Shown: positions 1 to 64,000 of the stretch, piece after piece
How the letters are laid out: every line of letters begins with the position of its first letter
How positions within the stretch are numbered: position 1 is the first letter of the stretch
IMG/VR virus record: IMGVR_UViG_3300035681_000018
Location: 6,616 to 70,615 of that record
From: a virus
Reading direction: 5' to 3' (one strand)
DNA: 64,000 nucleotides
Notes under the pieces: model-generated
Database searches by the model: none
Told to the model about the DNA's origin: nothing
What the model saw: only the letters and a program-made list of their open reading frames with translations
Position numbers and translations under genes: made by a program

Positions 1-150
1 ATTACTGACGGAGTTGATTTTAACTTCCGTTTGTTCAACGAGAAAACTTATGAAGAATTACCTGGAATTAGTTTTGAAGAAGAAGAAGAAGAACAAGATG
101 TTGAGCCTCAAAGTACTAAGTACTTTGGTGTAATCTTCCGTGACTACTAA
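1..150 (+). CDS. 3' end of acidic hypothetical protein (partial)
   Basis: Open frame from base 1 to TAA at 148-150, with a poly-Glu tract. Confidence 0.6.
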   Translation: MTDGVDFNFRLFNEKTYEELPGISFEEEEEEQDVEPQSTKYFGVIFRDY

Positions 151-156
151 TTAATA

Positions 157-186
157 CCTGGGCATCCACAGGGTGTAAGTCCCAGG
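157..186 (+). ncRNA. Leader stem-loop motif B, copy 1
   Basis: CCTGGG-CATCC-ACA-GGGTG-TAAGT-CCCAGG; near-identical copy at 962-991. Confidence 0.6.
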
Positions 187-216
187 ATTCACATCAACTT
201 CACCTTCAACTTAACC

Positions 217-450
217 ATGGCAAACACCAAGTATCCAACAATTGACTGGACATCAAACGAATACCACAAGCTACAAGAGATTGTGGATCTACTTAAGGCA
301 GTCCTTGAACGTGAGTCAAAGCGTTCATGTACTTGTCAACACTTGGTTCCAGGGGATGAAGATGTTCTATATGAAGTGATTGCAATGCTTGAGGAAAGGA
401 TCGACTACGATCCAACACCTCAGTATGACCCAAGCCTTGCAGGAATCTAA
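217..450 (+). CDS. hypothetical early protein
   Basis: 77-aa ORF after CA-rich leader. Confidence 0.7.
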   Translation: MANTKYPTIDWTSNEYHKLQEIVDLLKAVLERESKRSCTCQHLVPGDEDVLYEVIAMLEERIDYDPTPQYDPSLAGI

Positions 451-458
451 CATCAGGT

Positions 459-472
459 AGTACATAAGTACT
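459..472. promoter_or_regulatory. cyanobacterial LexA-type box
   Basis: Intergenic AGTACATAAGTACT fits RGTAC-NNN-DGTWCB. Confidence 0.45.
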
Positions 473-553
473 GGCCGTGTATTAGTATCTCTGATGCATG
501 GCCTTTACCTTGACTACCCTGGTAGACTGACCTAGTTAATCAACTCAATTCAA

Positions 554-763
554 ATGACATCCTCCAACACTCCTCGCATTCCCGACTCCCTTGACATGCA
601 ACGCCTGCAGGCCATGCAGCTTGTAGCAAAGATGAAGGAATCAGCCGAGAGACATGGCATTGGTTTCATTGGGGGCTTCATTGCTCCCAATGGAGAGAAA
701 TTTGTAATGACAAACATGGATGACGATGATGCCATGGCACTCATGCCGGAGGATCTCAAGTGA
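554..763 (+). CDS. hypothetical protein
   Basis: 69-aa ORF, CAACTCAATTCAA leader. Confidence 0.7.
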   Translation: MTSSNTPRIPDSLDMQRLQAMQLVAKMKESAERHGIGFIGGFIAPNGEKFVMTNMDDDDAMALMPEDLK

Positions 764-957
764 CTAAGAAATCTCCCATTAGTTTTGATCGCACCATTCA
801 TGGTGTGAACATCACTGAACATGGTATCAAGTCAGTAAGTAAACAGATCAAGCTTGGTCCATTCCAACTGACTGTCAACGCCAGCCCCAATGGCGTCAAA
901 GGATCAGTCAGTATCCCTGGCACAGGCTTGAGTATTCCAAACATTAAATTATTCTAA
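760..957 (+). CDS. DUF4236-like small protein
   Basis: KxIKLGPF...SVSIPGTGLS motif; overlaps previous stop. Confidence 0.55.
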   Translation: MTKKSPISFDRTIHGVNITEHGIKSVSKQIKLGPFQLTVNASPNGVKGSVSIPGTGLSIPNIKLF

Positions 958-961
958 AGAT

Positions 962-991
962 CCTGGGCATCCTTACGGTGTAAGTCCCAGG
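962..991 (+). ncRNA. Leader stem-loop motif B, copy 2
   Basis: CCTGGG-CATC-CTTAC-GGTG-TAAGT-CCCAGG. Confidence 0.6.
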
Positions 992-1017
992 TCCTGTCCA
1001 CTAACGCAACTCAACTC

Positions 1018-1203
1018 ATGTCTGCTTACGTCGACTATCTCAACATGTTTGATCGCATCAATCTTGCTGACTGCGCAAAGCGCAGAGCAAGTGCAAATGT
1101 TTTAGATGAAACACGATTCAATGGCGAGTACGACACAGCACGTCTGTGGATGAAGTACCGCCTCATCAAGACCACCCACCATTCCTACGTGGAGGACAAC
1201 TGA
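1018..1203 (+). CDS. hypothetical protein
   Basis: 61-aa ORF after motif B. Confidence 0.65.
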   Translation: MSAYVDYLNMFDRINLADCAKRRASANVLDETRFNGEYDTARLWMKYRLIKTTHHSYVEDN

Positions 1204-1454
1204 TGACAGTCCTTGCAATCGAAGATACTTACTTCACACAAACTCATGTCACAGTTACAGCAGTTGTTGACGACATGCGCCTGCTCTATCGGGCGACTCG
1301 CTTCGACCCTGAAGAGTGGGCTCCTGCATTGTGCACAACAACTATTGAGTTGGATCCAGAGGAACCGATTCCTCTTGACGAAGATGGCTTCTGCAGTTAT
1401 CTTGATCAACTCGATCCTCTCTGGCAACTACTCGATCTGAGTGACTACGAATGA
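1203..1454 (+). CDS. hypothetical acidic protein
   Basis: TGATG coupling with the previous ORF. Confidence 0.65.
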   Translation: MTVLAIEDTYFTQTHVTVTAVVDDMRLLYRATRFDPEEWAPALCTTTIELDPEEPIPLDEDGFCSYLDQLDPLWQLLDLSDYE

Positions 1455-1702
1455 TTGGCTTTTCACTTGAATTCAAACGCTGGTACTTTGTACTGCGTGG
1501 CCCCAAGGGTCGAGTGTACTTGGCAACTGGCTTTGCTAAATGCATGCCAGTTTTTGCGAATGGACGCAGTGTCAGTCTTCACGATATCATTAACGATGAT
1601 GACGTGAAATACGGTACTTATTGCTGCGACCAACGCATTGGTCCATGGGAAGGTGATGAGACTGACGAAGAACTTTTGCGTCAGTTAAAAGAGATCCGCT
1701 AA
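1451..1702 (+). CDS. hypothetical protein
   Basis: 83-aa ORF, ATGA overlap. Confidence 0.6.
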   Translation: MIGFSLEFKRWYFVLRGPKGRVYLATGFAKCMPVFANGRSVSLHDIINDDDVKYGTYCCDQRIGPWEGDETDEELLRQLKEIR

Positions 1703-1707
1703 TCAAC

Positions 1708-1735
1708 CGTCCTGGGCATGACGTTAAACTGCCTA
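1708..1735 (+). ncRNA. H-type pseudoknot motif A, copy 1
   Basis: CGTC-C-TGGGCA-T-GACG-TTAAAC-TGCCTA. Confidence 0.75.
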
Positions 1736-1760
1736 TACTCAACTCAACTCCAACCTCATC

Positions 1761-3476
1761 ATGTATTTCCATCTCCCCTCCAGCCTGCAACAAGAACTCT
1801 TGGCTTATGATCCAAAGCTCAAGGCTTTGGTCAAAGAGCAAGAACCTAAGAAGTCTACGAAGAAAGCTAAGTATCCACTGGGTAATATCCCACATCTCAT
1901 CCCTGAGAATGTGATACGTGCTGGCTATCAACAAGATGCGATTGATCGCATCAATGCATCAGGTGTATCTGAGCGTTATCACCGCTTTACCAAGGTAGTT
2001 GATATTGCTACACCACAAGCACGTACGATTACCATTGCAGTTCTCTATCACTTCGAGCAATGCTGGTATGCCGCATGGTTACCTGCCAAGGGAGAGGACT
2101 ATCTCTATGGCTATGCCTTTGCATTCAAGAATACTGCTGCTGCAGCTAAAATGTTGCCTCGCCGTATTTGGGAAAGTAAAGATCAATGCACTGAACACAC
2201 CATTGGTCGTGGCTCACAGACCTTTACATACTCACGTACTATAACCAAGGAAGATGTTATTGCTGGTAATGATGCACGCAACTGGCGTGCCATGGGTATT
2301 GCTAGTTATTATCAGAAGTCACGTGATATGAATGATGCAATCAATAGCTTTGAGAAAACTTTGATGGAAACATTTCCAACATGGGACGATTGTCGTTCTA
2401 TGTTTGAGCGCATCAAATGTAATAACTTTCTTGATGCACTTGAGTTTCCATCTGCATTAACAAACTGCATTGAAGATCGTTCAGCGTTTAAGTTAACGGT
2501 TGATGGTATGGTCAACCTTGCTAATGCATGGACAGCTAAGAATAACTATGTATCTACAACCTACATAACCATACAGAATATTGAACACATTATTACTACA
2601 CCTTCTATCAAGAAACAACTTCAACTTATGCTTGACAAATCTGTAGCTGAATACAATAACCCTGAGAACAATCAGCGCAAGGCAGTCAAGTATGGCTACA
2701 AAGAGTTTGAGCAAACGACAAACTCTATCTACTTCATTAATCGTGTATGGCCTGATTGCCCACTTGATCACTACCGTACATACTTTGAAGAACTGCGTAT
2801 TGTTAATCTCAATCATCTACGTACCAATGATGCTTTGCTTACTTGGCTACGTGAGCACATGTCTGTTACATCATTCCTCAATATGATGCGCAAGCATGTT
2901 GAGAAAACAAATGAAGAGACTCGTCGGATCTCTTCTCTATCTGATCATGACTTTATTATCCATGCATGGTATGAGATGAATGACACATTCTCAATGCTAA
3001 TGCGTATCTTTGAGAACGGCAAGACTATCGAAGCACCTAAACGTTGGCGCATGCCTGACTTCCATGATTATGTGCAAGCAGAAGCATGGAAGATAGCTAA
3101 CAAGAAGGAATCATTGCACCAGGATTTATTCCCTACACCTGTCAAGGTCAACATGGGTGACAGTGACTGGACATTCCTCCAACCCATTGACACCCATCAG
3201 CTAGCGCAATGGGGCCAAGCTGTTCGTAACTGTGTTGGCTCTGCGTCCCAGTATGCAGAGGACATCAAGAAACGTAAGCACTTCATTGTGCTTTGTATGA
3301 TTGATGGCAAGCCAACCTTCACCATCCAACTGGATGTATCCATGGGTGTGATGAATGTCAAGCAGATTGCTGGCGTCGGCAACCAGCGATTGGACGACGA
3401 TCAGAAGGAGAAGTACTCCAATGCATTCAAACTGGCCTTGCAATTTCGCAATGATGAGCTAAGCTCTAAGAGCTGA
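1761..3476 (+). CDS. PcfJ-domain-containing protein
   Basis: C-terminal LAQWGQAVRNCVGS..Y...FTIQL..VKQIAGVGN signature. Confidence 0.7.
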   Translation: MYFHLPSSLQQELLAYDPKLKALVKEQEPKKSTKKAKYPLGNIPHLIPENVIRAGYQQDAIDRINASGVSERYHRFTKVVDIATPQARTITIAVLYHFEQCWYAAWLPAKGEDYLYGYAFAFKNTAAAAKMLPRRIWESKDQCTEHTIGRGSQTFTYSRTITKEDVIAGNDARNWRAMGIASYYQKSRDMNDAINSFEKTLMETFPTWDDCRSMFERIKCNNFLDALEFPSALTNCIEDRSAFKLTVDGMVNLANAWTAKNNYVSTTYITIQNIEHIITTPSIKKQLQLMLDKSVAEYNNPENNQRKAVKYGYKEFEQTTNSIYFINRVWPDCPLDHYRTYFEELRIVNLNHLRTNDALLTWLREHMSVTSFLNMMRKHVEKTNEETRRISSLSDHDFIIHAWYEMNDTFSMLMRIFENGKTIEAPKRWRMPDFHDYVQAEAWKIANKKESLHQDLFPTPVKVNMGDSDWTFLQPIDTHQLAQWGQAVRNCVGSASQYAEDIKKRKHFIVLCMIDGKPTFTIQLDVSMGVMNVKQIAGVGNQRLDDDQKEKYSNAFKLALQFRNDELSSKS

Positions 3477-3485
3477 AGCCACAGC

Positions 3486-3521
3486 AGGGGCATCCTATCC
3501 TCGTAAATGGGATGCCTCTTT
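3486..3521 (+). terminator. putative intrinsic terminator
   Basis: AGGGGCATCCTAT/ATGGGATGCCTCT stem followed by a short T run. Confidence 0.5.
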
Positions 3522-3525
3522 ACCT

Positions 3526-3735
3526 ATGGACTACACCGATGATCAGCTCCTTGCCATGGCCATGGCTAACATTGGTGAATACATCACGGACAACTCACCA
3601 CAGTACATCCTGATTGAAGACGATCCTCGTAATGAGGATGACTATGATAGCTGGACTTACGGAATGGAAGTCCTACCTCAAGACCACACTTGGCAGTCAG
3701 ATTCAATTGACGTAAGTCCAAGTGAGGCCGACTAG
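3526..3735 (+). CDS. hypothetical acidic protein
   Basis: 69-aa ORF; stop codon lies inside the tRNA 5' end. Confidence 0.55.
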   Translation: MDYTDDQLLAMAMANIGEYITDNSPQYILIEDDPRNEDDYDSWTYGMEVLPQDHTWQSDSIDVSPSEAD

Positions 3736-3801
3736 CCCAACGGCAGAGGCAAGCGACTTAAAATCGCTACAGTCCCGGTTCGAATCCGAGGTCGGCTACC
3801 A
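3726..3801 (+). tRNA. trnL: tRNA-Leu(UAA), short variable loop, encoded CCA
   Basis: Acceptor GGCCGAC/GTCGGCT, anticodon arm AGCGA-CTTAAAA-TCGCT, T-loop TTCGAAT, ends ACCA. Confidence 0.85.
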
Positions 3802-3824
3802 ACTCAACACATTACACCACAACA

Positions 3825-4184
3825 ATGGACATCATTCGTTCGATCAAGTGCCTTATTCCTGAGTTTCATGCATTTAGTGCTGAAGACAGGGGCTATCACG
3901 TTGGTGCTACCTGGACTGACGACCAGGGGTTGCGTGACTATCACAACGTTGAACTCAAGTACACACGGAACTCAGAACGCCTAGCTCTCCAGGGTAAGCA
4001 ACAGCCTGATGGCAGCTGGCTTTACATTGAACCCAATGGTCGTTGCCATGTCATGTCAGCAGAACGTGCTGCTCACTTCATGGCACAGGCACAAGCACAA
4101 GCTGCGATCCTAGAGCAAATGTTACAGAACATGAACACGGATGGAGGCGATGGAGTGGTAGACACCACTGCCATAACTGTGTAA
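3825..4184 (+). CDS. hypothetical protein
   Basis: 119-aa ORF. Confidence 0.7.
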   Translation: MDIIRSIKCLIPEFHAFSAEDRGYHVGATWTDDQGLRDYHNVELKYTRNSERLALQGKQQPDGSWLYIEPNGRCHVMSAERAAHFMAQAQAQAAILEQMLQNMNTDGGDGVVDTTAITV

Positions 4185-4236
4185 GATCATCTAGCCAAGG
4201 ACTACTCAGCCCCTGCGTAAGCGGGGGCCTTCCTTC

Positions 4237-4557
4237 ATGACAAACGATTCTATTGATCTTGACCTTGTTGATCAAACGATTGCACTGATACCAGAGCAAG
4301 CATGGACTCAAGTGAGACAAGCAATTGTTACAGCCTTAGTTGATAACATGCCTGGCTTTGCACTTGAGAAGTTGACAGGTACTTATGATGGCTTCGATCG
4401 TGCAGAAGAAATTCTGTATGACTACTATCAACTTCCTGATTTAAAACAAGATCTTATTGTTGATGCATTCAAAATTATGGGTGCAATCAATTGTCTTGAA
4501 CTACTCAGCTCATTGAATCTTACTGAAGATGAATTGCAGACAATGCAACAGCAGTAA
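4237..4557 (+). CDS. hypothetical protein
   Basis: 106-aa ORF. Confidence 0.7.
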   Translation: MTNDSIDLDLVDQTIALIPEQAWTQVRQAIVTALVDNMPGFALEKLTGTYDGFDRAEEILYDYYQLPDLKQDLIVDAFKIMGAINCLELLSSLNLTEDELQTMQQQ

Positions 4558-4864
4558 CACACGCGTTACTTGTACTGAACATCTAGGATCTGATGTAACC
4601 AAACGTTATTGTCGTTGTCTTGATTGTGGTTGCAAGTACCGTACTGTTGAACGGTATGAAGTTGCTAAACCAATTCCATTGAAAGCCTACAAACCTATTG
4701 GTACCAGGAATGGAAACTCTTTCTTGACTGATAATGATGTGTTGATGATTCGTCATCTACATCAGAAAGGATTGAGCAATGGTCAGATAGCAATACGCTA
4801 TGACACTGCTCGCAGTACAATCTCACGTATTGTCAACTACAAAACTTACACCAACATCAAATGA
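4529..4864 (+). CDS. Zn-ribbon (NrdR/Ogr-like) plus HTH DNA-binding protein
   Basis: CxxC...RYCRCLDCGCKYRTVE and C-terminal LSNGQIAIRYDTARSTISRIV HTH. Confidence 0.65.
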   Translation: MNCRQCNSSNTRVTCTEHLGSDVTKRYCRCLDCGCKYRTVERYEVAKPIPLKAYKPIGTRNGNSFLTDNDVLMIRHLHQKGLSNGQIAIRYDTARSTISRIVNYKTYTNIK

Positions 4865-5187
4865 CACAACAACACCCCATCACCCCACCGTCGGAGCTGG
4901 TAGAGCAGTGGGCACATTTGACTGCCGATTGGAATACGGTTGCTCCCTTTATTGCCCAATGGGGCGCCGACCAAGAGCTAGAGGCGTGCTGTGAGTGGGT
5001 GGATTGGAAGTGGTCGGGAATCAAGAGCAGGGAACTCCGCGCCACACGCCGGCCCAAGCCACCGAGCTTGAAGGAGCAGGCGTTACAAGCACTTGCTGAA
5101 GCTGACGCTGGCCTAACAGAATTGGAGTGGCCTCAATGTTCCGACACCATCCGCCGCGCCCTTGAACAACTTCCCGACAACAACTAA
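4861..5187 (+). CDS. paralog family 'WGADQELEACC', copy 1
   Basis: Shares blocks with 5497-5826 and 6811-7149. Confidence 0.75.
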   Translation: MTQQHPITPPSELVEQWAHLTADWNTVAPFIAQWGADQELEACCEWVDWKWSGIKSRELRATRRPKPPSLKEQALQALAEADAGLTELEWPQCSDTIRRALEQLPDNN

Positions 5188-5195
5188 TTATTACA

Positions 5196-5495
5196 ATGAC
5201 AACCAAGCGACAGTTTGATTACAAGATTGGTGACCGTGTTGCTGAACGTCCCAAACCCCATGGGATCTACACAAACAACCAACAAACAAGAGAACGCATC
5301 TCTCAGTACAGGAGCCAGCGGTACGGTGAAGTGGTTGGCATCAACTACAAAAACAACTCACGTGGTGCTACCCAAAAGTTCTTGCTTGTTCGTTGGGATC
5401 ATTTACCTAGCCCAACTGAACATGCCACTGCACGCATCTGTCCTGTGTCAGCACTAGAACGTCTGACCAAAGAAGTCCTTGTCCCTGGTGAATAA
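5196..5495 (+). CDS. hypothetical protein, possible SH3/KOW-like fold
   Basis: YKIGDRV...GEVVGI...LVRWD pattern. Confidence 0.6.
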   Translation: MTTKRQFDYKIGDRVAERPKPHGIYTNNQQTRERISQYRSQRYGEVVGINYKNNSRGATQKFLLVRWDHLPSPTEHATARICPVSALERLTKEVLVPGE

Positions 5496-5496
5496 C

Positions 5497-5826
5497 ATGA
5501 CACAAGAAAACCCAATTACTCCTTCGACTGAGTTGGTGCAGCAGTGGGTTGACACTTACTTTGGTGGCAAAATTTCACAGTCCAATTTTCATCTAGACCT
5601 TGCCACCCGCGCTGCCCAATGGGGTGCAGACCAGGAGCTGAAGGCGTGCTGTGATTGGCTTAGTGTTCCTTGCCCCAGTTACGGACGTGAACTTCGCAAT
5701 GCTCGCCGCCCCGAGTTGCTAAGTTTAAAAGAAAGAGGATTGAAAGCTCTTCTGGAATGTTACAGATATATTCCAGATGATTTGTATGGTGAAATTACAG
5801 AAGCAATTGAATCTTTGCCTGATTGA
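5497..5826 (+). CDS. paralog family 'WGADQELEACC', copy 2
   Basis: MTQENPITP...WGADQELKACCDW...RRPELLSLKE. Confidence 0.75.
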   Translation: MTQENPITPSTELVQQWVDTYFGGKISQSNFHLDLATRAAQWGADQELKACCDWLSVPCPSYGRELRNARRPELLSLKERGLKALLECYRYIPDDLYGEITEAIESLPD

Positions 5827-5827
5827 C

Positions 5828-6037
5828 ATGACTGAAAATCACATTCAATTCCTTCGTGGTTGTTGCGCAACAATCCTTGCGTTTGCAGCTACTGGTTTAA
5901 TCGCTGCAATCTTTTTGTCACCTGATCAACCTAAGAACAACTCTAAGTTTGAAGTCCTTGATCAGTACGAAGGTTGTTCAGTAATCCGTTACACTGATCC
6001 CACATCTCGCTGGCATTACTTCCTTAAGTGCTCATGA
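5828..6037 (+). CDS. small membrane-anchored protein
   Basis: N-terminal hydrophobic helix, FEVLDQYEGC motif. Confidence 0.6.
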   Translation: MTENHIQFLRGCCATILAFAATGLIAAIFLSPDQPKNNSKFEVLDQYEGCSVIRYTDPTSRWHYFLKCS

Positions 6038-6675
6038 ACGTACAACTTGTTTGGGCAACGCCCAATGCAGAAGAGATGATCACGCGCATGGCACGCGTCT
6101 CTGCACCCAAGAATCAAGACAACATGGATACCGCACCCAAGTTGTTGCGTTATCTGATTAAACATCAGCACTGGTCACCGTACGAGATGGCCAACATGTG
6201 TGTTGAAATCAACACAACACGTGCAATCTCACCGCAAATACTTAGGCATCGTTCATTCTCGTTCCAGGAATTCAGTCAACGTTACGCAGATACCAGTGAA
6301 CTTGGCTCAGCTGTTATTCCTCATCTGCGTCGACAAGACTTTAAGAATCGTCAAAACAGTATTGATGATTTGTCTGCTGATGCAATCAGTAGTTATTACC
6401 GCCGCATTAGCAAGTTGTATGAAGACGCTGAACATCTCTACCGCGAGATGGTTAGCAGCGGCGTTGCAAAAGAATGTGCCAGGTTCATCCTGCCACTTTC
6501 AACACAGACCCGTCTCTTCATGAACGGCACCATCAGATCTTGGATCCATTATCTACAACTGCGGACACATGAATCAACCCAACTCGAACACAGAGAAATT
6601 GCAGAAGCAATCAAAGGAATCTTCTGCAAAGAATTCCCAATCATCGGAGAGGCTGTGTTCTCAACAGATCAATGA
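6034..6675 (+). CDS. thyX: FAD-dependent thymidylate synthase
   Basis: RHRSFSFQEFSQRY ThyX motif, HWSPYE, AKECARFILP. Confidence 0.95.
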   Translation: MNVQLVWATPNAEEMITRMARVSAPKNQDNMDTAPKLLRYLIKHQHWSPYEMANMCVEINTTRAISPQILRHRSFSFQEFSQRYADTSELGSAVIPHLRRQDFKNRQNSIDDLSADAISSYYRRISKLYEDAEHLYREMVSSGVAKECARFILPLSTQTRLFMNGTIRSWIHYLQLRTHESTQLEHREIAEAIKGIFCKEFPIIGEAVFSTDQ

Positions 6676-6810
6676 TCTGATTGAGAGATATAAAGAACCA
6701 GAGCAAGCACGCCAGTTTCTTATGGAAGCTGGCATCATTGATGAGAATGGAGACCTCATGCCTCCATATCAAAACACCTCAACGTAAGTAACTATTACCA
6801 CTAATCACCC

Positions 6811-7149
6811 ATGACACAACAACATCCCATTGTCCCACCACCGGACAAAATCCACAACTGGCTCCAGTCAGAAAAGATTGGCTGCACCATCGAGCAAATT
6901 ATTACTGCGGCTGCCCAATGGGGCAGCGACCAAGAGCTAGAAGCGTGCTGTGATTGGATTAACTCATTCCAAAACAAATTTGTTCATGCCCATGATCTTC
7001 GTCTTGTTCGCCGCCCCAAGCCGCCGAGCTTGAAGGAGCAGGCGCTTGAGCAGTTGGATGGAATTGCAGCCGTATTCCGAGTGTCTCACGGTGGCGATCT
7101 CGTGTGCGACAAAATCCGCCGCGCACTGGAGGCCCTACCCAATGACTGA
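6811..7149 (+). CDS. paralog family 'WGADQELEACC', copy 3
   Basis: MTQQHPIVPP...WGSDQELEACC...RRPKPPSLKEQAL...IRRALEALP. Confidence 0.75.
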   Translation: MTQQHPIVPPPDKIHNWLQSEKIGCTIEQIITAAAQWGSDQELEACCDWINSFQNKFVHAHDLRLVRRPKPPSLKEQALEQLDGIAAVFRVSHGGDLVCDKIRRALEALPND

Positions 7150-7372
7150 CCTTTCCCCCGCCGCACAGTATATAGTTAACGCAGCGGTTGAATCCGGTGG
7201 TGGATACGGACGTGCCACGCCAGTACTACACGCACGTCTTGCCGCCGCCCTGCGAGCTGCTGCAGAGCAGATTGAAAACCTGTACTGCGATGGCGATGTG
7301 GAAGACAGTCCTGGCATCGTGTTCGCCTTGCGTCAATTAATGCTTATTGCCAACGAGCTTGAAGCCCAGTAG
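7142..7372 (+). CDS. hypothetical protein (MTDLSPAAQ...AAALRAAA type)
   Basis: ATG overlapping previous gene end. Confidence 0.65.
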   Translation: MTDLSPAAQYIVNAAVESGGGYGRATPVLHARLAAALRAAAEQIENLYCDGDVEDSPGIVFALRQLMLIANELEAQ

Positions 7373-7381
7373 TCACCTTCA

Positions 7382-7498
7382 CTAAAAGGTTGCAGCACTT
7401 TGCTTCTTCAGTTCTGTGACGGCATGCTTGGACTCCACATCTTTGCGTGCCAGCTTTTTCTTTTTGTCCACCAGGTAAACGATCAGTGCCTTGTTCAT
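7382..7498 (-). CDS. 38-aa basic peptide
   Basis: MNKALIVYLVDKKKKLARK...; ATGA-coupled to the DUF4278-like gene; not in ORF track. Confidence 0.5.
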   Translation of the reverse strand: MNKALIVYLVDKKKKLARKDVESKHAVTELKKQSAATF

Positions 7499-7647
7499 TT
7501 GATTTGTCCTCCAGTGACGTAAGGAAAGTAGCAGATGTTACGGTAGGTCAGGCAAAGCCATGGACGGTGTGCTAAGTTCCACCATGCCTTGTCTGTCTTG
7601 GCCTGATCTTCTTGGTTGTATTTGCAACCACGATACGTTAACGTCAT
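7495..7647 (-). CDS. DUF4278-like protein
   Basis: MTLTYRGCKY N-terminus and a second LTYR motif. Confidence 0.65.
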   Translation of the reverse strand: MTLTYRGCKYNQEDQAKTDKAWWNLAHRPWLCLTYRNICYFPYVTGGQIK

Positions 7648-7654
7648 GGCTTTA

Positions 7655-7668
7655 GTATCTATTGATAC
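7655..7668 (-). promoter_or_regulatory. NtcA box just downstream of a TATACT -10 element (7673-7678, -)
   Basis: GTATCAATAGATAC = GTA-N8-TAC, palindromic GTATC-N4-GATAC. Confidence 0.6.
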
Positions 7669-7721
7669 GGAAAGTATATGATGATTGATGTATATGATGT
7701 AGTTCACCCAGTAACACAACC

Positions 7722-7913
7722 ATGATCTCTATTTCAGAAACCTGCAAAGAGTTCAACAAGGCAATGGGTATCAAAGGAAGGTTTTTCCTTTTTGTCCTTG
7801 GTTTTATTGGGCTATTGTTTCCAGGTTGGGTAGCCTATGTTGTTCTCTCTGGGCTTGCTAAATGCACAGAAGATAAAAATATGTATGCACTTTTAAAACA
7901 ACTTGCAGACTAA
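7722..7913 (+). CDS. small membrane protein
   Basis: Hydrophobic central segment. Confidence 0.55.
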   Translation: MISISETCKEFNKAMGIKGRFFLFVLGFIGLLFPGWVAYVVLSGLAKCTEDKNMYALLKQLAD

Positions 7914-7915
7914 CA

Positions 7916-8104
7916 ATGTCTTTTCTTTTGGCTCGTGTCACAGATGAATCTGATCTTCCAGATGATTACTATGCATTTGTCCAACAGTTTACATATTGGC
8001 AAGGAAGCTACGCTTCTCAACTTGATACAGAATCATTGATGATCTTGCTATGGCAAATGGACAAACGTATTAAAGAACTTGAGGCAAATCAAAGTAATCT
8101 GTAA
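7916..8104 (+). CDS. hypothetical protein
   Basis: 62-aa ORF in tight operon. Confidence 0.55.
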   Translation: MSFLLARVTDESDLPDDYYAFVQQFTYWQGSYASQLDTESLMILLWQMDKRIKELEANQSNL

Positions 8105-8400
8105 TGAAAGGATTTAGCTCCACCAAACAACACACACGTTCATCTAGTTATTGGGTTGCTTCCTACACAAAAGACAATCAGGATGAACCACTTGGCATTC
8201 ACAAGAAAGTCTTGTCCTATAAACCAGGGCAAGATAAAGAAGTCTTGATGACAAACTATTGCAACTCCATTATGAAAATCAACAGAAACATATGGGAGAT
8301 CTTGGTGCACCAAGGTCCATCTGAGGTCCCAGACTCAGGTGATCAGATCGTGATTCGTTTATCACGTGAGCCTTTCAAAGGCTGTAGTCAACTGCAATAA
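8104..8400 (+). CDS. hypothetical protein
   Basis: 98-aa ORF, TAATG coupling. Confidence 0.6.
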   Translation: MKGFSSTKQHTRSSSYWVASYTKDNQDEPLGIHKKVLSYKPGQDKEVLMTNYCNSIMKINRNIWEILVHQGPSEVPDSGDQIVIRLSREPFKGCSQLQ

Positions 8401-8479
8401 TCCCGAACGGGAAGATGGACCTGAGCACGTCCTTAAACTACTCATTAGTTTTTATTATCATTCAACTCAACTCAACACC

Positions 8480-9238
8480 ATGAAACTTCTCAAGTTTTCC
8501 ACAGGTAACGGCAAGCTCAAGAACCGTCTGATCTTCAACATCCCAGCGGGCTATGCATGTCCACACGCTGGTGTCTGTAAAACCATGGCTGATCGTGTCA
8601 CTGGCAAGATCATGGACCTACCTCAGTTCACTGGCACAGAAGCAGATGAGTATCGTTGCTTTGCTGCCATGGCAGAGACCAGGCCGACCGTACGTGAAGC
8701 TCGTTGGCACAACTGGGATCTGTTGCGTGAGACCATGCATATGAATGGGAATCAAGCCATGCTTTTGCGTGATCTGATCGACCTATCACTCTCGATGCAG
8801 CCATCGAAGAAGCTGCTTCGGATCCATGAGTCAGGTGACTTCTGGACTGAGAACTACATGCGTGCTTGGATCATGGTCGCACAAGAGCGTCCTAAACAAA
8901 CCTTCTACGCATACACCAAGTCGCTTGGCATGTGGCTAAACCTTAAGGACATCATCCCATCTAACTTCTATCTCACTGCGTCGCAAGGTGGGACTCTCGA
9001 CTATTTGATCCCCAAGTACCCTGAAGTGTTCCAGCGCATTGCTCATGTGGTCTACACAGAAGAGGAAGCGCAAGAGCGTGGGCTAAAGATCGATCACGAC
9101 GACAGCCATTGCCTTGGTGACAAGCCGTTCGCACTCTTGGTTCATGGCTCGCAACGTGCTGGATCTGATGCCATGAAAGCCTTAACGCAACGGAAGAAAG
9201 AAGGTAAGTTCGTAGGTTACGGTAAGTCACAAAGGTAG
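8480..9238 (+). CDS. GP88-like (radical-SAM-related) phage protein
   Basis: GNGKL..F.IPAG.ACP.AG.C...CFA, RIHESGDF, FYAYTKS motifs. Confidence 0.7.
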   Translation: MKLLKFSTGNGKLKNRLIFNIPAGYACPHAGVCKTMADRVTGKIMDLPQFTGTEADEYRCFAAMAETRPTVREARWHNWDLLRETMHMNGNQAMLLRDLIDLSLSMQPSKKLLRIHESGDFWTENYMRAWIMVAQERPKQTFYAYTKSLGMWLNLKDIIPSNFYLTASQGGTLDYLIPKYPEVFQRIAHVVYTEEEAQERGLKIDHDDSHCLGDKPFALLVHGSQRAGSDAMKALTQRKKEGKFVGYGKSQR

Positions 9239-9285
9239 TTATCACGATAAGACCTGGTACCATATGCCTGGTCTTATCCTGCTCA

Positions 9286-9519
9286 ATGGCTTACATCATT
9301 AGTACGTTGGTGGATGGTGTGCCACACGCCATCCATGCCAATAGTTCCGACTCCAAGTTTGAACTGTTAGCTTTGGATTCTGCTAGTTCACTTAGTAGAA
9401 TTTACTCCCATCCTTATCGGGCTGGTGCTTATCAAGTTCTAAGTTGGATCCTGGACAATGAACCCACACTCTCCTGTTATGAGCTCCAGGTTTCCGATGA
9501 AGCCCGGTTCCAAAAATGA
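9286..9519 (+). CDS. hypothetical protein
   Basis: 77-aa ORF preceded by a hairpin at ~9247-9277. Confidence 0.6.
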   Translation: MAYIISTLVDGVPHAIHANSSDSKFELLALDSASSLSRIYSHPYRAGAYQVLSWILDNEPTLSCYELQVSDEARFQK

Positions 9520-11320
9520 ATCTTGGTTAGTCTTTGATATTGAAACCGATGGCCTCTACGATAAAGTCACGAAAGTTTTTTGTATTGTTATCTACGATAT
9601 CAACCGAGAAGAAACTTTTGCTTATGGGCCTGATCGCATTGATGATGCTCTTGCTCATCTGGCAACCGGTGATGTACTTATTGGTCACAATGTGATCTTC
9701 TACGACGTACCGGTTCTGCAAAAACTACATTCATTCAACTGCAAAGCACGCATCCTTGACACACTCATCTGCACACGACTCATCTGGCCCAAGGAAAAAC
9801 TCTACGACCTTGACGTACAACTCTATCCGGAAGTTCCGAAGAACTACCGCGGGATGGCCGGTCTTAAAGCCTGGGGTTACCGCCTCTCCGATAACAAGAT
9901 TGAGTTCAAAGATTTCTCAGAGTACTCAGAAGAAATGCTTGTCTATTGCAAGCAAGACGTCTCGGTTACTTCAAAACTTTGGAGGCATATCGCCAACCAA
10001 GGTTATCCAGAGCAGGCTCTCAAACTTGAACACGACTTTGCTCTTGCCATTAATAAGCAAATTAGAGCAGGTGTTCCTTTTGATGTGGATGCAGCTATTG
10101 ATCTTGTGGATAATCTCCGAGCAAGAGAAGCACAGCTTGAAGCGGAACTAAAAGAAATTTTTCCGCCAATCGAACATCGCAATTGGTTTACTCCTAAGGT
10201 CAACAATAAAAATCGTGGCTATGTCAAAGGAGTACCTTTTGAAAAGATCCATTACGAAGAATTCAATCCTGGATCTCGTGATCAAATTGCTGATCGACTC
10301 AAGGCTAAGTACGGATGGCAACCAGAAAAGACAACTGAAAAAGGAAATCCAATCCTTAATGATGAAGTGTTAGAGGCATTGCCTTACCCAGAAGCCAAGC
10401 CTCTGGCAGAATACATGCTCATCAAGAAACGCCTTGGTCAAATTGCAGATGGCAACAACGCTTGGCTCAAGCTGGTTAATAATGATAGCAGTCGTATGCA
10501 CGGTGACGTTGTTACTAACGGCTGCGTCACTGGTCGTTGTGCTCACCGATACCCAAATATGGGTCAGGTGCCAGCGGGCTATTCGCCATATGGCAAAGAA
10601 TGTCGTTCTTTATTTCATGCACCACAAGGATGGGACATGATTGGTATTGATGCCAAAGCATTGGAGCTACGGTGTCTTGCTGGTTACCTTGCCATCTATG
10701 ACGGTGGTGAGTATGCACGTGTCGTCACTGATCCAACAATTGACATTCACGTGTACAACCAAGAGCGTTTTGGTGTGGCTACCAGGGACATCAGTAAACG
10801 TTTACTGTATGCCGTGTTGTATGGCGCTGGTCACCTCAAGGCTGGCAGCATTGTGGATCCGAATGAAAAAGATGAAGAAGTTCTGCGTAAACTAGGAAGA
10901 ACTGCAATAAATTCATTCATGGCTGAGGTGCCAGCCTTGAAAGAACTTAAGGAACGTATTGAATCTCAGATTGCAAACAATGATTGTCTCATTGGATTAG
11001 ATCGCCGTATTCTTTATTGTCGTTCGGCATTCAAAGGATTGAATGTTTTATTGCAATCAGCAGGTGCAATCCTCATGAAGCAAGTTGTTATTAACATTCA
11101 TGACAACATTGAGTCTGCCCTCACTCTGCCCCATGGGGCAGAGTGGGAACAAGTCTTGATGGTTCATGACGAAGTGCAACTGGTTTGTAGTCCCAAACAC
11201 ACTGAACAGATCAGAGCCCAAGCGTTGGCAGCTTTCCCACAAGCACAGCAATTCTTTGGATTTCTCTGTGACATCGAGGGAGATTCTCGTGTAGGATCCA
11301 ACTGGAGCCAAACGCACTAA
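9497..11320 (+). CDS. polA: DNA polymerase family A (T7-like) with 3'-5' exonuclease
   Basis: FDIETDG ExoI, GHNVIFYD ExoII, DAKALELR motif A, KRLLYAVLYG motif B, VHDE motif C. Confidence 0.95.
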   Translation: MKPGSKNESWLVFDIETDGLYDKVTKVFCIVIYDINREETFAYGPDRIDDALAHLATGDVLIGHNVIFYDVPVLQKLHSFNCKARILDTLICTRLIWPKEKLYDLDVQLYPEVPKNYRGMAGLKAWGYRLSDNKIEFKDFSEYSEEMLVYCKQDVSVTSKLWRHIANQGYPEQALKLEHDFALAINKQIRAGVPFDVDAAIDLVDNLRAREAQLEAELKEIFPPIEHRNWFTPKVNNKNRGYVKGVPFEKIHYEEFNPGSRDQIADRLKAKYGWQPEKTTEKGNPILNDEVLEALPYPEAKPLAEYMLIKKRLGQIADGNNAWLKLVNNDSSRMHGDVVTNGCVTGRCAHRYPNMGQVPAGYSPYGKECRSLFHAPQGWDMIGIDAKALELRCLAGYLAIYDGGEYARVVTDPTIDIHVYNQERFGVATRDISKRLLYAVLYGAGHLKAGSIVDPNEKDEEVLRKLGRTAINSFMAEVPALKELKERIESQIANNDCLIGLDRRILYCRSAFKGLNVLLQSAGAILMKQVVINIHDNIESALTLPHGAEWEQVLMVHDEVQLVCSPKHTEQIRAQALAAFPQAQQFFGFLCDIEGDSRVGSNWSQTH

Positions 11321-11322
11321 CC

Positions 11323-11517
11323 ATGGAATTAGGAACAAAGGAACTAGAAACAAAAAGGTTCATTCAAGTAAAGCCAACAACTTTAAAAGTTGTTTGCCCT
11401 ATACATGGAGAACATGATCAATATATTAAAAGCACAATCGAAGGTCATGAAGGTTATTGGTGCATGATCTGTTGGCTTGAAAGCCTTGGCGATCCAATCC
11501 CAACTATTAAAGAATGA
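11323..11517 (+). CDS. small Zn-finger-like protein
   Basis: CPIHG...WCMICW. Confidence 0.55.
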   Translation: MELGTKELETKRFIQVKPTTLKVVCPIHGEHDQYIKSTIEGHEGYWCMICWLESLGDPIPTIKE

Positions 11518-11522
11518 TTTCT

Positions 11523-11550
11523 CGTCCTAAGTATGACGCTAAACTACTTA
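11523..11550 (+). ncRNA. H-type pseudoknot motif A, copy 2
   Basis: CGTC-C-TAAGTA-T-GACG-CTAAAC-TACTTA. Confidence 0.75.
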
Positions 11551-11569
11551 TCACCTACTGTTTGAACAC

Positions 11570-12370
11570 ATGAACTTTGTTACAGTTTGCGCTCAACTCA
11601 ACGACACACCTCGCGAAGTTTATACTTCTGCCACGTCAAGCAACTATGTTGCAGAGGTAATGCTTCCTCCTGTAGGAAAAAATAAATCTGCAACATCTCT
11701 TGCTCTTCATGTTTACGGCAAGGCTGCTGAGAAATTCAGGATGCTTGATCGTGGTGCTCGTCTGTATGTACACGGTTCAAAGATCCGTTACGACATTGAT
11801 GCCAAGGCATACTCACTGCACGGCGGTGTTATTGCAGTTGTTAATGATTCGTTTCCAATCTTTAACGATGTGATTCTTACTGGTCGTTGCATTAAAGACA
11901 TCGATCAAGAAGATGCACGTGCGTTCAAGACAACACCAGATGGTTTGATGATTGCCAATCAAACCATCTCAGTTAATACTGGTCGGAACCAAGGAGACTT
12001 GTTCAACTTCTATGCAATTAATAGCAAGGATGACAAGTTAAATAACGCTGAGTTGATGGTCAACTTTACGCGGAAAGGAACTGGGCTTACTATCCGTGGC
12101 CGTCTTGTTACCGATGCATGGACTGATAAAGAAACGCAACAACGCCGGACACTGACCAAGATCCAGCTTGTGCAGATGACCTTGGCGCCAAAGCCTGGCG
12201 TCAACGAGCCAAAGCCCGTAGCGTCCCAGACGACGGTTGCTTCCTCTGATAATGTTGCTACACTGTGGGGCGGCAAGACTGCCGAAGACTCCTTCAGTCA
12301 AGGGCTGCCTGATCTCCCTGGTCAGTATGGACCAGCTCCTGAGCCTACTCCTGAATTCATTCCGTTCTGA
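11570..12370 (+). CDS. ssb: single-stranded DNA-binding protein with two tandem OB folds
   Basis: NDVILTGR, KGTGLTIRGRLVTDAWTDKET; C-terminal IPF tail; N-half also SSB-like. Confidence 0.75.
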   Translation: MNFVTVCAQLNDTPREVYTSATSSNYVAEVMLPPVGKNKSATSLALHVYGKAAEKFRMLDRGARLYVHGSKIRYDIDAKAYSLHGGVIAVVNDSFPIFNDVILTGRCIKDIDQEDARAFKTTPDGLMIANQTISVNTGRNQGDLFNFYAINSKDDKLNNAELMVNFTRKGTGLTIRGRLVTDAWTDKETQQRRTLTKIQLVQMTLAPKPGVNEPKPVASQTTVASSDNVATLWGGKTAEDSFSQGLPDLPGQYGPAPEPTPEFIPF

Positions 12371-12373
12371 TTC

Positions 12374-12604
12374 ATGCCTCTTCAACTTGATTTACAAGAA
12401 CAAGATCTTCTTTCTTTAGAAGACGCTATTGCGTACGAATTTTTTATGGAGAGTGCATACGAAATTATGCACAGTGCTAATGAAAAGGATTTAGACATTG
12501 CTGAACAAGTTGCAAAACTTGCTACAGCCTCCTATCTAATTGCGCACATTTTTTGCGAAGCACGTTTAGTTAACTCACAACAAACTAATGACACCGACGC
12601 ATGA
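12374..12604 (+). CDS. hypothetical protein
   Basis: 76-aa ORF. Confidence 0.6.
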   Translation: MPLQLDLQEQDLLSLEDAIAYEFFMESAYEIMHSANEKDLDIAEQVAKLATASYLIAHIFCEARLVNSQQTNDTDA

Positions 12605-12827
12605 TCAGTTCACTCTCCTCTATGAGGATGAGCACACTAAACTTCTGTATGAATTCAAAGCTCTTGTTGCTGACGATGTAATCAATCACCTTGTGGATTT
12701 CCTCAAGGGTTGTGGCTACATGGAAAGCAGCATCTTTGAGTGCATGAAAGAATCTTCTGAGGCGTATTTCGATTCATTAAGTACTCAGCAGTACGTAATG
12801 AAATGGGACAAGCCTGATCCAGAATAA
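12588..12827 (+). CDS. hypothetical phage protein
   Basis: YEF.A...DFLKGCGY motif. Confidence 0.65.
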   Translation: MTPTHDQFTLLYEDEHTKLLYEFKALVADDVINHLVDFLKGCGYMESSIFECMKESSEAYFDSLSTQQYVMKWDKPDPE

Positions 12828-12832
12828 GGATC

Positions 12833-12860
12833 CGTCCTGAGCATGACGTTAAACTGCTCA
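12833..12860 (+). ncRNA. H-type pseudoknot motif A, copy 3
   Basis: CGTC-C-TGAGCA-T-GACG-TTAAAC-TGCTCA. Confidence 0.75.
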
Positions 12861-12880
12861 CTCCTGACTACGAAACAACC

Positions 12881-13897
12881 ATGACTGCTTCCATGACCAC
12901 CAAGAAAACTTCTGCGCTTACATCCAGGGGACTTGATTCCTTTAAGCTTTTTCAATCCAAAGAATTTGTTTCGGGTTACCAAAACCTTGTCACAATCCAA
13001 CCTCTCAACAAGTCCAAGACACGAGGTTGGTTCGTGCGGAAGTCAGATCTGGACACTTGTGGATGGAGTGCCACTGAAGATCAGTTTGCTAAAGATTCAG
13101 TTATCTGGAACTACAAGCAAACTTTTGGTATGGCTCCCAACACTTCAGTTGAAGAAGGACTCAATTTTGTTGAGCCTCGAGTTCAAATCCTTTTACGTTC
13201 TCCCCTCATGGTTGAGGAAACCACAGGGATGAGGCAAACGATCGGAACCTTTGAAGATCCAGAGGTGAAGATCATGTTTGAAAACGACAAGATTGCATCC
13301 GACCTTGCCAACAGCAAGGGCGAGATGTACAAGCGTAAGTACAGTGTACGTACAAAGTACCTGGTGTACATCCTGACCCAGGACAACAAGCGTGCTCATA
13401 AGATCCCCATGGTGCTAACACTCAAGGGTCTTAACGGCACTGATGTTTCCGACAAGGTCAAACTGTACGAAAAGGAAATGTCTAAGTGCCTGAGCAAGGC
13501 ACTGGACTCTGAGGTACCGCTGGCATTCAACGAGAAGTTCTACGCCACTACGGTGTTTACTCCCGTCCTTGCCAACGAAATGCGTGGCGCCAACAACGTA
13601 GAGATTTGCGCCATCGAATCTTTTGACATCCCTGACTACAGCTCCCAAGAGGAAGCGGTTGCATCATTGGGCCGTCTTTCGATTCCTGATGAAGATCGTG
13701 AATCGACTTGGAAGTACCAAGAGATGTTTAATGATTACATTAATCAACATTCTCGGCAAGATGCACAACGTCTTGGTGGTGCCTATGGAATCAAGGCTGG
13801 CGTTGAGATTCTTCCCGTCTCACGCATCGCAGATGCAGTTGATGTGAAAGCATTGCCTGCACGCAATGAACTAACCGGAGAAGATCTTAGCCTTTGA
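12881..13897 (+). CDS. conserved cyanobacterial/phage protein, DUF5895-like, possibly ssDNA binding or annealing
   Basis: PRVQILLRSPL, YLVYILTQDNKRAHKIPMVLTLKG; lies in replication module. Confidence 0.5.
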   Translation: MTASMTTKKTSALTSRGLDSFKLFQSKEFVSGYQNLVTIQPLNKSKTRGWFVRKSDLDTCGWSATEDQFAKDSVIWNYKQTFGMAPNTSVEEGLNFVEPRVQILLRSPLMVEETTGMRQTIGTFEDPEVKIMFENDKIASDLANSKGEMYKRKYSVRTKYLVYILTQDNKRAHKIPMVLTLKGLNGTDVSDKVKLYEKEMSKCLSKALDSEVPLAFNEKFYATTVFTPVLANEMRGANNVEICAIESFDIPDYSSQEEAVASLGRLSIPDEDRESTWKYQEMFNDYINQHSRQDAQRLGGAYGIKAGVEILPVSRIADAVDVKALPARNELTGEDLSL

Positions 13898-14126
13898 GGC
13901 GGTTCAAGATGTCATGGTCAACTTGATTACTCATCAAGTCCATGGCATCCTTTACTAATCCTTTAATAGCAACTTGACGCATCGTGGCGATCTTCGTTAG
14001 TAAGGTCGCCATTTCTTTTAGCTCACTCATTGAACTGCATTCTTTAATGGAACGTATCATCTTCTCTTGCCAGAAGGCTTCTTCTGGCCCCATTTCAAAT
14101 TGCAACATGGGATTCAATTGTTTCAA
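13887..14126 (-). CDS. NblA-like protein (divergent)
   Basis: MGPEEAFWQEKMIRSI...ELKEMATLL...RQVAIKGLV two-helix pattern; alternative start ATG 14108. Confidence 0.45.
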   Translation of the reverse strand: MKQLNPMLQFEMGPEEAFWQEKMIRSIKECSSMSELKEMATLLTKIATMRQVAIKGLVKDAMDLMSNQVDHDILNRLKG

Positions 14127-14186
14127 CGTATTATAACTACGACGTAAACTTAATTAAACCTTTCGTTTGTGTTAGGGATTCAACAC

Positions 14187-14375
14187 ATGAAACCAGAAGA
14201 CAAAGCTGCTCTTACCGTTGGTGCTCAAACTGCATTGGTGACAGCCGCTGCTGCTATCCTTCTGCCCAACCCAGTCTCCTGGGCGGCTGCTATAGTGGCA
14301 ACGTACCGCATGGCCAAGCGTGCTCGCATCCAATCTCTGATTGACCAAGGGCAAGCCAAGTACTGGAGGGGGTAA
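14187..14375 (+). CDS. small hydrophobic protein
   Basis: 62-aa ORF with Ala-rich helix. Confidence 0.55.
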   Translation: MKPEDKAALTVGAQTALVTAAAAILLPNPVSWAAAIVATYRMAKRARIQSLIDQGQAKYWRG

Positions 14376-14411
14376 CCACCTGGTACAACACACCAACTCA
14401 ATTCAAATCAA

Positions 14412-15344
14412 ATGCAAACACAAGTTGAGCTTAATGCAGCGCAAGCTGCAATCTATACACGCACAAATCTCTCGCGTGCCTTTCAGGACTTTGATGACAC
14501 CGACATTGGTGGCATCTATTTGCGAGGCGATGATTGTCTTGTGGTGCGTCGCGATGGTAGCGAGCAAGCTTACAACAGGGAACTAATCAAGACTTTCTTT
14601 AACACTTACACCCACCGTCTTAAAGATTTCTTTTCCTATCTTGGTCCCAATTATCGTGGCCCTAGTGTATGGCACAACAATGCTTACATTCTTTTTAAGG
14701 GCTGGAACTACTCGCACTCGCTCGGACATCTAAGTTCTAATGCAAAACTACAAGCGCACTGGGCTGACAAATTTATACATGTATCAAACACCGACAAAGT
14801 CTTGCACCTCCTCCAGTCCGATCAAACGGATATTGGACATTTGGTTGCGCCAGACGGATTGCGGCTTCCGAATCGGCCCATTGACATTGACGGTGACATG
14901 GAAGCTGACGACTCCGAGCCTGTCATGGGTGAACCTTGGTGTTCGTGTGGGTCGTATCAGCGTCAGCTCAGCAACGTATCTGACTTTGCGGCCGAGATCG
15001 AAGGATTCAAACCCTGGTGCATCCACCTGAGTTGGTTCAATAAGTACCGTGAGCTGCTGTGCAAGCGCACCGAAGCACGGAATGCCAGCCCCAGTGGTAC
15101 ACCTGAGAAGTGTGTTGCTTGGTGGTACGCACCACCCGCTGACCACATCAGTGATGGACGCTTTGTATTGTTGTATACAAATTCAGGAGCACAAGCTCCG
15201 CTGACACATTGGCGTACCTACAAACCGAAGGAGATCTTTACGCAGTATGATGCATGGGATCTGTTTTTCAATATGATGGAGGCTGGGTATGTACCATTTC
15301 CTGGTACTGCCTTGCCACAACTCAAGTCTGCTATCAAAAAATGA
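14412..15344 (+). CDS. SWIM-type Zn-finger protein
   Basis: WCSCGSY...WCIHL (CxC...CxH). Confidence 0.65.
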   Translation: MQTQVELNAAQAAIYTRTNLSRAFQDFDDTDIGGIYLRGDDCLVVRRDGSEQAYNRELIKTFFNTYTHRLKDFFSYLGPNYRGPSVWHNNAYILFKGWNYSHSLGHLSSNAKLQAHWADKFIHVSNTDKVLHLLQSDQTDIGHLVAPDGLRLPNRPIDIDGDMEADDSEPVMGEPWCSCGSYQRQLSNVSDFAAEIEGFKPWCIHLSWFNKYRELLCKRTEARNASPSGTPEKCVAWWYAPPADHISDGRFVLLYTNSGAQAPLTHWRTYKPKEIFTQYDAWDLFFNMMEAGYVPFPGTALPQLKSAIKK

Positions 15345-15571
15345 AGGAGGCAATCATTGAAGTCAGCCATGACATTCTTGAATACGCACGTCAACTTGCA
15401 ACTCAACCTCTCATGACAAAACCTACGCGTTACGATCTCGATCTCCCAGAAGACACACACTGGGAGCTTGTAAAGTTAGCTGCTGAACTTAAGATGCATC
15501 ATGAAGACTACGCACTAAACGTACTAATTGGTCATGTCGAATCTGAGTTGGATCGAAAAGTTCAAGCTTGA
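15341..15571 (+). CDS. ribbon-helix-helix-like protein
   Basis: RYDLDLPEDTHWELVKLAAE pattern. Confidence 0.5.
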   Translation: MKEAIIEVSHDILEYARQLATQPLMTKPTRYDLDLPEDTHWELVKLAAELKMHHEDYALNVLIGHVESELDRKVQA

Positions 15572-15752
15572 ATGCATTGACGAAGAGGATGGCACCATGA
15601 CTATCCACATCGAGTGGGATGAGAATGATCCTGAACTTGCCTATTGGACTTCTTTGGGTCCACAAGGTCAAGAAGAATTTATTTTGACTGCACTACGAGA
15701 GGCTTGTGCCCCTTACACTGACACCGAAGTTTTTGATGATCATGTCGATTGA
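15534..15752 (+). CDS. hypothetical protein
   Basis: EDGTMTIHIEWDENDP motif. Confidence 0.6.
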   Translation: MSNLSWIEKFKLECIDEEDGTMTIHIEWDENDPELAYWTSLGPQGQEEFILTALREACAPYTDTEVFDDHVD

Positions 15753-16158
15753 CACCTACGGCCTTTCTTCTGAGCAGTACACCGAGTTCTTCCACAAGAA
15801 CATCCGTGCTGCTGCCAAGCTTTACCTTGATACCTGCAACATTTTGAGCAGCGAAGGGGTCGGCAATGTTGACTTCAAAACTGTCTCAGAGATGTATCAA
15901 GAAGCTGTGTACACTACCAATGATGATTGCCGTCGTTACCAAAAGAGTAACAATCCTAACGCATTGAAAGAAAACGATGTGTATGGTATGGTTCCTTCTC
16001 ACCAAGAAATCATTGATATGATTGAAACTTTGGTGACATACACTGAAGCTCTTGACGCCAAGCTCCAGGCGCTAACCGACTACGTCAGTAATCTGGTCAC
16101 GATTACCACGGCAGGTCTCGAAGGGATCGCTACAACTCTTGACGATACGGTAGACTGA
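15742..16158 (+). CDS. hypothetical protein with C-terminal coiled coil
   Basis: 138-aa ORF. Confidence 0.65.
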   Translation: MSIDTYGLSSEQYTEFFHKNIRAAAKLYLDTCNILSSEGVGNVDFKTVSEMYQEAVYTTNDDCRRYQKSNNPNALKENDVYGMVPSHQEIIDMIETLVTYTEALDAKLQALTDYVSNLVTITTAGLEGIATTLDDTVD

Positions 16159-16183
16159 GCACGCATAAACCCTGCAGGGTTGC

Positions 16184-16211
16184 CGTCCTGGTCATGACGT
16201 AAAACTGACCA
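16184..16211 (+). ncRNA. H-type pseudoknot motif A, copy 4
   Basis: CGTC-C-TGGTCA-T-GACG-TAAAAC-TGACCA. Confidence 0.75.
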
Positions 16212-16230
16212 CCTATCTCAACACCACACC

Positions 16231-16344
16231 ATGTTTGAATCTTTGTTTGCCGCCGTACTTCCGGTGATGAAAGACTTGCTTTGGGCAGCGGCTGGCATAG
16301 CGTTGACCTATCTCTTCAACAAGTTTCAAACTCAATTCAACTGA
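16231..16344 (+). CDS. 37-aa membrane peptide
   Basis: MFESLFAAVLPVMKDLLWAAAGIALTYLFNKFQTQFN; 19 nt after pseudoknot; not in ORF track. Confidence 0.6.
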   Translation: MFESLFAAVLPVMKDLLWAAAGIALTYLFNKFQTQFN

Positions 16345-16347
16345 ACC

Positions 16348-17067
16348 ATGACCCAAATCACACAGGCTAAACTCAAGGACTTAACCGTTATCAAGCTCTA
16401 CGAGCACTACAATGCTCTTGAAAAATCACTGCCTTTACTTACTCCTGAGTCCCAGGAGCTGGCCAAAGCTGAGCTTGAAAGTTGTGCCCACCTACGCTCA
16501 GAAAAGATTGATCGTATCTATTACGCAATGGCGTCCCATGAGGATGCATTGGAACGCATCAAGAAAGAAGGTGACTTGATTACGCAGTCCAAGCGGCACC
16601 ACGAATCCCAGTTGCGGTCGCTGAAAGGCCTGTTAAATTACCTACGTCGAGTCCTTCCTTTAGACTCGAACAAAATCACAGGTCGCAATTATCAGTTCAC
16701 CCTTGTCCGCAAAAAAGAACTTACCGTCGAAGTCACCACGGATCCAGAGTTTTGGCACACTCAAGAGCGAGCAGATTATTGCATTGAAGAAGAAGTCACA
16801 ACAACGAAGCAAGTTGTTGTACGATCAATGTCAGGAGAAGTTCTATCCACCAGAACTGAACCTAAAACCGTCACTAAAATCCTCCCTAATCTCGATGCCA
16901 TACGCAGCGCCTATCAAGAAGGTCGGCAACTTCCAACAGGAGTCAAGGTCGTCCAAGAATACTCTGTCCGTTCCAAACGAATCTTCAGTGAACCCCGAAT
17001 GGAATTGGTTTCATCCGAGTATCCAGACGAGCTTCTACGAGAAGATCCCAGCACCGACGAATCTTGA
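16348..17067 (+). CDS. Siphovirus Gp157 / Gam-like protein
   Basis: EKIDRIYY...IKKE...L...KR.HE.QL.SLK.LL coiled coil; PNLDAIRSA...LPTGV. Confidence 0.65.
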   Translation: MTQITQAKLKDLTVIKLYEHYNALEKSLPLLTPESQELAKAELESCAHLRSEKIDRIYYAMASHEDALERIKKEGDLITQSKRHHESQLRSLKGLLNYLRRVLPLDSNKITGRNYQFTLVRKKELTVEVTTDPEFWHTQERADYCIEEEVTTTKQVVVRSMSGEVLSTRTEPKTVTKILPNLDAIRSAYQEGRQLPTGVKVVQEYSVRSKRIFSEPRMELVSSEYPDELLREDPSTDES

Positions 17068-17308
17068 AGATGCGTGCATCAAGATGGATTGTCATCTACA
17101 TGCCGTCAAAGATTTTGAATTGCAACTTGAGATGAACAAGTTGCAAATTGACATGGTCAAAGATGGTGGTGAGGTGGCACCTTATTGCATGGATGAATAC
17201 GAAGACCTAGAGCAAAAGAAGCTTAAGCTTCTTGTTGGCAAACGGTTTCATCAGAACGCATCCAATGCGTACTGGTACTACTTGCAAAAAGAAAAAGCAA
17301 GTAAGTAA
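16988..17308 (+). CDS. hypothetical protein (start uncertain, GTG 16988)
   Basis: 3' part of track ORF 16703-17308. Confidence 0.5.
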   Translation: MNPEWNWFHPSIQTSFYEKIPAPTNLEDACIKMDCHLHAVKDFELQLEMNKLQIDMVKDGGEVAPYCMDEYEDLEQKKLKLLVGKRFHQNASNAYWYYLQKEKASK

Positions 17309-17342
17309 ATGCCAGTACAATAGTTAAAGCAGTAGGAGTTCC

Positions 17343-17606
17343 ATGGGCGGTGATCCAGTCCTTAACAAATTAATTGCTGGGTTTACCCAGGATGGAACTC
17401 CTCTTTCCGCAACGATTGGTTCCAAGATGGAGCATGGTGTTGTCATCTTGACAGCAGCCATGCTTTCTAATGAAAACCTTGCGGCATCAATGGATGCAGA
17501 AGAGATGGTAGATGCTGCCATCAATTACTACAACATTATTCAAAAACGTCTTGGTTATTACCAAGAGCATCAAGCCCATTCATTAGAGCGTCTATTAAAT
17601 AACTAA
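17343..17606 (+). CDS. hypothetical protein
   Basis: AGGAG SD, TACAAT upstream. Confidence 0.7.
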   Translation: MGGDPVLNKLIAGFTQDGTPLSATIGSKMEHGVVILTAAMLSNENLAASMDAEEMVDAAINYYNIIQKRLGYYQEHQAHSLERLLNN

Positions 17607-17607
17607 A

Positions 17608-17973
17608 ATGCCTGACGTATTTGGTACGCCGCAAGATAAAGCAGCTAATACTGCTAGTAGATTGGCTAGTCGTTACGATGCCAATACTGCATGGAATTCT
17701 TTAGATGCAACATCTCCTTGGCAACTTGGAGGTGATCGTTTTGCGCAATACAGTCAACACCTTCCGCGTCGAGGTTATAGTCAAATTAATATTTCTGTAA
17801 ACCCAAGCGATATTGAAATTGATCGTACTAGTGTTTCTTCCCCACGTGTGGACATATCCTCTTCTTCCTTGGGACCAGGAGAAGTCATGCGTATGGCACA
17901 AAAGTTTCCTAGCGTTATGCAAGATACTGTAATGAATCCAATCAAAAAACTTGCCGGTAAATTCATGGTGTAG
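17608..17973 (+). CDS. hypothetical protein
   Basis: 121-aa ORF. Confidence 0.55.
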   Translation: MPDVFGTPQDKAANTASRLASRYDANTAWNSLDATSPWQLGGDRFAQYSQHLPRRGYSQINISVNPSDIEIDRTSVSSPRVDISSSSLGPGEVMRMAQKFPSVMQDTVMNPIKKLAGKFMV

Positions 17974-18016
17974 CTTCCAAAAATCTGGTAGGCTGGAACC
18001 GTCATCATCACTAGCA

Positions 18017-18211
18017 ATGGACCCTGTCTACGTACCTAAGCTCACCGTCTCATACACGGTTGACGTCGAGGTAGCTTACAACACTTTCAATGGCAAAACT
18101 GCCGATGAAATAGCTGACTTCATTCAAGACGAAATGCATGACATGTTATTTGACATTGAGCAAGTAACCGGTGTAACCTCTGATAACACTGCCCTTTACT
18201 TCAACGACTGA
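18017..18211 (+). CDS. hypothetical protein
   Basis: ATG 18017, coupled to the next gene. Confidence 0.55.
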   Translation: MDPVYVPKLTVSYTVDVEVAYNTFNGKTADEIADFIQDEMHDMLFDIEQVTGVTSDNTALYFND

Positions 18212-18462
18212 TGATGAACACCGATTACCTCCGTGACTTTGATCACAAGGAAGAAGCTAAAAAACAAATCTTCCTTGATCACATGTACAAGTGTTCGGGA
18301 CGCGAAGATCCCAGTCATTCAATGCACAGTCTGTACACTGGGTTGTACCAAGACTTTTGCATAAGGGAAGCTGGTCCTCTTGCTCGTGAACGTTGGTTTG
18401 AAATGCAAGAAGCCATTCGCCTTTATCATGAAAAAAAACTACAGCCTGTCATTCTTGACTGA
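18211..18462 (+). CDS. hypothetical cyanophage protein
   Basis: FLDHMY..SGR.DP.H.MH..YTGLYQ motif. Confidence 0.65.
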   Translation: MMNTDYLRDFDHKEEAKKQIFLDHMYKCSGREDPSHSMHSLYTGLYQDFCIREAGPLARERWFEMQEAIRLYHEKKLQPVILD

Positions 18463-18812
18463 TGGAACATCCTCATGAACCCGTAGATGCCATCAAAGGT
18501 TGGCAAGACTGGTACAAAAAACACAGAATTGTTGCACAAATGGATAAGCCTCTAGTGACTAAAGATTCACGTGAGAACCTGCACGACACTACTGACGCTG
18601 TTGATAGTGCAGCCAAGGTAATGTGGATGAGCAAAGCTCAGGAACACTTTGCTGACACCCTTGCTGAATTCCAGTACGAACTTTCTGGTAAAGATTTGTA
18701 CAAAGCTTTTTATAAAGCTGCGTATGAAAACGCAGAGGCTGCTCGTAAAGAATATGAAAAGACAAAAGAGTTGATGGACATGCTTCGTTACAGCAACCTT
18801 GGACAAGATTGA
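18462..18812 (+). CDS. hypothetical protein
   Basis: 116-aa ORF. Confidence 0.65.
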   Translation: MEHPHEPVDAIKGWQDWYKKHRIVAQMDKPLVTKDSRENLHDTTDAVDSAAKVMWMSKAQEHFADTLAEFQYELSGKDLYKAFYKAAYENAEAARKEYEKTKELMDMLRYSNLGQD

Positions 18813-19051
18813 TGGTGCGTTCCAGGGATCCTGAATATCCTGCGTGGATCTGCCATAGCTGTGGCGAGACCTATGGCACGTGGTACAAACGCGGCTCATA
18901 CGTTGGGCCGCCCCATCACTGCGCAACCTTTCATAAGGGAACTTGTGAGATGTGTGAAGCAGAAGATGCGCTTGTCACCGAGCCTCGAGACTATGGGCAT
19001 CTACGTGCGGATTGGAGGCGTGCCATCATACAAAGTAAAAACTCCCAGTAA
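18812..19051 (+). CDS. Zn-finger protein
   Basis: WICHSCG...GTCEMC...TEPRDYG. Confidence 0.6.
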   Translation: MVRSRDPEYPAWICHSCGETYGTWYKRGSYVGPPHHCATFHKGTCEMCEAEDALVTEPRDYGHLRADWRRAIIQSKNSQ

Positions 19052-19088
19052 ATCAATGCGATAATAAAGAATATATAGATTAAATAAC

Positions 19089-20411
19089 ATGCCGTTATAT
19101 AGAGACCCAAGTCGTAAAGATCTTCTTTATGAAGTTATCAAAGTACAGACGTGTAGTGGAGAACCACTAGAAGTCACAACGGCAAGTGGTACAAGTACTT
19201 ACGTGCAACCTGCAGGAATGGCAGGAGATGCATTTGGACGTACGCGTGTATCAGCACCTCTGACCCTATTTGATTCAAGCCATCGTTATAACGACAATGG
19301 ATTGTGGTCTACCTCCAGTGGTACTGGTGGCACGTTTGTATTTAATGAAAACCAAGGCCTTGTTGATCTCAATGTAACCACTACATCTGGTTCTGAGATC
19401 ATCAGAGAAACCAACAAGGTCTGTTCATATCAACCAGGGAAATCCCTGTTGTTTATGTCGACCTTTGTCATGAATGCGGCAAAGACAAACCTACGGCAAC
19501 GGGTCGGTTACTATGGTGCTGCTAATGGCATGTACTTAGAAGTCAGTGGTACCACAGAACCAGTCTTGGTTGAACGTAGTTCTGTAAGTGGAAGCCTTGC
19601 TGAAACACGAGTAGCACAAGCCAACTGGAACATTGACAAACTAGATGGCAATGGACCTTCAGGTTTTACGCTTGATCTCACCAAAGCACAGATCCTTTGG
19701 TTTGATATTGAATGGCTTGGCCTTGGTACTGTACGTGCAGGGTTTGTCATCAACGGTGCATTCATTCACTGCCATTCATTCCATCACGCCAATCTAATTA
19801 CATCCACTTATATAACAACGGCATCTTTGCCGTTGCGTTATGAAATTACTAATGTAGGTACTACGGCAAGCAACAGTACTTTAAAGCAAGTTTGTTCGAC
19901 AGTCCTATCAGAAGGCGGATATGAACTGCGTGGAGCACAGTCTGCCATTGGTACTCCGATTGCATCACCACGTGATTTAACAAGCGCTTCTACGGATTAT
20001 CCTGTTATTTCTATTCGTCTCAAATCAACACGCCTTGATGCAATTGTTATTTTGACCGCCCTATCAATCATGGGTATTACCAACAATGCAAACTACAACT
20101 GGAAAGTAATTGCCGGTGGTACAACCACAGCTGGATCATGGGCTACTACTGGAGCAGCTTCTTCGGTTGAATATAACATTACTGGCACTTCCTTTACCAT
20201 AGGAACAGGACGTGTGTTAGCAAGTGGTTTTACCAACGGTTCTAACCAAGGTTCAACTGTTATTGATATCCTGAAAGAAGCTTTGTTTTCATTCCAGTTA
20301 GAGCGTAATGGTCTTACTAGTACTGCAATAGAATTGACCTTGGCATGCAGCAGTGCATCTGCTGGAGCTGATGTCCTTTCTTCCATGGACTGGGAAGAAA
20401 TCTCGAGATGA
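19089..20411 (+). CDS. putative virion structural protein (beta-rich)
   Basis: DAFGRTRVS.P.TLFDS, YQPGKS, DIEWLGLG motifs; Thr/Ser-rich. Confidence 0.6.
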   Translation: MPLYRDPSRKDLLYEVIKVQTCSGEPLEVTTASGTSTYVQPAGMAGDAFGRTRVSAPLTLFDSSHRYNDNGLWSTSSGTGGTFVFNENQGLVDLNVTTTSGSEIIRETNKVCSYQPGKSLLFMSTFVMNAAKTNLRQRVGYYGAANGMYLEVSGTTEPVLVERSSVSGSLAETRVAQANWNIDKLDGNGPSGFTLDLTKAQILWFDIEWLGLGTVRAGFVINGAFIHCHSFHHANLITSTYITTASLPLRYEITNVGTTASNSTLKQVCSTVLSEGGYELRGAQSAIGTPIASPRDLTSASTDYPVISIRLKSTRLDAIVILTALSIMGITNNANYNWKVIAGGTTTAGSWATTGAASSVEYNITGTSFTIGTGRVLASGFTNGSNQGSTVIDILKEALFSFQLERNGLTSTAIELTLACSSASAGADVLSSMDWEEISR

Positions 20412-20456
20412 GTCGTTGATTTGTTTTTGATAAACTAGAACTATTGATTAAAAGCT

Positions 20457-21020
20457 ATGTATACCCCTGGTCCTCAAACGCAACAACCACCCCAGATGGG
20501 GGTAGAACCACTCAATTCTGGGGTAACTCCAGAGCCTCAAGCAAAGCCTAAAGCCCCTGGTAAAAGCAAGGGAAATGATGTGGGTGGTTTTATCCAGCAG
20601 TTGATTGGACTAATGGCTTATGTGCATCAGCTTCAGGTGCAGTCACACCTCATTCATTTCAACTACGAGGGTTCTAACTTCCTAGGTGTACACAAGTTCC
20701 TAGGCAAACAATACGAAGCTCATCAAGATCAATTTGATAAGTTAGGTGAGTTTATTCGTTCAATGGACTACTTATTACCTTCTTGCCACAATGGCTTAAT
20801 GGAAGCAAGTCCTGAATTCAAACACTGCACCAGCTATAAACCAGGTGAAATGCTGGGTGTTTACTATAAAAACCTTGAAGAGCTGGGCATGAAAACCAAA
20901 AAGCTAGAGCCCATTGCCGCCAAAGTTGGTGCCATTGATATTCAGAACTACATGGCTGAGCTGTGTGGTGAAGCCTTCAAAGCTGCTTGGATGATTAAAG
21001 CTTCTCTTCGAAATGGGTAA
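20457..21020 (+). CDS. dps: Dps/ferritin-like protein
   Basis: HLIHFNYEG.NF..VH..L..QY....D.LGEFIR, C-terminal KAAWMI. Confidence 0.75.
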   Translation: MYTPGPQTQQPPQMGVEPLNSGVTPEPQAKPKAPGKSKGNDVGGFIQQLIGLMAYVHQLQVQSHLIHFNYEGSNFLGVHKFLGKQYEAHQDQFDKLGEFIRSMDYLLPSCHNGLMEASPEFKHCTSYKPGEMLGVYYKNLEELGMKTKKLEPIAAKVGAIDIQNYMAELCGEAFKAAWMIKASLRNG

Positions 21021-21255
21021 GACGGTGGCAATTGCAGCAAAGCGGGATGCACTTCTCGATTTCTGCTTCTACTCGCTTCCAGGAATAACCGTGGTTCACC
21101 ATGGATGAGATGTTATTGTCCTTGTCACCTATGTGGTGGAACTCAAGGACACGATGATCATTCAGCCCACACTTCTTGCACTGCAAAGTCTTCTTGTACT
21201 CCAGAAGCTTCTGTCGATTCTTATCGATACGTTTTTTAGCAGTGCTCCATGTCAC
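20995..21255 (-). CDS. small HNH endonuclease
   Basis: CKKCG...LEFHH...LCCNCHR. Confidence 0.75.
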   Translation of the reverse strand: MTWSTAKKRIDKNRQKLLEYKKTLQCKKCGLNDHRVLEFHHIGDKDNNISSMVNHGYSWKRVEAEIEKCIPLCCNCHRLTHFEEKL

Positions 21256-21329
21256 GTCTAGTTTTTGTGCACGTGTACCTATAATTTATCAGTTTTCTCA
21301 ATAAACGTGGTTTATTAAGATTCTTAATA

Positions 21330-21405
21330 GCACCTGGGTAGGAGTCGAACCTACATCGTCCTGCAGCGGCAGTAACCGTCTTATCCAATTAGCTCGGACC
21401 AGGTG
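21330..21405 (-). ncRNA. tRNA-like element with aberrant D and anticodon arms
   Basis: Perfect acceptor CACCTGG/CCAGGTG and T-arm GTAGG-TTCGACT-CCTAC; no 7-nt anticodon loop. Confidence 0.6.
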
Positions 21406-21406
21406 A

Positions 21407-21480
21407 TCGGAGATGCAGGATTTGAACCTGCGACCCATTGCTCCCAAAGCAATTGCGCTACCAAGCTGCGCTAATCCCCG
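21407..21480 (-). tRNA. trnP: tRNA-Pro(UGG), no encoded CCA
   Basis: CGGGGAT/ATCTCCG acceptor, ATTGC-TTTGGGA-GCAAT anticodon arm, GCAGG-TTCAAAT-CCTGC T-arm. Confidence 0.92.
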
Positions 21481-21484
21481 AGTG

Positions 21485-21702
21485 ACCCCCAGGTTTGTGC
21501 ATCATCCTGAAAACCATTTTGTTGACGTCAACAAAATGGTCTACGTATAGGAGCTAAGCATAGGGGGTGTTGTTAATAGATGGATGCAGTGTAACTGGCG
21601 TACCGACAATCGGGCTGTGAATTAACCAGGCGTATCCAGACAGTGACTGCACCTCTATCTTGGGCTCTCCTTCTAGACTATTTGCCTAACGAGTCACCCA
21701 AG
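21485..21702 (-). ncRNA. three consecutive structured RNA domains upstream of the tRNAs
   Basis: Closing stems ACCCCC/GGGGGT, ATAGA..TGCAGT/ACTGCA..TCTAT and CTTGGG/CCCAAG; no ORF. Confidence 0.5.
21513..21540. repeat. perfect 28-bp palindrome
   Basis: ACCATTTTGTTGACGTCAACAAAATGGT is its own reverse complement. Confidence 0.95.
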
Positions 21703-21736
21703 CTGCCCCATCAGAAAGAGAGGGGGAACTCAATTA

Positions 21737-22408
21737 TTATACATCTTCATTAGGTGTTCTCCAAAAGTACTCATCGTTTTCTCCAAGACGACCCCACTTG
21801 GGGGCGTGTTCTACATCAAAGTAGCGTGTTGATACCTTGAAGTCTGGTGTCTTGAGATTGTGATAACTCAATGATGGATCAACCATGCGACACCGATTGT
21901 TGGGATAAGCGCCAATTTGACCGTTGTCCAAAGCCACAATGTTATGGGATTTGTGCTCATCAGGAAACTCCGAGAAGTAAAAATCAGGTTCGTTCCTATG
22001 AGGATGATAGTTGTCTACGGTAAATAAATATGTGCCCTTCATTACACCTGCGCTTCGTGTCAGGACTTCAAAACCCATGTTGAAGATTAAATTTTTTTCA
22101 ACGACCGTAAGTCCATGGTCAAACCCATTCCAGAACTGAAGGTCGGTTAGCTCCAGGTCAGGTGTAGGTTCTTTGGGTTTATCTGGATAGTCTGAGTCCC
22201 ATGCAAGAAATGCACTGATAGGAAGCTTGTCATATAGTGCTCCATACTCAGTTAAGTACGTTTCAAACTGTAATGCTCGACCAGTTAAAGATTTACAAGT
22301 TACCCAGTAACCTGGAGTGTACTCACCATGTCCATCTCTTAAGTCTCGAAGATATTCTCGGCGAACCCATACTTTAATTGGCGGAACGTTGGCAACAAGA
22401 GTTGTCAT
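21737..22408 (-). CDS. conserved cyanophage hypothetical protein
   Basis: LVANVPP.KVWVRREYL.D...GALYDKLPISAF...EHKS.N..L.NGQ..YPNNR. Confidence 0.75.
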   Translation of the reverse strand: MTTLVANVPPIKVWVRREYLRDLRDGHGEYTPGYWVTCKSLTGRALQFETYLTEYGALYDKLPISAFLAWDSDYPDKPKEPTPDLELTDLQFWNGFDHGLTVVEKNLIFNMGFEVLTRSAGVMKGTYLFTVDNYHPHRNEPDFYFSEFPDEHKSHNIVALDNGQIGAYPNNRCRMVDPSLSYHNLKTPDFKVSTRYFDVEHAPKWGRLGENDEYFWRTPNEDV

Positions 22409-22808
22409 GTGTTTTTAAATAAGTAGAGGCAAGAATTAACAACGCAGGGTCGTCATCAAAAAAACCGATCCCAGCGTTGCACTTAGCACATAATAGCCCT
22501 CTGACAACTCCAGTGGCATGGCAATGGTCTACAACTAAAGAATCATTCCTGCCTCTAGCTTTTGGATGCTGCTTGCAACAAGCACATAAACCTTGTTGAC
22601 GTTTTTCCATTTCTTTATATTGTTGTTTTGATATTCCATATTTTTTTTCAATATCTTTCCAACGTTTTATGTTAATGTAATGTACTTTGTTATTTTCTTT
22701 ATAACAATCTTTGCACCAACAAGTATGTCCATCTGAATATCGTTTGTCTATCCGAAAAAACTGTAAAGATAGCTCTTTGCGGCAACGGCTACAAGTTTTA
22801 GTACCCAC
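22374..22808 (-). CDS. Endonuclease VII-like homing endonuclease
   Basis: KYGIS...Q.G.CACC...VDHCHATG.VRGLLC..CN.GIG.F.D. Confidence 0.85.
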   Translation of the reverse strand: MGTKTCSRCRKELSLQFFRIDKRYSDGHTCWCKDCYKENNKVHYINIKRWKDIEKKYGISKQQYKEMEKRQQGLCACCKQHPKARGRNDSLVVDHCHATGVVRGLLCAKCNAGIGFFDDDPALLILASTYLKTHDNSCCQRSAN

Positions 22809-22834
22809 AAAAAATCCCGGTGTAATACCGGGAT
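22809..22834 (-). terminator. intrinsic terminator
   Basis: ATCCCGGT-ATTAC-ACCGGGAT followed by TTTTT on - strand. Confidence 0.75.
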
Positions 22835-22941
22835 CATAGCTTCCTTCTCACCCAACTTGTTGCTAAGCACTACGTCTGTAACGTGAAGGAGCTTTCGACT
22901 ATTGGCTCCAGAGCGGTATTGCTCTGTATGTCAGGATACCA

Positions 22942-23109
22942 TCATTTCTTCTTCTTTGCGGCTGCTTCCTTTTTCTTGGCAATCATCTCTTTAAACTTGT
23001 CGCGTGCAGCAGCTTGCTTGTCGGTACCACCTGTTTTGCCCTTGGGAGGTACGGCTTTACCCTTGGGAGGTACGGCTTTGCCGCCTGCAGGTTTCTTAGC
23101 TTGTGCCAT
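22942..23109 (-). CDS. 55-aa Lys/Ala-rich basic protein
   Basis: MAQAKKPAGGKAVPPKGKAVPPKGK...KKKEAAAKKKK, 21-bp tandem repeat; not in ORF track. Confidence 0.7.
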   Translation of the reverse strand: MAQAKKPAGGKAVPPKGKAVPPKGKTGGTDKQAAARDKFKEMIAKKKEAAAKKKK

Positions 23110-23139
23110 GATTGTTAAGTAACTCTTTTGATTATAAAG

Positions 23140-23340
23140 TTACTTACCTTCTTTGTAACGACGAGCGGCACGCCCAGCTTTCTTGGCACGTTCAGTGTTA
23201 GGTACAAATTGTTTCCCTTCTCTACTACCAGCTCTTTTCTTTTGGTCGGTCTCCGCACGTTCTTCTTTAGACAGTGATGCCCAAGCTTTCTCTGGTAGGT
23301 AACGCTTGGTGTATCCTTTTTGAATTGCTTTGTCTGCCAT
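23140..23340 (-). CDS. DUF5872-like C-terminal half
   Basis: TKRYLPEKAWASLS.EER..T..KKR.GS..GKQFV.NT. Confidence 0.7.
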   Translation of the reverse strand: MADKAIQKGYTKRYLPEKAWASLSKEERAETDQKKRAGSREGKQFVPNTERAKKAGRAARRYKEGK

Positions 23341-23342
23341 AA

Positions 23343-24263
23343 TTAAGGAATATTGATAGGGTACATAAACGATTTATCTGGCATTTTCATTACAATTGAA
23401 CGACCAAAAAATGTAAGTGGATGTGCACTAGGTGGAGGAGCGGCGCCATTGGGCAATCCCATTCCTGTTACTGAAGTTAAAGCCGCTTCTTGAGAGGGAT
23501 TTAGTGGGGCAATTCCACCAGGAAGTTGTTGCATGGGAACTTTTCTATCTGCAGCACCGTAAACAAAATCATATTTCTCGTCTGCAGTATAACCTTTTTT
23601 GTCGGGACTAAACCAAACATTACCAAAAGAAGTAGCAGGCGAAGTTAAAGGATTATTCTCAGTTGAAGTTGAATAAGGGGTATAGGGAATATCGCCTGTT
23701 CGCATTCTTTTTATTCTGCTCCTTGTTTCAGCTAATGCATTATTTGCAAATTTACGCATTTCAGGCGAATTCATGCCTGCAGCATTCGGAGAGTTCAAGA
23801 TAGTACTCAAAGTTTTTTCTTCTTCTATGGAATCAGTAAGAAGTTTTTGGAAATAATCAGGTTTAGCTATGGCTGTACCAACTTGTTTTGTCATGGCTTC
23901 TGGTATTTCTAGGCCAGTTGCGCCGATGCCGGTGTAATACCTGCCAAAAAGATTTGCGCTAAAAGGTAATGCATTCAATCCTCTTGATACGGTTTGTTGA
24001 ACTACAGGAGAAGCAGCTTGCAATGTTCTTTCCACAACAGGCTGTGCCTTTGCAACACCGGTAGCTGCCGCATCAATTAAAGCTGCTTTTCTGCGATCAA
24101 AATCAGATGGCTGTTGGTTTTTGGGAAGACCAGACCTTTGAAATGCTGCACCAATTGGAGTTGCTGCTCCCCCAGGTAATAACCCACCAAACACATTTTT
24201 ATCTACCTGACCGTAACCACGATTTACGCGATTAAGAAATTTTTGAAAGAAATCGCCCATCAC
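23343..24263 (-). CDS. hypothetical, possibly virion-associated protein
   Basis: 306-aa ORF between the two DUF5872-like halves. Confidence 0.65.
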   Translation of the reverse strand: MMGDFFQKFLNRVNRGYGQVDKNVFGGLLPGGAATPIGAAFQRSGLPKNQQPSDFDRRKAALIDAAATGVAKAQPVVERTLQAASPVVQQTVSRGLNALPFSANLFGRYYTGIGATGLEIPEAMTKQVGTAIAKPDYFQKLLTDSIEEEKTLSTILNSPNAAGMNSPEMRKFANNALAETRSRIKRMRTGDIPYTPYSTSTENNPLTSPATSFGNVWFSPDKKGYTADEKYDFVYGAADRKVPMQQLPGGIAPLNPSQEAALTSVTGMGLPNGAAPPPSAHPLTFFGRSIVMKMPDKSFMYPINIP

Positions 24264-24571
24264 TTACTCTCTTTATATTTCTTGGCAGCAGCTTTAGCCT
24301 TACTACGTTTTTCATACTCATTTTTGGTCTGCCACTTTTCTTCGCCCCATTTCTCCAAAGACTTTTGTTTCTCACCCTTGCCACCTTTATATCCACCACC
24401 TGCTTCTTTGTACTCACTTGCGACAAGCTGAGCCTTACGCGCCGAAATAATTAGTTAGCCTTACGGCTACGACCATTCTCCCGGTTTACCCCCACGGCCT
24501 TCCCGCATAACTTTGTTTTTGATGCGCTCACGCAAGTCTGGTTTTGTGTACTTGCTTTTGTCTTCAGCCAT
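24260..24571 (-). CDS. DUF5872-like N-terminal half interrupted by a 27-nt in-frame coding gap (candidate translational bypass, 94-aa product)
   Basis: MAEDKSKYTKPDLRERIK...GGKPGEWS [27 nt with 3 stops] ARKAQLVASEYKEAGGGYKG...QKSLEKWGEEKWQT; GAGGAAG SD; missed by ORF track. Confidence 0.75.
24443..24472 (-). other. T4 gene 60-like ribosomal bypass element
   Basis: UCG (24472-70), UAG, hairpin UAGCC-GUAA-GGCUA, ACUA-AUUAUU, matched UCG (24445-43). Confidence 0.7.
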
Positions 24572-25172
24572 AACTTCCTCGTTCTTTAAGATAAGTGACT
24601 GCGTTTGTCAATACATCTATATTATCACCAAATAAACCTAGGGCTCTATTGCACTCTTTGCACAATAAACCTCTGAACTCATTGGTTTGATGATTATGGT
24701 CCATGGCTAAAGATTGTTTATCCTTAGGAGGCTCTTGGCAAATTGCGCATAAACCTTCCTGTGCCTCAAACACAATGTCGTATTGTTCTTTTGTTATCTT
24801 TCTGCGTTCGTATTTTTTGTGGTTGTGATGCAATAAATCTTGCCCTTGTTTTTTAACTTTTTGATAATGTTCTTTGTTATTATCTACCCATTTATTCCAG
24901 GTTATTCTGTTACAGGTTTTGCATGAAGAATGAAGATATAATTTCCCATCTTGTTTGCGTCTTCTAAAGCAATCCCAATCTAAATAATGAGCACATTTAG
25001 AACATTGTTTTTGGCCGTCTGCTCCATACAAAAGCCTAAATCGACGATTGACTAAAGATCTGCAATCCTTGCATACGCTGTCTCTTTTTATATTGCCGGC
25101 TGAGTTGTACCCTTTGTTTGCAAAATTTTCATACGGCTTTCTAGTTCCGCATTCCCGGCAAAGCTTTTGCAT
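24564..25172 (-). CDS. Endonuclease VII-like homing endonuclease with two Zn-finger repeats
   Basis: CRECG..CKDC, CSKC..CKTC, Q.GLCAIC...MDHNHQTNEFRGLLCKECNRALG. Confidence 0.85.
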   Translation of the reverse strand: MQKLCRECGTRKPYENFANKGYNSAGNIKRDSVCKDCRSLVNRRFRLLYGADGQKQCSKCAHYLDWDCFRRRKQDGKLYLHSSCKTCNRITWNKWVDNNKEHYQKVKKQGQDLLHHNHKKYERRKITKEQYDIVFEAQEGLCAICQEPPKDKQSLAMDHNHQTNEFRGLLCKECNRALGLFGDNIDVLTNAVTYLKERGSYG

Positions 25173-25207
25173 TGGTTGGTTTGTGCTTTTCTTACTATAG
25201 CACAAAA

Positions 25208-25304
25208 TCACTGCCCAGGTTTTCCACCTTTAGATCCTGCCATCACGCGATCTTTAATATGTTCGCGTAATTCAGGCTTAGTGTATTTATTTTTTTTCTG
25301 ACAT
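25208..25304 (-). pseudogene. decayed duplicate N-terminus of the DUF5872-like gene
   Basis: MSEK-(frameshift in A8)-KYTKPELREHIKDRVMAGSKGGKPGQ-TGA; ends at the conserved Trp position. Confidence 0.8.
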
Positions 25305-25305
25305 G

Positions 25306-25563
25306 TCAAATAAATGAATTAGGTGTTTTTAAACGAATATTAGTTGGTCTACCTGCACCAAGATTAGGCACAAATGTTTTCATTTGTTCATCATATTTAA
25401 CCGGAGTACTTGGCCCTTGATTAACCTGGGATAGTTCAAAGCTATTTTGTTGAAGAATACTGTTTAAAAAATTATTAAACGGTTGTGTAGGATTGTAAGT
25501 TTCAACTCCACCAAGGGAAACCTGAAAGGGAGTTGACAAACCATATATGTTTAAAGGTTGCAT
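25306..25563 (-). CDS. hypothetical protein
   Basis: 85-aa ORF. Confidence 0.5.
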   Translation of the reverse strand: MQPLNIYGLSTPFQVSLGGVETYNPTQPFNNFLNSILQQNSFELSQVNQGPSTPVKYDEQMKTFVPNLGAGRPTNIRLKTPNSFI

Positions 25564-25686
25564 ACATCTTTTTTTTCTTTTAGTATTTTAGCCCACTTAC
25601 ATGGACGTGCTATCGCTTCTTCTATTTCCTTACTCATGATGTAAGGAAATTCTTTCGTTAATCTTGCAAAGTATTTTTCGAGGCGT

Positions 25687-25956
25687 TCAGCCTCGGAAGG
25701 AATGTGGCACTTCATGGTTGATATCAAATTTCTCAATGATCATGTCAATTTTTTCCAGGGAATCAAGACGACACATCAACTCCGTAATTGCATTGATGGT
25801 AACGGGGTGCTCAGTGCGTGCTGCAAAAGCAAGTGCATCGCGCAGATGACGACCTGCTTCATCCAAGGATTCTTTAACTTGATTAGAAAGAGCCATTACT
25901 TTTCTTGGCAGTACAACTAGATTAACACCAGATCCAACCGATTTGATAGGAGTCAA
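25687..25956 (-). CDS. hypothetical cyanophage protein (likely start MALSNQV)
   Basis: ALS.QV.ESL.EA..LRDALAFAAR.E.P motif. Confidence 0.65.
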   Translation of the reverse strand: MTPIKSVGSGVNLVVLPRKVMALSNQVKESLDEAGRHLRDALAFAARTEHPVTINAITELMCRLDSLEKIDMIIEKFDINHEVPHSFRG

Positions 25957-26509
25957 AGTACGGTTCTACCCCAAGAGATTCCATCAGTTCGTACACAAGG
26001 CGTCCTTTGCCATGGCGACGACCGTCAGGTGCCTTGATATTGTCGTCCACCACAATCAACGTGTTAGGCCCTAGGAGGCCAGACGCTGCAAACAATTCTT
26101 TTAGATGATGAGAAGCAGGCGCCCAATCATGATTCCAATCTGTGATGTTGTACGAATCCAAGTACAGGAGAGATACGTGGCCGCACATTGTATCAAGAGC
26201 TTCGACAGAATCTGATTCAACAACGTCTGCATGTTTGGTAGATGTACGCGCTAGCTCACAAGCCTTTGGATCAATGTCAATTGAAATCAGTTGACCTTTC
26301 CCACGGATATCAATGTAGTTATCAAACAACAAGGTTGAGCAGCCATCGCCTGTATAGTTGTTTTCCTCTCGGTACGTACCAGTCTCAACAATGATTGGCT
26401 CGTCACACGAGTCAAGGTGTGCAAAGATTTTTTCAAAGGTTTCTTTGCGGGCACCTAGCTGTGCCTTAAGAGGAGCAAAGTAAGTATCCCAGGTACGTTT
26501 CTTGGTCAC
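25922..26509 (-). CDS. class I SAM-dependent methyltransferase-like protein
   Basis: IVETGT, ISIDIDP, DSVEAL, LLYLDS, IVVDDN. Confidence 0.75.
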   Translation of the reverse strand: MTKKRTWDTYFAPLKAQLGARKETFEKIFAHLDSCDEPIIVETGTYREENNYTGDGCSTLLFDNYIDIRGKGQLISIDIDPKACELARTSTKHADVVESDSVEALDTMCGHVSLLYLDSYNITDWNHDWAPASHHLKELFAASGLLGPNTLIVVDDNIKAPDGRRHGKGRLVYELMESLGVEPYFDSYQIGWIWC

Positions 26510-26778
26510 AGGTCTACGCGTGTATATGGTACGTCCTGTGATTGTAGCTCCCTTTCGTACTCGTCAGCCTCAATGGTCTCCACGTCTTTGTACGCCAAGT
26601 TGACAAAGCAACCAGTGCGGCACTCGTCGTCAAAGTCAAAATAGAACCGAGTTAAATTTGCAGTCATTTTCCAAAAACAAAACTTAGTTAAAAATTGCAA
26701 CAACCATTTCCAGATTGCTGGCACAAGCCAGCCAAAACAAGAGTAGTACCCCTGAACACCAAGTAAAAACTTGTTCAT
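26506..26778 (-). CDS. hypothetical protein (start uncertain)
   Basis: ORF in - strand operon. Confidence 0.45.
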   Translation of the reverse strand: MNKFLLGVQGYYSCFGWLVPAIWKWLLQFLTKFCFWKMTANLTRFYFDFDDECRTGCFVNLAYKDVETIEADEYERELQSQDVPYTRVDL

Positions 26779-26879
26779 TGGCGGGATGCGACCTCCATGA
26801 AAAACAGGTAAGCATCCATGCTAATGACTACAAACATAGCCCCAAGGATTGAAGCAATTGCGTAGTTGAATCCGTCCAT
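26775..26879 (-). CDS. 34-aa membrane peptide
   Basis: MDGFNYAIASILGAMFVVISMDAYLFFMEVASRQ; ATGA coupling. Confidence 0.45.
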   Translation of the reverse strand: MDGFNYAIASILGAMFVVISMDAYLFFMEVASRQ

Positions 26880-26930
26880 GGCAGTAGGTTTCTTCATCTG
26901 TTAGACTAATGGTAATACACAAAACCATCA

Positions 26931-27785
26931 ATGGTTGCTAGACTAAATACGTCAGACCCTTGGATTAAAGCCAAGGACGAGCAACCAGAAGTCATGCGGT
27001 CGTTGAATAGGACCGCAGCCAGAATTTCTCTTAACGGTCGACGTCACTATACAACGCCGTTACCCACTGGTCCTGCGCCTTCCGTAACCACTATCATTGG
27101 CGAGACCGCTTCCGAAGCAAACAAACGGAAGCTCGAAATGTGGTCGAAAGCAAATCCAGGTGTCAAAGAGCAAGCGGCCGAAAGGGGTACTGCCATTCAC
27201 TATGGCATGGAACAATACCTCAAGGGGAATAAAAATCCTGAAATTAAGGAGGAATATGCGGACTTTTGGGCGGGTATGCCGCCAATCCTGGATCAATTTG
27301 AGGAGATTCTATGGGCCGAATCGCCTGTTTTGGATAAATTTAACTTTACTATTGGTTCTGATGACGTTGCTCGCGTATGGGGCTGTGACTCAGAAGGTCG
27401 TGCTTGGGCTGGTGCTCCTGATATTATTGCTGTTGCCAATAACAAATTGACGCTTGCTGACCTGAAGACCAGTGTTAAACCCTATAGCCGCAAGTGGCCA
27501 AAAGATTTGGAGAAGGGGTCCCAGGAGTGGAGAGACCTGCTTGGTGGTCACATGAAATTCAAGAAGACTTGTAAACAACTCGCCGCATACGACATTGCTA
27601 TTAGCCAGACCCTTGGGCTAAAGGTTCAACAAGCTGCAATACTAGTTTCAACCCCTACTCGCACCCAAATTTTTAAAATTTCACGTCGTTACCTTGATAT
27701 GCTACATGAAGACTGGTACAAAATTGTAGATGAGTACTATAAACAAATTGAAAACTGCAACGTTTACGATTCTGATCTTATTTGA
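26931..27785 (+). CDS. PD-(D/E)xK exonuclease
   Basis: PSVTTII, RGTAIH, AGAPD...LADLKTS, QLAAY. Confidence 0.85.
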   Translation: MVARLNTSDPWIKAKDEQPEVMRSLNRTAARISLNGRRHYTTPLPTGPAPSVTTIIGETASEANKRKLEMWSKANPGVKEQAAERGTAIHYGMEQYLKGNKNPEIKEEYADFWAGMPPILDQFEEILWAESPVLDKFNFTIGSDDVARVWGCDSEGRAWAGAPDIIAVANNKLTLADLKTSVKPYSRKWPKDLEKGSQEWRDLLGGHMKFKKTCKQLAAYDIAISQTLGLKVQQAAILVSTPTRTQIFKISRRYLDMLHEDWYKIVDEYYKQIENCNVYDSDLI

Positions 27786-28212
27786 AAATGGAGAAAAAAT
27801 TTGTACTCTTTGTAAAGAGCTAAAAACTTTAGCGTGCTTTAGCAAAGCAGGTCGAAAAGATTCGCTTAGAAGTGATTGCAAAAAATGTAATGCTAAAAAA
27901 TATAAACAATGGAAAGAAAAAAACAGGACCGCATATTTACGTGGGGCAACCAATGCAGGATTAAAAATAAAATATGGAATCACTCTTGAAGAATATGAGC
28001 AAATGCTAAAAAATCAAAACCAGTGTTGTAAAATTTGCAAAAGTAAAAAACCTGGAAGAAAAGGTGTTAAAAGATTTGCAGTAGATCACTGTCATAAAAC
28101 CAATAAAGTAAGAGGATTGCTGTGCATGTCCTGTAATACAGCAATAGAATTATTAAATGAAAACCCGGTTCTTTTTGACGCTGCAAAACAGTATTTAGAA
28201 GAGTATTCTTGA
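27730..28212 (+). CDS. Endonuclease VII-like homing endonuclease
   Basis: KYGITLEEY..ML..Q..CCKIC...VDHCHKT.KVRGLLC..CN. Confidence 0.85.
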   Translation: MSTINKLKTATFTILILFENGEKICTLCKELKTLACFSKAGRKDSLRSDCKKCNAKKYKQWKEKNRTAYLRGATNAGLKIKYGITLEEYEQMLKNQNQCCKICKSKKPGRKGVKRFAVDHCHKTNKVRGLLCMSCNTAIELLNENPVLFDAAKQYLEEYS

Positions 28213-28249
28213 AACCCTTATTAAATGAAACCACTTGCGCCTTGGTAGG

Positions 28250-28435
28250 ATGGCAGCTTACAACCCCCATGGGAAGATGGAGTGCCGGAAGCGTCTAGCT
28301 TGGACGATCGCCTGCGAGCAAGCCGTTGTCACAAAAGAGGATGCTGTAACAATCTATAACAGACTCATGGATGAATTTAATGGGATGGATAAGAGAAATA
28401 AATACAAACAGACTGAGTCTAATAAGTCTCAGTGA
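28250..28435 (+). CDS. hypothetical protein
   Basis: ATG 28250. Confidence 0.5.
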   Translation: MAAYNPHGKMECRKRLAWTIACEQAVVTKEDAVTIYNRLMDEFNGMDKRNKYKQTESNKSQ

Positions 28436-28503
28436 TTTAACGATATCTTAGGAGACGTCTTGGGTTGGTGGCCGTAGGATAAAAAGACAAGCCAAAAAAC
28501 CTC

Positions 28504-28689
28504 ATGTGCACCCACGTCATCGGCGTGGGCGAATGGATGCATACCCTTGTTAGCCGCATGGCCAATGCGGCGGATGGGGATTTGTTTTGTCTTCCAACGC
28601 CTATGCATTTACATGCTTACAACTTGGTAAAGGACGATCAATATCCCGATCGCAGCTTTAGAATCTCTCTTACCTACCCAACGAAATGA
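28504..28689 (+). CDS. hypothetical protein
   Basis: 61-aa ORF coupled to primase. Confidence 0.55.
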   Translation: MCTHVIGVGEWMHTLVSRMANAADGDLFCLPTPMHLHAYNLVKDDQYPDRSFRISLTYPTK

Positions 28690-31319
28690 CGTCGAGTATG
28701 AACCAGCAGGCAGTAAAACCGGGCGAAATTCGGCTCGATCTCATTCCCATTGACTGGCCCTTGACCCCACTGGGTCCCAACAAAGATCCCTACGTCATGG
28801 GATGGCAAAACAAACCGTTTACTAAAGAAGAAATTGAAAATGAAATTATCAACGGAGAATGTAAAGCTATCGGATTACTTGGTGGTCCTGCCTACAACCA
28901 TCCTTATGGTCTCGTTTGGGTTGATGTTGACGGACCATCCGTTTATGAACTCATCGAACAGATTTCCAACCTCCCAATACTCGATGCGTTGCCACCCACC
29001 CTTACCATCCTCAGTGGTAAAGCAGGCCGAGAGCGTCGCCTCTACAAAGTAAGTAAAGAAAAACAAAAGCATTTCATTCGTAACAAATACACATGGACCT
29101 CGCAGGGGTCCATGGAAAAACTTGAGATCTTGTGGAAGCGGCACCAAGGCGTATTGATGGGTGCGCATCCAGATACGCAAGGTTACTTCACTGCCGAAGG
29201 TTTGGGATTTGAATGGGCAGACAAATTACCTGAACTTCCAGATTGGGTATTGAATGGCATCATCACCAGGAATGCGAAACAAGGGCGTCCTGCTCAAGAA
29301 GTCTCACGCATCATCGGTAACTCGTTCGCAATCACCAGTCGCATTGGATTGGAACGTGATATGCAATTGGCAGTTTCTGCGATGTGGGCACTCCCCATTG
29401 AGGCAGTCGATGACTATGACATCTGGATTGCGATCGGACAATCGCTCCATGAATTGGACGAATCCCTGCTTGATCAATGGGATGAATGGTCCAAACAAAG
29501 TGACAAATACAAAGAGAACGAATGCCATAAGCGTTGGTTATCCTTTACAAAAGGTGGTGGCCGGGGCATTGGTACGCTTTACCATCTGGCTGAGCAGAAT
29601 GGATGGAAGCGTCCGCAGGAAGACAAGGTTTCTTCCCCTGACGATGCTACGATCAATCTGGCGGCAAGCATTCTTCCCGAAATCGAAAGAAATGTGGAAG
29701 AAGAAATGAATCGCCTTCTCAACACTGCAACTCCAACCGACACAACTCTAATGAACACCGAAGATTATGGCGATGATGTACAACCTAAAAGCACCAGGAA
29801 GAATAAAGAGAAGGAACTCAGGCAACCTAAGAACGAAGTTGCGGACAAACTACTTGGAATCTATGCAAACAATCTGCTCTTTAGTCTTCCGCACAATCAA
29901 TTCTTTATGTATGACCCTAGCCAGGGTCTGTGGAACAAAGTAAGCAAGATTGAAATGCTTGGTGATATCCGTTCCAAGCTACAAGCTCTCCTTACTAGTG
30001 GTTGGTTGCGCGAAGGGTTTAGCTTTCAAATGCTTGATGATATGTTCAAGCAACTGCAAGCAATGGTCCCGTGTGATAAATGGCACGAGGCAACGGACGT
30101 CCTGCTATTCACCAACGGTGTACTTGACGTCACAACAAAGGAACTGCGGCCATTTGACCGTAATTTGCATATGACGCAACAAATGCCATATGCCTATAAC
30201 CCTCAAGCAACCTGCGAACCGATCATTGATTGGCTTCGTTACACGCAGCATGGTTCCGAAAAACGTACGCAAGTTCTTCGTGCATGGCTGCGAGCAACTC
30301 TTCTTGGTCGCCACGAACTTCAAAAGTTTCTTGAGTTGGTTGGTCCTGGTAAGTCTGGTAAATCCACCTACGCAAACCTATGTGTTGCATTGGTAGGCAA
30401 ACGTAACGTCTGCTCCACAGAGTTAGAACAGATTGAGAAGAACCGATTTGAAACTGCAAGTTTCATGGGTAAGAAAATCATTCTGTTCCAGGACTCTGAC
30501 CGTTATGGTGGCAGTGTTTCGAAACTAAAAGCCATCACTGGTGGTGACTGGATTCGTTCTGAGTTCAAGTATCAAGCAGATCAACTAGAGCCTTTCCAGT
30601 TCCAAGGTGTTGTCATTATTACTGCTAACGAAGCAATTCAATCCACCGACTACACCTCAGGTCTTGCTCGTCGCCGCCTCACTATTCCGTTCGACCGCCC
30701 CTTCACTGGTGGGCAAGCGCAACAACGTACCTTAATGGGTTTTGATAGTAAGGGTACTCCTGAAGGAGATTTTGCACCCTTGCTTCCAGGGCTTGTTAAC
30801 TGGATCCTAGATATGTCTGAGTCGGAAATGCGTGACTACTTGATGGAGACATCAAAGCACGTTGACTTCTTCCAGGCTTATGAGAAGGATCAAGCCATTC
30901 GTTCCAATCCGATTTTGGATTGGCTGGATAAACGCGTTATCTTTGTACCTGGGGCAGAAGTTGCTATGGGTACTTGTAAGCCTTCACCAGGAGGCGTAAA
31001 TTACTATGTCGACTGGACTACGCAAGTGTATCCGTCTTACGCAGAGCATTGTCGTAGTGCCAACGTTGGTGTGTCGGGGCGTTCTCGCTTTGAAGTCCTA
31101 CTCATGGACATCTGTAAAAACCAACTGAAACTAAATGTCTACGCAACCAAAAAGACCAATGGTCTGGTAATTCACAATATCTTGATACGTGATGGCGTCA
31201 GGGATGACTACAAGTGTTACCCCTCCATTCTGGAAGTAGCTGCAGATCCTGCCAAGTACAAAGTAGAGTACGGTGTTAATCCTGCAATAATGGAAGAAGA
31301 CATCGCAACAGATCATTGA
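28686..31319 (+). CDS. primase-polymerase + PriCT-2 + D5-like SF3 helicase
   Basis: VWVDVDG Prim-Pol, DDYDIWIAIGQSL..W.EWSKQS PriCT-2, GPGKSGKST Walker A, LKAITGGD, RRR finger. Confidence 0.9.
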   Translation: MTSSMNQQAVKPGEIRLDLIPIDWPLTPLGPNKDPYVMGWQNKPFTKEEIENEIINGECKAIGLLGGPAYNHPYGLVWVDVDGPSVYELIEQISNLPILDALPPTLTILSGKAGRERRLYKVSKEKQKHFIRNKYTWTSQGSMEKLEILWKRHQGVLMGAHPDTQGYFTAEGLGFEWADKLPELPDWVLNGIITRNAKQGRPAQEVSRIIGNSFAITSRIGLERDMQLAVSAMWALPIEAVDDYDIWIAIGQSLHELDESLLDQWDEWSKQSDKYKENECHKRWLSFTKGGGRGIGTLYHLAEQNGWKRPQEDKVSSPDDATINLAASILPEIERNVEEEMNRLLNTATPTDTTLMNTEDYGDDVQPKSTRKNKEKELRQPKNEVADKLLGIYANNLLFSLPHNQFFMYDPSQGLWNKVSKIEMLGDIRSKLQALLTSGWLREGFSFQMLDDMFKQLQAMVPCDKWHEATDVLLFTNGVLDVTTKELRPFDRNLHMTQQMPYAYNPQATCEPIIDWLRYTQHGSEKRTQVLRAWLRATLLGRHELQKFLELVGPGKSGKSTYANLCVALVGKRNVCSTELEQIEKNRFETASFMGKKIILFQDSDRYGGSVSKLKAITGGDWIRSEFKYQADQLEPFQFQGVVIITANEAIQSTDYTSGLARRRLTIPFDRPFTGGQAQQRTLMGFDSKGTPEGDFAPLLPGLVNWILDMSESEMRDYLMETSKHVDFFQAYEKDQAIRSNPILDWLDKRVIFVPGAEVAMGTCKPSPGGVNYYVDWTTQVYPSYAEHCRSANVGVSGRSRFEVLLMDICKNQLKLNVYATKKTNGLVIHNILIRDGVRDDYKCYPSILEVAADPAKYKVEYGVNPAIMEEDIATDH

Positions 31320-31678
31320 GCAACGGTCGTCATCTGATCCTTGACCTTTATGGTTGTGATCAAAACCTTTTAGATAACTACGAGGAGCTCCAGCGTTTGC
31401 TGGAAGCTTCTCTTGTTTTGGCGGGAGCAAATATCTTACGTATCTTTGGTGAGAAATTTGAACCGCAAGGCGTTACATTGTTGGCACTACTGTCTGAATC
31501 CCACGCATCTATCCACACGTGGCCAGAAGTAGGGTATGCGGCAGTTGATCTGTACACATGCGGTGATACCACGCTCACACATCGTGCCGCAGAATTCTTG
31601 AAAGCAAAACTCAAAGCAACAACAGCGGAAGAAAAAGAGCTTGTGCGATCAATTGAACCTCTTAATTGTGTAGAGTAA
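31316..31678 (+). CDS. speD: S-adenosylmethionine decarboxylase proenzyme
   Basis: GRHLILDLYGC, F.PQGVT..LLSESH.SIHTWPE.GYAAVD.YTCG. Confidence 0.9.
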   Translation: MSNGRHLILDLYGCDQNLLDNYEELQRLLEASLVLAGANILRIFGEKFEPQGVTLLALLSESHASIHTWPEVGYAAVDLYTCGDTTLTHRAAEFLKAKLKATTAEEKELVRSIEPLNCVE

Positions 31679-31698
31679 ATCGGAATTATTCCGATCTA

Positions 31699-32961
31699 AT
31701 GACTAAAAAAGCAAAACTTTTGTGGTGTGGTGACATCGTTGCCATGACCGGCTTTGCACGTGTAACTGAAAATGTTATCTCTCGTCTGAAAGACGACTTT
31801 GAAATTGTTGTTCTTGGTAACAACTGGTGGGGTGATCCAACGCCACTTCAGCAGGAGTACAAGATGTACCCGTCATCTAACCGTCATCAGACCGCACCCT
31901 TTGGTGAGCAACGCATTCGTGAGATTGTTGAGCGTGAGCAACCCGACGTGGTATTTACGATCAATGATATGTGGATTATTAATGAGCAATACAATCAAAT
32001 CAAGGATCTGCACAAGGCTGGCAAGTTTAAATTTGTTGGCTATGCACCGATGGATTCGTATGCATGGACAGGTTGCTTAGCAGATACTGCCAATGAATGG
32101 GACGCTGTAGTTTCGTACACAGAATTTGGTGCACACGAATTTATGGCTGGTGGTATCACCAGGCCTATCTCTATTATTCCGCATGGTGTGACTCCTGGTC
32201 AGTTCTATCCGGTAGATAAGGCAGAGGCACGCCGCAAGCTGGGACTTAAAGAAGACAGCTTCATTGTTTTCAATGGTAACCGCAATCAATTCCGTAAACG
32301 GATCGACATCACAATCAAAGCATTTGCTGCGTTTGCGGTAGATAAACCTGATGCAATGCTTTACCTGCACATGGGGCTCAAGGACCAGGGCTGGGACATC
32401 ATGGAGGTGTTTGCACGTGAGATGACACGTGTAGGCCTTGATCCAAATGGACGCATCATTATGACGTCAAATCAACCCAGTCCTCCGAATGTATCGGTGG
32501 AAATGCTGAATGACATCTATAACGCATGTGATGTGGGTGTCAATACGTGTAAAGGTGAGGGCTGGGGTCTTGTCAACTTTGAACACGCTGCCTGTGGTGT
32601 GCCGCAGGTAGTGCCCGACCATACGTCATGCAAAGAGATCTTCGAGGGCTACGGCGAACTAATCCGTTGCGACCACATCGATGTGGATACCAACTACGCA
32701 CGTGAGATGCCATGCCCGTCCTCTGACCACCTTGCTGAGATCTTGACGTACCTGTACCAAGACAAAGGCATTCGTGAATGGGTTGGTACACGCTGCCGGG
32801 AACGTGTGCTGGACTCACAGTTCTCATGGGACACAGTTGCGTCTCAATTTGGTGGCATCTTTGAGGAGGTGTTGTCCCAAGAACCTGAACCTGTGGCAAA
32901 ACCTAAAGAAAAACGGAAGGAACGAAAGGATCGTACGAAGACCCGGAAGCTTGGTAAGTGA
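31699..32961 (+). CDS. GT-B (family 4-like) glycosyltransferase
   Basis: TGFARV, PHGV, NRNQFRKR, YNACDVGVN..GEGWGL..FEHAACGVPQV. Confidence 0.85.
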   Translation: MTKKAKLLWCGDIVAMTGFARVTENVISRLKDDFEIVVLGNNWWGDPTPLQQEYKMYPSSNRHQTAPFGEQRIREIVEREQPDVVFTINDMWIINEQYNQIKDLHKAGKFKFVGYAPMDSYAWTGCLADTANEWDAVVSYTEFGAHEFMAGGITRPISIIPHGVTPGQFYPVDKAEARRKLGLKEDSFIVFNGNRNQFRKRIDITIKAFAAFAVDKPDAMLYLHMGLKDQGWDIMEVFAREMTRVGLDPNGRIIMTSNQPSPPNVSVEMLNDIYNACDVGVNTCKGEGWGLVNFEHAACGVPQVVPDHTSCKEIFEGYGELIRCDHIDVDTNYAREMPCPSSDHLAEILTYLYQDKGIREWVGTRCRERVLDSQFSWDTVASQFGGIFEEVLSQEPEPVAKPKEKRKERKDRTKTRKLGK

Positions 32962-33032
32962 CATTTGATGGTACGCATGTACTGTGGAAAACGTACGGAG
33001 AGGGGTAAAACAATGAATACCGTCCTATTCAA

Positions 33033-33188
33033 GGATGAATACAGTCTTATCTAACCCTCTATAGGGTTTCATACGTTGTTAAAACAGTGTTGCATTTGTG
33101 GAAAAAATCATGAAGCCACACAGAGGTGCAACACTTTTTCAACACAGTATGAAACCCTATATCTAAGTAAATAAGGCGGTATTCATCC
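33033..33188. repeat. long imperfect inverted repeat (~70-bp arms)
   Basis: GGATGAATAC, TATAGGGTTTCATAC, AGTGTTGCA and TGTGG blocks all mirrored. Confidence 0.85.
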
Positions 33189-33271
33189 CTCCACAAGCCG
33201 GTATTCACAGTTTCTCTTGCGTACACTTCCCAACAGTGGTACAGTGTCATGGTCCCCACCACCAGGAGGTC

Positions 33272-33700
33272 ATGGCACGCACCTACCTAGAGATGCTTCC
33301 GCTTTGGTACGTACAGGACCAGCTAGAGCTCTCTGACCAATACGCGACAGGTCTTGCGTGGAAGACGCAAGCACGTGGTCACAAGCCCGGTGACATGGCT
33401 GGCCGGCAGCATGGCAAGTACTGTTACGTCTCTCTTTGCGGCGCACGGTACCAAGCGCATCGCATCGTGTACTACTTACGTACTGGTAGCGATCCAGGGA
33501 ACGCAGACGTCGTTCACGACCCCTCCAACGTCACGTACGACAACCGTCAGGAACTAGCCCTCAAACAACGCCGCACCCGTCCTGCGCCTTCATACCGACG
33601 CCGCACACGTAACGCCGAAGGAGAGCTGGTCTACAACCTAGAGAACGGCATGTCCTTTCACAAGTACCAACGCCTCATCGGCAACCCACTCAGTTCCTAA
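33272..33700 (+). CDS. degenerate HNH-like protein
   Basis: TGL.WK, KPGDMAG, YQAHRIVYYL..G.DP; catalytic HNH eroded. Confidence 0.55.
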   Translation: MARTYLEMLPLWYVQDQLELSDQYATGLAWKTQARGHKPGDMAGRQHGKYCYVSLCGARYQAHRIVYYLRTGSDPGNADVVHDPSNVTYDNRQELALKQRRTRPAPSYRRRTRNAEGELVYNLENGMSFHKYQRLIGNPLSS

Positions 33701-33702
33701 TC

Positions 33703-34422
33703 ATGGCCAACTACACCAAACGCATCAAAGAACTGGCTTCTGTACTGTCGCCTTTCCGGTACGTCGCCAGCATTGAGTTACTTACGGATGCACAGTTAAG
33801 TGCACACGGTTATTACAGGGGCTTCATATGCCCCCATGGGCATACCATTCGTGACAAGACCTATCATTGGTGTTACGAATGTGTTCGTAAAATTTCCAAT
33901 AACAACTGTGGTTTTGACATCAACTATATTGATGGCTTGTACAAACATCGCCTGCTATCCATCTGGAGCAAGATACCTGTAAAAGATTTTGAAGAGTGCT
34001 GGGAAGCACCTGTGTTAACAAAGTCGCGCATTCGTTTCCCTTCCTATCGTTCTGCTAACAGTAAAAACCTAGCTGAAAACATTAGTGCACATAAAGTCAT
34101 TTATCAATGTGCATGGGGAGATGTCGGCAAGATGGTTGTAACACGTACGTGCCGCAATAAAGATTGTCTTAATCCTTTGCATATGATTTCAAGTTGGAAT
34201 CGCACTTTCCCACCCGTTGAGATCCAACCGTTTCATCACACGTTTGATCCCAGTAAACTGATGCACGCCGCAGATAACCAGCTAAAAAAAACACCTGAAC
34301 CCATTATGAAAGCTAAGTACAAACAAACGATTCAACATCCGTTGGTGAACAAAAACACCCCGGATTATGATGATACACAGGAGCTGTATTACGGTTCATA
34401 TGCCCAGGGATTCAGTAGTTAG
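33703..34422 (+). CDS. Zn-binding His-Me finger/HNH-like protein
   Basis: CPHGH..CYEC, ECWE, AHKVIY, TCRNKDCLNPLHM. Confidence 0.6.
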   Translation: MANYTKRIKELASVLSPFRYVASIELLTDAQLSAHGYYRGFICPHGHTIRDKTYHWCYECVRKISNNNCGFDINYIDGLYKHRLLSIWSKIPVKDFEECWEAPVLTKSRIRFPSYRSANSKNLAENISAHKVIYQCAWGDVGKMVVTRTCRNKDCLNPLHMISSWNRTFPPVEIQPFHHTFDPSKLMHAADNQLKKTPEPIMKAKYKQTIQHPLVNKNTPDYDDTQELYYGSYAQGFSS

Positions 34423-35143
34423 TCAAGAGCAACGAACTAAAAATAATCCATTAGTACTTGGTACTTTTGATCAGCTTTCGCTGCGTTATTTACGTGGCAA
34501 TCTTGGTGCAAAGTACCAAGTAAAAACCAACGGGTTTGGCGGCGGTACGTACAACAATTGGTTTCAGGTCAACCTTTCGGCACCTGCTTGGATCATTGTT
34601 GCCAAAGGGCCGCCGCGCCCTACATACATTAACGTCAGCGTTTATGATCTCAACAACATCCCTCAGACAGATCTGCCTGTGTTCCAGGCTGATTCACTGA
34701 CTAATGGTGTTAACAATCTAGGGGATGTGTACATTCCTTACCTTGACACGGTAATGAGTGTTCAATCCGATTTATACAATACGTTTGATCGGTTACGTCT
34801 TGATCGTGGTGATGATCGCTATTTTCCCTTAGGACCAGGTAGTTATCTTATTTGTGTTTCATCTACACGCAATGAACCGCTTGCTTACGAACTTGGTGTT
34901 GTTATTGAATTTACCGACAACGAATCTTTTTTTGAATTAGAAGATCTTGACGGTAGTGTTTGCTTGCAAGAAGACGCTATTGATGAAGAAAACGCTAAGA
35001 TTATTCTTGAGGTAGGCAATGATGAGTATTACACCACAATACACGATCACTCCTTGTCGGAATGGGAAAATGCATGGTATAGAGAACATCAAGATACCGA
35101 TCGTTTCCCCGAAGTTTTTATTCCGTTAACAAACAGGCCATGA
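34400..35143 (+). CDS. hypothetical beta-sandwich (possible structural) protein
   Basis: NWFQVNL...LGPGSYLICVSS. Confidence 0.6.
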   Translation: MPRDSVVSQEQRTKNNPLVLGTFDQLSLRYLRGNLGAKYQVKTNGFGGGTYNNWFQVNLSAPAWIIVAKGPPRPTYINVSVYDLNNIPQTDLPVFQADSLTNGVNNLGDVYIPYLDTVMSVQSDLYNTFDRLRLDRGDDRYFPLGPGSYLICVSSTRNEPLAYELGVVIEFTDNESFFELEDLDGSVCLQEDAIDEENAKIILEVGNDEYYTTIHDHSLSEWENAWYREHQDTDRFPEVFIPLTNRP

Positions 35144-35262
35144 TCAAATTTCTACGTTCTTTGTTTAAGAAAAAAGTATTAAGACACTCACCAACAACCG
35201 CTTGGTTAAGCTATTGTAAAAGCAATCCATCGGCATTAGAGTGCCGCATGTATGACGTATGA
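35140..35262 (+). CDS. cp12: minimal CP12-like peptide
   Basis: C-terminal YCKSNPSALECRMYDV fits CP12 YCxxNPxxxECRxYD; not in ORF track. Confidence 0.7.
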   Translation: MIKFLRSLFKKKVLRHSPTTAWLSYCKSNPSALECRMYDV

Positions 35263-35399
35263 CCCTCTTAGATCCTCCTCAGAAACCGCAAGAACCCAAA
35301 AAAGTACCCGCTCGGGTCACAGAAGCTACTGAAAAAGACTGGGAAGATTTTTTTGCCGAGCAAGAAAATCTAGAATACTTAAGAGAATTTGACCGGTAG
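35259..35399 (+). CDS. 46-aa hypothetical protein
   Basis: ATGA coupling; ATEKDWEDFF. Confidence 0.5.
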   Translation: MTLLDPPQKPQEPKKVPARVTEATEKDWEDFFAEQENLEYLREFDR

Positions 35400-35404
35400 A
35401 ATAA
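35397..35404 (+). promoter_or_regulatory. TANAATAA putative late promoter (one of at least 8 copies)
   Basis: TAGAATAA 18 nt before ATG 35423. Confidence 0.5.
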
Positions 35405-35422
35405 AGAAAAATATGTGTTGTT

Positions 35423-35611
35423 ATGAATTTAAACAACTATGTTGAAGCTGCGCTTGCTGTTCATGCAGCGGCTTCTGCTATTACTGCGTTAACGCCAACC
35501 CCCAAAGATGATGCTGTTGCAGTAAAAGCGTATCGCGTAATTGAATTGCTTGCATTGGTTGTAGGCCGTGCTAAAGAACCAGGTACCGAAAAACGACGTA
35601 AGCGTCGTTGA
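35423..35611 (+). CDS. holin-like small protein
   Basis: AASAITALTPTPKDD motif, basic tail, next to endolysin. Confidence 0.5.
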   Translation: MNLNNYVEAALAVHAAASAITALTPTPKDDAVAVKAYRVIELLALVVGRAKEPGTEKRRKRR

Positions 35612-35613
35612 TC

Positions 35614-36636
35614 TTAGTAGTTCCAACGAACGCGAGGCTTGCCTTCTCTAACGCCAAGGTGTACAAATCCTTTTGGTGCTCCATGGCCTACTGAGTACGG
35701 CCAATTTCTATCGCACCATTCTTGCACAGCATAGATCCCATCTCCTTCAACATAAAAATCAATAGCGCCCTTGGACGGTGCGTCGTAAGTATGCTCACTG
35801 TTCTTGGCGCCACCTACTTGTGTATTGATGGGTTCTGGACGAGAAGCACTAGTAATGATAAGTGGCTTGTTACCAAATTGTTTGCGGACTTTTTCCAGGA
35901 ATAAACAAAGTTCTTTTGCTGTGTCACATTGATATTGCTTGGTAAAACGGCGCGCTTCTTGGTTTAATGTCAATTCACCATAAGTAATATTGGGTGTGAT
36001 TTTGTAAGTAAATGGGCTCCAAGGAGTAAAGTTATTTACATGCGGGTCAATATCATCCTTTTCTCCTATGCTTTGAAGTTGACGATCCATAATTTGAATT
36101 AATTTTGTGCTGTATTCAGGATCTGTAGCGTAACCTTCTTGAACTAGTAAACGTGCGCATTCATTCCTGCTAGCAGCTTTGTTAACGCCTTTGTATTGTT
36201 TATAGTCTTTGTACCAACGATTCACAAGGTATGTGACACAGGTTGCAAGATCAGGAAAATCAAGGAACCCTGCTTTGATTGTGATCCACTGACCGTTAAT
36301 AAATTCTTTAGTGTCAACCGTAGAGCCAGATCCTTTTAAACCAAAGTAATTGTTTTGACCTGATGTGTGTTTACCCCAACCAGATTCAAGTGCCCACTGC
36401 GCACTAACGCATTCCGGGAATTTGGCACCAGCTTGTTTTGCCGCTGCGTAAACACCGTCCCAAGTGTTTTCTGCTTCTAGAGAAGGTTTAGGTTTAGGTT
36501 TAGGCTTGGTTCTGTACTTAGACGCAAAAATGTCCAGGGTCTCTGCCGTAAGAGTCCCCTGGAGCCAATTCCATGCTTCAATTTGATGCGGCTCTTCGCT
36601 AAAAAATTTAGCTGCATCCGCAAGTTTAATAGACAT
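35614..36636 (-). CDS. endolysin: GH73 glucosaminidase + peptidase M15A
   Basis: AQWALESGWG, NYFGLKG, GYATDPEY; ITSASR..N..VGGA.NS.H..AIDF..FVHLG. Confidence 0.85.
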   Translation of the reverse strand: MSIKLADAAKFFSEEPHQIEAWNWLQGTLTAETLDIFASKYRTKPKPKPKPSLEAENTWDGVYAAAKQAGAKFPECVSAQWALESGWGKHTSGQNNYFGLKGSGSTVDTKEFINGQWITIKAGFLDFPDLATCVTYLVNRWYKDYKQYKGVNKAASRNECARLLVQEGYATDPEYSTKLIQIMDRQLQSIGEKDDIDPHVNNFTPWSPFTYKITPNITYGELTLNQEARRFTKQYQCDTAKELCLFLEKVRKQFGNKPLIITSASRPEPINTQVGGAKNSEHTYDAPSKGAIDFYVEGDGIYAVQEWCDRNWPYSVGHGAPKGFVHLGVREGKPRVRWNY

Positions 36637-36679
36637 ATTAACCTAGAGCGTTAGTACAACTCTAGGTCAGGTTTATTTT

Positions 36680-36853
36680 TCACTCAGCAATTTCTTCTGT
36701 TGGTTCTTCTGTTTTTTCAGGAGCAAACTCAAGGGTTTCGACTAATTTACCAATGAGATTGCCAGCAAACGCAACAAGGTTGCCATCACCAGTAGCACGT
36801 GCAGCGCCAAAAGAATTGATAGCGGAAATTAGCTCAGCCTTAGTGCAAGCCAT
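36680..36853 (-). CDS. 57-aa tail-associated hypothetical protein
   Basis: MACTKAELISAINSFGAARATGD...; not in ORF track. Confidence 0.6.
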   Translation of the reverse strand: MACTKAELISAINSFGAARATGDGNLVAFAGNLIGKLVETLEFAPEKTEEPTEEIAE

Positions 36854-36887
36854 AACGAAGCAATAACTTCAAAGAGTATAACAAAAA

Positions 36888-37211
36888 TCACCAGGGTACG
36901 CCAGCTTCAGAAGTCGGGTGTAATTTAGCTTCGATCTGGTTGTGAAGGGCTTCTTCAATCGAAACAACTTGATCAACGCCAAGTGCCGCCAGGGTCCAAT
37001 TGACTACCTCTTCTTTAGTGAGTTCACTAAAAGGAGTGAAGTTATCAGGGTCGGGTTCACCAAGACCAACGCTGCCGTAGCAACTGGCAGTTTCACCGTC
37101 TTCTTCCAGTAATGCAGTCCAATGGACGGTGTATACAGCGCCATCAGGACAGGTGTCACCATCAGGAAGATGACGTTCGAGGTTAGCAATATCCCAAACA
37201 GTGTTAGCCAT
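36888..37211 (-). CDS. tail fibre assembly/chaperone-like protein
   Basis: W.IANLER..DG.V.TVHW..YGSVGL..F.PF.ELT.E.V..W..GVPW; follows tail fibre. Confidence 0.65.
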   Translation of the reverse strand: MANTVWDIANLERHLPDGDTCPDGAVYTVHWTALLEEDGETASCYGSVGLGEPDPDNFTPFSELTKEEVVNWTLAALGVDQVVSIEEALHNQIEAKLHPTSEAGVPW

Positions 37212-37263
37212 AATTAATGATATTTTCTTTTATTTTACCAGGGGTGATCAATGAAGACGGTTA

Positions 37264-37656
37264 CTAGCTATCAGCAAGTCTCTTCATACCATTACCGTTT
37301 TCTTTATAGAGGCGATCCAAAGCAGCCAGCGCAGCAGTTTCTTTGGGTGGTGTTTTGAATAATACGAAGGCATTCCCTGAATCGCCGCTCGTTTTCTTCT
37401 TCACTGATCTGAGGCTCAGTGGTAGCAGCAAGGTAGGCGCGAGCTTCGTCAGCCATAGCGTGAATCCGAGCAACGTTGCCGGGAAGATCATGTTTTTCCT
37501 GAAAATAACTGGATGCATAATTCCCCCAGCCTTCAACATCATCGGCGGCATCGTGCAACGCAGAATGTCCTTCTTTGCCCGCTTGACTTTGTAGAAGTCA
37601 GTCTGCGGTTTGTGCTCTTTGCAGATGTTGCACTGACGCAGCGCGGGGCATGTCAT
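37264..37656 (-). pseudogene. mosaic of a truncated HNH N-terminus and unrelated gene fragments
   Basis: RQCNICKEHKPQTDFYK start, then protein-like text continues in another frame (37304-37558). Confidence 0.5.
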
Positions 37657-40600
37657 CACCACGTGCTGATTGCGGTGCGCTTCCATGTGTTTGTGGCAGT
37701 GCAAACGTAAACGTAATTGGCATCCCAGCATATCTCGCCAGCTACGCCAGTATCGGTAGCCGATGCCGGTGTTTTTGCCGTCGCAATTCTGATGCGATTG
37801 TCGTTCACCTGTAAGAGTGATCCGCCAGACTGCGAGGACGTGCCAACTAACAACCTGCCGGAGCTGTCGATTCGGGCGCGTTCACTGCCAGCAGTCTCAA
37901 CCGAAACAGTATCCGCAGCGGGGAATCGAATTGCAGTATTAGTGTCGCCGCCGTGGATAATCTTGTCGGCGATGGTTACGTCGCCATTGACATCCAGAGT
38001 TGTGGCAGGGCTTGTAACGCCAATCCCCACTCGGCCTGAGGTGTCAACAGTAAACGCTTGAGTGGAATTAGAGTCAGTGGATATAGAAAACTTATTATTT
38101 AAACTAATTGCAGCCCCGCCTGCGGTTGATCCGGCAAGAAGGCTAAGGTCAGTACCATTACCTCGTTGAAGCCGCAGTTCACTGGTAGTTGACGCGCCAT
38201 ACAAATGCAATGTTGCTCCATTTCCGATTGCTGGTGCAGGGCTACTAGTCCCCAGACCTAAGAGGCCACTACTGTCAACAAACAATCGCCCCGTGCCATT
38301 AGTCGAGATGGCTACTTGGTCTGCGCCGGGGGAGTAGATGCCGGTGTTGGGGTCAGCAAGGAAAGACCAAACAGGTGCTGCAGCGGTACCAAGAGAACCT
38401 GCTTCAATTTGACCTGCAGAATCAATACGTAAACGTTCAGTTGGTGATGGCAAGCCATCAGCAGTAACGGAGAACACTAATTTTGTTGGACCGTCATTGT
38501 CGCCCCAAGTACCATCAGCGGAGGCCGCAATTGATGCGCCTTCAATAAACTGATCGCCATCTGAACCGCTGAAGCGGATGGCACCCAGTACGTCAGTACT
38601 TCCTACAGCAGTATGCGTTCCGACCGTCCCACTATCGGACCTACATAGAGACAAATTAGCGCCTGTGGCAGTGCCCGTTGACCAGCTATTTATTGAAACC
38701 TGAGCTTCGTGCGTATTGGTGCTGTGAATCTGCAGCAGTGGCTGCGTTGTTGCTGATGTACTTGTTACATACCCACTAGACGTGCCAACTAACAACCTGC
38801 CGGAGCTGTCGATGCGGGCAACTTCAGCGGTGTTGATCTTGGCGATAAACGGCGATGTGGCTGCCGCTGCGTTGATCTCTAGTGCGCTGCCAGGGCTACT
38901 AGTGCCAATTCCAATGCGCTCAGTCGAAGCGTCGACGAAGAACAAATTAGCGTTGGTGTCCCCTTCAATGCGGAAATCATAATTAGCGCCTGTCTCATTG
39001 ATAACAGTTTCGCTAAATCCAATACTCAACCGATCAACGCTTCCAGTTCCAACAGGATCGCCTACTGTAAACGTTAATTTGTTACGGGCATCTAAAGATG
39101 AACCAGCACTGTTGGAGTATAGACGCAGATACTCTACGCCGGCGCTGTTACTAGCAATAACTAATTTGCCTCCCTCGTTACCGACTGCGTGACAGCGAAT
39201 GGCGATTGCCTGATCATCAGTTTCTGCATCAACTTGCAGAGGGCCGTAGTTTAATCCGTTAGCACCATTAATAACAACAGTATTGGTAAGTGCATCAACA
39301 CAGAGTAGATTCTGATTAGTAGTGCCTTCAACACGAAAATCGTAGTCGCTAGCATTATCGTTAATGACTAGTTCAGTTGTTTTGGCAACCAACCTTTGGG
39401 TACCGACTGTTTGAATTTCTACAGAAGTGTCGCCTCGTACATATGTGGTGTTAAGGGCACCTAGAGTAATAAAGTCACATCCAGCAAGAGTAAGGCCGTC
39501 ACCGCCCCCGCCTGCAGAATGAGCAAGATAAGCATACTGATCCAACGAGGCCGAATAAAATGTTAAGTATTCTGTTGCTGTTGCGCCAAATGATGTTCCA
39601 CCTCTACTAATAATGGCTATACCGTTGGTAGTGGAAACAGTTGGATCTGGTGTAGGCGCTAAGCCGTCAAAATGAACATTACTTGCAATCGGGACATTAG
39701 CAATAGTTTGGGTGCTTCCCGGTCCTATCCTTACAATACCGCTGTCTGTAATCGTAAACCTTGTAACACCACTATTTGTGATAGCAATGCTATTAGCTCC
39801 TCTTGAATAGATTCCAGTGTCGGAATCCCCGCTAAAACTAATTGATGGATTTGTAGTATTTCCAGTAGCAAACACACCTGATGTAATTGTGGCAATCCCG
39901 CCTGTAATACTGTTAAAATTACCCGTCGTAAAGGTTGCTGTTGTTCCTGTTAGCGAAATAAAATTACCATTCGTAAAGTTTGCTGTTGAACCGGTTGTTG
40001 TTGTTCCGGTTAATGAAGTAAAAGTACCAGTAGTAAAGTTTGCCGTTGTACCGGTCGTTGTTGTTCCAGTTAATGAAGTAAAAGTGCCAGTAGTAAAGTT
40101 TGCAGTCGTGCCGCGAGATGTCGTGCCTGTTAATGAAGTAAAATTGCCTGTTGCAAAGTTTGCCGTTGTACCGGTCGTTGTTGTTCCAGTTAATGAAGTA
40201 AAAGTGCCAGTAGTAAATTGTGCTGTATCACCTGAAACTATAGTTGTAAATACGCCTGATATTGCATTAACAATATTGCCTGTAATAGTTGTGCCACTGA
40301 GTGTTCCCGTGATTCGTACACCGGAGGCAAAGAAACCAGAACCAAGAACGTTTAAATCACCGGATACAGTTGTATTTGTAAAAGATAAGTTGGTTGCCTG
40401 AAGAGTATTAAAAACGCCAGTCGCGGCATTAACCGTTGTTCCCGTAATCGTCGTACCACTGAGGTTAACAAAAACTCCTGACGTTCCTTGAATGGTATTA
40501 CCAGTGACTGTTGCTCCAGAAACACTTGTGGTAAAAACACCTGCAATACCCGTCAGGTTTGTAAAAACCCCCGTATTTCCTGTGACGGTTAGGCCAGAAA

Positions 40601-41801
40601 CAATCGTTGTGAAAGTACCGGTTGTGCCAGTAACGCTTGTAAAATTAGCGTTATCGCCAGTAATAGTACTGCCACTGAGCTGAGTAGTAAACGTACCCGA
40701 AACACCATTGACTACAGAGAATAACCCCGAAGTACCAGTAATTGTTGTTCCTGAAACACGACTAGTAAAAACACCAGATACGCCAGAAACAGTTGTTGCA
40801 CTAACATTGGTTCCCGTAATTGTTGCGCCACTTAGATTGGTAAATGTTCCGGAAACACCTGTAAGTGTTGTGTAATTTCCTGTGTTCCCAGTAATAAATG
40901 CACCAGATAAAACCTGGGTAAAGACACCAGAAATACCACTAATGTTACCAAAAGCACCCGTATTTCCTGTAACGGTTGCGCCAGAAACCCTGGTTGTAAA
41001 GGTACCAGAGACACCGGTAGTATTTGAGAAACGTGCCGTATTACCTGTAATGGTGGCACCTGAAAGCAGCGTTGTGTAAACTCCAGTTACACCAGTGACG
41101 GTTGTAAATTGAGCTGTGGTTCCTGTGATGGTTGTTCCGGAAAGCGTGCCAGTGACCTGAACACCGTTTGCAAATTGAGCTATGCCAGTAACAGTAAATC
41201 CGCTTGCGACGGAAAGATTACCACTGACGTTAAGGACGGGAGTGCTAAGGGTTTGGAATGAACCTGTTGCTGCAGCAACCGTTGTCCCAGTAATTGTTGT
41301 ACCGCTTAACGCCGTAAAAACTCCACTGGTTGCGGATAAATTATTTCCTGTGATCGTCGCACCGGATAACGTTTGGTAATTACCACTGGTAAATAGTGCA
41401 GTCGTACCGGTTGCAGTCGTTGTGGTTACGGTGCCTGCATTAAGAGTTGTGCTTTGCAGTGCATTGCCCGTAATTGTGGCCCCACTAATAGTGCCACTAA
41501 CTGTTGCATTATTCTGAACAACAATACCACTAAAAGTGCTAGTGCCAGTTGCTGTTATAGCATTGAATGTACTTGTACCAGAAACGGATAAATTTCCAGT
41601 AATGGTAACGTTTCCGCTAATCGTTGCTCCGCTGGTGCTTGCGTAGTACTGATCTAAATAAGAGCGGAACTCCGTAAAAGTAAGTTTTTTGTTGCGCAGT
41701 GTCGGGTTCACTTCAAAAACGTGAACCAGCGTAAGTAGATCCTGGTCTACAATCTCGTTCGCTGCAATTGCAGGAAATTCGGTAATACGGCGGTTTGCCA
41801 C
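37656..41801 (-). CDS. long tail fibre protein
   Basis: 1381 aa, Gly/Thr-rich SG.T.TG repeats, RIDSSGRLLVGTSS modules, C-terminal G.ICWD.NY.YVC.ATNTWKR. Confidence 0.85.
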   Translation of the reverse strand: MANRRITEFPAIAANEIVDQDLLTLVHVFEVNPTLRNKKLTFTEFRSYLDQYYASTSGATISGNVTITGNLSVSGTSTFNAITATGTSTFSGIVVQNNATVSGTISGATITGNALQSTTLNAGTVTTTTATGTTALFTSGNYQTLSGATITGNNLSATSGVFTALSGTTITGTTVAAATGSFQTLSTPVLNVSGNLSVASGFTVTGIAQFANGVQVTGTLSGTTITGTTAQFTTVTGVTGVYTTLLSGATITGNTARFSNTTGVSGTFTTRVSGATVTGNTGAFGNISGISGVFTQVLSGAFITGNTGNYTTLTGVSGTFTNLSGATITGTNVSATTVSGVSGVFTSRVSGTTITGTSGLFSVVNGVSGTFTTQLSGSTITGDNANFTSVTGTTGTFTTIVSGLTVTGNTGVFTNLTGIAGVFTTSVSGATVTGNTIQGTSGVFVNLSGTTITGTTVNAATGVFNTLQATNLSFTNTTVSGDLNVLGSGFFASGVRITGTLSGTTITGNIVNAISGVFTTIVSGDTAQFTTGTFTSLTGTTTTGTTANFATGNFTSLTGTTSRGTTANFTTGTFTSLTGTTTTGTTANFTTGTFTSLTGTTTTGSTANFTNGNFISLTGTTATFTTGNFNSITGGIATITSGVFATGNTTNPSISFSGDSDTGIYSRGANSIAITNSGVTRFTITDSGIVRIGPGSTQTIANVPIASNVHFDGLAPTPDPTVSTTNGIAIISRGGTSFGATATEYLTFYSASLDQYAYLAHSAGGGGDGLTLAGCDFITLGALNTTYVRGDTSVEIQTVGTQRLVAKTTELVINDNASDYDFRVEGTTNQNLLCVDALTNTVVINGANGLNYGPLQVDAETDDQAIAIRCHAVGNEGGKLVIASNSAGVEYLRLYSNSAGSSLDARNKLTFTVGDPVGTGSVDRLSIGFSETVINETGANYDFRIEGDTNANLFFVDASTERIGIGTSSPGSALEINAAAATSPFIAKINTAEVARIDSSGRLLVGTSSGYVTSTSATTQPLLQIHSTNTHEAQVSINSWSTGTATGANLSLCRSDSGTVGTHTAVGSTDVLGAIRFSGSDGDQFIEGASIAASADGTWGDNDGPTKLVFSVTADGLPSPTERLRIDSAGQIEAGSLGTAAAPVWSFLADPNTGIYSPGADQVAISTNGTGRLFVDSSGLLGLGTSSPAPAIGNGATLHLYGASTTSELRLQRGNGTDLSLLAGSTAGGAAISLNNKFSISTDSNSTQAFTVDTSGRVGIGVTSPATTLDVNGDVTIADKIIHGGDTNTAIRFPAADTVSVETAGSERARIDSSGRLLVGTSSQSGGSLLQVNDNRIRIATAKTPASATDTGVAGEICWDANYVYVCTATNTWKRTAISTW
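37837..38813. repeat. 35-bp exact direct repeat within tail fibre (37837-37871 and 38779-38813)
   Basis: GACGTGCCAACTAACAACCTGCCGGAGCTGTCGAT occurs twice. Confidence 0.9.
39975..40218. repeat. 60-bp tandem repeat (about 4 units)
   Basis: Encodes FTTGTFTSLTGTTTTGTTAN; period 60 visible between lines. Confidence 0.9.
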
Positions 41802-41844
41802 TTATCTACTGCGCAATTCTTTCCTTTATTATAGTGCGGTTTAT

Positions 41845-42141
41845 TTAGCGTACCCTAATCTCAAGACGTGGCAATAAATTAGTACCTAAGTACCAAAGCC
41901 CTTGAATTCCTGTTACAATTCCACAAGAAAGCAATAGTACCAACAGCAGTTCCGCCACGGTTAAATTACGCCGCACATACACAACTTGCGGTGGCATTTC
42001 TACAGATGTGCGGTAAGGTGCTGTTTGCTGGATGGCTAACTCCATCGCACGTGCTTTCATTTCTGCCAACGCTTCAGGAGTGATTTGACCTTCTAAAGTC
42101 TGTTGCATGGGAGGTTGGCTAGGTGGAATTTGCTCTTCCAT
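41845..42141 (-). CDS. membrane protein
   Basis: VVYVRRNLTVAELLLVLLLS hydrophobic helix. Confidence 0.65.
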   Translation of the reverse strand: MEEQIPPSQPPMQQTLEGQITPEALAEMKARAMELAIQQTAPYRTSVEMPPQVVYVRRNLTVAELLLVLLLSCGIVTGIQGLWYLGTNLLPRLEIRVR

Positions 42142-42192
42142 GATCACAAAGTTGTTTACAAAAGACTAGCATTTAATTAATCGGAGTGCAGT

Positions 42193-42603
42193 ATGCCGTA
42201 CGGACTACGCAAAGGCTTGGAAGACATTGCTTACGAACTAAAAGGAATTAGAAATATCCTTGGTTCCATGTGGCACAGCCGATACTCAAACACTGAGACT
42301 GACATTGCCAACCCCGAAATGTTTGCAGATGAATACATTTCGACAGAAGAATGTGGTAGGCGTCTAGGGGTCTCCGATCAAACCATCCGCAACTGGATTG
42401 CAATCGGTAGAAAAAACCCTGATAAAGGCTGGGTAGAAGGCATTCATTATGTCAACGTTTCTCCTGACGTTCACAAAAAAGCAGTCTTGCGTATTCCATG
42501 GAATCGCCTCATTCAGTCTTTTGCTAAAAACGAAAACATCAATCTTAAAAACCTACGTGCGCAGTATCACTTATATCATGCAACCAAAGAGGTTCTTGAG
42601 TGA
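42193..42603 (+). CDS. HTH (excisionase/MerR-like) DNA-binding protein
   Basis: YISTEECGRRLGVSDQTIRNWI...GIHY. Confidence 0.7.
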   Translation: MPYGLRKGLEDIAYELKGIRNILGSMWHSRYSNTETDIANPEMFADEYISTEECGRRLGVSDQTIRNWIAIGRKNPDKGWVEGIHYVNVSPDVHKKAVLRIPWNRLIQSFAKNENINLKNLRAQYHLYHATKEVLE

Positions 42604-43070
42604 TGGCACATCGTTTTAAGGGAATTGATATCGATGCCATTACTATCGATAACCATGAAGAGCTACTGCCCAAATCCCTGGCAGATCAAGTGGAAATGTT
42701 CTTACCACCCTGGGGTTCCTTCGATGATGGTTGCTTGCGTCGCTACCTAGAAAACTTAAAAAACTATGAAGAAGAGGATGCCAACTCTGGTATGACCTTG
42801 GCCAATCGATTACGACTGGCGTTCAAAGATCTGAACCCAGACACAATCTGCGGCAAATTTCCACAAGCGGAGTTGCCTCTTAAACGTCGGTTGCGATGTG
42901 TTGCCGAGTATTTGATCAGGTCCGGGGAATTTGATAAGGTACGAGACGAGCAAGGAAAACTCTGCAAGAAACGCGGCGTGCTTGGCAAGTTGGTTGTCTT
43001 GTACCAGCCAACTCCAAAGCTGTTAGAATCTCTGCATCGTCAAGGGCTATTAAAAAGTGGATCGCCGTGA
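42603..43070 (+). CDS. hypothetical protein
   Basis: 155-aa ORF in operon. Confidence 0.7.
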   Translation: MAHRFKGIDIDAITIDNHEELLPKSLADQVEMFLPPWGSFDDGCLRRYLENLKNYEEEDANSGMTLANRLRLAFKDLNPDTICGKFPQAELPLKRRLRCVAEYLIRSGEFDKVRDEQGKLCKKRGVLGKLVVLYQPTPKLLESLHRQGLLKSGSP

Positions 43071-43446
43071 GAAGTTAATTGCGTCAGTCATTGGTCCTGA
43101 ACTAGACGAAACCAAGGCAAAAATGCTTGATACCACTGTCAAGCTCATCCTTGGGGACATGGGCGCACAGTACGTTAAGTTTTGGGACGCAGAAGGTCCT
43201 GGCGTCTTGGTATTTCAGCCTGACAATAAAGAGCGGTCTATATTCTTTTGGACGTTAAAAGAAATTCACGCAGCAGAAGAAGATTGCGAACATAACAATA
43301 ACGGTGATCTTGCCGAGACATTACGCCGCATTCTTGCCGCTGCACAAAAGATTGATCCGATGGAAAAAGCAGGGTATATCATCAATGATGATAAGGGTCT
43401 TCGCTATTTGGAAATAGCGTATAACAACATCGTTAACAATGACTGA
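43057..43446 (+). CDS. hypothetical protein
   Basis: 129-aa ORF. Confidence 0.7.
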   Translation: MDRREKLIASVIGPELDETKAKMLDTTVKLILGDMGAQYVKFWDAEGPGVLVFQPDNKERSIFFWTLKEIHAAEEDCEHNNNGDLAETLRRILAAAQKIDPMEKAGYIINDDKGLRYLEIAYNNIVNND

Positions 43447-44038
43447 GAAAGGTATTCGCGGCGTATCTGCCAGGGTTGAAGGCGCAGAACTCATCACCAA
43501 CGCAGACTTGGTTCATGCTGCCAATGAACTTCTAGGCGGCATTGACCTGGATGTGGCTAGCTCCAAGGTTGCCAATGAGTACGTACAAGCGACTGAATAC
43601 TACACACCTGTGGATGATGGGTTAAATAACCAACAATGGTACGGAAGCTGCTATTTGTTTCCACCAGCGGGATCATACTTCTGGGACCAAAAGAACCAAC
43701 GGTGGAAGATGACACGCGCTTCGTCGCTGACGTTGACTTCTTCGCATGCCGTATGGTTCCGCCGAATGTACCATGCATGGCTGGCGGACGAAATTGAGCA
43801 AGGGCTTTACTTCAGCAACTGCCCTGACATGATTCGATATGAGCCAAAAATCTTTAAATTCCCTATGTGCGTTCTACGTACCGTCCCTTACCTGCTCCGT
43901 AATCTTGATGGAAATGTAGAGAAAAAACAAACGTGCACATCTTTCTTGGTCTACCTGCCTCCCAAAGATCGGTCAGGAGATGCAGTAGAACACTTCTGTA
44001 AAATCTACGGCGAACGTGGCCATCTCCTTGTAGACTGA
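43439..44038 (+). CDS. phage N6-adenine methyltransferase-like protein with atypical motif IV
   Basis: GGIDLDVASS..AN..V.A..YYT..DDGL..W.G..YLFPPA. Confidence 0.65.
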   Translation: MTEKGIRGVSARVEGAELITNADLVHAANELLGGIDLDVASSKVANEYVQATEYYTPVDDGLNNQQWYGSCYLFPPAGSYFWDQKNQRWKMTRASSLTLTSSHAVWFRRMYHAWLADEIEQGLYFSNCPDMIRYEPKIFKFPMCVLRTVPYLLRNLDGNVEKKQTCTSFLVYLPPKDRSGDAVEHFCKIYGERGHLLVD

Positions 44039-44056
44039 ACAAGCTATCGAGGTCTT

Positions 44057-44644
44057 ATGAGCGTCCTGGCCGATTGGGAAATCAAAGAGCGTGCCAAAAA
44101 AGAACAAATGATCGAACCCTTTGTTGATCGTCTGATCAGCAAAGAAGATGGTCGGCGTTTGTTAAGTTATGGACTTAGCTCTTACGGATATGACATTCGT
44201 TTGTCCCCTAGCCAGTGCCTAATCTTTGGTAAGATTCAAACCGGTGATTGCGATCCAAAGGCCTTTGACGAAAGTATTTTAAAGCCTGCGGAGCTTCTGG
44301 AAGATGAACGCGGCAAATACTTTCTTCTTCCTCCGTATGGGTATTGTTTAGGCGTTGCACAAGAACGTCTGAAGTTGCCTCGTGATGTCACTGTTGTTGC
44401 AGTTGGTAAATCGACGTACGCACGCTCAGGAATTCTAGTTAACATCACGCCCGCTGAAAGTGGGTGGGAAGGTTACCTGACGCTTGAAATCAGTAATTGC
44501 ACTGGTCTATTCAATCGTGTCTATGCAAACGAAGGTATCACTCAACTGCTTTTCTACCGTGGTAATCCTTGTGAAGTCAGCTACCAAGATCGAAAAGGTA
44601 AGTACCAAGACCAACCAAATACCGTAGTATTTCCACAGGTTTAA
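44057..44644 (+). CDS. dcd: dCTP deaminase
   Basis: SYGLSSYGYDIRL, GKSTYARSG, TPAESGWEGYLTLEISN, YANEGI.Q, YQDRKGKYQ. Confidence 0.93.
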   Translation: MSVLADWEIKERAKKEQMIEPFVDRLISKEDGRRLLSYGLSSYGYDIRLSPSQCLIFGKIQTGDCDPKAFDESILKPAELLEDERGKYFLLPPYGYCLGVAQERLKLPRDVTVVAVGKSTYARSGILVNITPAESGWEGYLTLEISNCTGLFNRVYANEGITQLLFYRGNPCEVSYQDRKGKYQDQPNTVVFPQV

Positions 44645-44964
44645 CTACGTCCAAACAATTGTTTGGGTTTGTTTGCATACGCGGTAGACCCTGCACGCCC
44701 ACCACTGTCACCAGCCGTGGCACTGGTGGGTTCGTTAATCAGTTGATTCTTTTGATATTTGCCAGCAGCACGTGCACTCTTCATGAAACGGTCAACGCGT
44801 GCCACTGCTCCTTTTGATGCGGAACCAACGACACCTCGTTCTTGCGGTCGCACGTACCGCAGATCTACGTTATAAGCTCTTCCAGGGTTCAGATCCGTTG
44901 GTACCCCAGCAGAAGTGCCGGAGTCCTTGGCTGCGTCGTAAGTCTCTGATCTAAACTTGCTCAT
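44641..44964 (-). CDS. hypothetical protein
   Basis: ATG 44964 with TATAAT upstream. Confidence 0.6.
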   Translation of the reverse strand: MSKFRSETYDAAKDSGTSAGVPTDLNPGRAYNVDLRYVRPQERGVVGSASKGAVARVDRFMKSARAAGKYQKNQLINEPTSATAGDSGGRAGSTAYANKPKQLFGRS

Positions 44965-45001
44965 ACTATCATTATAGAAAGGATATATCGCTAAGAAAAC
45001 A

Positions 45002-45367
45002 ATGCGGCCCTCCATGTTTTTGCAAGAGTTTGCAGCAAATAATGATCAAGTAAAGTGCCGTTGTATTGGTTTCGAGGATTTTGGTGCACCTCTCGATACT
45101 GAAACCAACGACGTACCTCTTCAAGATATGTATAACACGGGTTTAGTTGCTCCCATGGATGGCATGCAACGCAACCCACTTAATATTGAAGGTCAAGGTT
45201 TGTATGGTCAACGTCCAGGCTTGACGGGTTACATTCCTTCCATGGAAGAAGGTATGGAATTATATGGTGCAAACCCCAAGCCTCCTGGCATTCAAGGCAA
45301 TATCGAAGGTGATCCAGATGAGCTGGAACTCTTGCTTTCTGCCAAACGCAAAGGCTTAGTGCGTTAA
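45002..45367 (+). CDS. hypothetical protein
   Basis: 121-aa ORF. Confidence 0.6.
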   Translation: MRPSMFLQEFAANNDQVKCRCIGFEDFGAPLDTETNDVPLQDMYNTGLVAPMDGMQRNPLNIEGQGLYGQRPGLTGYIPSMEEGMELYGANPKPPGIQGNIEGDPDELELLLSAKRKGLVR

Positions 45368-45400
45368 ACCTGCTAGGCTGTCTCAGTCGGCATTTTTACA

Positions 45401-45721
45401 ATGGACATGTTTTCCCCTGTTGACGAAACCAATGGGTGCGTAGATGGTGTTTGTCCAGTTCCCTGGGTTACAATTAAACCGCTTGAAACAACTCCCACAA
45501 TCAAAGAAGATGTTGTAAATCATCCTTCTCATTACACCGATGGTGGAAGTATCGAATGTATAGAAGCAATCGAAGCACAATTAACTACGGAAGAATATCA
45601 AGGTTATCTCCGTGGAAACTGCGTAAAATATTTATGGCGATGGCGCAATAAAGGCGGAAAAACAGATATTGATAAATGCCAATGGTACCTGGAAAGATTG
45701 CAGCAAACTTTAGAAGCCTAG
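45401..45721 (+). CDS. DUF3310 (T7 gp1.7-like nucleotide kinase) protein
   Basis: VNHPSHYT.G.IECIEAI...GN.KY.WR..KGG..D..K..WYL. Confidence 0.85.
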   Translation: MDMFSPVDETNGCVDGVCPVPWVTIKPLETTPTIKEDVVNHPSHYTDGGSIECIEAIEAQLTTEEYQGYLRGNCVKYLWRWRNKGGKTDIDKCQWYLERLQQTLEA

Positions 45722-45770
45722 ATATTTGCTAGTATGATGTGGTACGATTCAGGAAGTCTTTTACCACTTC

Positions 45771-46286
45771 ATGAAACATAAACCACTTCCGTCACAAGAA
45801 GAGCTAAAAGAGCGTTTTCTCTATGATGAAGAAAGGGGAAGGTTGTTGTATAAAACACCTCCTTCTCCTTCTTTTAAACACAGACAAAATTGTCCGGCGG
45901 GTTCCAAGCATCCGGAGGGTGGTTATCAAGTTTGTTATAAATACAAACGATACTTGCACTGCCGTTTAGTTTGGGTTTACGTACATGGCTTTGATCCGGG
46001 TGCTTTAGAAATTGACCACATTAATGGTAATAGAGCTGATGACCGAATTAAGAATCTACGACTTGCAAACAGAATAGAACAGCAATGGAATGTTGGCAAA
46101 ACAAAAAGAAACACAAGTGGCTACAAAGGAGTTAGTTTTTATAAACGTTTAAATAAATGGCGCGCAGATATAACAGTAGATAAAAAACGAAAAACATTAG
46201 GATATTTTAATACTGCCGAAGAGGCGAGTACGGCTTATCAAAAAGCCGCAGCTATTTTGCATGGCGATTTTAAAAATTTTGGATAA
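45771..46286 (+). CDS. HNH-AP2 homing endonuclease
   Basis: IDHINGNRADDRIKNLR, NTSGYKGV..KWRA.I..LGYF.T.EEA..AY..AA..LHGDF. Confidence 0.9.
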   Translation: MKHKPLPSQEELKERFLYDEERGRLLYKTPPSPSFKHRQNCPAGSKHPEGGYQVCYKYKRYLHCRLVWVYVHGFDPGALEIDHINGNRADDRIKNLRLANRIEQQWNVGKTKRNTSGYKGVSFYKRLNKWRADITVDKKRKTLGYFNTAEEASTAYQKAAAILHGDFKNFG

Positions 46287-46337
46287 CAGTGGTACCTAGA
46301 TCGTCTTATTCAATTGGACGAAAGTCAAAAGGGATGA
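46287..46337 (+). pseudogene. orphaned duplicate C-terminus of the DUF3310 gene
   Basis: QWYLDRLIQLDESQKG* versus QWYLERLQQTLEA* at 45680-45721. Confidence 0.75.
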
Positions 46338-46621
46338 GCGTAGTGTAAATCGTCGTCATCGTCCGACTCGTCCTGCATACAAGCCAGGGCGAGTTCACTG
46401 AGTTCCAACTCACTAGGCAGATCCCACTCAATATCAATTCCTTCAGAACACATGATTTCTTTGACGGCTGCCCATTCCATCATCCGTTGGAAGTACAGGT
46501 TTAACAGTGCAGCCTGCAGTTCTTCCCAACACATCTCCTCTGTTTGCAGCTCAGCTTTACGCATGGCAAACTGAAGTTCTAAAGGTAATTCAAACTCTTT
46601 ACGTGTGGATTCGTTCTCCAT
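46325..46621 (-). CDS. nblA: NblA-like phycobilisome degradation protein
   Basis: ELPLELQFAMR...EEMCWEELQAALLNLYFQRMM fits the NblA L.LEQ.F..M..EQ....L..LY.Q.M pattern. Confidence 0.65.
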   Translation of the reverse strand: MENESTRKEFELPLELQFAMRKAELQTEEMCWEELQAALLNLYFQRMMEWAAVKEIMCSEGIDIEWDLPSELELSELALACMQDESDDDDDLHYAHPF

Positions 46622-46654
46622 GGAAAGCCTGAGTGCTGCATTTATTCTAGGACG

Positions 46655-47284
46655 CTAGTCACTTGAAAAGGCAGAGGCGTCGTCAAGCTTGAAACGGTTA
46701 GCAAATTCTGCAAGCGCATAGGGATTAATTGTCGCTTCCAGGGTTCGGATTGCTTCCGTTTCATGGGGCTTCGCACCATAGCTTCTGAACGCACGCAGCA
46801 GTACGTCTGTGGCAACCCAAGGCCTGGCTTCAACGTCGGCAAGGAATAGGTTGATCTCTTCCCTGCGTCGTTCCAGGAGACCACCGATGACTTTGTGATC
46901 TGCATCAAAGACCCACCGTGCAATTTCTTCTGTTACACCAACGTAGTCATCGACCTCAAGACAGTCAATAATGGAGCTGTACAGGAAACTTTCCCAACCA
47001 ACCGAATGACAGAATGAAAGTAATGCTTGGTGCATGCACTCGTCCAAGCCTAGGTTCAACTTCAGAAGTTCTGTGTTTAGAACGGTGAGTTCATCGACAA
47101 GATACTCCAAGGCTTTGCGTTGTGTGCAGCACTGGGTTTTCTTTACAACACTGCCGTCAGGATAATACTGTGTACCAAATCCAATCGTGTAGGGCTCTGC
47201 ACCTGTTTGAGGATCTGGGTAAGCAAGTTCATTGAAACCTTCGTAACGACAGATTAAATCAATCGCTTGCCTGTAATTATCCAT
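46655..47284 (-). CDS. GH24 lysozyme
   Basis: LI.RYEG...AYPDP.TG.EPYTIGFG, ALLSF, GLLERRREE. Confidence 0.85.
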   Translation of the reverse strand: MDNYRQAIDLICRYEGFNELAYPDPQTGAEPYTIGFGTQYYPDGSVVKKTQCCTQRKALEYLVDELTVLNTELLKLNLGLDECMHQALLSFCHSVGWESFLYSSIIDCLEVDDYVGVTEEIARWVFDADHKVIGGLLERRREEINLFLADVEARPWVATDVLLRAFRSYGAKPHETEAIRTLEATINPYALAEFANRFKLDDASAFSSD

Positions 47285-47321
47285 AGGGGTAACAAGTGTT
47301 ACCCCCAAGTATACATAATTT

Positions 47322-47444
47322 TTACTTGCCTTGGCCGCGAGACAGTTTACGTCCATGGCTAGGACGTGAATGCTTGCCGTCCCCCTGACGAGTTTTCTTG
47401 GGCTTGGACTCAATTAAGATCGTAGTGGACTTAGGCTTTGCCAT
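47322..47444 (-). CDS. 40-aa basic peptide
   Basis: MAKPKS...KPKKTRQGDGKHSR...RGQGK; not in ORF track. Confidence 0.6.
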   Translation of the reverse strand: MAKPKSTTILIESKPKKTRQGDGKHSRPSHGRKLSRGQGK

Positions 47445-47480
47445 GTTGCTGTTGTGGCTGCGTTCAAAGTTTAACGTAGA

Positions 47481-47750
47481 TTACCAGGCTTTGCACGACC
47501 AGTAGCCAGCACTGAGCTTGCTCTTGGGTTCATCACAGTTATGTCTTGCGCGAAAATTTTTACGGCGCTCTGGATTGTCCCGTTTAATTTCCATGTTTGC
47601 GTCGCCAAATCGCACAATCTTTTCCTTACCGTCTTCGCAAGCTTTTACAACTGACTTTTTGCCACCTTGAATGTCGCGTCTCGGCTTATTGCACTCCATG
47701 GAATCCTTGTGGATCTTAGCGGCACTAGCGGCTTTCTTATGTTTACTCAT
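47481..47750 (-). CDS. conserved basic phage protein
   Basis: KIVRFGDANM...RRKNFRARHNC...SAGYWSCKAW. Confidence 0.75.
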   Translation of the reverse strand: MSKHKKAASAAKIHKDSMECNKPRRDIQGGKKSVVKACEDGKEKIVRFGDANMEIKRDNPERRKNFRARHNCDEPKSKLSAGYWSCKAW

Positions 47751-47752
47751 GA

Positions 47753-50602
47753 TTAATACTTCGGTGTGAAGCCTTTAAAGGCGTTGGTAAAACTATCAAG
47801 GAAACCTTGGCCTGATTTTGATTTTGCTGTTGTAGTGTCTTCATCGTCATCGTCGTTATAAAGACTGAAGTACGATTCGTTTTCCGTAGAAGAGCTTGTT
47901 TCTTTAGCCTTGTCTTCGTCTGCAAACAAACTTTCAACAGAGCCAAGGGCTTCAAATGGATCGCTGCTGCTTAATCCACTAAATATACCACCCTCTTCAA
48001 ATCCTTTACCGGCCTGTGTTAATAATTCCATATCTTCTCGATTTACATCAGGCATAAATTCGTTGTAGAAATCATCTTCTGTTCCAGCAAACCCTGCGTT
48101 CTTAAACACGTTATAGAGTTCAGTTTCATTCGGGTTAGCACGCGCCGCAGTGTCCTCTGCACGCTCAATATAGTCTACGCCAAGTTTTTCTTGTGTTACT
48201 TGTTCTTTTTTCTCGTTTAAATACTTAATTGCTTCACGTATTTTTGTTGCTTCTCCTGTTTGAAACGCTTCTTCAATATAGGTTTTTACTTCTTCAATAC
48301 CCATTTCCTTACCTGACAGTCCCATTGACTCAAGTATTTTTTCCCATTCGGGTTTATTCTTGACAGGGTCAATACCTTCTAGCATTTTGTCCGCATATTC
48401 CTTAGGCGTCACAAAATTTAAGAAAGATACGCTACCTAGATTTACCTTTTCATTAGCAATAGCCGGAAGAATGCTGTCATCGATAAATGACTGTGCACTA
48501 TTTAAGGATAATTTGTCACGTGCTGGATCAAATCCTTGGTGAATACCATACACTTGATAATGTAATTTTGCAAACTGTGCTTTATCGTTTACGTTGTAAC
48601 CGTACAAATAAGCTAATTGATTCCAAGTGGACGGTGGATTCGTACCTGGCACAACTTGCTCACCGTTTTTCTTTGCTGTTTTCCAATCTTCGTTCACTCT
48701 TGTTGTCTGTAGACTGTGTTGATCAGTGCTTACATCGCCTCCGGAAGGATTAAAATAAAACTCTGAATCAAATCCAGAAGTTCCTGATGTCTTAATCGTA
48801 TCTAACCATTGTTTTGCACGTAAGTCTGCCATGCTTTTTAAAGAGTTTAATGCGCTTTGTGTTTGAAAAATATTTTCTTCTCCTTGTGTAACATCCATAT
48901 AACTCATAAACTCTGACATGGAACGAGACGTATTGAACCGTGGATTTAAATAACGTTTAATATAATCTTCTGCAAATTCTTTATCCACTACATATTGCTT
49001 AGAGGCATCTTGCCAATCCGAAAAAGAAGCACCTTCTTCATAACGTTTTGTCAATGTCTCATCAAACCATTTTTGCCAGTTATATACTGAGTTTGATCTT
49101 GAGGGAATGCCAGTAATGGACGAGAATTGTTTTTCCAAACTATCTTCTGCTTTTTCTTGATCTTGTCCACCTAAAGAAAGAATGCCTCCTACTCCTGAGT
49201 CTCCTAACAACGAATTAGCTAGCTCTTCATTCATGTTAAAAATCTCACTAAAACCTGACATCCCACTATAAAAATCATACTCTTGTTCTTTGGCGCGTTG
49301 TTTTTTATACTCTTTTAATGTTTCATTGAATGTATCAACTGTTAATGATCTAAATTTATCAGCAGCCTCTTGTTCTTTTGGTCCAAGAACACTAGCTAAT
49401 TTGCCTTCAAGTATTGTTTCTCCTCGCGACATTTTTGCTTGTGTGCGAAGGCTTTCTGGTATTTGTGTAATAGTTGGAATGGTTAAGTAGCCACTTGCCC
49501 GATCTTCTGCATCTTCTGGAGATAGCGAAGAAATCCATTGCTTCAAAAACTCAGGATCTTGTGCAGCTTCCCACTCTTTTAAATTACTGTAGGAGCCAAG
49601 GCCCATTACCTGGTCGCGATACTGTTGGTATTGCGCATCAGTTACTGGTACTTCTTTATACTCTTCTGCTTGCTCTGCTTTAGTAACTGCGTTGCCACGC
49701 TCACTTTTGCCGTTAACAACTGCATAGTTATATTGTAAAAAAGTGTTTTGATCATATCTACCTACCAAAGAAACATTTTCGTAAAGGTTTCCGCCAATAT
49801 TTATAGTACCTCCGAGTTCTTTTTGCCATTGATTAAAGGCAGCTTTACCTTGTTGTGTTGTCATATAATAACTAGGATCAAACGCACCCATTGGTGGTTG
49901 GTATGCCTTATTACTTGCTGGATTCCATTTGGGAACTTTACCGTAATACGCATTGACTAAATTTTGTACTGCACCTGAATTGCTTAAGATTGTTGACTCT
50001 ATATCGCCCAGGTTATTTATACCACTTGCAATGTCTTGAAAATTAGTACCGTCGCTACTGTTATATCTATTAGCAAAGTCTTTGAATTTTTGCTGTGCTC
50101 CCGTTCCTATTAAATCGGTATTGACTGAAAGAGTTCCATTAGGCTGTATTGAAAATTGTCCTCCTCCCGGTAATATCCGCGTTTCATTTTTACCGTTGTT
50201 ATTCCAATGGGTTGCGCCCCACTGTTCTTTTGTTTGTGAATATGTTTTTGGTAGAACACGTCCTTCTTTGCTGCCATACCTAGTCCAATGGTCTTGTCCC
50301 CAGGCTGTTTTATTTGTTGGATATGTTTTTGGTAAAACACGTCCTTCTCTACTACCATTGTTCTTCCAATGATTTTCCCCCCACTCTTGAATCTCCTTGT
50401 TAGTTTTATTAGAACCTACAGCAGCTTTTAAATCTGGATTTGATAGTACGTATTGCACGTAATCTGGTGTGCCTGTTGCTTCAAACGCGCTTAATAAATC
50501 AGGGCTACTATTAACATATGCATTGTAATTAGGTGTACCGGAATTAATGTAGGCTTGCGCTAAATCACCATACGCATCTACGTAATCAGAAAAAACGCCC
50601 AT
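47753..50602 (-). CDS. large virion-associated protein
   Basis: 949 aa; N-terminal WG..HW...G..EGRVLP repeats; in structural operon. Confidence 0.65.
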   Translation of the reverse strand: MGVFSDYVDAYGDLAQAYINSGTPNYNAYVNSSPDLLSAFEATGTPDYVQYVLSNPDLKAAVGSNKTNKEIQEWGENHWKNNGSREGRVLPKTYPTNKTAWGQDHWTRYGSKEGRVLPKTYSQTKEQWGATHWNNNGKNETRILPGGGQFSIQPNGTLSVNTDLIGTGAQQKFKDFANRYNSSDGTNFQDIASGINNLGDIESTILSNSGAVQNLVNAYYGKVPKWNPASNKAYQPPMGAFDPSYYMTTQQGKAAFNQWQKELGGTINIGGNLYENVSLVGRYDQNTFLQYNYAVVNGKSERGNAVTKAEQAEEYKEVPVTDAQYQQYRDQVMGLGSYSNLKEWEAAQDPEFLKQWISSLSPEDAEDRASGYLTIPTITQIPESLRTQAKMSRGETILEGKLASVLGPKEQEAADKFRSLTVDTFNETLKEYKKQRAKEQEYDFYSGMSGFSEIFNMNEELANSLLGDSGVGGILSLGGQDQEKAEDSLEKQFSSITGIPSRSNSVYNWQKWFDETLTKRYEEGASFSDWQDASKQYVVDKEFAEDYIKRYLNPRFNTSRSMSEFMSYMDVTQGEENIFQTQSALNSLKSMADLRAKQWLDTIKTSGTSGFDSEFYFNPSGGDVSTDQHSLQTTRVNEDWKTAKKNGEQVVPGTNPPSTWNQLAYLYGYNVNDKAQFAKLHYQVYGIHQGFDPARDKLSLNSAQSFIDDSILPAIANEKVNLGSVSFLNFVTPKEYADKMLEGIDPVKNKPEWEKILESMGLSGKEMGIEEVKTYIEEAFQTGEATKIREAIKYLNEKKEQVTQEKLGVDYIERAEDTAARANPNETELYNVFKNAGFAGTEDDFYNEFMPDVNREDMELLTQAGKGFEEGGIFSGLSSSDPFEALGSVESLFADEDKAKETSSSTENESYFSLYNDDDDEDTTTAKSKSGQGFLDSFTNAFKGFTPKY

Positions 50603-50605
50603 TGT

Positions 50606-50944
50606 TTAACACTCGCCAAAAATAAAAACAGACTGTTGCTGGAGCCAGGCTTCAATCCTAGCAAGAGATGAAGAAGAAAAAAAAGATTGTTTTTCATACC
50701 ATTTTTTCATATCCTCTGATCCCTTGTTTGCGTTGCATCGCCGGCAACAAGGAAGTAAGTTATGGCGGTTAGAAGAACCAGATTTAAACCTTGGTACAAT
50801 GTGATCAAGACTTGACGCCGAGTCACCGCAATATCCACATTTGTAATCCCAGGCTTCATATATACTTTGTCTAAAACGTTTTTTGGCAAGCTTTGGAGTT
50901 AATTCAACTAGCAGGGCGAGGGGCTCGTGCTCGTTGCAAAACAT
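50606..50944 (-). CDS. HNH endonuclease
   Basis: CGYCG...SLDHIVPR.K.G...NL.PCC..CN..KG. Confidence 0.85.
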   Translation of the reverse strand: MFCNEHEPLALLVELTPKLAKKRFRQSIYEAWDYKCGYCGDSASSLDHIVPRFKSGSSNRHNLLPCCRRCNANKGSEDMKKWYEKQSFFSSSSLARIEAWLQQQSVFIFGEC

Positions 50945-50979
50945 GCTGTCAATGGCCGTTACCTTATTCTAAACTCACC

Positions 50980-52524
50980 TCATGGTTGTAAACGATTGCC
51001 ATACTGATCAATCATTGTGAAATTTTGTACCTCAATCCGATCTGTTGCAAAGTTGAACAAGCGTTGCAACATCGGATACACAGATAATGATTGGCAGTTG
51101 TAAGGAGGCACATCCATCCTTGACAGTGATTCCCTGGCAAGCCTATCTTTTTTAATGGCGTCTATTTCACTATCTGTCTTTGCCACTAGCTGTCTTTCCC
51201 ATTCAGCCATGCTTTCTATGTCAGTTGGAAAATCAGATGGCTCAGGAGGAAATACTCGATCTGCAAACTTAAGCGAATAGATGTGTTTGCAATAACGCAG
51301 CTCGTCTAAAACAGGTGACCATCTGTCTTCAAGAGTTGTCAGCGTAATCTGTGGAATGGAACTGCTATCAAGTGTCTCCGTAACAGATGTGTAATCTGCA
51401 AAAGTTGACATACCATCTGCAGACGATCCTTGCGTGCCAAGGTTGTTGGGATTGCGTGTGTAGGTGCCTCCAAAGTCTGCATAAAGTCCTGGGCTGTCCC
51501 TCGTCGCATCACGACTGATAACACGATCTGTTGTGACTTGGTTCGTCAAATCAAACGAAGGAGGTGCTGTAATCTCTAGTGTGAGATTGATGGAGGGGTC
51601 TACTTGCGCAGGAGTTCTTAAAATACCGTCACGTTTGGTAAGTTCAAAACGGCCTGGTTTAACGGTGGCAATATTAGTGCGTGGAAATAACTTCCTTGGA
51701 TTCTCCGAAGACACATAGAAGTAGTCCCGCCGTGTAAAGTCTTGGCATGTGCAACTGTATCGTGCACCAGAGTTTAGATAACGTCCTGGAGTAAATCCGA
51801 TAGGCGAAGGAGTTACAAAGTTTTCATCTGGTGTTGCTTGTACGGAACCCGACTTTCGGAACTTAAGAATACCAGTGGTTTCGTTAATGTCTAGCAAGAC
51901 TGCGGATACGTAACCATACCGTGTTTGCGTATTGGGATTGATCGTATCAACTTCAATTAACTCACCACCGGAAGCGACAATGCGATCCTCAAACACTTCC
52001 GAGATCAAAGGCTTTTGTCCACCAGGGAAAAAGAATGGTGGTGGCAGTGGGTTTGATGGGCTCCAGGTGCCTGTCAGTTTTACGTACCAATAGTTCTTGT
52101 CTTCTGTTACTGATTCAACAGATAAGTTACTGGTACTTACAGGGTCGGTGTATAAGTCAGTTCTAATGGCTCCTGCATAGCGCCACAAGCACCAATGCAT
52201 GCCAAGCTCTCGACTCTTCGTTGGGAAGCCAATAAATGCTCCCTGGATAACAATGGGAGGACTAGGAGCAAATACAACGTCCGGAATGTTGTACTCAAAC
52301 TCGTATGTAAAGTATTGTCCGTTTGAGTATATTTCGTAGCCTCTACGCCAACGTGCCCATGCCGACTCCCTGTCAATCGTCCAAATTGAACCAGGGAGCG
52401 ATCCTTTGGAAAACTCCCCTTGAATTGGTTTTACTTCCTTGGGATTAATCTGATCTTTTACCTTGCCAAAGTCACCAAAAGAATTTGTTCTTTGTCCGCC
52501 GAAAGAGTTGCCTCTCTTTGACAT
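50980..52524 (-). CDS. structural-region protein with split SWIM-like motif
   Basis: YSCTCQDF ... YCKHI. Confidence 0.6.
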   Translation of the reverse strand: MSKRGNSFGGQRTNSFGDFGKVKDQINPKEVKPIQGEFSKGSLPGSIWTIDRESAWARWRRGYEIYSNGQYFTYEFEYNIPDVVFAPSPPIVIQGAFIGFPTKSRELGMHWCLWRYAGAIRTDLYTDPVSTSNLSVESVTEDKNYWYVKLTGTWSPSNPLPPPFFFPGGQKPLISEVFEDRIVASGGELIEVDTINPNTQTRYGYVSAVLLDINETTGILKFRKSGSVQATPDENFVTPSPIGFTPGRYLNSGARYSCTCQDFTRRDYFYVSSENPRKLFPRTNIATVKPGRFELTKRDGILRTPAQVDPSINLTLEITAPPSFDLTNQVTTDRVISRDATRDSPGLYADFGGTYTRNPNNLGTQGSSADGMSTFADYTSVTETLDSSSIPQITLTTLEDRWSPVLDELRYCKHIYSLKFADRVFPPEPSDFPTDIESMAEWERQLVAKTDSEIDAIKKDRLARESLSRMDVPPYNCQSLSVYPMLQRLFNFATDRIEVQNFTMIDQYGNRLQP

Positions 52525-52526
52525 GA

Positions 52527-53327
52527 TCAGAAGAAACCGCCTTCAGCGTAGACGTGTGCACCTGGGATGTATCCAGATGCGTTAGGACCGTCAGGAAACA
52601 CGCCTACGTACAAACGGTCGCCACGTTCCAGGTAAATGCCACGGTTGCGTAACGGAGCACCAGCAGAGAGCCCTGAGGCGTTACCAGCGGCTGGGTTGGG
52701 TGCCGCAAGTTGTGGCATCACATCAGAACAATCAACTTGTTGTGTGTTGGCGGGAACACGCTTGGCAAGTACAACTTTGTAATCGCCACTCGCTGGGATG
52801 GGCTGCGTGGTACCACGGGTCTGATAGACGACAAACGTTACTTCTGGCTGGTACGGACCAACGGTACCGCCGTAAGAAAAACCACTTGCGTCAGGAGTTG
52901 CAACACCAGAGTACCGAATGGTTCCCATGGTACCGGTAATTGCCGTCGCACCTGTATAGGTGTAGTACCCAAGACCACTCTCTGCTGCTGGAGTGTTAAG
53001 TCCAGTAGCTGTAATGAAAACAGTCTGGCCACTTACCAAACGAATGCGTGTGCCAGTGGTTGTGGAATCAAGGGTGTAGTCAGGATTGCGATAGTAGTCA
53101 TTACGAACAATAGTGATGGAGTCAACAACGCCACCACTATTATTGTCTTCTTGAAGTGCAGCATCCATATCGACAAGGATCGAAGGAGCTTGGCCGCCTT
53201 GCACAAAGAGTGTGTTAGCGGATGCGCTACCAACGGTCTGAGTCGTGACTCGTACCGAATCAAAAAGAGGCCTGTCAACTAACAGGGGCTGCTTATTTGT
53301 GTTAGTACTGGCTATTTGACTAAACAC
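52527..53327 (-). CDS. putative tail/structural protein
   Basis: ASTNTNKQPLLVDRP N-terminus, GGFF C-terminus; GTG start behind a hairpin. Confidence 0.7.
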   Translation of the reverse strand: MFSQIASTNTNKQPLLVDRPLFDSVRVTTQTVGSASANTLFVQGGQAPSILVDMDAALQEDNNSGGVVDSITIVRNDYYRNPDYTLDSTTTGTRIRLVSGQTVFITATGLNTPAAESGLGYYTYTGATAITGTMGTIRYSGVATPDASGFSYGGTVGPYQPEVTFVVYQTRGTTQPIPASGDYKVVLAKRVPANTQQVDCSDVMPQLAAPNPAAGNASGLSAGAPLRNRGIYLERGDRLYVGVFPDGPNASGYIPGAHVYAEGGFF

Positions 53328-53376
53328 CCTGTCTATGCTAATTTGACAGGGGCCTCCAAAAACTTCTCTTATTCTA

Positions 53377-53994
53377 ATGGCAGAAACAACTTTTCAATGT
53401 GCTTGCTGCGGTACTTTTTACCAACGGAGCGGAAATACTGCGGCATGGCACAGAAAGCGCTTAAAAGAACGCGGATATGTTTATTGCTCAAAAAATTGTG
53501 CATCTTTTAAACATGGCGCAAATAAAAATAAAACACCAGAATACGGTTCATGGTGTGCAATGAAAAACCGTTGCAACAATCCAAGCCATAAAGCTTATGC
53601 TAGATACGGTGGACGTGGCATAACTTGTGATATTACGTGGGAAAATTTCAATGTTTTTTTAAAAGATATGGGGGAAAAACCGCACCCTAAAATGGAGTTA
53701 GAACGAATTGACAACAATAAAAACTACTGTAAAGAAAACTGTCGTTGGGCAACACATAAAGAGCAAACACGTAATCGAGGAGGAAAACGCGCTACCAGAT
53801 TATATAGCTTTGAGGGTAAAACAATGTGTATTGCTGATTGGGCAAAAGAAGTGGGTATTTCTCCCCAATCAATGCAAAAACGTCTTAACAATAACTGGCC
53901 GCTTGAAAAAGCGTTCTCAAACGAACGTCATGACGGCAAAGGAAGTAGCCATGTAAAGCCTGCCGCTGTCGAAGCCAAGGGTCTACAGCACTAA
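53377..53994 (+). CDS. HNH-family homing endonuclease (antisense insertion)
   Basis: Y.SW.AMK.RC.NP...Y..YGGRGI, F..DMG, LERIDNN.NYC.ENCRWAT..EQ..N. Confidence 0.9.
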   Translation: MAETTFQCACCGTFYQRSGNTAAWHRKRLKERGYVYCSKNCASFKHGANKNKTPEYGSWCAMKNRCNNPSHKAYARYGGRGITCDITWENFNVFLKDMGEKPHPKMELERIDNNKNYCKENCRWATHKEQTRNRGGKRATRLYSFEGKTMCIADWAKEVGISPQSMQKRLNNNWPLEKAFSNERHDGKGSSHVKPAAVEAKGLQH

Positions 53995-54016
53995 TATCCA
54001 CCATTATACCTGAGTT

Positions 54017-54694
54017 TCAATAACCAGGTGTAGATAATGGATTGGTTATAACACCTAGATTCTTGCTCATACCACCTAAGAATTCTGCAAATCGTTGACC
54101 TGCATTCTTAGGTTGTGGAGCACTTTGCATGGCTTGCTGCATCAATCTGATATTCATTGCCTCTTCAAGCGTAGGTCCATACACAGGTGCAGAGCCCGCT
54201 ACTTGTGGTGCTGGGGCTGCGACAGAAGGTTGTCCGCCAACGTCAAGAGGATCTCCTAACACACGTTGTGCGTTAGCGTATAGATCGCCTCCTTTTCTGA
54301 AACGTGGCAATGCCCCACGGACAGATGTACCGAAAGAATCCTTTGCTTCTAGAGAAACATTTGGATTGCCGCCAAGGACCGTGGCATATGCACGATCAAT
54401 ACCCATACCTGGTTTAAAACCTCTGTCTTCAAAATACTTCAGAACAGCAGGCATTTGACCAGCCCTTGTTTGAGGACCAGTAATTCCGTATAGTTTTTGT
54501 TCGTTTTGTCCAAACTGAATTAAACCTTTGTGCCGTCCTCCTGCGCCCCCTACAATGTTAGGATCCATATTCATCCCTGATTCCAGGGATAAAAATGCGC
54601 CGAACTCATAAGGATCTAAGCCAAGGCGCTTAGCTCCTTCAAAGATTGCTTGCCTTTCGTTTGTAGGAAGGATTCCAACTCGTGGTGTGGCCAT
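54017..54694 (-). CDS. lysozyme/transglycosylase-like virion protein
   Basis: SLESG..DP...GLIQFG motif. Confidence 0.6.
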   Translation of the reverse strand: MATPRVGILPTNERQAIFEGAKRLGLDPYEFGAFLSLESGMNMDPNIVGGAGGRHKGLIQFGQNEQKLYGITGPQTRAGQMPAVLKYFEDRGFKPGMGIDRAYATVLGGNPNVSLEAKDSFGTSVRGALPRFRKGGDLYANAQRVLGDPLDVGGQPSVAAPAPQVAGSAPVYGPTLEEAMNIRLMQQAMQSAPQPKNAGQRFAEFLGGMSKNLGVITNPLSTPGY

Positions 54695-54707
54695 GGCAAT
54701 TAGGTCC

Positions 54708-54824
54708 TTATTCTCCTACCCAATTTGAATCTGCCTTGAGTCCAGGAATAAAAACAGTCTGTACAGCGGCAACAAGACTGATCTTCGTGGCTAAACGCTT
54801 GACAAAATTAGGACAGAGAATCAT
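54708..54824 (-). CDS. 38-aa signal-peptide-like sORF
   Basis: MILCPNFVKRLATKISLVAAVQTVFIPGLKADSNWVGE. Confidence 0.4.
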   Translation of the reverse strand: MILCPNFVKRLATKISLVAAVQTVFIPGLKADSNWVGE

Positions 54825-54909
54825 TGGTTTAAAAGCAACAACACTGGCCCCCGTAGATCAAAGATCTGTGTCCAGTAGGTTGGGCTTACATGCTGAGCAA
54901 TGCCAAAAA

Positions 54910-56076
54910 TCAACGTTTGGTGTATTGGTTTAAAAGGTTTTGGAACTCTTTTGGACTCATGTTTTTAAAACGAGGATCAGCAAAGTTCAGAGGCGGGTCA
55001 CCTTCTCCACCAATAAAACCAGGGCCTGCGGGATTCAACATGGCGTCTGCCATTGGTACGGCGGGTGTGGGGCCTTGAGTAGCTTGGTTCCAAGTGAATT
55101 CAGCTCGCTTTTCCAGGGATGGAAGTTCTTGGATACCAATACCGCGTTGAATGGCATCGTAGCCAACAGCACCTGGTTTTACTTGGGAAGCAAGGCCACC
55201 AGGGGCGCCATACTTTGCTGCCCAGATTGCCATGCCTTGGTCACGTACCTTAGCACGCTCATCAGCAATCGCTTGCTTTTGCATGTCAGGGTTAGCTTTC
55301 ACCATCGCCTCAACCCTGGCACGCTCCCGTTCGTACTCACGGTTTTGTGCAGCGTACGGATCAATAGGTGCGAAAGAACCTGCACCGGAAAAGCCACCCC
55401 CTCCACCTTGTGCTGCTCCTGGAGAACGTGGTGCAGTGTCTTGAATAAAACGACCTTGCGTTCCAGGGGCGTTAAGAGAGTTTAAAGTGGCGCTACTTCC
55501 AGTTCCATTCAATAATTGCCAACCGTAATCATCGCCACCCCAATAGACAGGTTTACCGTTTAATACGGCTTGCGTGCCGACAGGCCTTGATCCACTGGTC
55601 TTACTAGAAGGTCTTGTATTAGGAATAAAAGGAGCAGCTAAAAACCCTAAAGGAGTTGCCATTTCTAATGCGCCACCCCACCCTTTGTTTTCTTGCTCTT
55701 TCCCAAACTGTTGGATAGCTTGCGGTGTAATTTGCCCAAAAAATCTATCAACTGCGGGGCCAACTCTGTTTAATGCGCCTTCGATTTGATCAGTAGCGGC
55801 AATTCCAACTCCCAAAGCACCGCCACCAACAACTGCAGTGCCCCCTACAGCATAAGGAGAAACCCCTTTTGTTGCTACTCTTGCCGGAGGTGAGGGTAGT
55901 CCAGGGGCTTGTACGGGTCTACCCGGAAAACTCCGAAGAGGTTGAGTCGGAGTAAATCTAGTTGGAAGATCACGAGGTCCCAACTTTCCTACAGACCTAT
56001 TAAGAACAGGTGCGATTAAATCACCGCCCTTTTTCTTCATTGCTTGTTGCAATAACTGCTGTATAAAATTGGGCAT
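54910..56076 (-). CDS. putative internal virion protein
   Basis: Gly/Ala/Pro-rich; GGAGG SD. Confidence 0.65.
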   Translation of the reverse strand: MPNFIQQLLQQAMKKKGGDLIAPVLNRSVGKLGPRDLPTRFTPTQPLRSFPGRPVQAPGLPSPPARVATKGVSPYAVGGTAVVGGGALGVGIAATDQIEGALNRVGPAVDRFFGQITPQAIQQFGKEQENKGWGGALEMATPLGFLAAPFIPNTRPSSKTSGSRPVGTQAVLNGKPVYWGGDDYGWQLLNGTGSSATLNSLNAPGTQGRFIQDTAPRSPGAAQGGGGGFSGAGSFAPIDPYAAQNREYERERARVEAMVKANPDMQKQAIADERAKVRDQGMAIWAAKYGAPGGLASQVKPGAVGYDAIQRGIGIQELPSLEKRAEFTWNQATQGPTPAVPMADAMLNPAGPGFIGGEGDPPLNFADPRFKNMSPKEFQNLLNQYTKR

Positions 56077-56078
56077 AC

Positions 56079-56540
56079 TTACCTCCAAACCTCATGTAAA
56101 TAAATGCGTGAACCAACAGCAGTGTCGGCAGGACCAGGTAATGCCTGGATGAATTCAGCACCAGAACGTTCGTAACGATAACGAGCCTGGAACGGATCTT
56201 TGTAGTTTGGAACGTAAAGAATCTGCGCAAGTCGATTGGTTTCGTAGAGATAAATCTCGTCCCAAACCTTCAAAGATTCCCTGGCATTGCTGGAGCGAAT
56301 CGTACGATCCACATCACCAACGATGTTTTCAATACGAGTAGAAGGCGAAGTAGCAACTTCGGTTTTCTTCTCGGCAGTATCGCAACGACCAAGTTGAATA
56401 ATAACTTTGTCGTAGAAGTATGAATCTGGGATAGTATTCATAGCTTCTTCAAGTCGGCTGTAGTCTCCTGCAGGCACAGTAACTGTAAAGTATCCTAAAT
56501 GATACCTCACCCTACTCTTATCAAAATCAGATAAATGCAC
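56079..56540 (-). CDS. putative head-tail connector
   Basis: GTG start MHLSDFDKSRVRYHLGY after AGGA; position in head module. Confidence 0.55.
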   Translation of the reverse strand: MHLSDFDKSRVRYHLGYFTVTVPAGDYSRLEEAMNTIPDSYFYDKVIIQLGRCDTAEKKTEVATSPSTRIENIVGDVDRTIRSSNARESLKVWDEIYLYETNRLAQILYVPNYKDPFQARYRYERSGAEFIQALPGPADTAVGSRIYLHEVWR

Positions 56541-56581
56541 AGCCGTCGTTCCTGTATACTTATTGTAAAACAAAAAACCCA

Positions 56582-57076
56582 GTGGAAACCCGTCAACTCA
56601 ACCCGCTAACCGGAAAGCCTTTTAAGTTTGGAGACGTGCGTGAAGACGGGTTTATTTTCCGACAGTGGGGTAAACTTCGAGCAGACGGCTACAGACAACC
56701 CCTTTGGATGTCGCCCGAAGCATTTGCACGTAATCGAAAACAATGCAAAGAACAACAAAGGATAAAAACAAAAGAACTAAGAAAGTGGTTAAACACAGTA
56801 AAATTATTCTATGGATGTGCTGTATGTGGTTACAATAAAATTGCGGAAGGTTTAGATTTTGACCACCTTGAAAATAAAAAATTTAATATAGGCGGAGAAG
56901 TAAAAACTAGCAAAGAACGCTTACTTAAAGAAATACAAAAATGCCAAATACTTTGCGGCACATGCCATAATATTAAAACGCGCGCACCAATTAGTTATTG
57001 CACGCTTCGCAAAAAAGATAATGAAGAAAAACCAATTGATATATTTTTGTTTTTAGAACACGAGAAACGCATATGA
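56582..57076 (+). CDS. HNH endonuclease (antisense insertion)
   Basis: GCAVCGY....LDFDH...EIQKCQILCGTCH. Confidence 0.8.
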   Translation: METRQLNPLTGKPFKFGDVREDGFIFRQWGKLRADGYRQPLWMSPEAFARNRKQCKEQQRIKTKELRKWLNTVKLFYGCAVCGYNKIAEGLDFDHLENKKFNIGGEVKTSKERLLKEIQKCQILCGTCHNIKTRAPISYCTLRKKDNEEKPIDIFLFLEHEKRI

Positions 57077-57811
57077 TTACACATTCATTGGGTTTTGTAG
57101 AACTCCTAGGCCTCCCATTGCTTGCATCATTTGTTCCATCGTTGCACGATGATCTGTGCGTTGTGGGGGATTAAGTAATTGTTGCATCATTGTTGTTTGC
57201 ATTTGATCTTGCATATAACGTTTCAAAAAATCTTGTCGTGTTTCTGCAGTATTTGCATCAGTAGTAGCGCCTGGACTAACAACTTGACCAGTGGGAATTA
57301 AGACTTCAGTTTCTGTTTCAGGGCGATCAACGTTACCATGGCCAACGCGGAATACAACCTTACCACTAGGATCTAAAGCCTCAGAAAAATATCCATATCC
57401 TCCACCACTACCGCGACGAATCTTGCCGCCTGCAATGCCAGGTATGTAAATAGATGCGTCTTCTACAGCACCTTTATCAAACCTGCTTTTACCTTTAAAA
57501 GGTACATAGAAATCAAAAGAATCAAATCCAGGACTTTGACTATGAGCGTGCGCTGCTGCTGCTCTTTCTAGTAAATCAATTTTATCTGATAGATCTGCTG
57601 CTGTATTCCACCTCCTTCCAGCCACTGCGTTGTTTGAGAATTCTATTACGCGCCCATGAGAACCGTATTGGTTTGCCAATGCATCCATTGCTTTGACTTT
57701 CTCAATAGCAGGGAGCGACTTTAACGCTTTCCAATCAATGTGATAGGGAGAGCTGCCACCAATTTTATCACTAGGTCCTGTATATCCACTGCGATTAACA
57801 GAGTATGCCAT
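57077..57811 (-). CDS. putative virion protein
   Basis: 244 aa; GYGYFSE..GHG motif, Gln/Met-rich tail like 54017-54694. Confidence 0.6.
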   Translation of the reverse strand: MAYSVNRSGYTGPSDKIGGSSPYHIDWKALKSLPAIEKVKAMDALANQYGSHGRVIEFSNNAVAGRRWNTAADLSDKIDLLERAAAAHAHSQSPGFDSFDFYVPFKGKSRFDKGAVEDASIYIPGIAGGKIRRGSGGGYGYFSEALDPSGKVVFRVGHGNVDRPETETEVLIPTGQVVSPGATTDANTAETRQDFLKRYMQDQMQTTMMQQLLNPPQRTDHRATMEQMMQAMGGLGVLQNPMNV

Positions 57812-57837
57812 GTTGTTTTATTTCTTATTTTACGAGC

Positions 57838-57862
57838 AAAAAACCCCCGGTTTCCCAGGGGC
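57838..57862 (-). terminator. intrinsic terminator
   Basis: GCCCCTGG-GAAA-CCGGGGGT followed by TTTTT. Confidence 0.8.
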
Positions 57863-57879
57863 TAGATAGGAGATGAGTA

Positions 57880-58311
57880 TCAAACTCTGATCAAGTCTGC
57901 TGCTAAAACCGCGTCCCAATCAACCCGTTTAATTTGCTTTAACTGTTCAAGATTGTTAAACCTTTCACCCGATAAGGACATCTGAAGATCTTTAATTTCT
58001 CGAGCTGTTTTCAATCCGATACCCTTAATATGATCAGCGATCATTTGTGGGGTAGCGCCATTGATGTTAAGGCGTGTGTCCGGGGGGAAAGTACGTGGTT
58101 CTTCCTGCGATGCTTTATCTTTCACACGAAGAGTTTTTACTTTCTTCGTGGCTTCTTCATCAGGTGTGAGTTCAGTTTTGTAAGCGGTGTAAAGGCGACC
58201 GTCCTGGTCTTTGACCATGAACCAATCGCCTTGATCCCATTCGCTTACAATCTCAACACGTGCACCTGTCTTTTTATGCTGATAAAGCATATCTGCAGTT
58301 GGTGTAGACAT
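57880..58311 (-). CDS. helix-hairpin-helix (ComEA-like) domain protein
   Basis: LNINGAT...IKGIGLKTA.EI...F.NLEQL.QI. Confidence 0.7.
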   Translation of the reverse strand: MSTPTADMLYQHKKTGARVEIVSEWDQGDWFMVKDQDGRLYTAYKTELTPDEEATKKVKTLRVKDKASQEEPRTFPPDTRLNINGATPQMIADHIKGIGLKTAREIKDLQMSLSGERFNNLEQLKQIKRVDWDAVLAADLIRV

Positions 58312-58346
58312 AAGACCAGTTGTTCACTGGTCTTAGTTTAACCTAA

Positions 58347-59159
58347 TCAGCTAACAACGCGACCAGTGAGGTACATGTCAATATCTTCGTAACCAGGTGC
58401 AACATCAGGTTGGATGTAGCACACTTCCACAACCAGGTAACCAGCGCGGCTGGCGGCACTGTCAGCGGCAGAAATGTAGAAACCACCGGAAGTCGTGGTG
58501 CTATTGGCGGTTTCCTTAGCGAACACACGCATGGTAGTAGCAGCGGTCACCGGATAGTTCACCACAGCACCAGAAACACCAGCAGCGCCGGTAGCAGTCA
58601 GGAAGGGGTTGAAGCCATAACCGGCAGTACCACCAGCAAAGTAGATTTCGCCGGCTTGGGTACCAGAGACGGTGGAGGTCAGGTTAGCCTGAATCACAGC
58701 CTCACCAACGCCCGAAGCAGCAGTGGGGCTACCACCATTGCTACGACCGAAAGAAATCACGTTGCCAGTTGCAGCATACACACCAGAAGCAACGGTGCCA
58801 TCCCAACCGGAAGCCACGGAAATCGCAGTGCGATACACGTATGCAGGAAGGGTGGAGTCACCAGAGATCACCATGCCAGTGATGTTGGGACGAGTGTCGT
58901 CTTGGCGGTAAGGCGAAGGAACGATCACATCAGCGTTAGTGGTCACGGCAAGAGCGCCGGTGCCACCAGAAATGCCTACAACAGGCACATAACCACGCTG
59001 CTGGAAGTAACGGTAGCCAGGAGTAGCAAGCACCGAAGTAGGGCCTGCGTTGGAACCGGTGTCAGTACCAGCGGCGTTAGGGTTGATATTACGATACCAA
59101 CCGTTGAGTGCATTATTCCAGTTACCTGGATAAATCTTTTTAGCCGTTAAATAAGTCAT
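58347..59159 (-). CDS. capsid-associated/major structural protein
   Basis: Directly after MCP, strong codon bias, Gly/Ala/Thr-rich. Confidence 0.6.
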   Translation of the reverse strand: MTYLTAKKIYPGNWNNALNGWYRNINPNAAGTDTGSNAGPTSVLATPGYRYFQQRGYVPVVGISGGTGALAVTTNADVIVPSPYRQDDTRPNITGMVISGDSTLPAYVYRTAISVASGWDGTVASGVYAATGNVISFGRSNGGSPTAASGVGEAVIQANLTSTVSGTQAGEIYFAGGTAGYGFNPFLTATGAAGVSGAVVNYPVTAATTMRVFAKETANSTTTSGGFYISAADSAASRAGYLVVEVCYIQPDVAPGYEDIDMYLTGRVVS

Positions 59160-59186
59160 CTATCTTTCCAGATATGTTTGTTGTTA

Positions 59187-60353
59187 TCAGATGTTGCCGT
59201 CATCTTGGATGAAGCTGAACGCAGTGGTGATGAAATCGGTGTTAAGGATTTCGAAACCAGCGTAAAGTTGCCAGATCAGAATGATGAAGCGGCTGAAGTC
59301 GTCGTTGTTGTTGATCAGCACCTGAGCATTCGGGCCGCCGATACCAACGCCAACAGCTTGAGGACCGAAGAAGTAACCTTGGGCCACTTCACGAGAAGCA
59401 TAGGTACCACCAGTGCCATCGAAGGAAGCACTGATGCTCTTGCTTGGGAAGTTGGTCGATTCGAAGAACTTCACACCTTCGAACTGAACGCCGGTTGGCA
59501 TTACAGGTTCACCAGCCAGGAAGTAACCTTGACCAGCCTGGGGACCCATGTAGAAGCTGGCGTTGTTAGGCATCATGGGATTACCCATGTACATGCCTTG
59601 ACCAGGGTTACCAGCGTAACGAGCGATCTCACGGAAGTCAGGATCACGACGCAGGTGCATCATGAAGACGGGATCGCAGATGCAACGATACAGACCATCA
59701 GAGAAGGTCGGAACGTTACGCTTACGCAGGTCCTTAACAACGTTCAGCAGGTCGGTACGAACCTGGAATTGCTGAACATCAGCAGTGTACTCAGTGGCGG
59801 TGTAAGCAATACGACCAGAGGAATCTTTGGTCTTACCACCAGCAAAGTAGTAACCACCTTGCGAAGTAGAGGCGGCACCATTGGCTTCAGCTTTGGCGAG
59901 TTCATCAAGGAACACGCGGTCACGCCAACGGCGATAGTCGTCGAGCAGCGTCAAGCTACCGATCGACTGGTGGAACATGTTAAGGTTGCCGGAATCCAGA
60001 AGAAGGCGCTGTGCCGTAATCAGGGTTTCACGAGCAATCTTGAAGGTCGAAGGTTGAGTAGGATCACCCGGGTCCGCAGGACCGGTGTATTCCTTCAGCA
60101 CAACAAGCACTTTCTCTTTGGTGATGTTGCGGCTGTTGGCAGTACCGATAGTCTGGTCGGACACACGCTCACGGCTGTCCTTGGTACCAGGGGTACCCCA
60201 GAACTTATAGCGATCTAACTGAACGGTTTGACCAGGCTGCCGAGTGAAGTCATGAACGACCACAGGCTCGACTGCCATTTCTGCGATGTACGCAGGGTGG
60301 GGACGATAAAGCTCCGCACCTAAAATCTTGGGAAAGTCATTATCAATAAACAC
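59187..60353 (-). CDS. major capsid protein
   Basis: 388 aa, GGAGG SD, strong codon bias, PGQTVQLDRY, G..FEGVKFFES; follows scaffold. Confidence 0.8.
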   Translation of the reverse strand: MFIDNDFPKILGAELYRPHPAYIAEMAVEPVVVHDFTRQPGQTVQLDRYKFWGTPGTKDSRERVSDQTIGTANSRNITKEKVLVVLKEYTGPADPGDPTQPSTFKIARETLITAQRLLLDSGNLNMFHQSIGSLTLLDDYRRWRDRVFLDELAKAEANGAASTSQGGYYFAGGKTKDSSGRIAYTATEYTADVQQFQVRTDLLNVVKDLRKRNVPTFSDGLYRCICDPVFMMHLRRDPDFREIARYAGNPGQGMYMGNPMMPNNASFYMGPQAGQGYFLAGEPVMPTGVQFEGVKFFESTNFPSKSISASFDGTGGTYASREVAQGYFFGPQAVGVGIGGPNAQVLINNNDDFSRFIILIWQLYAGFEILNTDFITTAFSFIQDDGNI

Positions 60354-60462
60354 TTTGTTTCATCCTCCGTGTGATCGTCTAGGAAGTGTTTTTATCGGGT
60401 AAAAGATTCAGACATTTCCATGTCTTATCTATTAGAAATTTTAGCAGTTAGTAATTTAGTGA

Positions 60463-60909
60463 TTACATATACTGCAAGGTTGGCGTCGTATTGCGTGCCA
60501 GTAAGGTATTACTGGATCCATAACCCTCTGGATCCTTACCCTGAACAACGTTCATAACACCACCACCAATCGTGCCACCAAGTGCACCTGCACCAAGAAC
60601 ACCAATTCCAGTACCAAGTGCAAACTCAGCTTTAGGACTAGTAGAACCAGCCTTAACAAGTCTGCTCATGTAACCTGGCCCAAGAGTTGCCCCTACTCCT
60701 GCACCTAAAGCACCGGCGCCTAACGCTTCCGCAATTAGACGACCGGGACTTTTTTCTTGTGCTTGACCGGTAACAACGTTTCCAAGAGTGGCAAGACCAG
60801 CGGCGGCGGCACCTGCACCAAGAGTCGACAATGCTGGGTTCATTGCTGCATTTGTTAATGCCGCCTTACCCCTTGCGAGTAATGGATCAAACTTACCGGC
60901 CAGTTTCAT
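60463..60909 (-). CDS. Gly/Ala-rich hydrophobic protein
   Basis: Glycine-zipper-like segments. Confidence 0.6.
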   Translation of the reverse strand: MKLAGKFDPLLARGKAALTNAAMNPALSTLGAGAAAAGLATLGNVVTGQAQEKSPGRLIAEALGAGALGAGVGATLGPGYMSRLVKAGSTSPKAEFALGTGIGVLGAGALGGTIGGGVMNVVQGKDPEGYGSSNTLLARNTTPTLQYM

Positions 60910-60913
60910 TGCC

Positions 60914-61960
60914 TCACTCCATTACAAACAATTTGTTTGCAACGACTTGAGGTTGGGCTTGATTCAGTAAACGCCAAGCATTTGTGGGGTCCACATCCAT
61001 TTGGCTCTTAAAGCTGCCCCAGAAATTTTCAGGACGTTGAGGAGCAGATGCAGAAGGAGGTGCTGGCATGTACGGATTAATAGCTCCCACTGGTGCGGTG
61101 CGATAGCCAGGAGTCTCAAGTTCGGACTCACTTTCGTACACAGGGCATGGACCTTCAGGACCAAAGAACTGCAAGGTGTAATCGCTGAGAACATCAGGGT
61201 TCGTCAGGATTTCGTTATATGCAAGGTTCTCTTGGTGCTCGTTAACGGCAAAGTTTGCGTAACCGTTTAACAGTTGCAGTGCTTGTTCGTTCTCAACACG
61301 CTCGTTAACTGCAAAACTTGCATAATCAGTTAACAGACCTTGTGCTTGTTGGCCCCATGCAACAGCACTATCAAGCATACCCTCGAGATTAAGGGCATAT
61401 TGATTGAGAATTGCTGGAGCTTCCCAGCCGTAGTTATTTACGACGAACCGGCTTTCGTTGCTTAGGTTCAGACGATCCGCTACTGCTTGGCTCAACTCCT
61501 GGCTTACGTCCGGAGAGGAGGGAATCGAAGAAGTTTGGGAATAATTGGGCGAGTATGTCTGGTTGGCTTGCCAAGTCTGCGGAACCGATTGATACGTACC
61601 CTGGCCGTTGACCTGTCCGTAATTGGCCGGACTGTAGGTCGTCGGTGCTGATGGTTGACCCTGGAACGGGGATTGAACTGGGCTGCTCAGAAGGCCCACC
61701 ACCTTGTTGAACGCCGATTCCCATGGATTGCCCGTCGTCTCCGATTGGGATTGGGGGGCGTATTGAGACGGGTTTGATTGGTAATTGGGGGCCGCCTGTG
61801 GTACTGCTTGGGGGTAGCTCGTACCCACCTGATACGGGGCTGGTTGTCCCACTGGAGCTGTCGGTGCTGCTTGGTAGCTCGGCACCACGTAGCTGCTTGG
61901 AGCCACCGCTGCCGGAACTTGGCTCGTCTGTGGGATCGATTGGACGGTAGCGTCCTGCAT
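60914..61960 (-). CDS. putative capsid scaffolding protein
   Basis: Gln/Pro-rich N-half, helical C-half, AAGGAG SD, between portal and MCP. Confidence 0.6.
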   Translation of the reverse strand: MQDATVQSIPQTSQVPAAVAPSSYVVPSYQAAPTAPVGQPAPYQVGTSYPQAVPQAAPNYQSNPSQYAPQSQSETTGNPWESAFNKVVGLLSSPVQSPFQGQPSAPTTYSPANYGQVNGQGTYQSVPQTWQANQTYSPNYSQTSSIPSSPDVSQELSQAVADRLNLSNESRFVVNNYGWEAPAILNQYALNLEGMLDSAVAWGQQAQGLLTDYASFAVNERVENEQALQLLNGYANFAVNEHQENLAYNEILTNPDVLSDYTLQFFGPEGPCPVYESESELETPGYRTAPVGAINPYMPAPPSASAPQRPENFWGSFKSQMDVDPTNAWRLLNQAQPQVVANKLFVME

Positions 61961-63716
61961 AGCTCATCTCCTTTTGTAAAGCTTCTAAAGTTCGATACAG
62001 ATATGGCGTTAAATCCAATCTTGGATCCGCAGCCATCGGAAGATCCGGTGCTTGCGGGTGAGGAGTCTGCATCATGCCCCCCACTAGTTTAGAAAATGCA
62101 GCGTATGCACCCTGCAATTCGTTCACCATCCTGAACGGAAAGCCGGATAGCATTTCCGCTCTTTCCTCATCTGTTTTAGATGGGAAAAGATATTTCAGTG
62201 CTTCAATGCTATCAACCCCTAACTCTTGAAGGTTTCTTACAACAATTGAGTTGTTAAGAATATCTTGCGTCGAGTCCTCATAAACAGGGCCTAGCCAGCG
62301 CCACAGAACTGTTATGTCTCCGTCTGGAATTAACCCCACCACATTAGGCGGAATCATCTGTGTTTCGATGCACGCCATCATGATTTGCTTGAGCTTTTGC
62401 TCGTACATTTGCATGGCTTGCTTGTACATCTCTTGTTGTTCAGGAGGTGCTCCAGGTTCAAGTGCAACTGGCTTCTCAAGTTTTGCAGCTTGAGCTAACG
62501 TTGCTTTAAAGATTTGTTCTTCTTGGTAGATGATTAATTCAAAGCACCGACAAATACCATGCTCATAAATTGCGTTTGCTTTCTTCTTGGTTGTTGCCGC
62601 AACACGACCAAACAGTGATTTGTATTCAGTAGCGGTAACGCCTGCGGAAATAGAAAGTTCGTCAACGCCACCAAGGGCAGTACGAATCTCTTCTCGGTAT
62701 TGACGACCAAATGCATTTTGGTCTCCGGTGATTGCATCTGGAACAATGTAGCCAACGCGATCGTTTGGTTCCAGGTTTGCAATGACGCGTGGCACTCTGA
62801 TCTGTGCTTCCATGCCACGACTGACGGGATCTGCCTTGAACATGGATGCACTCATGGGGGATTGGCTAGCAAACCCTGAGTTAGCGGCAATCGAAGGACG
62901 CTGGATCGCCATGTCACCACCGGACTCCATGAGGTCGGTTTTGGGACGTGATGACAACAGCGTTGGGTTGCCAAAGAACGTGATGTTCTTACGCATCGTA
63001 CGCATCAATTCATCGTGCGTACAAATGGCATTGGCTAGTGCATCAAAGTCACCATGTCCTTCTGCGGAAAATCCCTGAGGATTGTTAGTGATTTCAACAC
63101 ATGGAATGAAGTTGAGTGTGTTTGGGAACTTCTTGGTATCACCCGTTAAGGTGTACGTGGGCATGTCAAAGTTAAGTTCAGATTCAGAATGAGTCTCTTC
63201 AATTGAATCTGCTTTGATTGACAAACGAATATATCTTTTTGCTCCGGGGCTATAAGCATTGTTAACACCGGGGGTATTGGTAAGACTCTTCATCTGGATG
63301 TCACCAAAGCCATTCATGGCCTTGCGCACCTTATAGCTGTAGATGATTACAACTTCGTCCAGTTCGCCATCAACGTTGTAATAGGAACGATATTCGTGTT
63401 TACGGAAATAATACAGACGGTAATTGTTCTTAGTAGGACGGATGTAAAAAAGTCCTTGGCCATCACAGATGAAATACTCCCAAATGGAATCAAGTCTCGT
63501 ATCAAGTTTGTTGTATTTGCAAACGCGATCAAGAAAATCTTTACGCTGTGAACCGAAGTTATCTTGGGATGGGAAGAATTCAACCCCTTGGCGAATACCA
63601 AAGAGTTTCATCTGTGCAATATGGGACGCAACAATGCCTGTGTCTACAACAACGCCACTATCTCGATCAAGATAAGCGTTGACAATTTCTTGAAGTCTGG
63701 CTTTAGCGTCCGCCAT
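61434..63716 (-). CDS. putative portal protein
   Basis: Size and position upstream of scaffold/MCP; FIPCVEI.N, ITFFGNPTL; long low-complexity tail. Confidence 0.6.
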   Translation of the reverse strand: MADAKARLQEIVNAYLDRDSGVVVDTGIVASHIAQMKLFGIRQGVEFFPSQDNFGSQRKDFLDRVCKYNKLDTRLDSIWEYFICDGQGLFYIRPTKNNYRLYYFRKHEYRSYYNVDGELDEVVIIYSYKVRKAMNGFGDIQMKSLTNTPGVNNAYSPGAKRYIRLSIKADSIEETHSESELNFDMPTYTLTGDTKKFPNTLNFIPCVEITNNPQGFSAEGHGDFDALANAICTHDELMRTMRKNITFFGNPTLLSSRPKTDLMESGGDMAIQRPSIAANSGFASQSPMSASMFKADPVSRGMEAQIRVPRVIANLEPNDRVGYIVPDAITGDQNAFGRQYREEIRTALGGVDELSISAGVTATEYKSLFGRVAATTKKKANAIYEHGICRCFELIIYQEEQIFKATLAQAAKLEKPVALEPGAPPEQQEMYKQAMQMYEQKLKQIMMACIETQMIPPNVVGLIPDGDITVLWRWLGPVYEDSTQDILNNSIVVRNLQELGVDSIEALKYLFPSKTDEERAEMLSGFPFRMVNELQGAYAAFSKLVGGMMQTPHPQAPDLPMAADPRLDLTPYLYRTLEALQKEMSYAGRYRPIDPTDEPSSGSGGSKQLRGAELPSSTDSSSGTTSPVSGGYELPPSSTTGGPQLPIKPVSIRPPIPIGDDGQSMGIGVQQGGGPSEQPSSIPVPGSTISTDDLQSGQLRTGQRPGYVSIGSADLASQPDILAQLFPNFFDSLLSGRKPGVEPSSSGSSEPKQRKPVRRK

Positions 63717-63751
63717 TATTTGCTTTGGTTATTGAGTAATACTAGCAGGTT

Positions 63752-64000
63752 TTAAGAAACCGTCATATTCGAAAAACCTGCGGGTAAAGTGCCGCGATAA
63801 AACGTTGCGTTTGCTGCGTTTGCACCGTTGGGTAGATAGCTCATCGCCGCACCATTCCCTGGGGCACTTGGGTCATAACGCCCACCCATCTGCGCCATAG
63901 CGCCGTAAAGATTGCTGGAACCAAACGGACTACCTGCCATTGGAAGCTGAGGGAATCCTGGGGCTCCTGGCATTGGCTGCGGTTGCCCTGGGCCATAGAC
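63752..64000 (-). CDS. 3' end of Pro/Gly-rich protein (start probably outside window)
   Basis: Track ORF 63752-63973; frame appears to extend to the window edge. Confidence 0.5.
   Translation of the reverse strand, partial: VYGPGQPQPMPGAPGFPQLPMAGSPFGSSNLYGAMAQMGGRYDPSAPGNGAAMSYLPNGANAANATFYRGTLPAGFSNMTVS

Follow-up and report, generated by a model that had tools for sequence, protein, structure and literature searches.

Results

Positions and gene neighborhoods in the window

The window analyzed here is a 64,000-nt stretch of the IMG/VR record IMGVR_UViG_3300035681_000018 (record positions 6,616 to 70,615). It contains five copies of a 28-nt motif with a predicted pseudoknot fold, here called the knot, in front of genes coding for a PcfJ-like protein, a GP88-family protein, a single-strand-binding protein (SSB), a DUF5895 protein and, behind a small open reading frame (ORF), Sipho_Gp157. 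The features are given below in window coordinates, with model scores in bits:

1708-1735, + strand: knot copy 1 (48.7 bits), 5 nt past the stop of the ORF at 1451-1702 and 25 nt before the PcfJ-like gene at 1761-3476
8401-8412, + strand: short hairpin UCCCG..CGGGA, located after the stop codon at 8398-8400 and ending 4 nt short of copy 5
8417-8444, + strand: knot copy 5 (13.4 bits), added in this analysis, 35 nt before the GP88-family gene at 8480-9238
11523-11550, + strand: knot copy 2 (44.9 bits), 5 nt past the stop of the ORF at 11323-11517 and 19 nt before the SSB gene at 11570-12370
12833-12860, + strand: knot copy 3 (52.2 bits), 5 nt past the stop of the ORF at 12588-12827 and 20 nt before the DUF5895 gene at 12881-13897
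16168-16181, + strand: hairpin AACCC-UGCA-GGGUU, 2 nt 5' of copy 4
16184-16211, + strand: knot copy 4 (44.1 bits), 25 nt past a stop with the hairpin between, and 19 nt before a 37-aa hydrophobic ORF at 16231-16344
16348-17067: Sipho_Gp157 gene, directly after the 37-aa ORF
1736-1760, 8445-8479, 11551-11569, 12861-12880 and 16212-16230, + strand: knot-to-start spacers, G-poor and without a Shine-Dalgarno word

Copies 1 to 4 had been described in a first-pass annotation of this DNA, and all four were recovered at exactly the positions given there, on the + strand. They are the only error-free matches to the pattern CGTCC-N6-TGACG in the window; the full 70,615-base record has four forward and no reverse matches, and none to a backwards-read control pattern. 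The annotation had, however, missed copy 5, which has GGAC/GUCC in place of both strands of the usual stem 1, a C at the junction and one C.A in stem 2 (UGAGCA/UACUCA). Its score is low because the model treats stem 1 as sequence. The GGAC/GUCC form of stem 1 also occurs in four relatives, and the hairpin before copy 5 is the same in four relatives, while the hairpin before copy 4 is kept in relatives with different letters. The reported distance of 19-25 nt between knot and AUG, the lack of a Shine-Dalgarno sequence in the spacers and the identity of the downstream genes, including the peptide followed by Gp157, were all borne out. Four other genes in the window have the same CA-rich leader and no knot.

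Pairing and covariation

In copy 1, stem 1 is CGUC/GACG, loop 1 is C, stem 2 is UGGGCA/UGCCUA, the junction base is U and loop 3 is UUAAAC. The two hexamers of stem 2 always pair in copies 1 to 4, as had been claimed, with one G.U in copy 1 and Watson-Crick pairs throughout in the others. The family consensus comprises a stem 1 of 4 bp, mostly NGUC/GACN, an invariant C as loop 1, a stem 2 of 5-6 bp (URRNYA/URNYYA), a single base, mostly U, at the junction of the stems, and a loop 3 of N-W-A-A-A-C; the loop letters are near-invariant across the family.

Covariation was assessed in 125 distinct instances, which were picked on letters outside the variable stem-2 positions. Among these, 93.6% of the cells pair versus 83.7% after shuffling, a value that none of 500 shuffles reached, and when partners are slid out of register only 16-51% of the cells pair. 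Stem 1 covaries as well, which goes beyond the earlier claim of a covarying stem 2: with its letters left unconstrained, 14 of 21 instances in which the common stem-1 letters are absent pair at all four positions. G.U pairs make up 74 of 1250 cells, where the other strand would show A.C mismatches, and in five genomes all 32 copies lie on one strand per genome; together, these two observations point to RNA. A descriptor of the motif matched 229 times in the real loci and not once in a block-shuffled control of all loci, and this control and the pairing in the wider family exclude a chance origin. Nested folding of each lone 28-mer gives only one stem at once (-2.7 to -5.6 kcal/mol), with z-scores of -0.7 to -1.9 that are not significant. 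Since each stem is weak by this measure, the support for the knot is comparative rather than thermodynamic. On these comparative grounds, there is good support for predicting that the motif folds into an H-type RNA pseudoknot of 28 nt in the sense strand of phage mRNAs, and the annotation's description of such knots in gene leaders stands.

Occurrence in other phages

The 28-nt layout is not confined to the window, itself DNA of a cyanophage. S-EIV1-like cyanophages share it, as do many unrelated phages; at least 115 IMG/VR stretches carry it and so do 59 from bacterial and archaeal assemblies, and the letters of loops and junctions are conserved across phyla. Genomes carry 4-9 copies before many genes, and in cyanophages the copies are restricted to one replication and recombination module of 10-17 kb. 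All of the 20 SSB-anchored relatives, with protein identities as low as 52%, have a knot 19-20 nt ahead of the SSB gene. Within the DNA fetched, 118 of the 174 knot-bearing loci have no protein in common with the window. Downstream genes are diverse and have no metabolic theme; they include HNH endonucleases, many unknown genes and scaffold genes (GP20/PF06810; 4 + 2 of 129 downstream proteins). In Enterococcus prophages, the knots precede Phage_scaffold genes, and Firmicutes prophages with strong Shine-Dalgarno sites retain the same letters. The many loci without a shared protein and the variety of downstream genes indicate that the knot is independent of the proteins of any one phage, and the proposal of the first-pass annotation that an RNA regulon is read by this phage's own SSB is weakened accordingly.

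Spacing at gene boundaries

Knots occupy gene junctions without overlapping stop and start codons. The stop-to-knot spacing, measured over 261 instances, is 4 nt in 4, 5 nt in 70, 6 nt in 26, 7 nt in 16 and 8 nt in 10 of them; fewer than 4 nt were found in just 9 of the 261, and the lengths show no 3-nt periodicity. Positions -5 to -1 before the knot hold only 0.04-0.16 bits of information, so the 5-nt wall does not stem from unrecognized motif letters. On the other side, the distance to the ATG has a sharp onset at 19 nt (18 nt, n=4; 19 nt, n=26; 20 nt, n=36). Knots rarely end closer to the start codon than 19 nt, and the whole range in the family is -1 to 189 nt. The family's knot-to-start spacers contain 9.2% G versus 22.4% in the background, and an SD-like 4-mer is present in 31 of 193 leaders. 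These walls are compatible with every function for which the knot has to be folded.

A long upstream ORF ending 4-12 nt ahead of the knot is missing in 132 instances; 68 of these have a hairpin of -5 kcal/mol or lower ending at most 8 nt before it, several with U-tracts like those of intrinsic terminators. For 30 of the 261 copies, there is no ATG-started ORF of at least 35 codons within 200 nt. One copy is embedded in an array of phage tRNAs, just 2 nt ahead of one of them, and the knot can thus occur away from any start codon.

Recoding knots are placed 5-8 nt after the A-site codon, a spacing seen after the stop codon in 122 of the 261 instances. The compact triplex knots of luteovirus frameshift sites and exonuclease-resistant viral RNAs are of similar size and share the loop-1 C, one junction base and a loop 3 rich in A; a ring-like three-way junction is absent from the knot. 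Ahead of the stops of copies 1-3 there is no slippery heptamer. In copies 1 and 2, the downstream gene is in the +1 frame with respect to the upstream ORF, and this frame contains the UGA and UAA conserved in the knot, which excludes a frameshift or readthrough fusion at these two copies.

Comparison with Rfam families

An Rfam search returned no family for the knot, and the window copies match nothing at E values up to 10, GP20-b (RF03003) included. The first module of GP20-b, in which GUC is followed by a 5-bp stem with CA at its end and then by G-C-G, UAAAA and the return strand, resembles the knot below the cut-off and, judged by its letters, apparently has the same fold. Enterococcus prophage copies score 17.8-25.5 bits against GP20-b, under its gathering cut-off of 36.2. 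GP20-b, a candidate cis-regulatory motif, is located ahead of phage scaffold (GP20) genes, unlike the window copies with their PcfJ, GP88, SSB, DUF5895 and Gp157 genes. It continues with a second hairpin module, followed by UAAAAA, which we found in locus L142, whereas the G-poor window spacers of 19-35 nt have none; in the model line shown for GP20-b, the pseudoknot is not included. An excerpt of PMC10690425 mentions GP20-b in passing only, and the term GP20 is absent from the main text of PMC5737381. The large knot family has no entry of its own in Rfam, and the likeness to GP20-b tempers the novelty claimed for it in the first-pass annotation.

Discussion

The first-pass annotation had named four candidate functions with no preference among them, an RNA regulon, a decay block, a translational enhancer and a small riboswitch, and had likened the knot to the pseudoknot in the leader of T-even gene 32, which in phage T2 has a one-base loop 1. 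We consider this leader an apt working analogy, with no sequence likeness seen. Both the T4 gene 32 leader and the knot before the SSB gene combine an H-type pseudoknot with an unstructured tract that extends to the ribosome site. According to an excerpt of PMC3014915, RNase E processes the T4 mRNA at -71, with the pseudoknot about 67 nt ahead of the start; the RNA upstream of the cut is quickly degraded, and the processed message is very stable, the most stable one of T4. The T4 cut thus falls 4 nt before its knot. The two systems differ in that the T4 operator is specific to its own mRNA, while the window has five copies before five different genes.

We tentatively propose, with a probability of about 0.35, that the knot is a self-contained fold at cistron boundaries, which caps and stabilizes the downstream mRNA. 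A knot at selected boundaries would stay folded while ribosomes work on either side, with the upstream ribosome halting at least 5 nt short of it and the downstream initiating ribosome placed at least 19 nt beyond. Cleavage by a host endonuclease would take place in the short unpaired stretch 5' of the knot or, alternatively, 5'-to-3' decay, by the exonuclease RNase J or by RNase E acting from the 5' end, would run into the knot. The capped downstream cistron, here SSB, PcfJ, GP88, DUF5895 or Gp157, would outlive the upstream RNA; in Firmicutes prophages, the scaffold genes would be the capped cistrons. The knot may also be linked to hosts that carry RNase J. A role as a 5' boundary is supported by the covarying stems, the spacing walls, the abutting hairpins and terminators, the tRNA-array copy, the independence from any one phage's proteins and the T4 precedent. 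Other points speak against it. Given the weak stems, a strong mechanical block is not self-evident, and a simple hairpin would suffice for capping, which leaves about ten near-invariant loop and junction letters unexplained. In addition, the confinement of the cyanophage copies to one module is more suggestive of a regulon than of mRNA protection in general. One might go further and speculate that the knot stops 5'-to-3' decay on its own, with no protein involved, as a prokaryotic-virus counterpart of the exonuclease-resistant RNAs of eukaryotic viruses, that it splits polycistronic messages by lifetime in phages of many bacterial phyla and that it is maybe kin to the pistol scaffold; this bolder version we regard as rather unlikely.

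The knot might instead act together with its unstructured, G-poor leader as a high-affinity landing site for S1 and the 30S subunit, promoting initiation on leaders that mostly lack Shine-Dalgarno sequences. The sharp onset 19 nt before the ATG and the absence of overlapping stop and start codons at knot junctions agree with such a standby site, and so does tisB, in which, according to an excerpt of PMC7708055, a 5' pseudoknot and an adjacent single-stranded region are jointly needed for S1/30S binding; S1 is described there as binding several pseudoknots. In tisB, however, about 100 nt separate the element from a ribosome site that is sequestered, the stems and loops differ in length from those of the knot, and the two are not related in sequence. 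We consider a standby function unlikely, as four window genes make do with the same CA-rich leader alone, the distance to the start varies widely across the family, one copy precedes a tRNA, 30 of 261 have no sizeable ATG-started ORF nearby, and the same letters occur in Firmicutes prophages having strong Shine-Dalgarno sites. A protein operator, on which the phage SSB, in the manner of T4 gene 32 autoregulation, or another factor would nucleate and then spread over the leader to repress a replication and recombination regulon, would account for the near-invariant loop letters, the confinement to one module and one strand and the constant position before SSB genes, and has a precedent in T4 gene 32 (excerpt of PMC3014915). 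The same knot nevertheless precedes scaffold, HNH endonuclease and many unknown genes, and most loci share no protein with the window phage within the DNA fetched. Moreover, the window SSB is a PF00436 OB-fold protein for which Pfam gives no match to a T4 gp32-type family, and its leader of about 20 nt is C/A-rich, whereas that of T4 is described in the same excerpt as A+U-rich with UUAA(A) repeats. An operator therefore seems quite unlikely to us.

A minimal catalytic or processing RNA, or the half of a pistol-like ribozyme that forms its scaffold, which cuts polycistronic RNA at the boundary is very improbable. Pistol ribozymes, frequent near phage genes, have a short P1 hairpin, a loop pseudoknot of about 6 bp and an A-rich linker (excerpt of PMC4604425), and the knot shares this 5' layout, with a P1-type hairpin whose 6-nt loop pairs downstream and with both stems covarying. 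A true pistol with the knot's AUAAAC linker was found in locus L145, 350 nt from the knot on that contig, and a RAGATH-1 hammerhead in L193, 620 nt from the knot. The knot, however, lacks the P2 and P3 stems and the two-base GU cleavage junction that pistol needs, its loop 3 has only 6 nt, no Rfam ribozyme model matches it, the Pistol model (RF02679), which detects the pistols of L145, included, and ribozymes were present in just 2 of 35 knot-bearing loci scanned. To our knowledge, 28 nt is well below the size of any self-cleaving class. A promoter of middle genes or a hairpin site in single-stranded DNA could explain a conserved motif with one orientation upstream of the genes of one module, but a signal at the DNA level is extremely improbable in view of the compensatory changes in two interleaved stems, the G.U cells, the exclusion zone after stops without letter conservation and the occurrence in phages of very different hosts; sigma-70-like matches were not enriched (23 found versus 32.0 expected). 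The small riboswitch envisaged in the first-pass annotation, taken as a sensor of a metabolite, is hardly credible. The preQ1-I riboswitch is of comparable size and has an A-rich loop 3, and the conserved loop and junction letters across phyla would speak for this reading; the diversity of downstream genes and the gap of at least 19 nt that usually separates knot and start nevertheless counter it, no terminator or SD-sequestering helix follows the knot, and no Rfam riboswitch matched at E values up to 10.

Whatever the mechanism, the orphan Rfam motif GP20-b is tied by this work to a far wider class. If downstream messages indeed begin at the knot as a structured 5' boundary, a fold among the smallest conserved ones known in RNA would be a common punctuation of phage messages, in phages of cyanobacteria, Firmicutes, Saccharibacteria and beyond. 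This would account for expression of SSB or scaffold genes above that of their operon neighbors and would provide a portable part of 28 nt to insulate or stabilize mRNAs. The spacing rules, 5 nt after the stop and 19 nt before the start, would then be a direct genomic read-out of ribosome footprints.

Results

Four intergenic copies of a 28-nt H-type pseudoknot, each preceding a gene, had been described in the first-pass annotation, and their sequences and positions proved exactly right; Pfam bore out the genes assigned to them, and the peptide placed after copy 4 is a hydrophobic ORF that comes before the Gp157 gene. In the window, bases 6616-70615 of an IMG/VR virus record, CGTCC-N6-TGACG is matched without error four times, always on the + strand, and the whole 70,615-base record contains this pattern four times forward and never in reverse. 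A covariance model built from 125 members of the knot family, a check that the annotation had proposed, was run unfiltered over the whole record, where copies 1-4 score 44-52 bits and a weak fifth site (13.4 bits) appears at 8420-8447. Direct inspection of the sequence identified 8417-8444 as a complete copy, in which stem 1 reads GGAC/GUCC as opposed to CGUC/GACG, with two pairs flipped, the junction base is C and stem 2 contains one C.A.

Knot copies in the window and the ORF following copy 4
1708-1735, +, copy 1, before the PcfJ gene
8417-8444, +, copy 5; a GP88-family gene begins 35 nt past it
11523-11550, +, copy 2, before the SSB gene
12833-12860, +, copy 3, before the DUF5895 gene
16184-16211, +, copy 4, before the peptide and Sipho_Gp157 genes
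16231-16344, 37-aa hydrophobic ORF between copy 4 and the Gp157 gene

At the place matching this ORF, the annotation of Synechococcus phage S-EIV1 has a small CDS. Sigma-70-like sites are not enriched in the window (23 vs 32.0 expected), and no terminator-like sites were found at the window knots. A generic pseudoknot descriptor was non-specific, with 41 matches in the window vs 5-20 in shuffles; its extra match, at 3486-3514, is more plausibly a plain hairpin of 10 bp.

The covariation claimed for stem 2 holds in an alignment of 125 distinct instances, picked by letters outside the variable stem-2 positions and not phylogenetically independent, in which 93.6% of cells pair vs 83.7% in shuffles (0 of 500 attain 93.6%). 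Pairing drops to 16-51% when the partners are slid, and changes on both sides are seen in five of the six pairs; the outermost pair of stem 2 is lacking in 39 of the 125 instances, and the outer pair of stem 1 is CG in 108, AU in 5, GC in 5 and UA in 4. For stem 1, 235 distinct instances were selected by stem 2 and loops only. NGUC/GACN is present in 214, and 14 of the other 21 still pair at all four positions with very different letters, for example GGAC/GUCC, ACAC/GUGU, CCUC/GAGG and UGUG/CACA. Because the pairing of both stems is kept and a block-shuffled control is empty (0 descriptor matches vs 229 in the real sequences), the fold is an H-type pseudoknot. Nested folding of single copies gave energies no better than shuffles, as expected for a knot of only 4 + 6 bp.

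The closest named relative of the window, S-EIV1 (~72% identical in nucleotides across 48% of a 6.5-kb query), has seven knot copies, and at 20 of 20 loci anchored on SSB homologues (52-99% protein identity) a knot ends 19-20 nt before the SSB gene. In IMG/VR, at least 115 stretches contain an 18-letter pattern; among the 141 matches listed there, stem 2 pairs at 6/6 positions in 102 and at 5/6 in 26. In species-representative genomes the same pattern gave 59 stretches, titled Saccharibacteria (19), Firmicutes in the broad sense, with Mollicutes (27), and others (13); none of the 59 has a cyanobacterial title. At least 5/6 stem-2 positions pair in 57 of the 64 matches in these stretches, and six matches with three or fewer look like chance. 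The Firmicutes sites lie in prophage head modules upstream of scaffold genes. Genomes carry 4-9 copies, all within one 10-17 kb module. Within the DNA retrieved, 118 of 174 knot-bearing loci share no protein with the window, and most downstream proteins (129 representatives of 276) belong to no family, the remainder including PcfJ (10), SSB (6), scaffold (4 + 2), Gp157 (4), GP88 (2) and HNH (2). The knot is independent of the proteins of any single phage.

The knot occupies a conserved locus, possibly an integrated element, in contigs of Saccharibacteria that reach 900 kb; in one such contig (L141, knots at 4880 and 5460) a DUF7249 gene precedes one knot, and the other lies 5 nt past a terminator.

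The distances to the neighbouring reading frames are sharply bounded, as tallied on the stop side for 261 distinct instances.

Spacers on either side of the knot (cases)
Stop codon of the upstream ORF to knot: <4 nt, 9; 4 nt, 4; 5 nt, 70; 6 nt, 26; 7 nt, 16; 8 nt, 10
Knot to start codon: 18 nt, 4; 19 nt, 26; 20 nt, 36; 21 nt, 18; 22 nt, 26

The five bases between stop codon and knot carry near-zero information and are merely G-depleted. When a stop codon is in the A site, about five more bases occupy the entry channel of the ribosome, and the wall on the stop side therefore reads as a requirement that the knot escape unfolding by the terminating ribosome. On the start side, the wall stands at 19 nt and the tail reaches 189; these spacers contain 9.2% G vs 22.4% in the background, and 31 of 193 leaders have an SD-like word. 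In 132 of 285 instances the region 4-12 nt before the knot does not contain the end of a long upstream ORF, and in 68 of these 132 a stable hairpin, often with a U-tract, ends at most 8 nt before the knot. Window copies 4 and 5 are both of this hairpin-preceded kind.

Genes in the window that have no knot show the same G-poor leader, made of CAACUCAA-like words and adjoining the ATG (536-553, 1001-1017, 3802-3824 and 14376-14411), which seems to be this phage's general SD-less ribosome site. In two other intergenic gaps, 3477-3525 and 4185-4236, plain GC-rich hairpins precede short leaders; they represent a second type of boundary element within the same module.

A characterised Rfam family had been named as a threat to the novelty of the knot. 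The window copies match none: searches with the window at the gathering threshold and at E up to 10, and with a 76-nt piece, returned nothing on the knots but a meaningless 10-bit PYLIS_3 hit. Knots of Enterococcus prophages score 17.8-25.5 bits against GP20-b (RF03003), under its cut-off of 36.2, and the consensus of the first GP20-b module has the same layout as the knot. In Enterococcus prophages (L142, 175-250) the knot lies 3 nt past an intrinsic terminator and is followed by a second hairpin, whose UAAAAU tail adjoins the SD of a scaffold gene, and this tandem layout matches GP20-b. A sub-variant with UUAAAAG or UAAAAAG in loop 3 and a shifted stem 2 (L009 6849, L051 1158, L114 2152, L021 9805 and L005 6452) is nearer to the GP20-b consensus. 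BLAST of an Enterococcus leader found three Latilactobacillus phages as the only named phages, aligned over the coding part. GP20-b is an orphan motif: the accessible text of PMC10690425, a study with more than ten thousand candidate phage RNAs drawn from IMG/VR, gives just its name, and the term GP20 is absent from the main text of PMC5737381. Literature searches retrieved no description of the knot, which the supplementary lists of these two papers may include.

Thirteen sequencing runs match the window (shares 0.05-0.14), all as contigs, and are the basis for no habitat claim. Four were compared with window positions 1-20000. One 314-nt contig of an RNA library (X2, record 11) spans 11523-11836 and thus starts with the first base of copy 2, and its run has zero cover over the DNA polymerase gene directly upstream; a contig of another run (X5) departs from the window sequence immediately upstream of copy 3. 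Sites at which many molecules start or finish numbered zero in the comparison. De Bruijn contigs break at divergence between co-occurring strains and cannot show RNA ends, so the start of the X2 contig was discounted as an RNA 5' end at copy 2 and is not counted as evidence.

Two phage tRNA genes lie in the window:
3726-3801, +, tRNA-Leu(UAA)
21405-21481, -, tRNA-Pro(UGG)

Elsewhere, 20 tRNA genes form a phage array (L093, 1-2113), in which a hairpin and a knot with a weak stem 2 occupy the sole long spacer, between two tRNA-Ser genes, the knot lying 16 nt past one and 2 nt before the next. Ribozymes occur near knots in just 2 of 35 scanned loci (two pistol ribozymes, one RAGATH-1 hammerhead). 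Both pistols (L145, 2821-2883 and 5460-5530) begin directly after a stop codon and bracket a 2.5-kb ORF-poor stretch with a knot at 3230 inside, and a knot at 3913 stands one gene upstream of the hammerhead (L193, 4534-4620).

Discussion

The conserved RNA fold described here is flanked by exclusion zones the size of a ribosome and is often backed upstream by a hairpin. As G.U occurs in 74 of 1250 cells and all 32 knot copies in five genomes are on the gene strand, the sequences point to a knot that acts as RNA and not as DNA, and a signal at the DNA level is highly improbable. A riboswitch appears less probable still. Kinship with ribozymes would accord with the pistol ribozyme of L145, whose hairpin, loop-pseudoknot and AUAAAC follow the same layout as the knot; with ribozymes so rare near knots, we regard it as very unlikely.

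An operator bound by a protein, SSB or another, would suit the invariable knot before SSB homologues, and the knot also precedes many other genes in loci that share no protein with the window; we consider such an operator unlikely. Hardly less unlikely is a standby site for S1 or the 30S subunit, for which tisB is the precedent (accessible text of PMC7708055). The remaining probability is reserved for an explanation not yet conceived.

Tentatively, with a probability of about one in three, we propose that the knot gives the cistron behind it a protected 5' boundary. The model for this is the T4 gene 32 leader, in which, according to the accessible text of PMC3014915, RNase E cuts at -71 and a knot lies ~67 nt before the start, the upstream RNA is short-lived and the mRNA, once processed, is more stable than any other in T4.

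What the first reader, a model, noticed from the sequence alone, without database searches (positions are those of the whole stretch)
24260..25304. Candidate minimal ribosome-bypass (hop) element coupled to a homing endonuclease, resembling the T4 gene 60/mobA cassette
SEEN: On the - strand, a gene with a good SD (GAGGAAG, ATG 24571) encodes MAEDKSKYTKPDLRERIK...GGKPGEW-S34. It then reads UCG UAG CCG UAA GGC UAA CUA AUU AUU UCG GCG CGU AAG GCU. Removing 27 nt between the two identical UCG codons restores the family motif W-S-A-R-K-A-Q-L and an otherwise intact 94-aa ORF. The take-off codon is followed at once by UAG within a hairpin UAGCC-GUAA-GGCUA, extendable by UGGU/ACUA. An EndoVII-type endonuclease gene overlaps the start codon. 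Beyond it lies a decayed copy of the same N-terminus that breaks at the Trp codon, one codon from the insert position. KNOWN (from memory): the 50-nt T4 gene 60 gap starts GGA|UAGCC-UUCG-GGCUA-UCUA and ends AUUAUU-GGA, and it protects against the neighbouring mobA endonuclease. The insert here has the same UAGCC/GGCUA stem, nCUA and AUUAUU-before-landing sequence, with a different tetraloop, codon and host gene. INFERENCE: the insert destroys the nuclease target while ribosomes hop over it, giving a ~27-nt bypass element in a cyanophage. CGUAAGGCU occurs in both the hairpin and the downstream exon, so the element may have arisen by local duplication (convergence).
Basis: partly seen in the sequence, partly recalled or inferred. 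Interest (0 to 1): 0.95.

Follow-up and report, generated by a model that had tools for sequence, protein, structure and literature searches.

The report
Homing-endonuclease cassette with ribosome-hop gap
A selfish nuclease gene has inserted into a small conserved gene of a lake phage related to a Synechococcus phage, bringing a replacement gene start and 27 untranslatable bases that ribosomes most likely hop over, a natural counterpart of the rare phage T4 gene 60 bypass that has not been tested at the bench.

Summary
On the - strand a 34-codon start (24571-24470) ends in TCG. Then come TAG, a 5-bp hairpin with a GTAA loop, an A/T-rich spacer and a second TCG (24445-24443), which opens a 60-codon remainder.

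The 766 bases 25208-24443 form one mobile cassette: an Endonuclease_7-type homing nuclease, the replacement gene start and the gap. Contigs from two other lake metagenomes carry the empty site.

Across viral and metagenome contigs I found 31 gap variants of 23-33 bases, in all three frames:
- all 31 have take-off TCG followed by TAG;
- 30 keep the hairpin, always with a GNRA loop;
- landing is TCG in 29, TCA in 1 and TCT in 1;
- the downstream frame was never broken.

Loci that have lost the nuclease keep both halves under purifying selection and an unchanged gap.

Best reading: programmed ribosomal bypass, confidence about 0.78. There is no RNA, protein or bench evidence.

The nuclease, the host gene and the nascent peptide are unrelated to T4 MobA/gene 60. 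No Shine-Dalgarno-like triplet lies 5-7 bases before landing. I class it as a new variant of a known kind.

Earlier reports of this scan describe the same cassette family on other genomes.

The parts
25209..25309 (-). Left exon remnant (psiN). This is the invaded gene's own first ~32 codons, cut at TG of the Trp codon. In this window it is frameshifted relative to its ATG (25304-25302). It is the presumed left homology arm for homing.
   Evidence: 87% identical to uninterrupted alleles over 31 residues, at the fixed position -731..-639 before the new start; the empty-site joint begins at 25209.
24443..25208 (-). Mobile cassette, 766 bases: leader, nuclease gene, replacement gene start, untranslated gap and landing codon.
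   Evidence: contigs of runs X5 and X6 skip exactly 24443-25208 and carry 4 other letters there, restoring Gln-Trp-Ser-Ala; the L004/L044 pair gives the same boundaries (764 bases).
24564..25172 (-). Homing endonuclease gene, 202 aa from the ATG (an alternative GTG lies at 25211). His-Me/HNH finger of the Endonuclease VII type.
   Evidence: PF02945, E 1.5e-22; 77.7-97% identical copies stand directly before the gene start in the gapped loci that keep a full nuclease; family of free-standing phage 'endonuclease VII/HNH' genes.
24574..24580 (-). Shine-Dalgarno-like GAGGAAG for the replacement gene start, lying inside the 3' end of the nuclease gene.
   Evidence: all 8 loci with nuclease remnants keep the last 19-62 codons of the nuclease, which hold this site.
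24470..24571 (-). Replacement gene start N' (34 codons) carried by the cassette. The last codon TCG (24472-24470) is the proposed take-off codon.
   Evidence: pN/pS 0.040/0.496 among 28 distinct sequences. TCG in 23 of 23 distinct sequences found by the protein search.
24456..24469 (-). Take-off hairpin TAGCC-GTAA-GGCTA. It begins with the TAG stop that would sit in the A site.
   Evidence: centroid -7.1 kcal/mol; stem kept in 30 of 31 gap variants; loops GTAA, GTGA, GCAA, GGGA, GAGA and GAAA are all GNRA.
24446..24455 (-). A/T-rich spacer of the gap (ACTAATTATT).
   Evidence: spacers are 64-100% A+T in 31 variants; 0 of 26 and 1 of 26 gap differences in pairs whose synonymous sites differ by 0.30 and 0.63.
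24443..24445 (-). Proposed landing codon TCG. It belongs to the cassette, because the empty site has TCT.
   Evidence: empty site. TCG in 29, TCA in 1 and TCT in 1 of 31 variants. TCG is used in only 3 of 39 distinct uninterrupted alleles.
24260..24442 (-). Right exon: 60 codons (ARKAQLVASEYKE...) plus the TGA stop. This is the invaded gene's own C-terminal part.
   Evidence: weak DUF5872 match; open in every gapped allele.

Best explanation
A 766-base homing cassette sits inside a small conserved phage gene, a DUF5872-like gene of 94 codons, at its Trp33-Ser34 codons.

The cassette carries three things:
1. an Endonuclease VII-type HNH nuclease gene;
2. its own copy of the first 34 codons, translationally coupled to the nuclease gene;
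3. a 27-base coding gap: 24 untranslated bases plus the landing codon.

Proposed course of events:
- The nuclease cuts uninterrupted alleles at or next to the Trp-Ser codons (inferred from the insertion point).
- Repair copies the cassette in, using the old gene start and the C-terminal exon as homology arms. The presence/absence polymorphism and the fixed junctions are shown; the repair mechanism is inferred.
- The gap keeps the target from being rebuilt in the carrier (inferred).
- The gene stays functional because ribosomes that reach TCG with TAG in the A site do not terminate. The GNRA hairpin that starts with TAG forms there. Peptidyl-tRNA-Ser leaves the take-off codon. The mRNA slides through the G-poor, A/U-rich spacer. 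The same tRNA re-pairs with the second TCG. Decoding resumes at the Ala codon and gives one 94-residue protein.

The hop is inferred from comparative sequence data only.
For: Mobility
- All 30 of 30 gapped alleles have the nuclease or its remnant directly upstream. 0 of 51 uninterrupted alleles have it adjacent; 3 of the 51 have only a distant paralogue 1.2-2.4 kb away.
- L004 and L044 are 97% identical in their flanks and differ by the cassette.
- Empty-site contigs occur in runs X5 and X6.
- Cassette-borne N' is often much less diverged than the C exon beside it, e.g. L085/L127 pS 0.22 against 0.54.

Frame-independent joining at a matched codon
- There are 31 gap variants of 23, 24, 25, 26, 27, 28, 29 and 33 bases.
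- In every one the downstream frame opens at TCG (29), TCA (1) or TCT (1) and then reads SARKAQ.
- In 14 of 31 variants no start codon of any kind (ATG, GTG, TTG, CTG, ATT, ATA, ATC) lies between the last in-frame stop and the landing codon. In 7 of them TGA directly precedes it.
- Uninterrupted alleles use TCG for this Ser in only 3 of 39 distinct sequences and AGY in 21 of 39.

Selection after the insertion
- 11 of 45 distinct gapped regions have lost most (8) or all (3) of the nuclease gene. They still keep N', gap and C exon intact.
- The nuclease-less pair L099/L113 shows equal synonymous divergence in both halves (pS 0.29 and 0.30), low pN (0.04 and 0.06) and 0 of 26 differences in the gap.
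- L126/L128 show pS 0.64/0.62 with 1 of 26 gap differences.
- Family-wide pN/pS: N' 0.040/0.496 and 0.137/0.636; C 0.134/0.793 and 0.119/0.672.
- In the set found by protein search, which is unbiased for the hairpin, third-position diversity of N' is 0.33. Take-off TCG and TAG are invariant in 23 of 23, and the stem is kept in 22 of 23.

No intact second copy
- The 70.6-kb genome record holds only the gapped gene and the remnant.

Structure
- An AlphaFold2 model of an uninterrupted homologue puts the junction at the N-cap of helix 35-47. That helix, with helix 11-23, forms the best-predicted part of the model (blocks with pLDDT about 90).

Agreement with the gene 60 family
- The features match those that Manning and Atkins list for natural gene 60 homologues: matched codons with wobble exceptions, UAG after take-off, a stable tetraloop hairpin including GNRA loops, an AU-rich 3' part, and gaps down to 20 nt (Results read).
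Against: - There is no direct evidence. No RNA run holds the stretch, there are no protein data, and no cultured phage carries the cassette.
- The take-off codon never varies, so there is no covariation between take-off and landing. The matched pair could partly be identity by descent within one cassette lineage.
- Many loci have an intact old gene start. Those invasions are recent, so their intact C exons prove little.
- Most variants were found with a DNA pattern that required the hairpin. Its conservation in those sets is therefore by construction.
- One allele (L038/L217) has lost the hairpin yet keeps both halves.
- No Shine-Dalgarno-like triplet lies 5-7 bases before landing in 0 of 31 variants.
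- The hairpin is only 5 bp, and its folding z-score is not significant.
- In 17 of 31 variants an in-frame ATT, ATA or ATG lies between the last stop and the landing codon.
- The family tolerates natural splitting at another position in many viral contigs.
Confidence: 0.78

Rival explanations
1. Split gene. The cassette cuts the gene into two separately made polypeptides, a 34-residue N' and a C fragment started inside or after the gap. These work together without being joined.
For: - In 17 of 31 gap variants an in-frame ATT or ATA, or in the 23- and 26-base variants an ATG, precedes the landing codon. An AGG/GAGG lies 9-19 bases upstream in the hairpin arm.
- In the 49-codon subfamily a Met codon follows six codons after landing.
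- The family is naturally split into two ORFs at another position in many viral contigs. Its second module is a separate gene in this window.
Against: - 14 of 31 variants have no start codon of any kind between the last in-frame stop and the landing codon.
- The six codons SARKAQ before the internal Met are invariant in protein in all 43 distinct genes, so they are translated.
- The only Shine-Dalgarno-like bases are locked in the hairpin stem.
- A split gene would not need TCG, rare at this Ser in uninterrupted alleles (3 of 39), on both sides of the gap in 29 of 31 variants.
Confidence: 0.08
2. Dead gene. The cassette inactivates a dispensable gene, and the C exon looks intact only because invasions are recent and each homing event moves the cassette into a fresh allele.
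For: - The old gene start upstream of the nuclease is 100% identical in protein to known uninterrupted alleles in several loci (L004, L010, L017, L086, L131), so many invasions are recent.
- C exons are often more diverged than N' between loci, as expected from repeated homing.
Against: - 11 of 45 distinct regions have lost most or all of the nuclease and still have both halves open.
- Nuclease-less L099/L113 diverged equally in both halves, with pN/pS about 0.14-0.2 and no change in the 26 gap bases.
- N', which travels with the cassette and is not refreshed by homing, has pN 0.040 against pS 0.496.
- Nuclease remnants always keep the ribosome-binding region of N'.
- There are 0 frame-breaking changes in the C exon of 43 distinct viral-contig genes. 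Of 75 metagenome genes, 72 reach a stop after 48-63 codons and 3 run off a contig end. Gap length changed many times over the same genes.
Confidence: 0.07
3. The gap is removed from the RNA, by cutting at the hairpin and ligation or by polymerase skipping, so ribosomes read a continuous message.
For: Nothing speaks for it directly. It is compatible with frame-independent gap lengths and with a conserved hairpin. RNA data are lacking.
Against: - No known bacterial or phage mechanism removes a 23-33-base segment of this form. This rests on my own knowledge; no search addressed it.
- RNA removal would not require a stop codon directly after a codon that matches the one at the far end, nor an A/U-rich, G-poor spacer.
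- These are the features listed for ribosomal bypass in the gene 60 family.
Confidence: 0.04

Closest known systems
Phage T4 gene 39 / mobA / gene 60 element with its 50-nt translational bypass, and its homologues in Topo2L genes of myoviruses (Manning and Atkins, bioRxiv 10.1101/2022.08.31.505936: abstract, Results and passages of the Discussion read; T4 record NC_000866 read)
   Same: - A homing endonuclease gene, an element-borne replacement of the coding sequence next to the cut site, and an untranslated gap travel together as one cassette inside the target gene.
- The gene start overlaps the 3' end of the nuclease gene out of frame.
- Take-off and landing codons match, with third-base wobble exceptions.
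- TAG comes directly after take-off.
- The hairpin starts with that TAG and has the same five stem bases as T4 (TAGCC/GGCTA). Its tip is a stable tetraloop; GNRA loops also occur in some gene 60 homologues.
[quoted passage not shown]
- Some loci lose the nuclease but keep the gap.
   Different: - The host gene is unrelated: a 94-codon DUF5872-like gene, not topoisomerase.
- The nuclease is unrelated at sequence level: PF02945, with no alignment to the T4 mobA region (best E 6.3).
- The nascent peptide shows no similarity.
- The gap is 23-33 bases against 50 in T4; the preprint reports 20 in one Aeromonas clade.
- The stem is 5 bp against about 10 in T4.
- 0 of 31 variants have a Shine-Dalgarno-like triplet 5-7 bases before landing.
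- The whole N-terminal third is duplicated and the old copy is left behind, rather than the gene being split into two functional ORFs with added tails.
- The phages are related to Synechococcus phage S-EIVl and come from lake water.
- It is untested experimentally.
Translational bypass elements ('byps', 27-55 nt) in mitochondrial genes of the yeast Magnusiomyces capitatus
   Same: Short untranslated inserts in coding sequence with matched take-off and landing codons and a hairpin, mobile within genomes, and of similar length.
   Different: They lie in eukaryotic organelles and not in a phage. They are not linked to a homing endonuclease gene. There are many copies per genome, where here there is one site.
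Free-standing and intron- or intein-borne homing endonucleases of phages ('intronless homing'; endonuclease VII/HNH genes between or inside phage genes)
   Same: A nuclease gene of a very common phage family: 1795 phage records match. It is inserted at its presumed target with flanking homology, shows presence/absence polymorphism, and later decays.
   Different: There is neither RNA nor protein splicing. Continuity of the host protein appears to be restored at translation by a hop.
Candidate regulatory bypassing in Streptomyces phages (RNA Biol 2023, PMC10732093; seen only as a search listing with the start of its abstract)
   Same: A proposed phage translational bypass outside T4.
   Different: From the listing it concerns the rare UUA codon and regulation. 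The paper was not read, so no closer comparison was made.

Membership tests
Gene 60-type programmed translational bypass (functional class) | Take-off and landing codons are matched and readable by one tRNA | tested here: met
   Take-off is TCG in 31 of 31 variants. Landing is TCG in 29, TCA in 1 and TCT in 1. There is no covariation, because the take-off codon never varies.
Gene 60-type programmed translational bypass (functional class) | [quoted passage not shown] | tested here: met
   TAG in 31 of 31 variants. This includes the 23 of 23 distinct sequences found by protein search.
Gene 60-type programmed translational bypass (functional class) | A take-off stem-loop that includes the stop, with a stable tetraloop | tested here: met
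   A 5-bp stem plus GNRA loop occurs in 30 of 31 variants, with six different GNRA loops. The centroid fold is -7.1 kcal/mol. The stem is shorter than in T4, and it is lost in L038/L217.
Gene 60-type programmed translational bypass (functional class) | A Shine-Dalgarno-like triplet 5-7 nt 5' of the landing codon | tested here: not met
   0 of 31 variants. The nearest AGG/GAG lies in the hairpin arm, 9-19 nt upstream.
Gene 60-type programmed translational bypass (functional class) | An A/U-rich 3' part of the gap | tested here: met
   The spacer is 64-100% A+T in 31 variants.
Gene 60-type programmed translational bypass (functional class) | A nascent-peptide signal that promotes take-off | not testable with these tools
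   N' is a distinct, strongly conserved allele class (pN 0.040). It has no similarity to the gp60 N-terminus. Any role in the exit tunnel is unknown.
Gene 60-type programmed translational bypass (functional class) | A full-length protein made across the gap | not testable with these tools
   No RNA holder is listed, there are no protein data, and no isolate carries the cassette.
MobA mobile element (homologous family of Manning and Atkins) | Inserted in the Topo2L (gene 39) gene of myoviruses | tested here: not met
   The host gene is a 94-codon DUF5872-like gene. The phage is related to S-EIVl.
MobA mobile element (homologous family of Manning and Atkins) | A MobA-type nuclease, or a documented replacement within the same element | tested here: not met
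   The nuclease is PF02945 Endonuclease_7. It has no alignment with the T4 mobA/60.1 region read through with X (best E 6.3). T4's copy is defective and had no Pfam match. No intact MobA was compared.
Homing endonuclease cassette (mobile element) | Presence/absence polymorphism at one exact site between otherwise near-identical genomes | tested here: met
   L004 against L044. Empty-site contigs occur in runs X5 and X6. The association is 30 of 30 against 0 of 51.
Homing endonuclease cassette (mobile element) | The nuclease cleaves the empty allele and not the occupied one | not testable with these tools
   Inferred only, from the insertion point at the Trp-Ser codons.

The most novel reading that the evidence does not exclude
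This is an independently evolved second family of efficient programmed ribosomal bypass in phages. A homing nuclease unrelated to MobA built its own self-immunity gap by duplicating about 15 bases of its target: the hairpin's loop and 3' arm repeat the exon's Arg-Lys-Ala codons. It converged on the T4 solution of a matched codon pair, UAG, a tetraloop hairpin starting at the stop and an A/U-rich run, but with half the length and without the internal Shine-Dalgarno element. Nature has already supplied an allelic series of 23-33 bases, six loop variants, wobble landing codons and one hairpin-less allele. Together with this scan's other unverified notes of nuclease-linked gaps, it would mean that 'hop instead of splice' is a general strategy of selfish nuclease genes.
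Probability: 0.6. Interest if true: 0.9.

Novelty: new variant of a known kind. Interest (0 to 1): 0.82.

Why it matters
For decades the T4 gene 60 bypass was an isolated case. The only broad survey I could read (Manning and Atkins preprint) found homologues exclusively in topoisomerase genes and states that the bypass cassette 'remains unique'.

A second cassette would have several consequences. This one has a different nuclease, a different host gene, a different phage group, a gap half as long and no internal Shine-Dalgarno element.
- It would show that the solution is reachable more than once.
- It would separate the essential signals (matched codons, a stop, a hairpin at the A site, an A/U-rich run) from T4-specific ones.
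- It would give experimenters a natural mutant series.

It also matters for annotation. Gene callers split or drop such genes, and the S-EIVl homologue is already annotated from a late ATG.

My three paper searches found no report of a bypass cassette in this gene family or in cyanophages. Supplements were closed, so the preprint's tables of metagenomic cases could not be checked.

Tried and rejected
- RNA evidence: the look-up of sequencing runs listed no RNA holder. This says nothing either way.
- Cultured phages: tblastn of the read-through protein found only the uninterrupted S-EIVl gene and a Pelagibacter phage. The blastn search gave the same. No isolate is available to work with.
- Covariation of take-off and landing codons: three searches left the take-off codon free. 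None found a take-off codon other than TCG, so this decisive test could not be made.
- The hairpin-agnostic pattern examined 48 new loci. It gave 30 uninterrupted family members, 17 unrelated hits and 1 gapped locus (L217, the contig of L038). No new gap type appeared.
- Homology with T4: the nuclease against the T4 mobA/60.1 region, N' against the gp60 N-terminus, and Pfam on the T4 region all gave nothing. I rejected 'member of the MobA element family'.
- In-frame read-through of three stops is rejected. Gaps of 23, 25, 26, 28 and 29 bases change the frame.
- An alternative genetic code is rejected. TAG, TAA and TGA all occur within gaps, and TGA or TAA ends the gene.
- Folding energy alone: the z-scores of -0.87 and -1.40 are not significant, so I did not use them as evidence.
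- My Nei-Gojobori script gave pS above 0.75 for one set, so no corrected dN/dS could be given there. I report raw pN and pS.
- The loop tally printed was sliced one base off. I read the loops from the printed gap sequences instead.
- The viral and metagenome collections overlap: some IMG/VR contigs are the same JGI contigs. Rows are therefore not independent, and I count distinct sequences or gap variants.
- In one search one locus (L125) was left out because its gene start is cut by the contig end. In one search, 2 family loci (L289, L359) were cut by contig ends and 25 hits were unrelated.
- The AlphaFold2 model (mean pLDDT 76.5) was not searched against structure libraries.


Full report
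**1. What is in the window**

The - strand of 23900-25700 and the ORF list show the following, in reading order.
- An upstream gene ends near 25551, followed by an 85-codon ORF (25563-25306).
- A short reading frame (25309-25208) encodes ...KYTKPELREHIKDRVMAGSKGGKPGQ and stops at TGA, where its relatives have the Trp codon.
- A nuclease ORF runs from 25172 (ATG; alternative GTG at 25211) to 24564.
- A 34-codon frame starts at ATG 24571, behind GAGGAAG, and overlaps the nuclease stop.

That frame ends in TGG TCG. Next come:
- TAG CCG TAA GGC TAA CTA ATT ATT (24469-24446);
- TCG (24445-24443);
- 60 further codons, to TGA at 24262-24260.

Read through with X at the three stops, the frame is otherwise open.

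Pfam gives Endonuclease_7 for the nuclease (E 1.5e-22). It gives only a weak DUF5872 match for the C-terminal part (E 0.024, below the curated cut-off).

The genome is an IMG/VR virus record of 70.6 kb, estimated 89% complete. It holds no other copy of the gene apart from the truncated one. Its nearest cultured relative in this region is Synechococcus phage S-EIVl. There the gene is uninterrupted, has no nuclease beside it, and is annotated from a late ATG.

**2. The insert is the tail of a mobile cassette**

A protein-guided scan of viral contigs kept 80 loci out of 160 relatives. With the window that makes 81 alleles, of which 30 have a gap and 51 do not.

Among the 30 gapped alleles, an Endonuclease_7 gene ends five bases into the gene start in every one:
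- 23 are full length;
- 1 is cut by a contig end;
- 6 are remnants of the last 19-42 codons.

None of the 51 uninterrupted alleles has an adjacent nuclease. Three have a distant paralogue 1.2-2.4 kb away.

L004 (gapped) and L044 (uninterrupted) are 97-98% identical in their flanks.
- The old gene start of L004 matches L044 up to the first base of the Trp codon.
- Homology resumes exactly at the second TCG.
- The 764 bases between are the cassette.

In this window the same boundaries come from independent data. Contigs of two lake-water runs that are not flagged as possible sources (X5, X6) join 24442 to 25209. They skip 766 bases and carry four other letters there. On the - strand this restores Gln-Trp-Ser(TCT)-Ala.

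So the 'decayed copy' is the invaded gene's own left exon, and the second TCG comes with the cassette. The left exon stands at a fixed distance (-734 to -639) in 25 of the 32 distinct regions with a full nuclease. In several of them it is still 100% identical in protein to known uninterrupted alleles, so many invasions are recent. In this window it is frameshifted relative to its ATG.

**3. A natural series of gaps**

Three pattern scans followed.
- A DNA pattern that fixed Glu-Trp, left the next codon free and required the hairpin stem found 49 viral contigs.
- The same pattern found 102 metagenome stretches. Of these, 75 are complete family members, 2 are cut by contig ends and 25 are unrelated.
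- A pattern agnostic to the hairpin (the Gly-Gly-Lys-Pro-Gly-Glu-Trp codons) added 48 new loci: 30 uninterrupted family members, 17 unrelated hits and 1 gapped locus, the already known hairpin-less L038 contig.

The viral set gives 78 parsed rows and 43 distinct gene sequences. The collections overlap, so I count gap variants. There are 31:

| Gap length (bases) | Variants |
|---|---|
| 23 | 1 |
| 24 | 11 |
| 25 | 1 |
| 26 | 1 |
| 27 | 5 |
| 28 | 4 |
| 29 | 7 |
| 33 | 1 |

All three reading-frame relations occur. Across the 31 variants:
- take-off is TCG followed by TAG in all 31;
- the stem TAGCC/GGCTA is kept in 30;
- the loops are GTAA, GTGA, GCAA, GGGA, GAGA or GAAA, all of the GNRA type;
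- the frame that continues with SARKAQ... opens at TCG in 29, at TCA in 1 and at TCT in 1.

Uninterrupted alleles use TCG for this Ser in only 3 of 39 distinct sequences, and AGT or AGC in 21 of 39. TCG is also the rarest Ser codon in the window's long ORFs, at 10.9%.

In 14 of 31 variants no ATG, GTG, TTG, CTG, ATT, ATA or ATC lies between the last in-frame stop and the landing codon. In 7 of them TGA directly precedes it.

The downstream frame was never broken.
- In the 43 distinct viral-contig genes it runs 48-63 codons.
- In the metagenome set, 72 of 75 reach a stop after 48-63 codons and 3 run off the contig.

**4. Is the gapped gene still under selection?**

Recent homing could explain intact C exons, so I looked for old insertions. 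Of 45 distinct gapped regions:
- 32 have a full nuclease;
- 2 are cut by contig ends;
- 8 keep only the last 19-62 codons of the nuclease, the part that holds the ribosome-binding site of N';
- 3 (L099, L113, L128) have no nuclease at all.

All of these keep N', the gap and the C exon.

Two pairs are informative.

| Pair | N' pS / pN | C exon pS / pN | Gap differences |
|---|---|---|---|
| L099 / L113 (both nuclease-less) | 0.29 / 0.04 | 0.30 / 0.06 | 0 of 26 |
| L126 / L128 | 0.64 / 0.03 | 0.62 / 0.06 | 1 of 26 |

In L099/L113, 12 of the 26 gap bases were fixed by the search pattern. The other 14 were free.

N' travels with the cassette and is not refreshed by homing. It has pN 0.040 against pS 0.496 in one subfamily and 0.137 against 0.636 in the other.

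In the set found by protein search alone (23 distinct sequences):
- third-position diversity of N' is 0.33;
- TCG and TAG are invariant;
- the stem is kept in 22 of 23.

These results fit a translated, joined gene with a functional RNA element. They do not fit a decaying pseudogene.

An AlphaFold2 model of an uninterrupted homologue has mean pLDDT 76.5. It places the junction at the start of helix 35-47. That helix, with helix 11-23, is the best-predicted part of the model. This is weak support that the two halves belong to one fold.

**5. Mechanism**

Shown:
- the cassette structure and its exact junctions;
- its presence/absence polymorphism;
- the invariance of take-off codon, stop and hairpin;
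- the frame-independent opening of the C exon at a matching codon;
- purifying selection on both halves and on the gap.

Inferred:
- the nuclease cuts the empty allele at the Trp-Ser codons;
- the gap prevents self-cleavage;
- ribosomes carrying peptidyl-tRNA-Ser leave TCG when TAG and the hairpin occupy the A site, slide over the spacer, and re-pair at the second TCG.

The TCA and TCT landing variants fit re-pairing by one tRNA with wobble, as Manning and Atkins describe for natural gene 60 homologues.

The take-off region looks like a mutated copy of the target. After TGG TC., the cassette reads TAGC and then CGTAAGGCT. The exon reads GCG and then CGTAAGGCT. CGT AAG GCT is a common state of the Arg-Lys-Ala codons in uninterrupted alleles.

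**6. Comparison with what is known**

The T4 record confirms the recalled sequence of the gene 60 gap. The five stem bases are identical to ours. The other resemblances (ACTA after the stem, ATTATT before landing) are not family features.

The Manning and Atkins preprint (abstract, Results and passages of the Discussion read) reports the following:
- bypass cassettes only in Topo2L genes;
- always within the MobA element, or with GIY-YIG or VSR replacements;
- gaps of 20-50 nt;
- a Shine-Dalgarno-like triplet 5-7 nt before landing in nearly all cases.

Here the differences are:
- the nuclease is of another family, with no similarity to the T4 mobA region;
- the nascent peptide is unrelated;
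- the host gene is different;
- 0 of 31 variants have the triplet at 5-7 nt.

I therefore file it as working like gene 60 but not as a member of the MobA element family: a new variant of a known kind.

Paper searches for bypassing with homing endonucleases, with cyanophages, and with take-off/landing terms returned no description of this cassette. Supplements were closed.

**7. Earlier findings of this scan**

After forming the reading above, I looked up earlier notes. Six earlier reports describe the same cassette family on other genomes, with the same interpretation: e1-6091049, e1-6024285, e1-6091044, e1-6185076, e1-6104761 and e1-6129303. Two notes (e1-6185068, e1-6215690) describe the split DUF5872 arrangement also seen here. 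These are unverified AI notes and are not independent evidence.

**8. Verdict**

Programmed bypass is the best explanation, at about 0.78.

The main gaps are:
- no RNA or protein data;
- no covariation of the codon pair;
- ascertainment of most variants through a hairpin-containing pattern;
- one hairpin-less allele that remains unexplained.

Noticed in passing
window 22374-22808 (-): A second, shorter Endonuclease VII-type nuclease gene (144 codons) lies 1.8 kb downstream, between a Lys-rich 55-codon ORF and a 223-codon ORF. It is 39% identical to the cassette nuclease over 150 residues. Similar distant paralogues occur in L014, L021, L022, L070 and L074.
   Followed up: partly
window 23140-23340 (-) and 23343-24263 (-): The second module of the DUF5872 family (...RYLPEKAWASLSKEER...) is a separate 66-codon gene. 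A 306-codon ORF of no Pfam family separates it from the gapped first module. In many other viral contigs the family is split into two ORFs just after GGGY.
   Followed up: partly
L038 / L217 (same contig), gap region: One gapped allele has lost the hairpin: its stem is replaced by A/T-rich bases. It keeps TCG-TAG, the landing TCG, a full nuclease gene and both halves open. It is either a decaying cassette or evidence that a hairpin is not strictly needed.
   Followed up: no
L088, L096 and metagenome L299, L303 (23- and 26-base gaps): In these two gap lengths the landing frame stays open back to the ATG inside the Glu-Trp codons (GAATGG). An independent ORF, or a frameshift, could also reach the C exon there.
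   Followed up: no
window 3726-3801 (+) and 21405-21481 (-): The phage carries tRNA-Leu(TAA) and tRNA-Pro(TGG) genes. No tRNA-Ser gene lies in the window.
   Followed up: no
L273, L294, L300, L306, L310, L327, L333, L335, L343, L345 (metagenome contigs): An unrelated recurring sequence was hit by the same pattern, partly in contigs labelled gut metagenome. It reads ...Glu-Trp-Glu, TAG, then a CCG-AAA-GG hairpin followed by a T-run, and looks like a gene end with a terminator.
   Followed up: no
window 25306-25563 (-): An 85-codon ORF lies between the upstream gene and the old gene start. It has no counterpart at this place in S-EIVl, where the upstream gene overlaps the start of the small gene.
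   Followed up: no
L004 3509-4723 versus L044 3482: A further 1.2-kb presence/absence difference lies just downstream of the gene between two otherwise 97-98% identical contigs.
   Followed up: no
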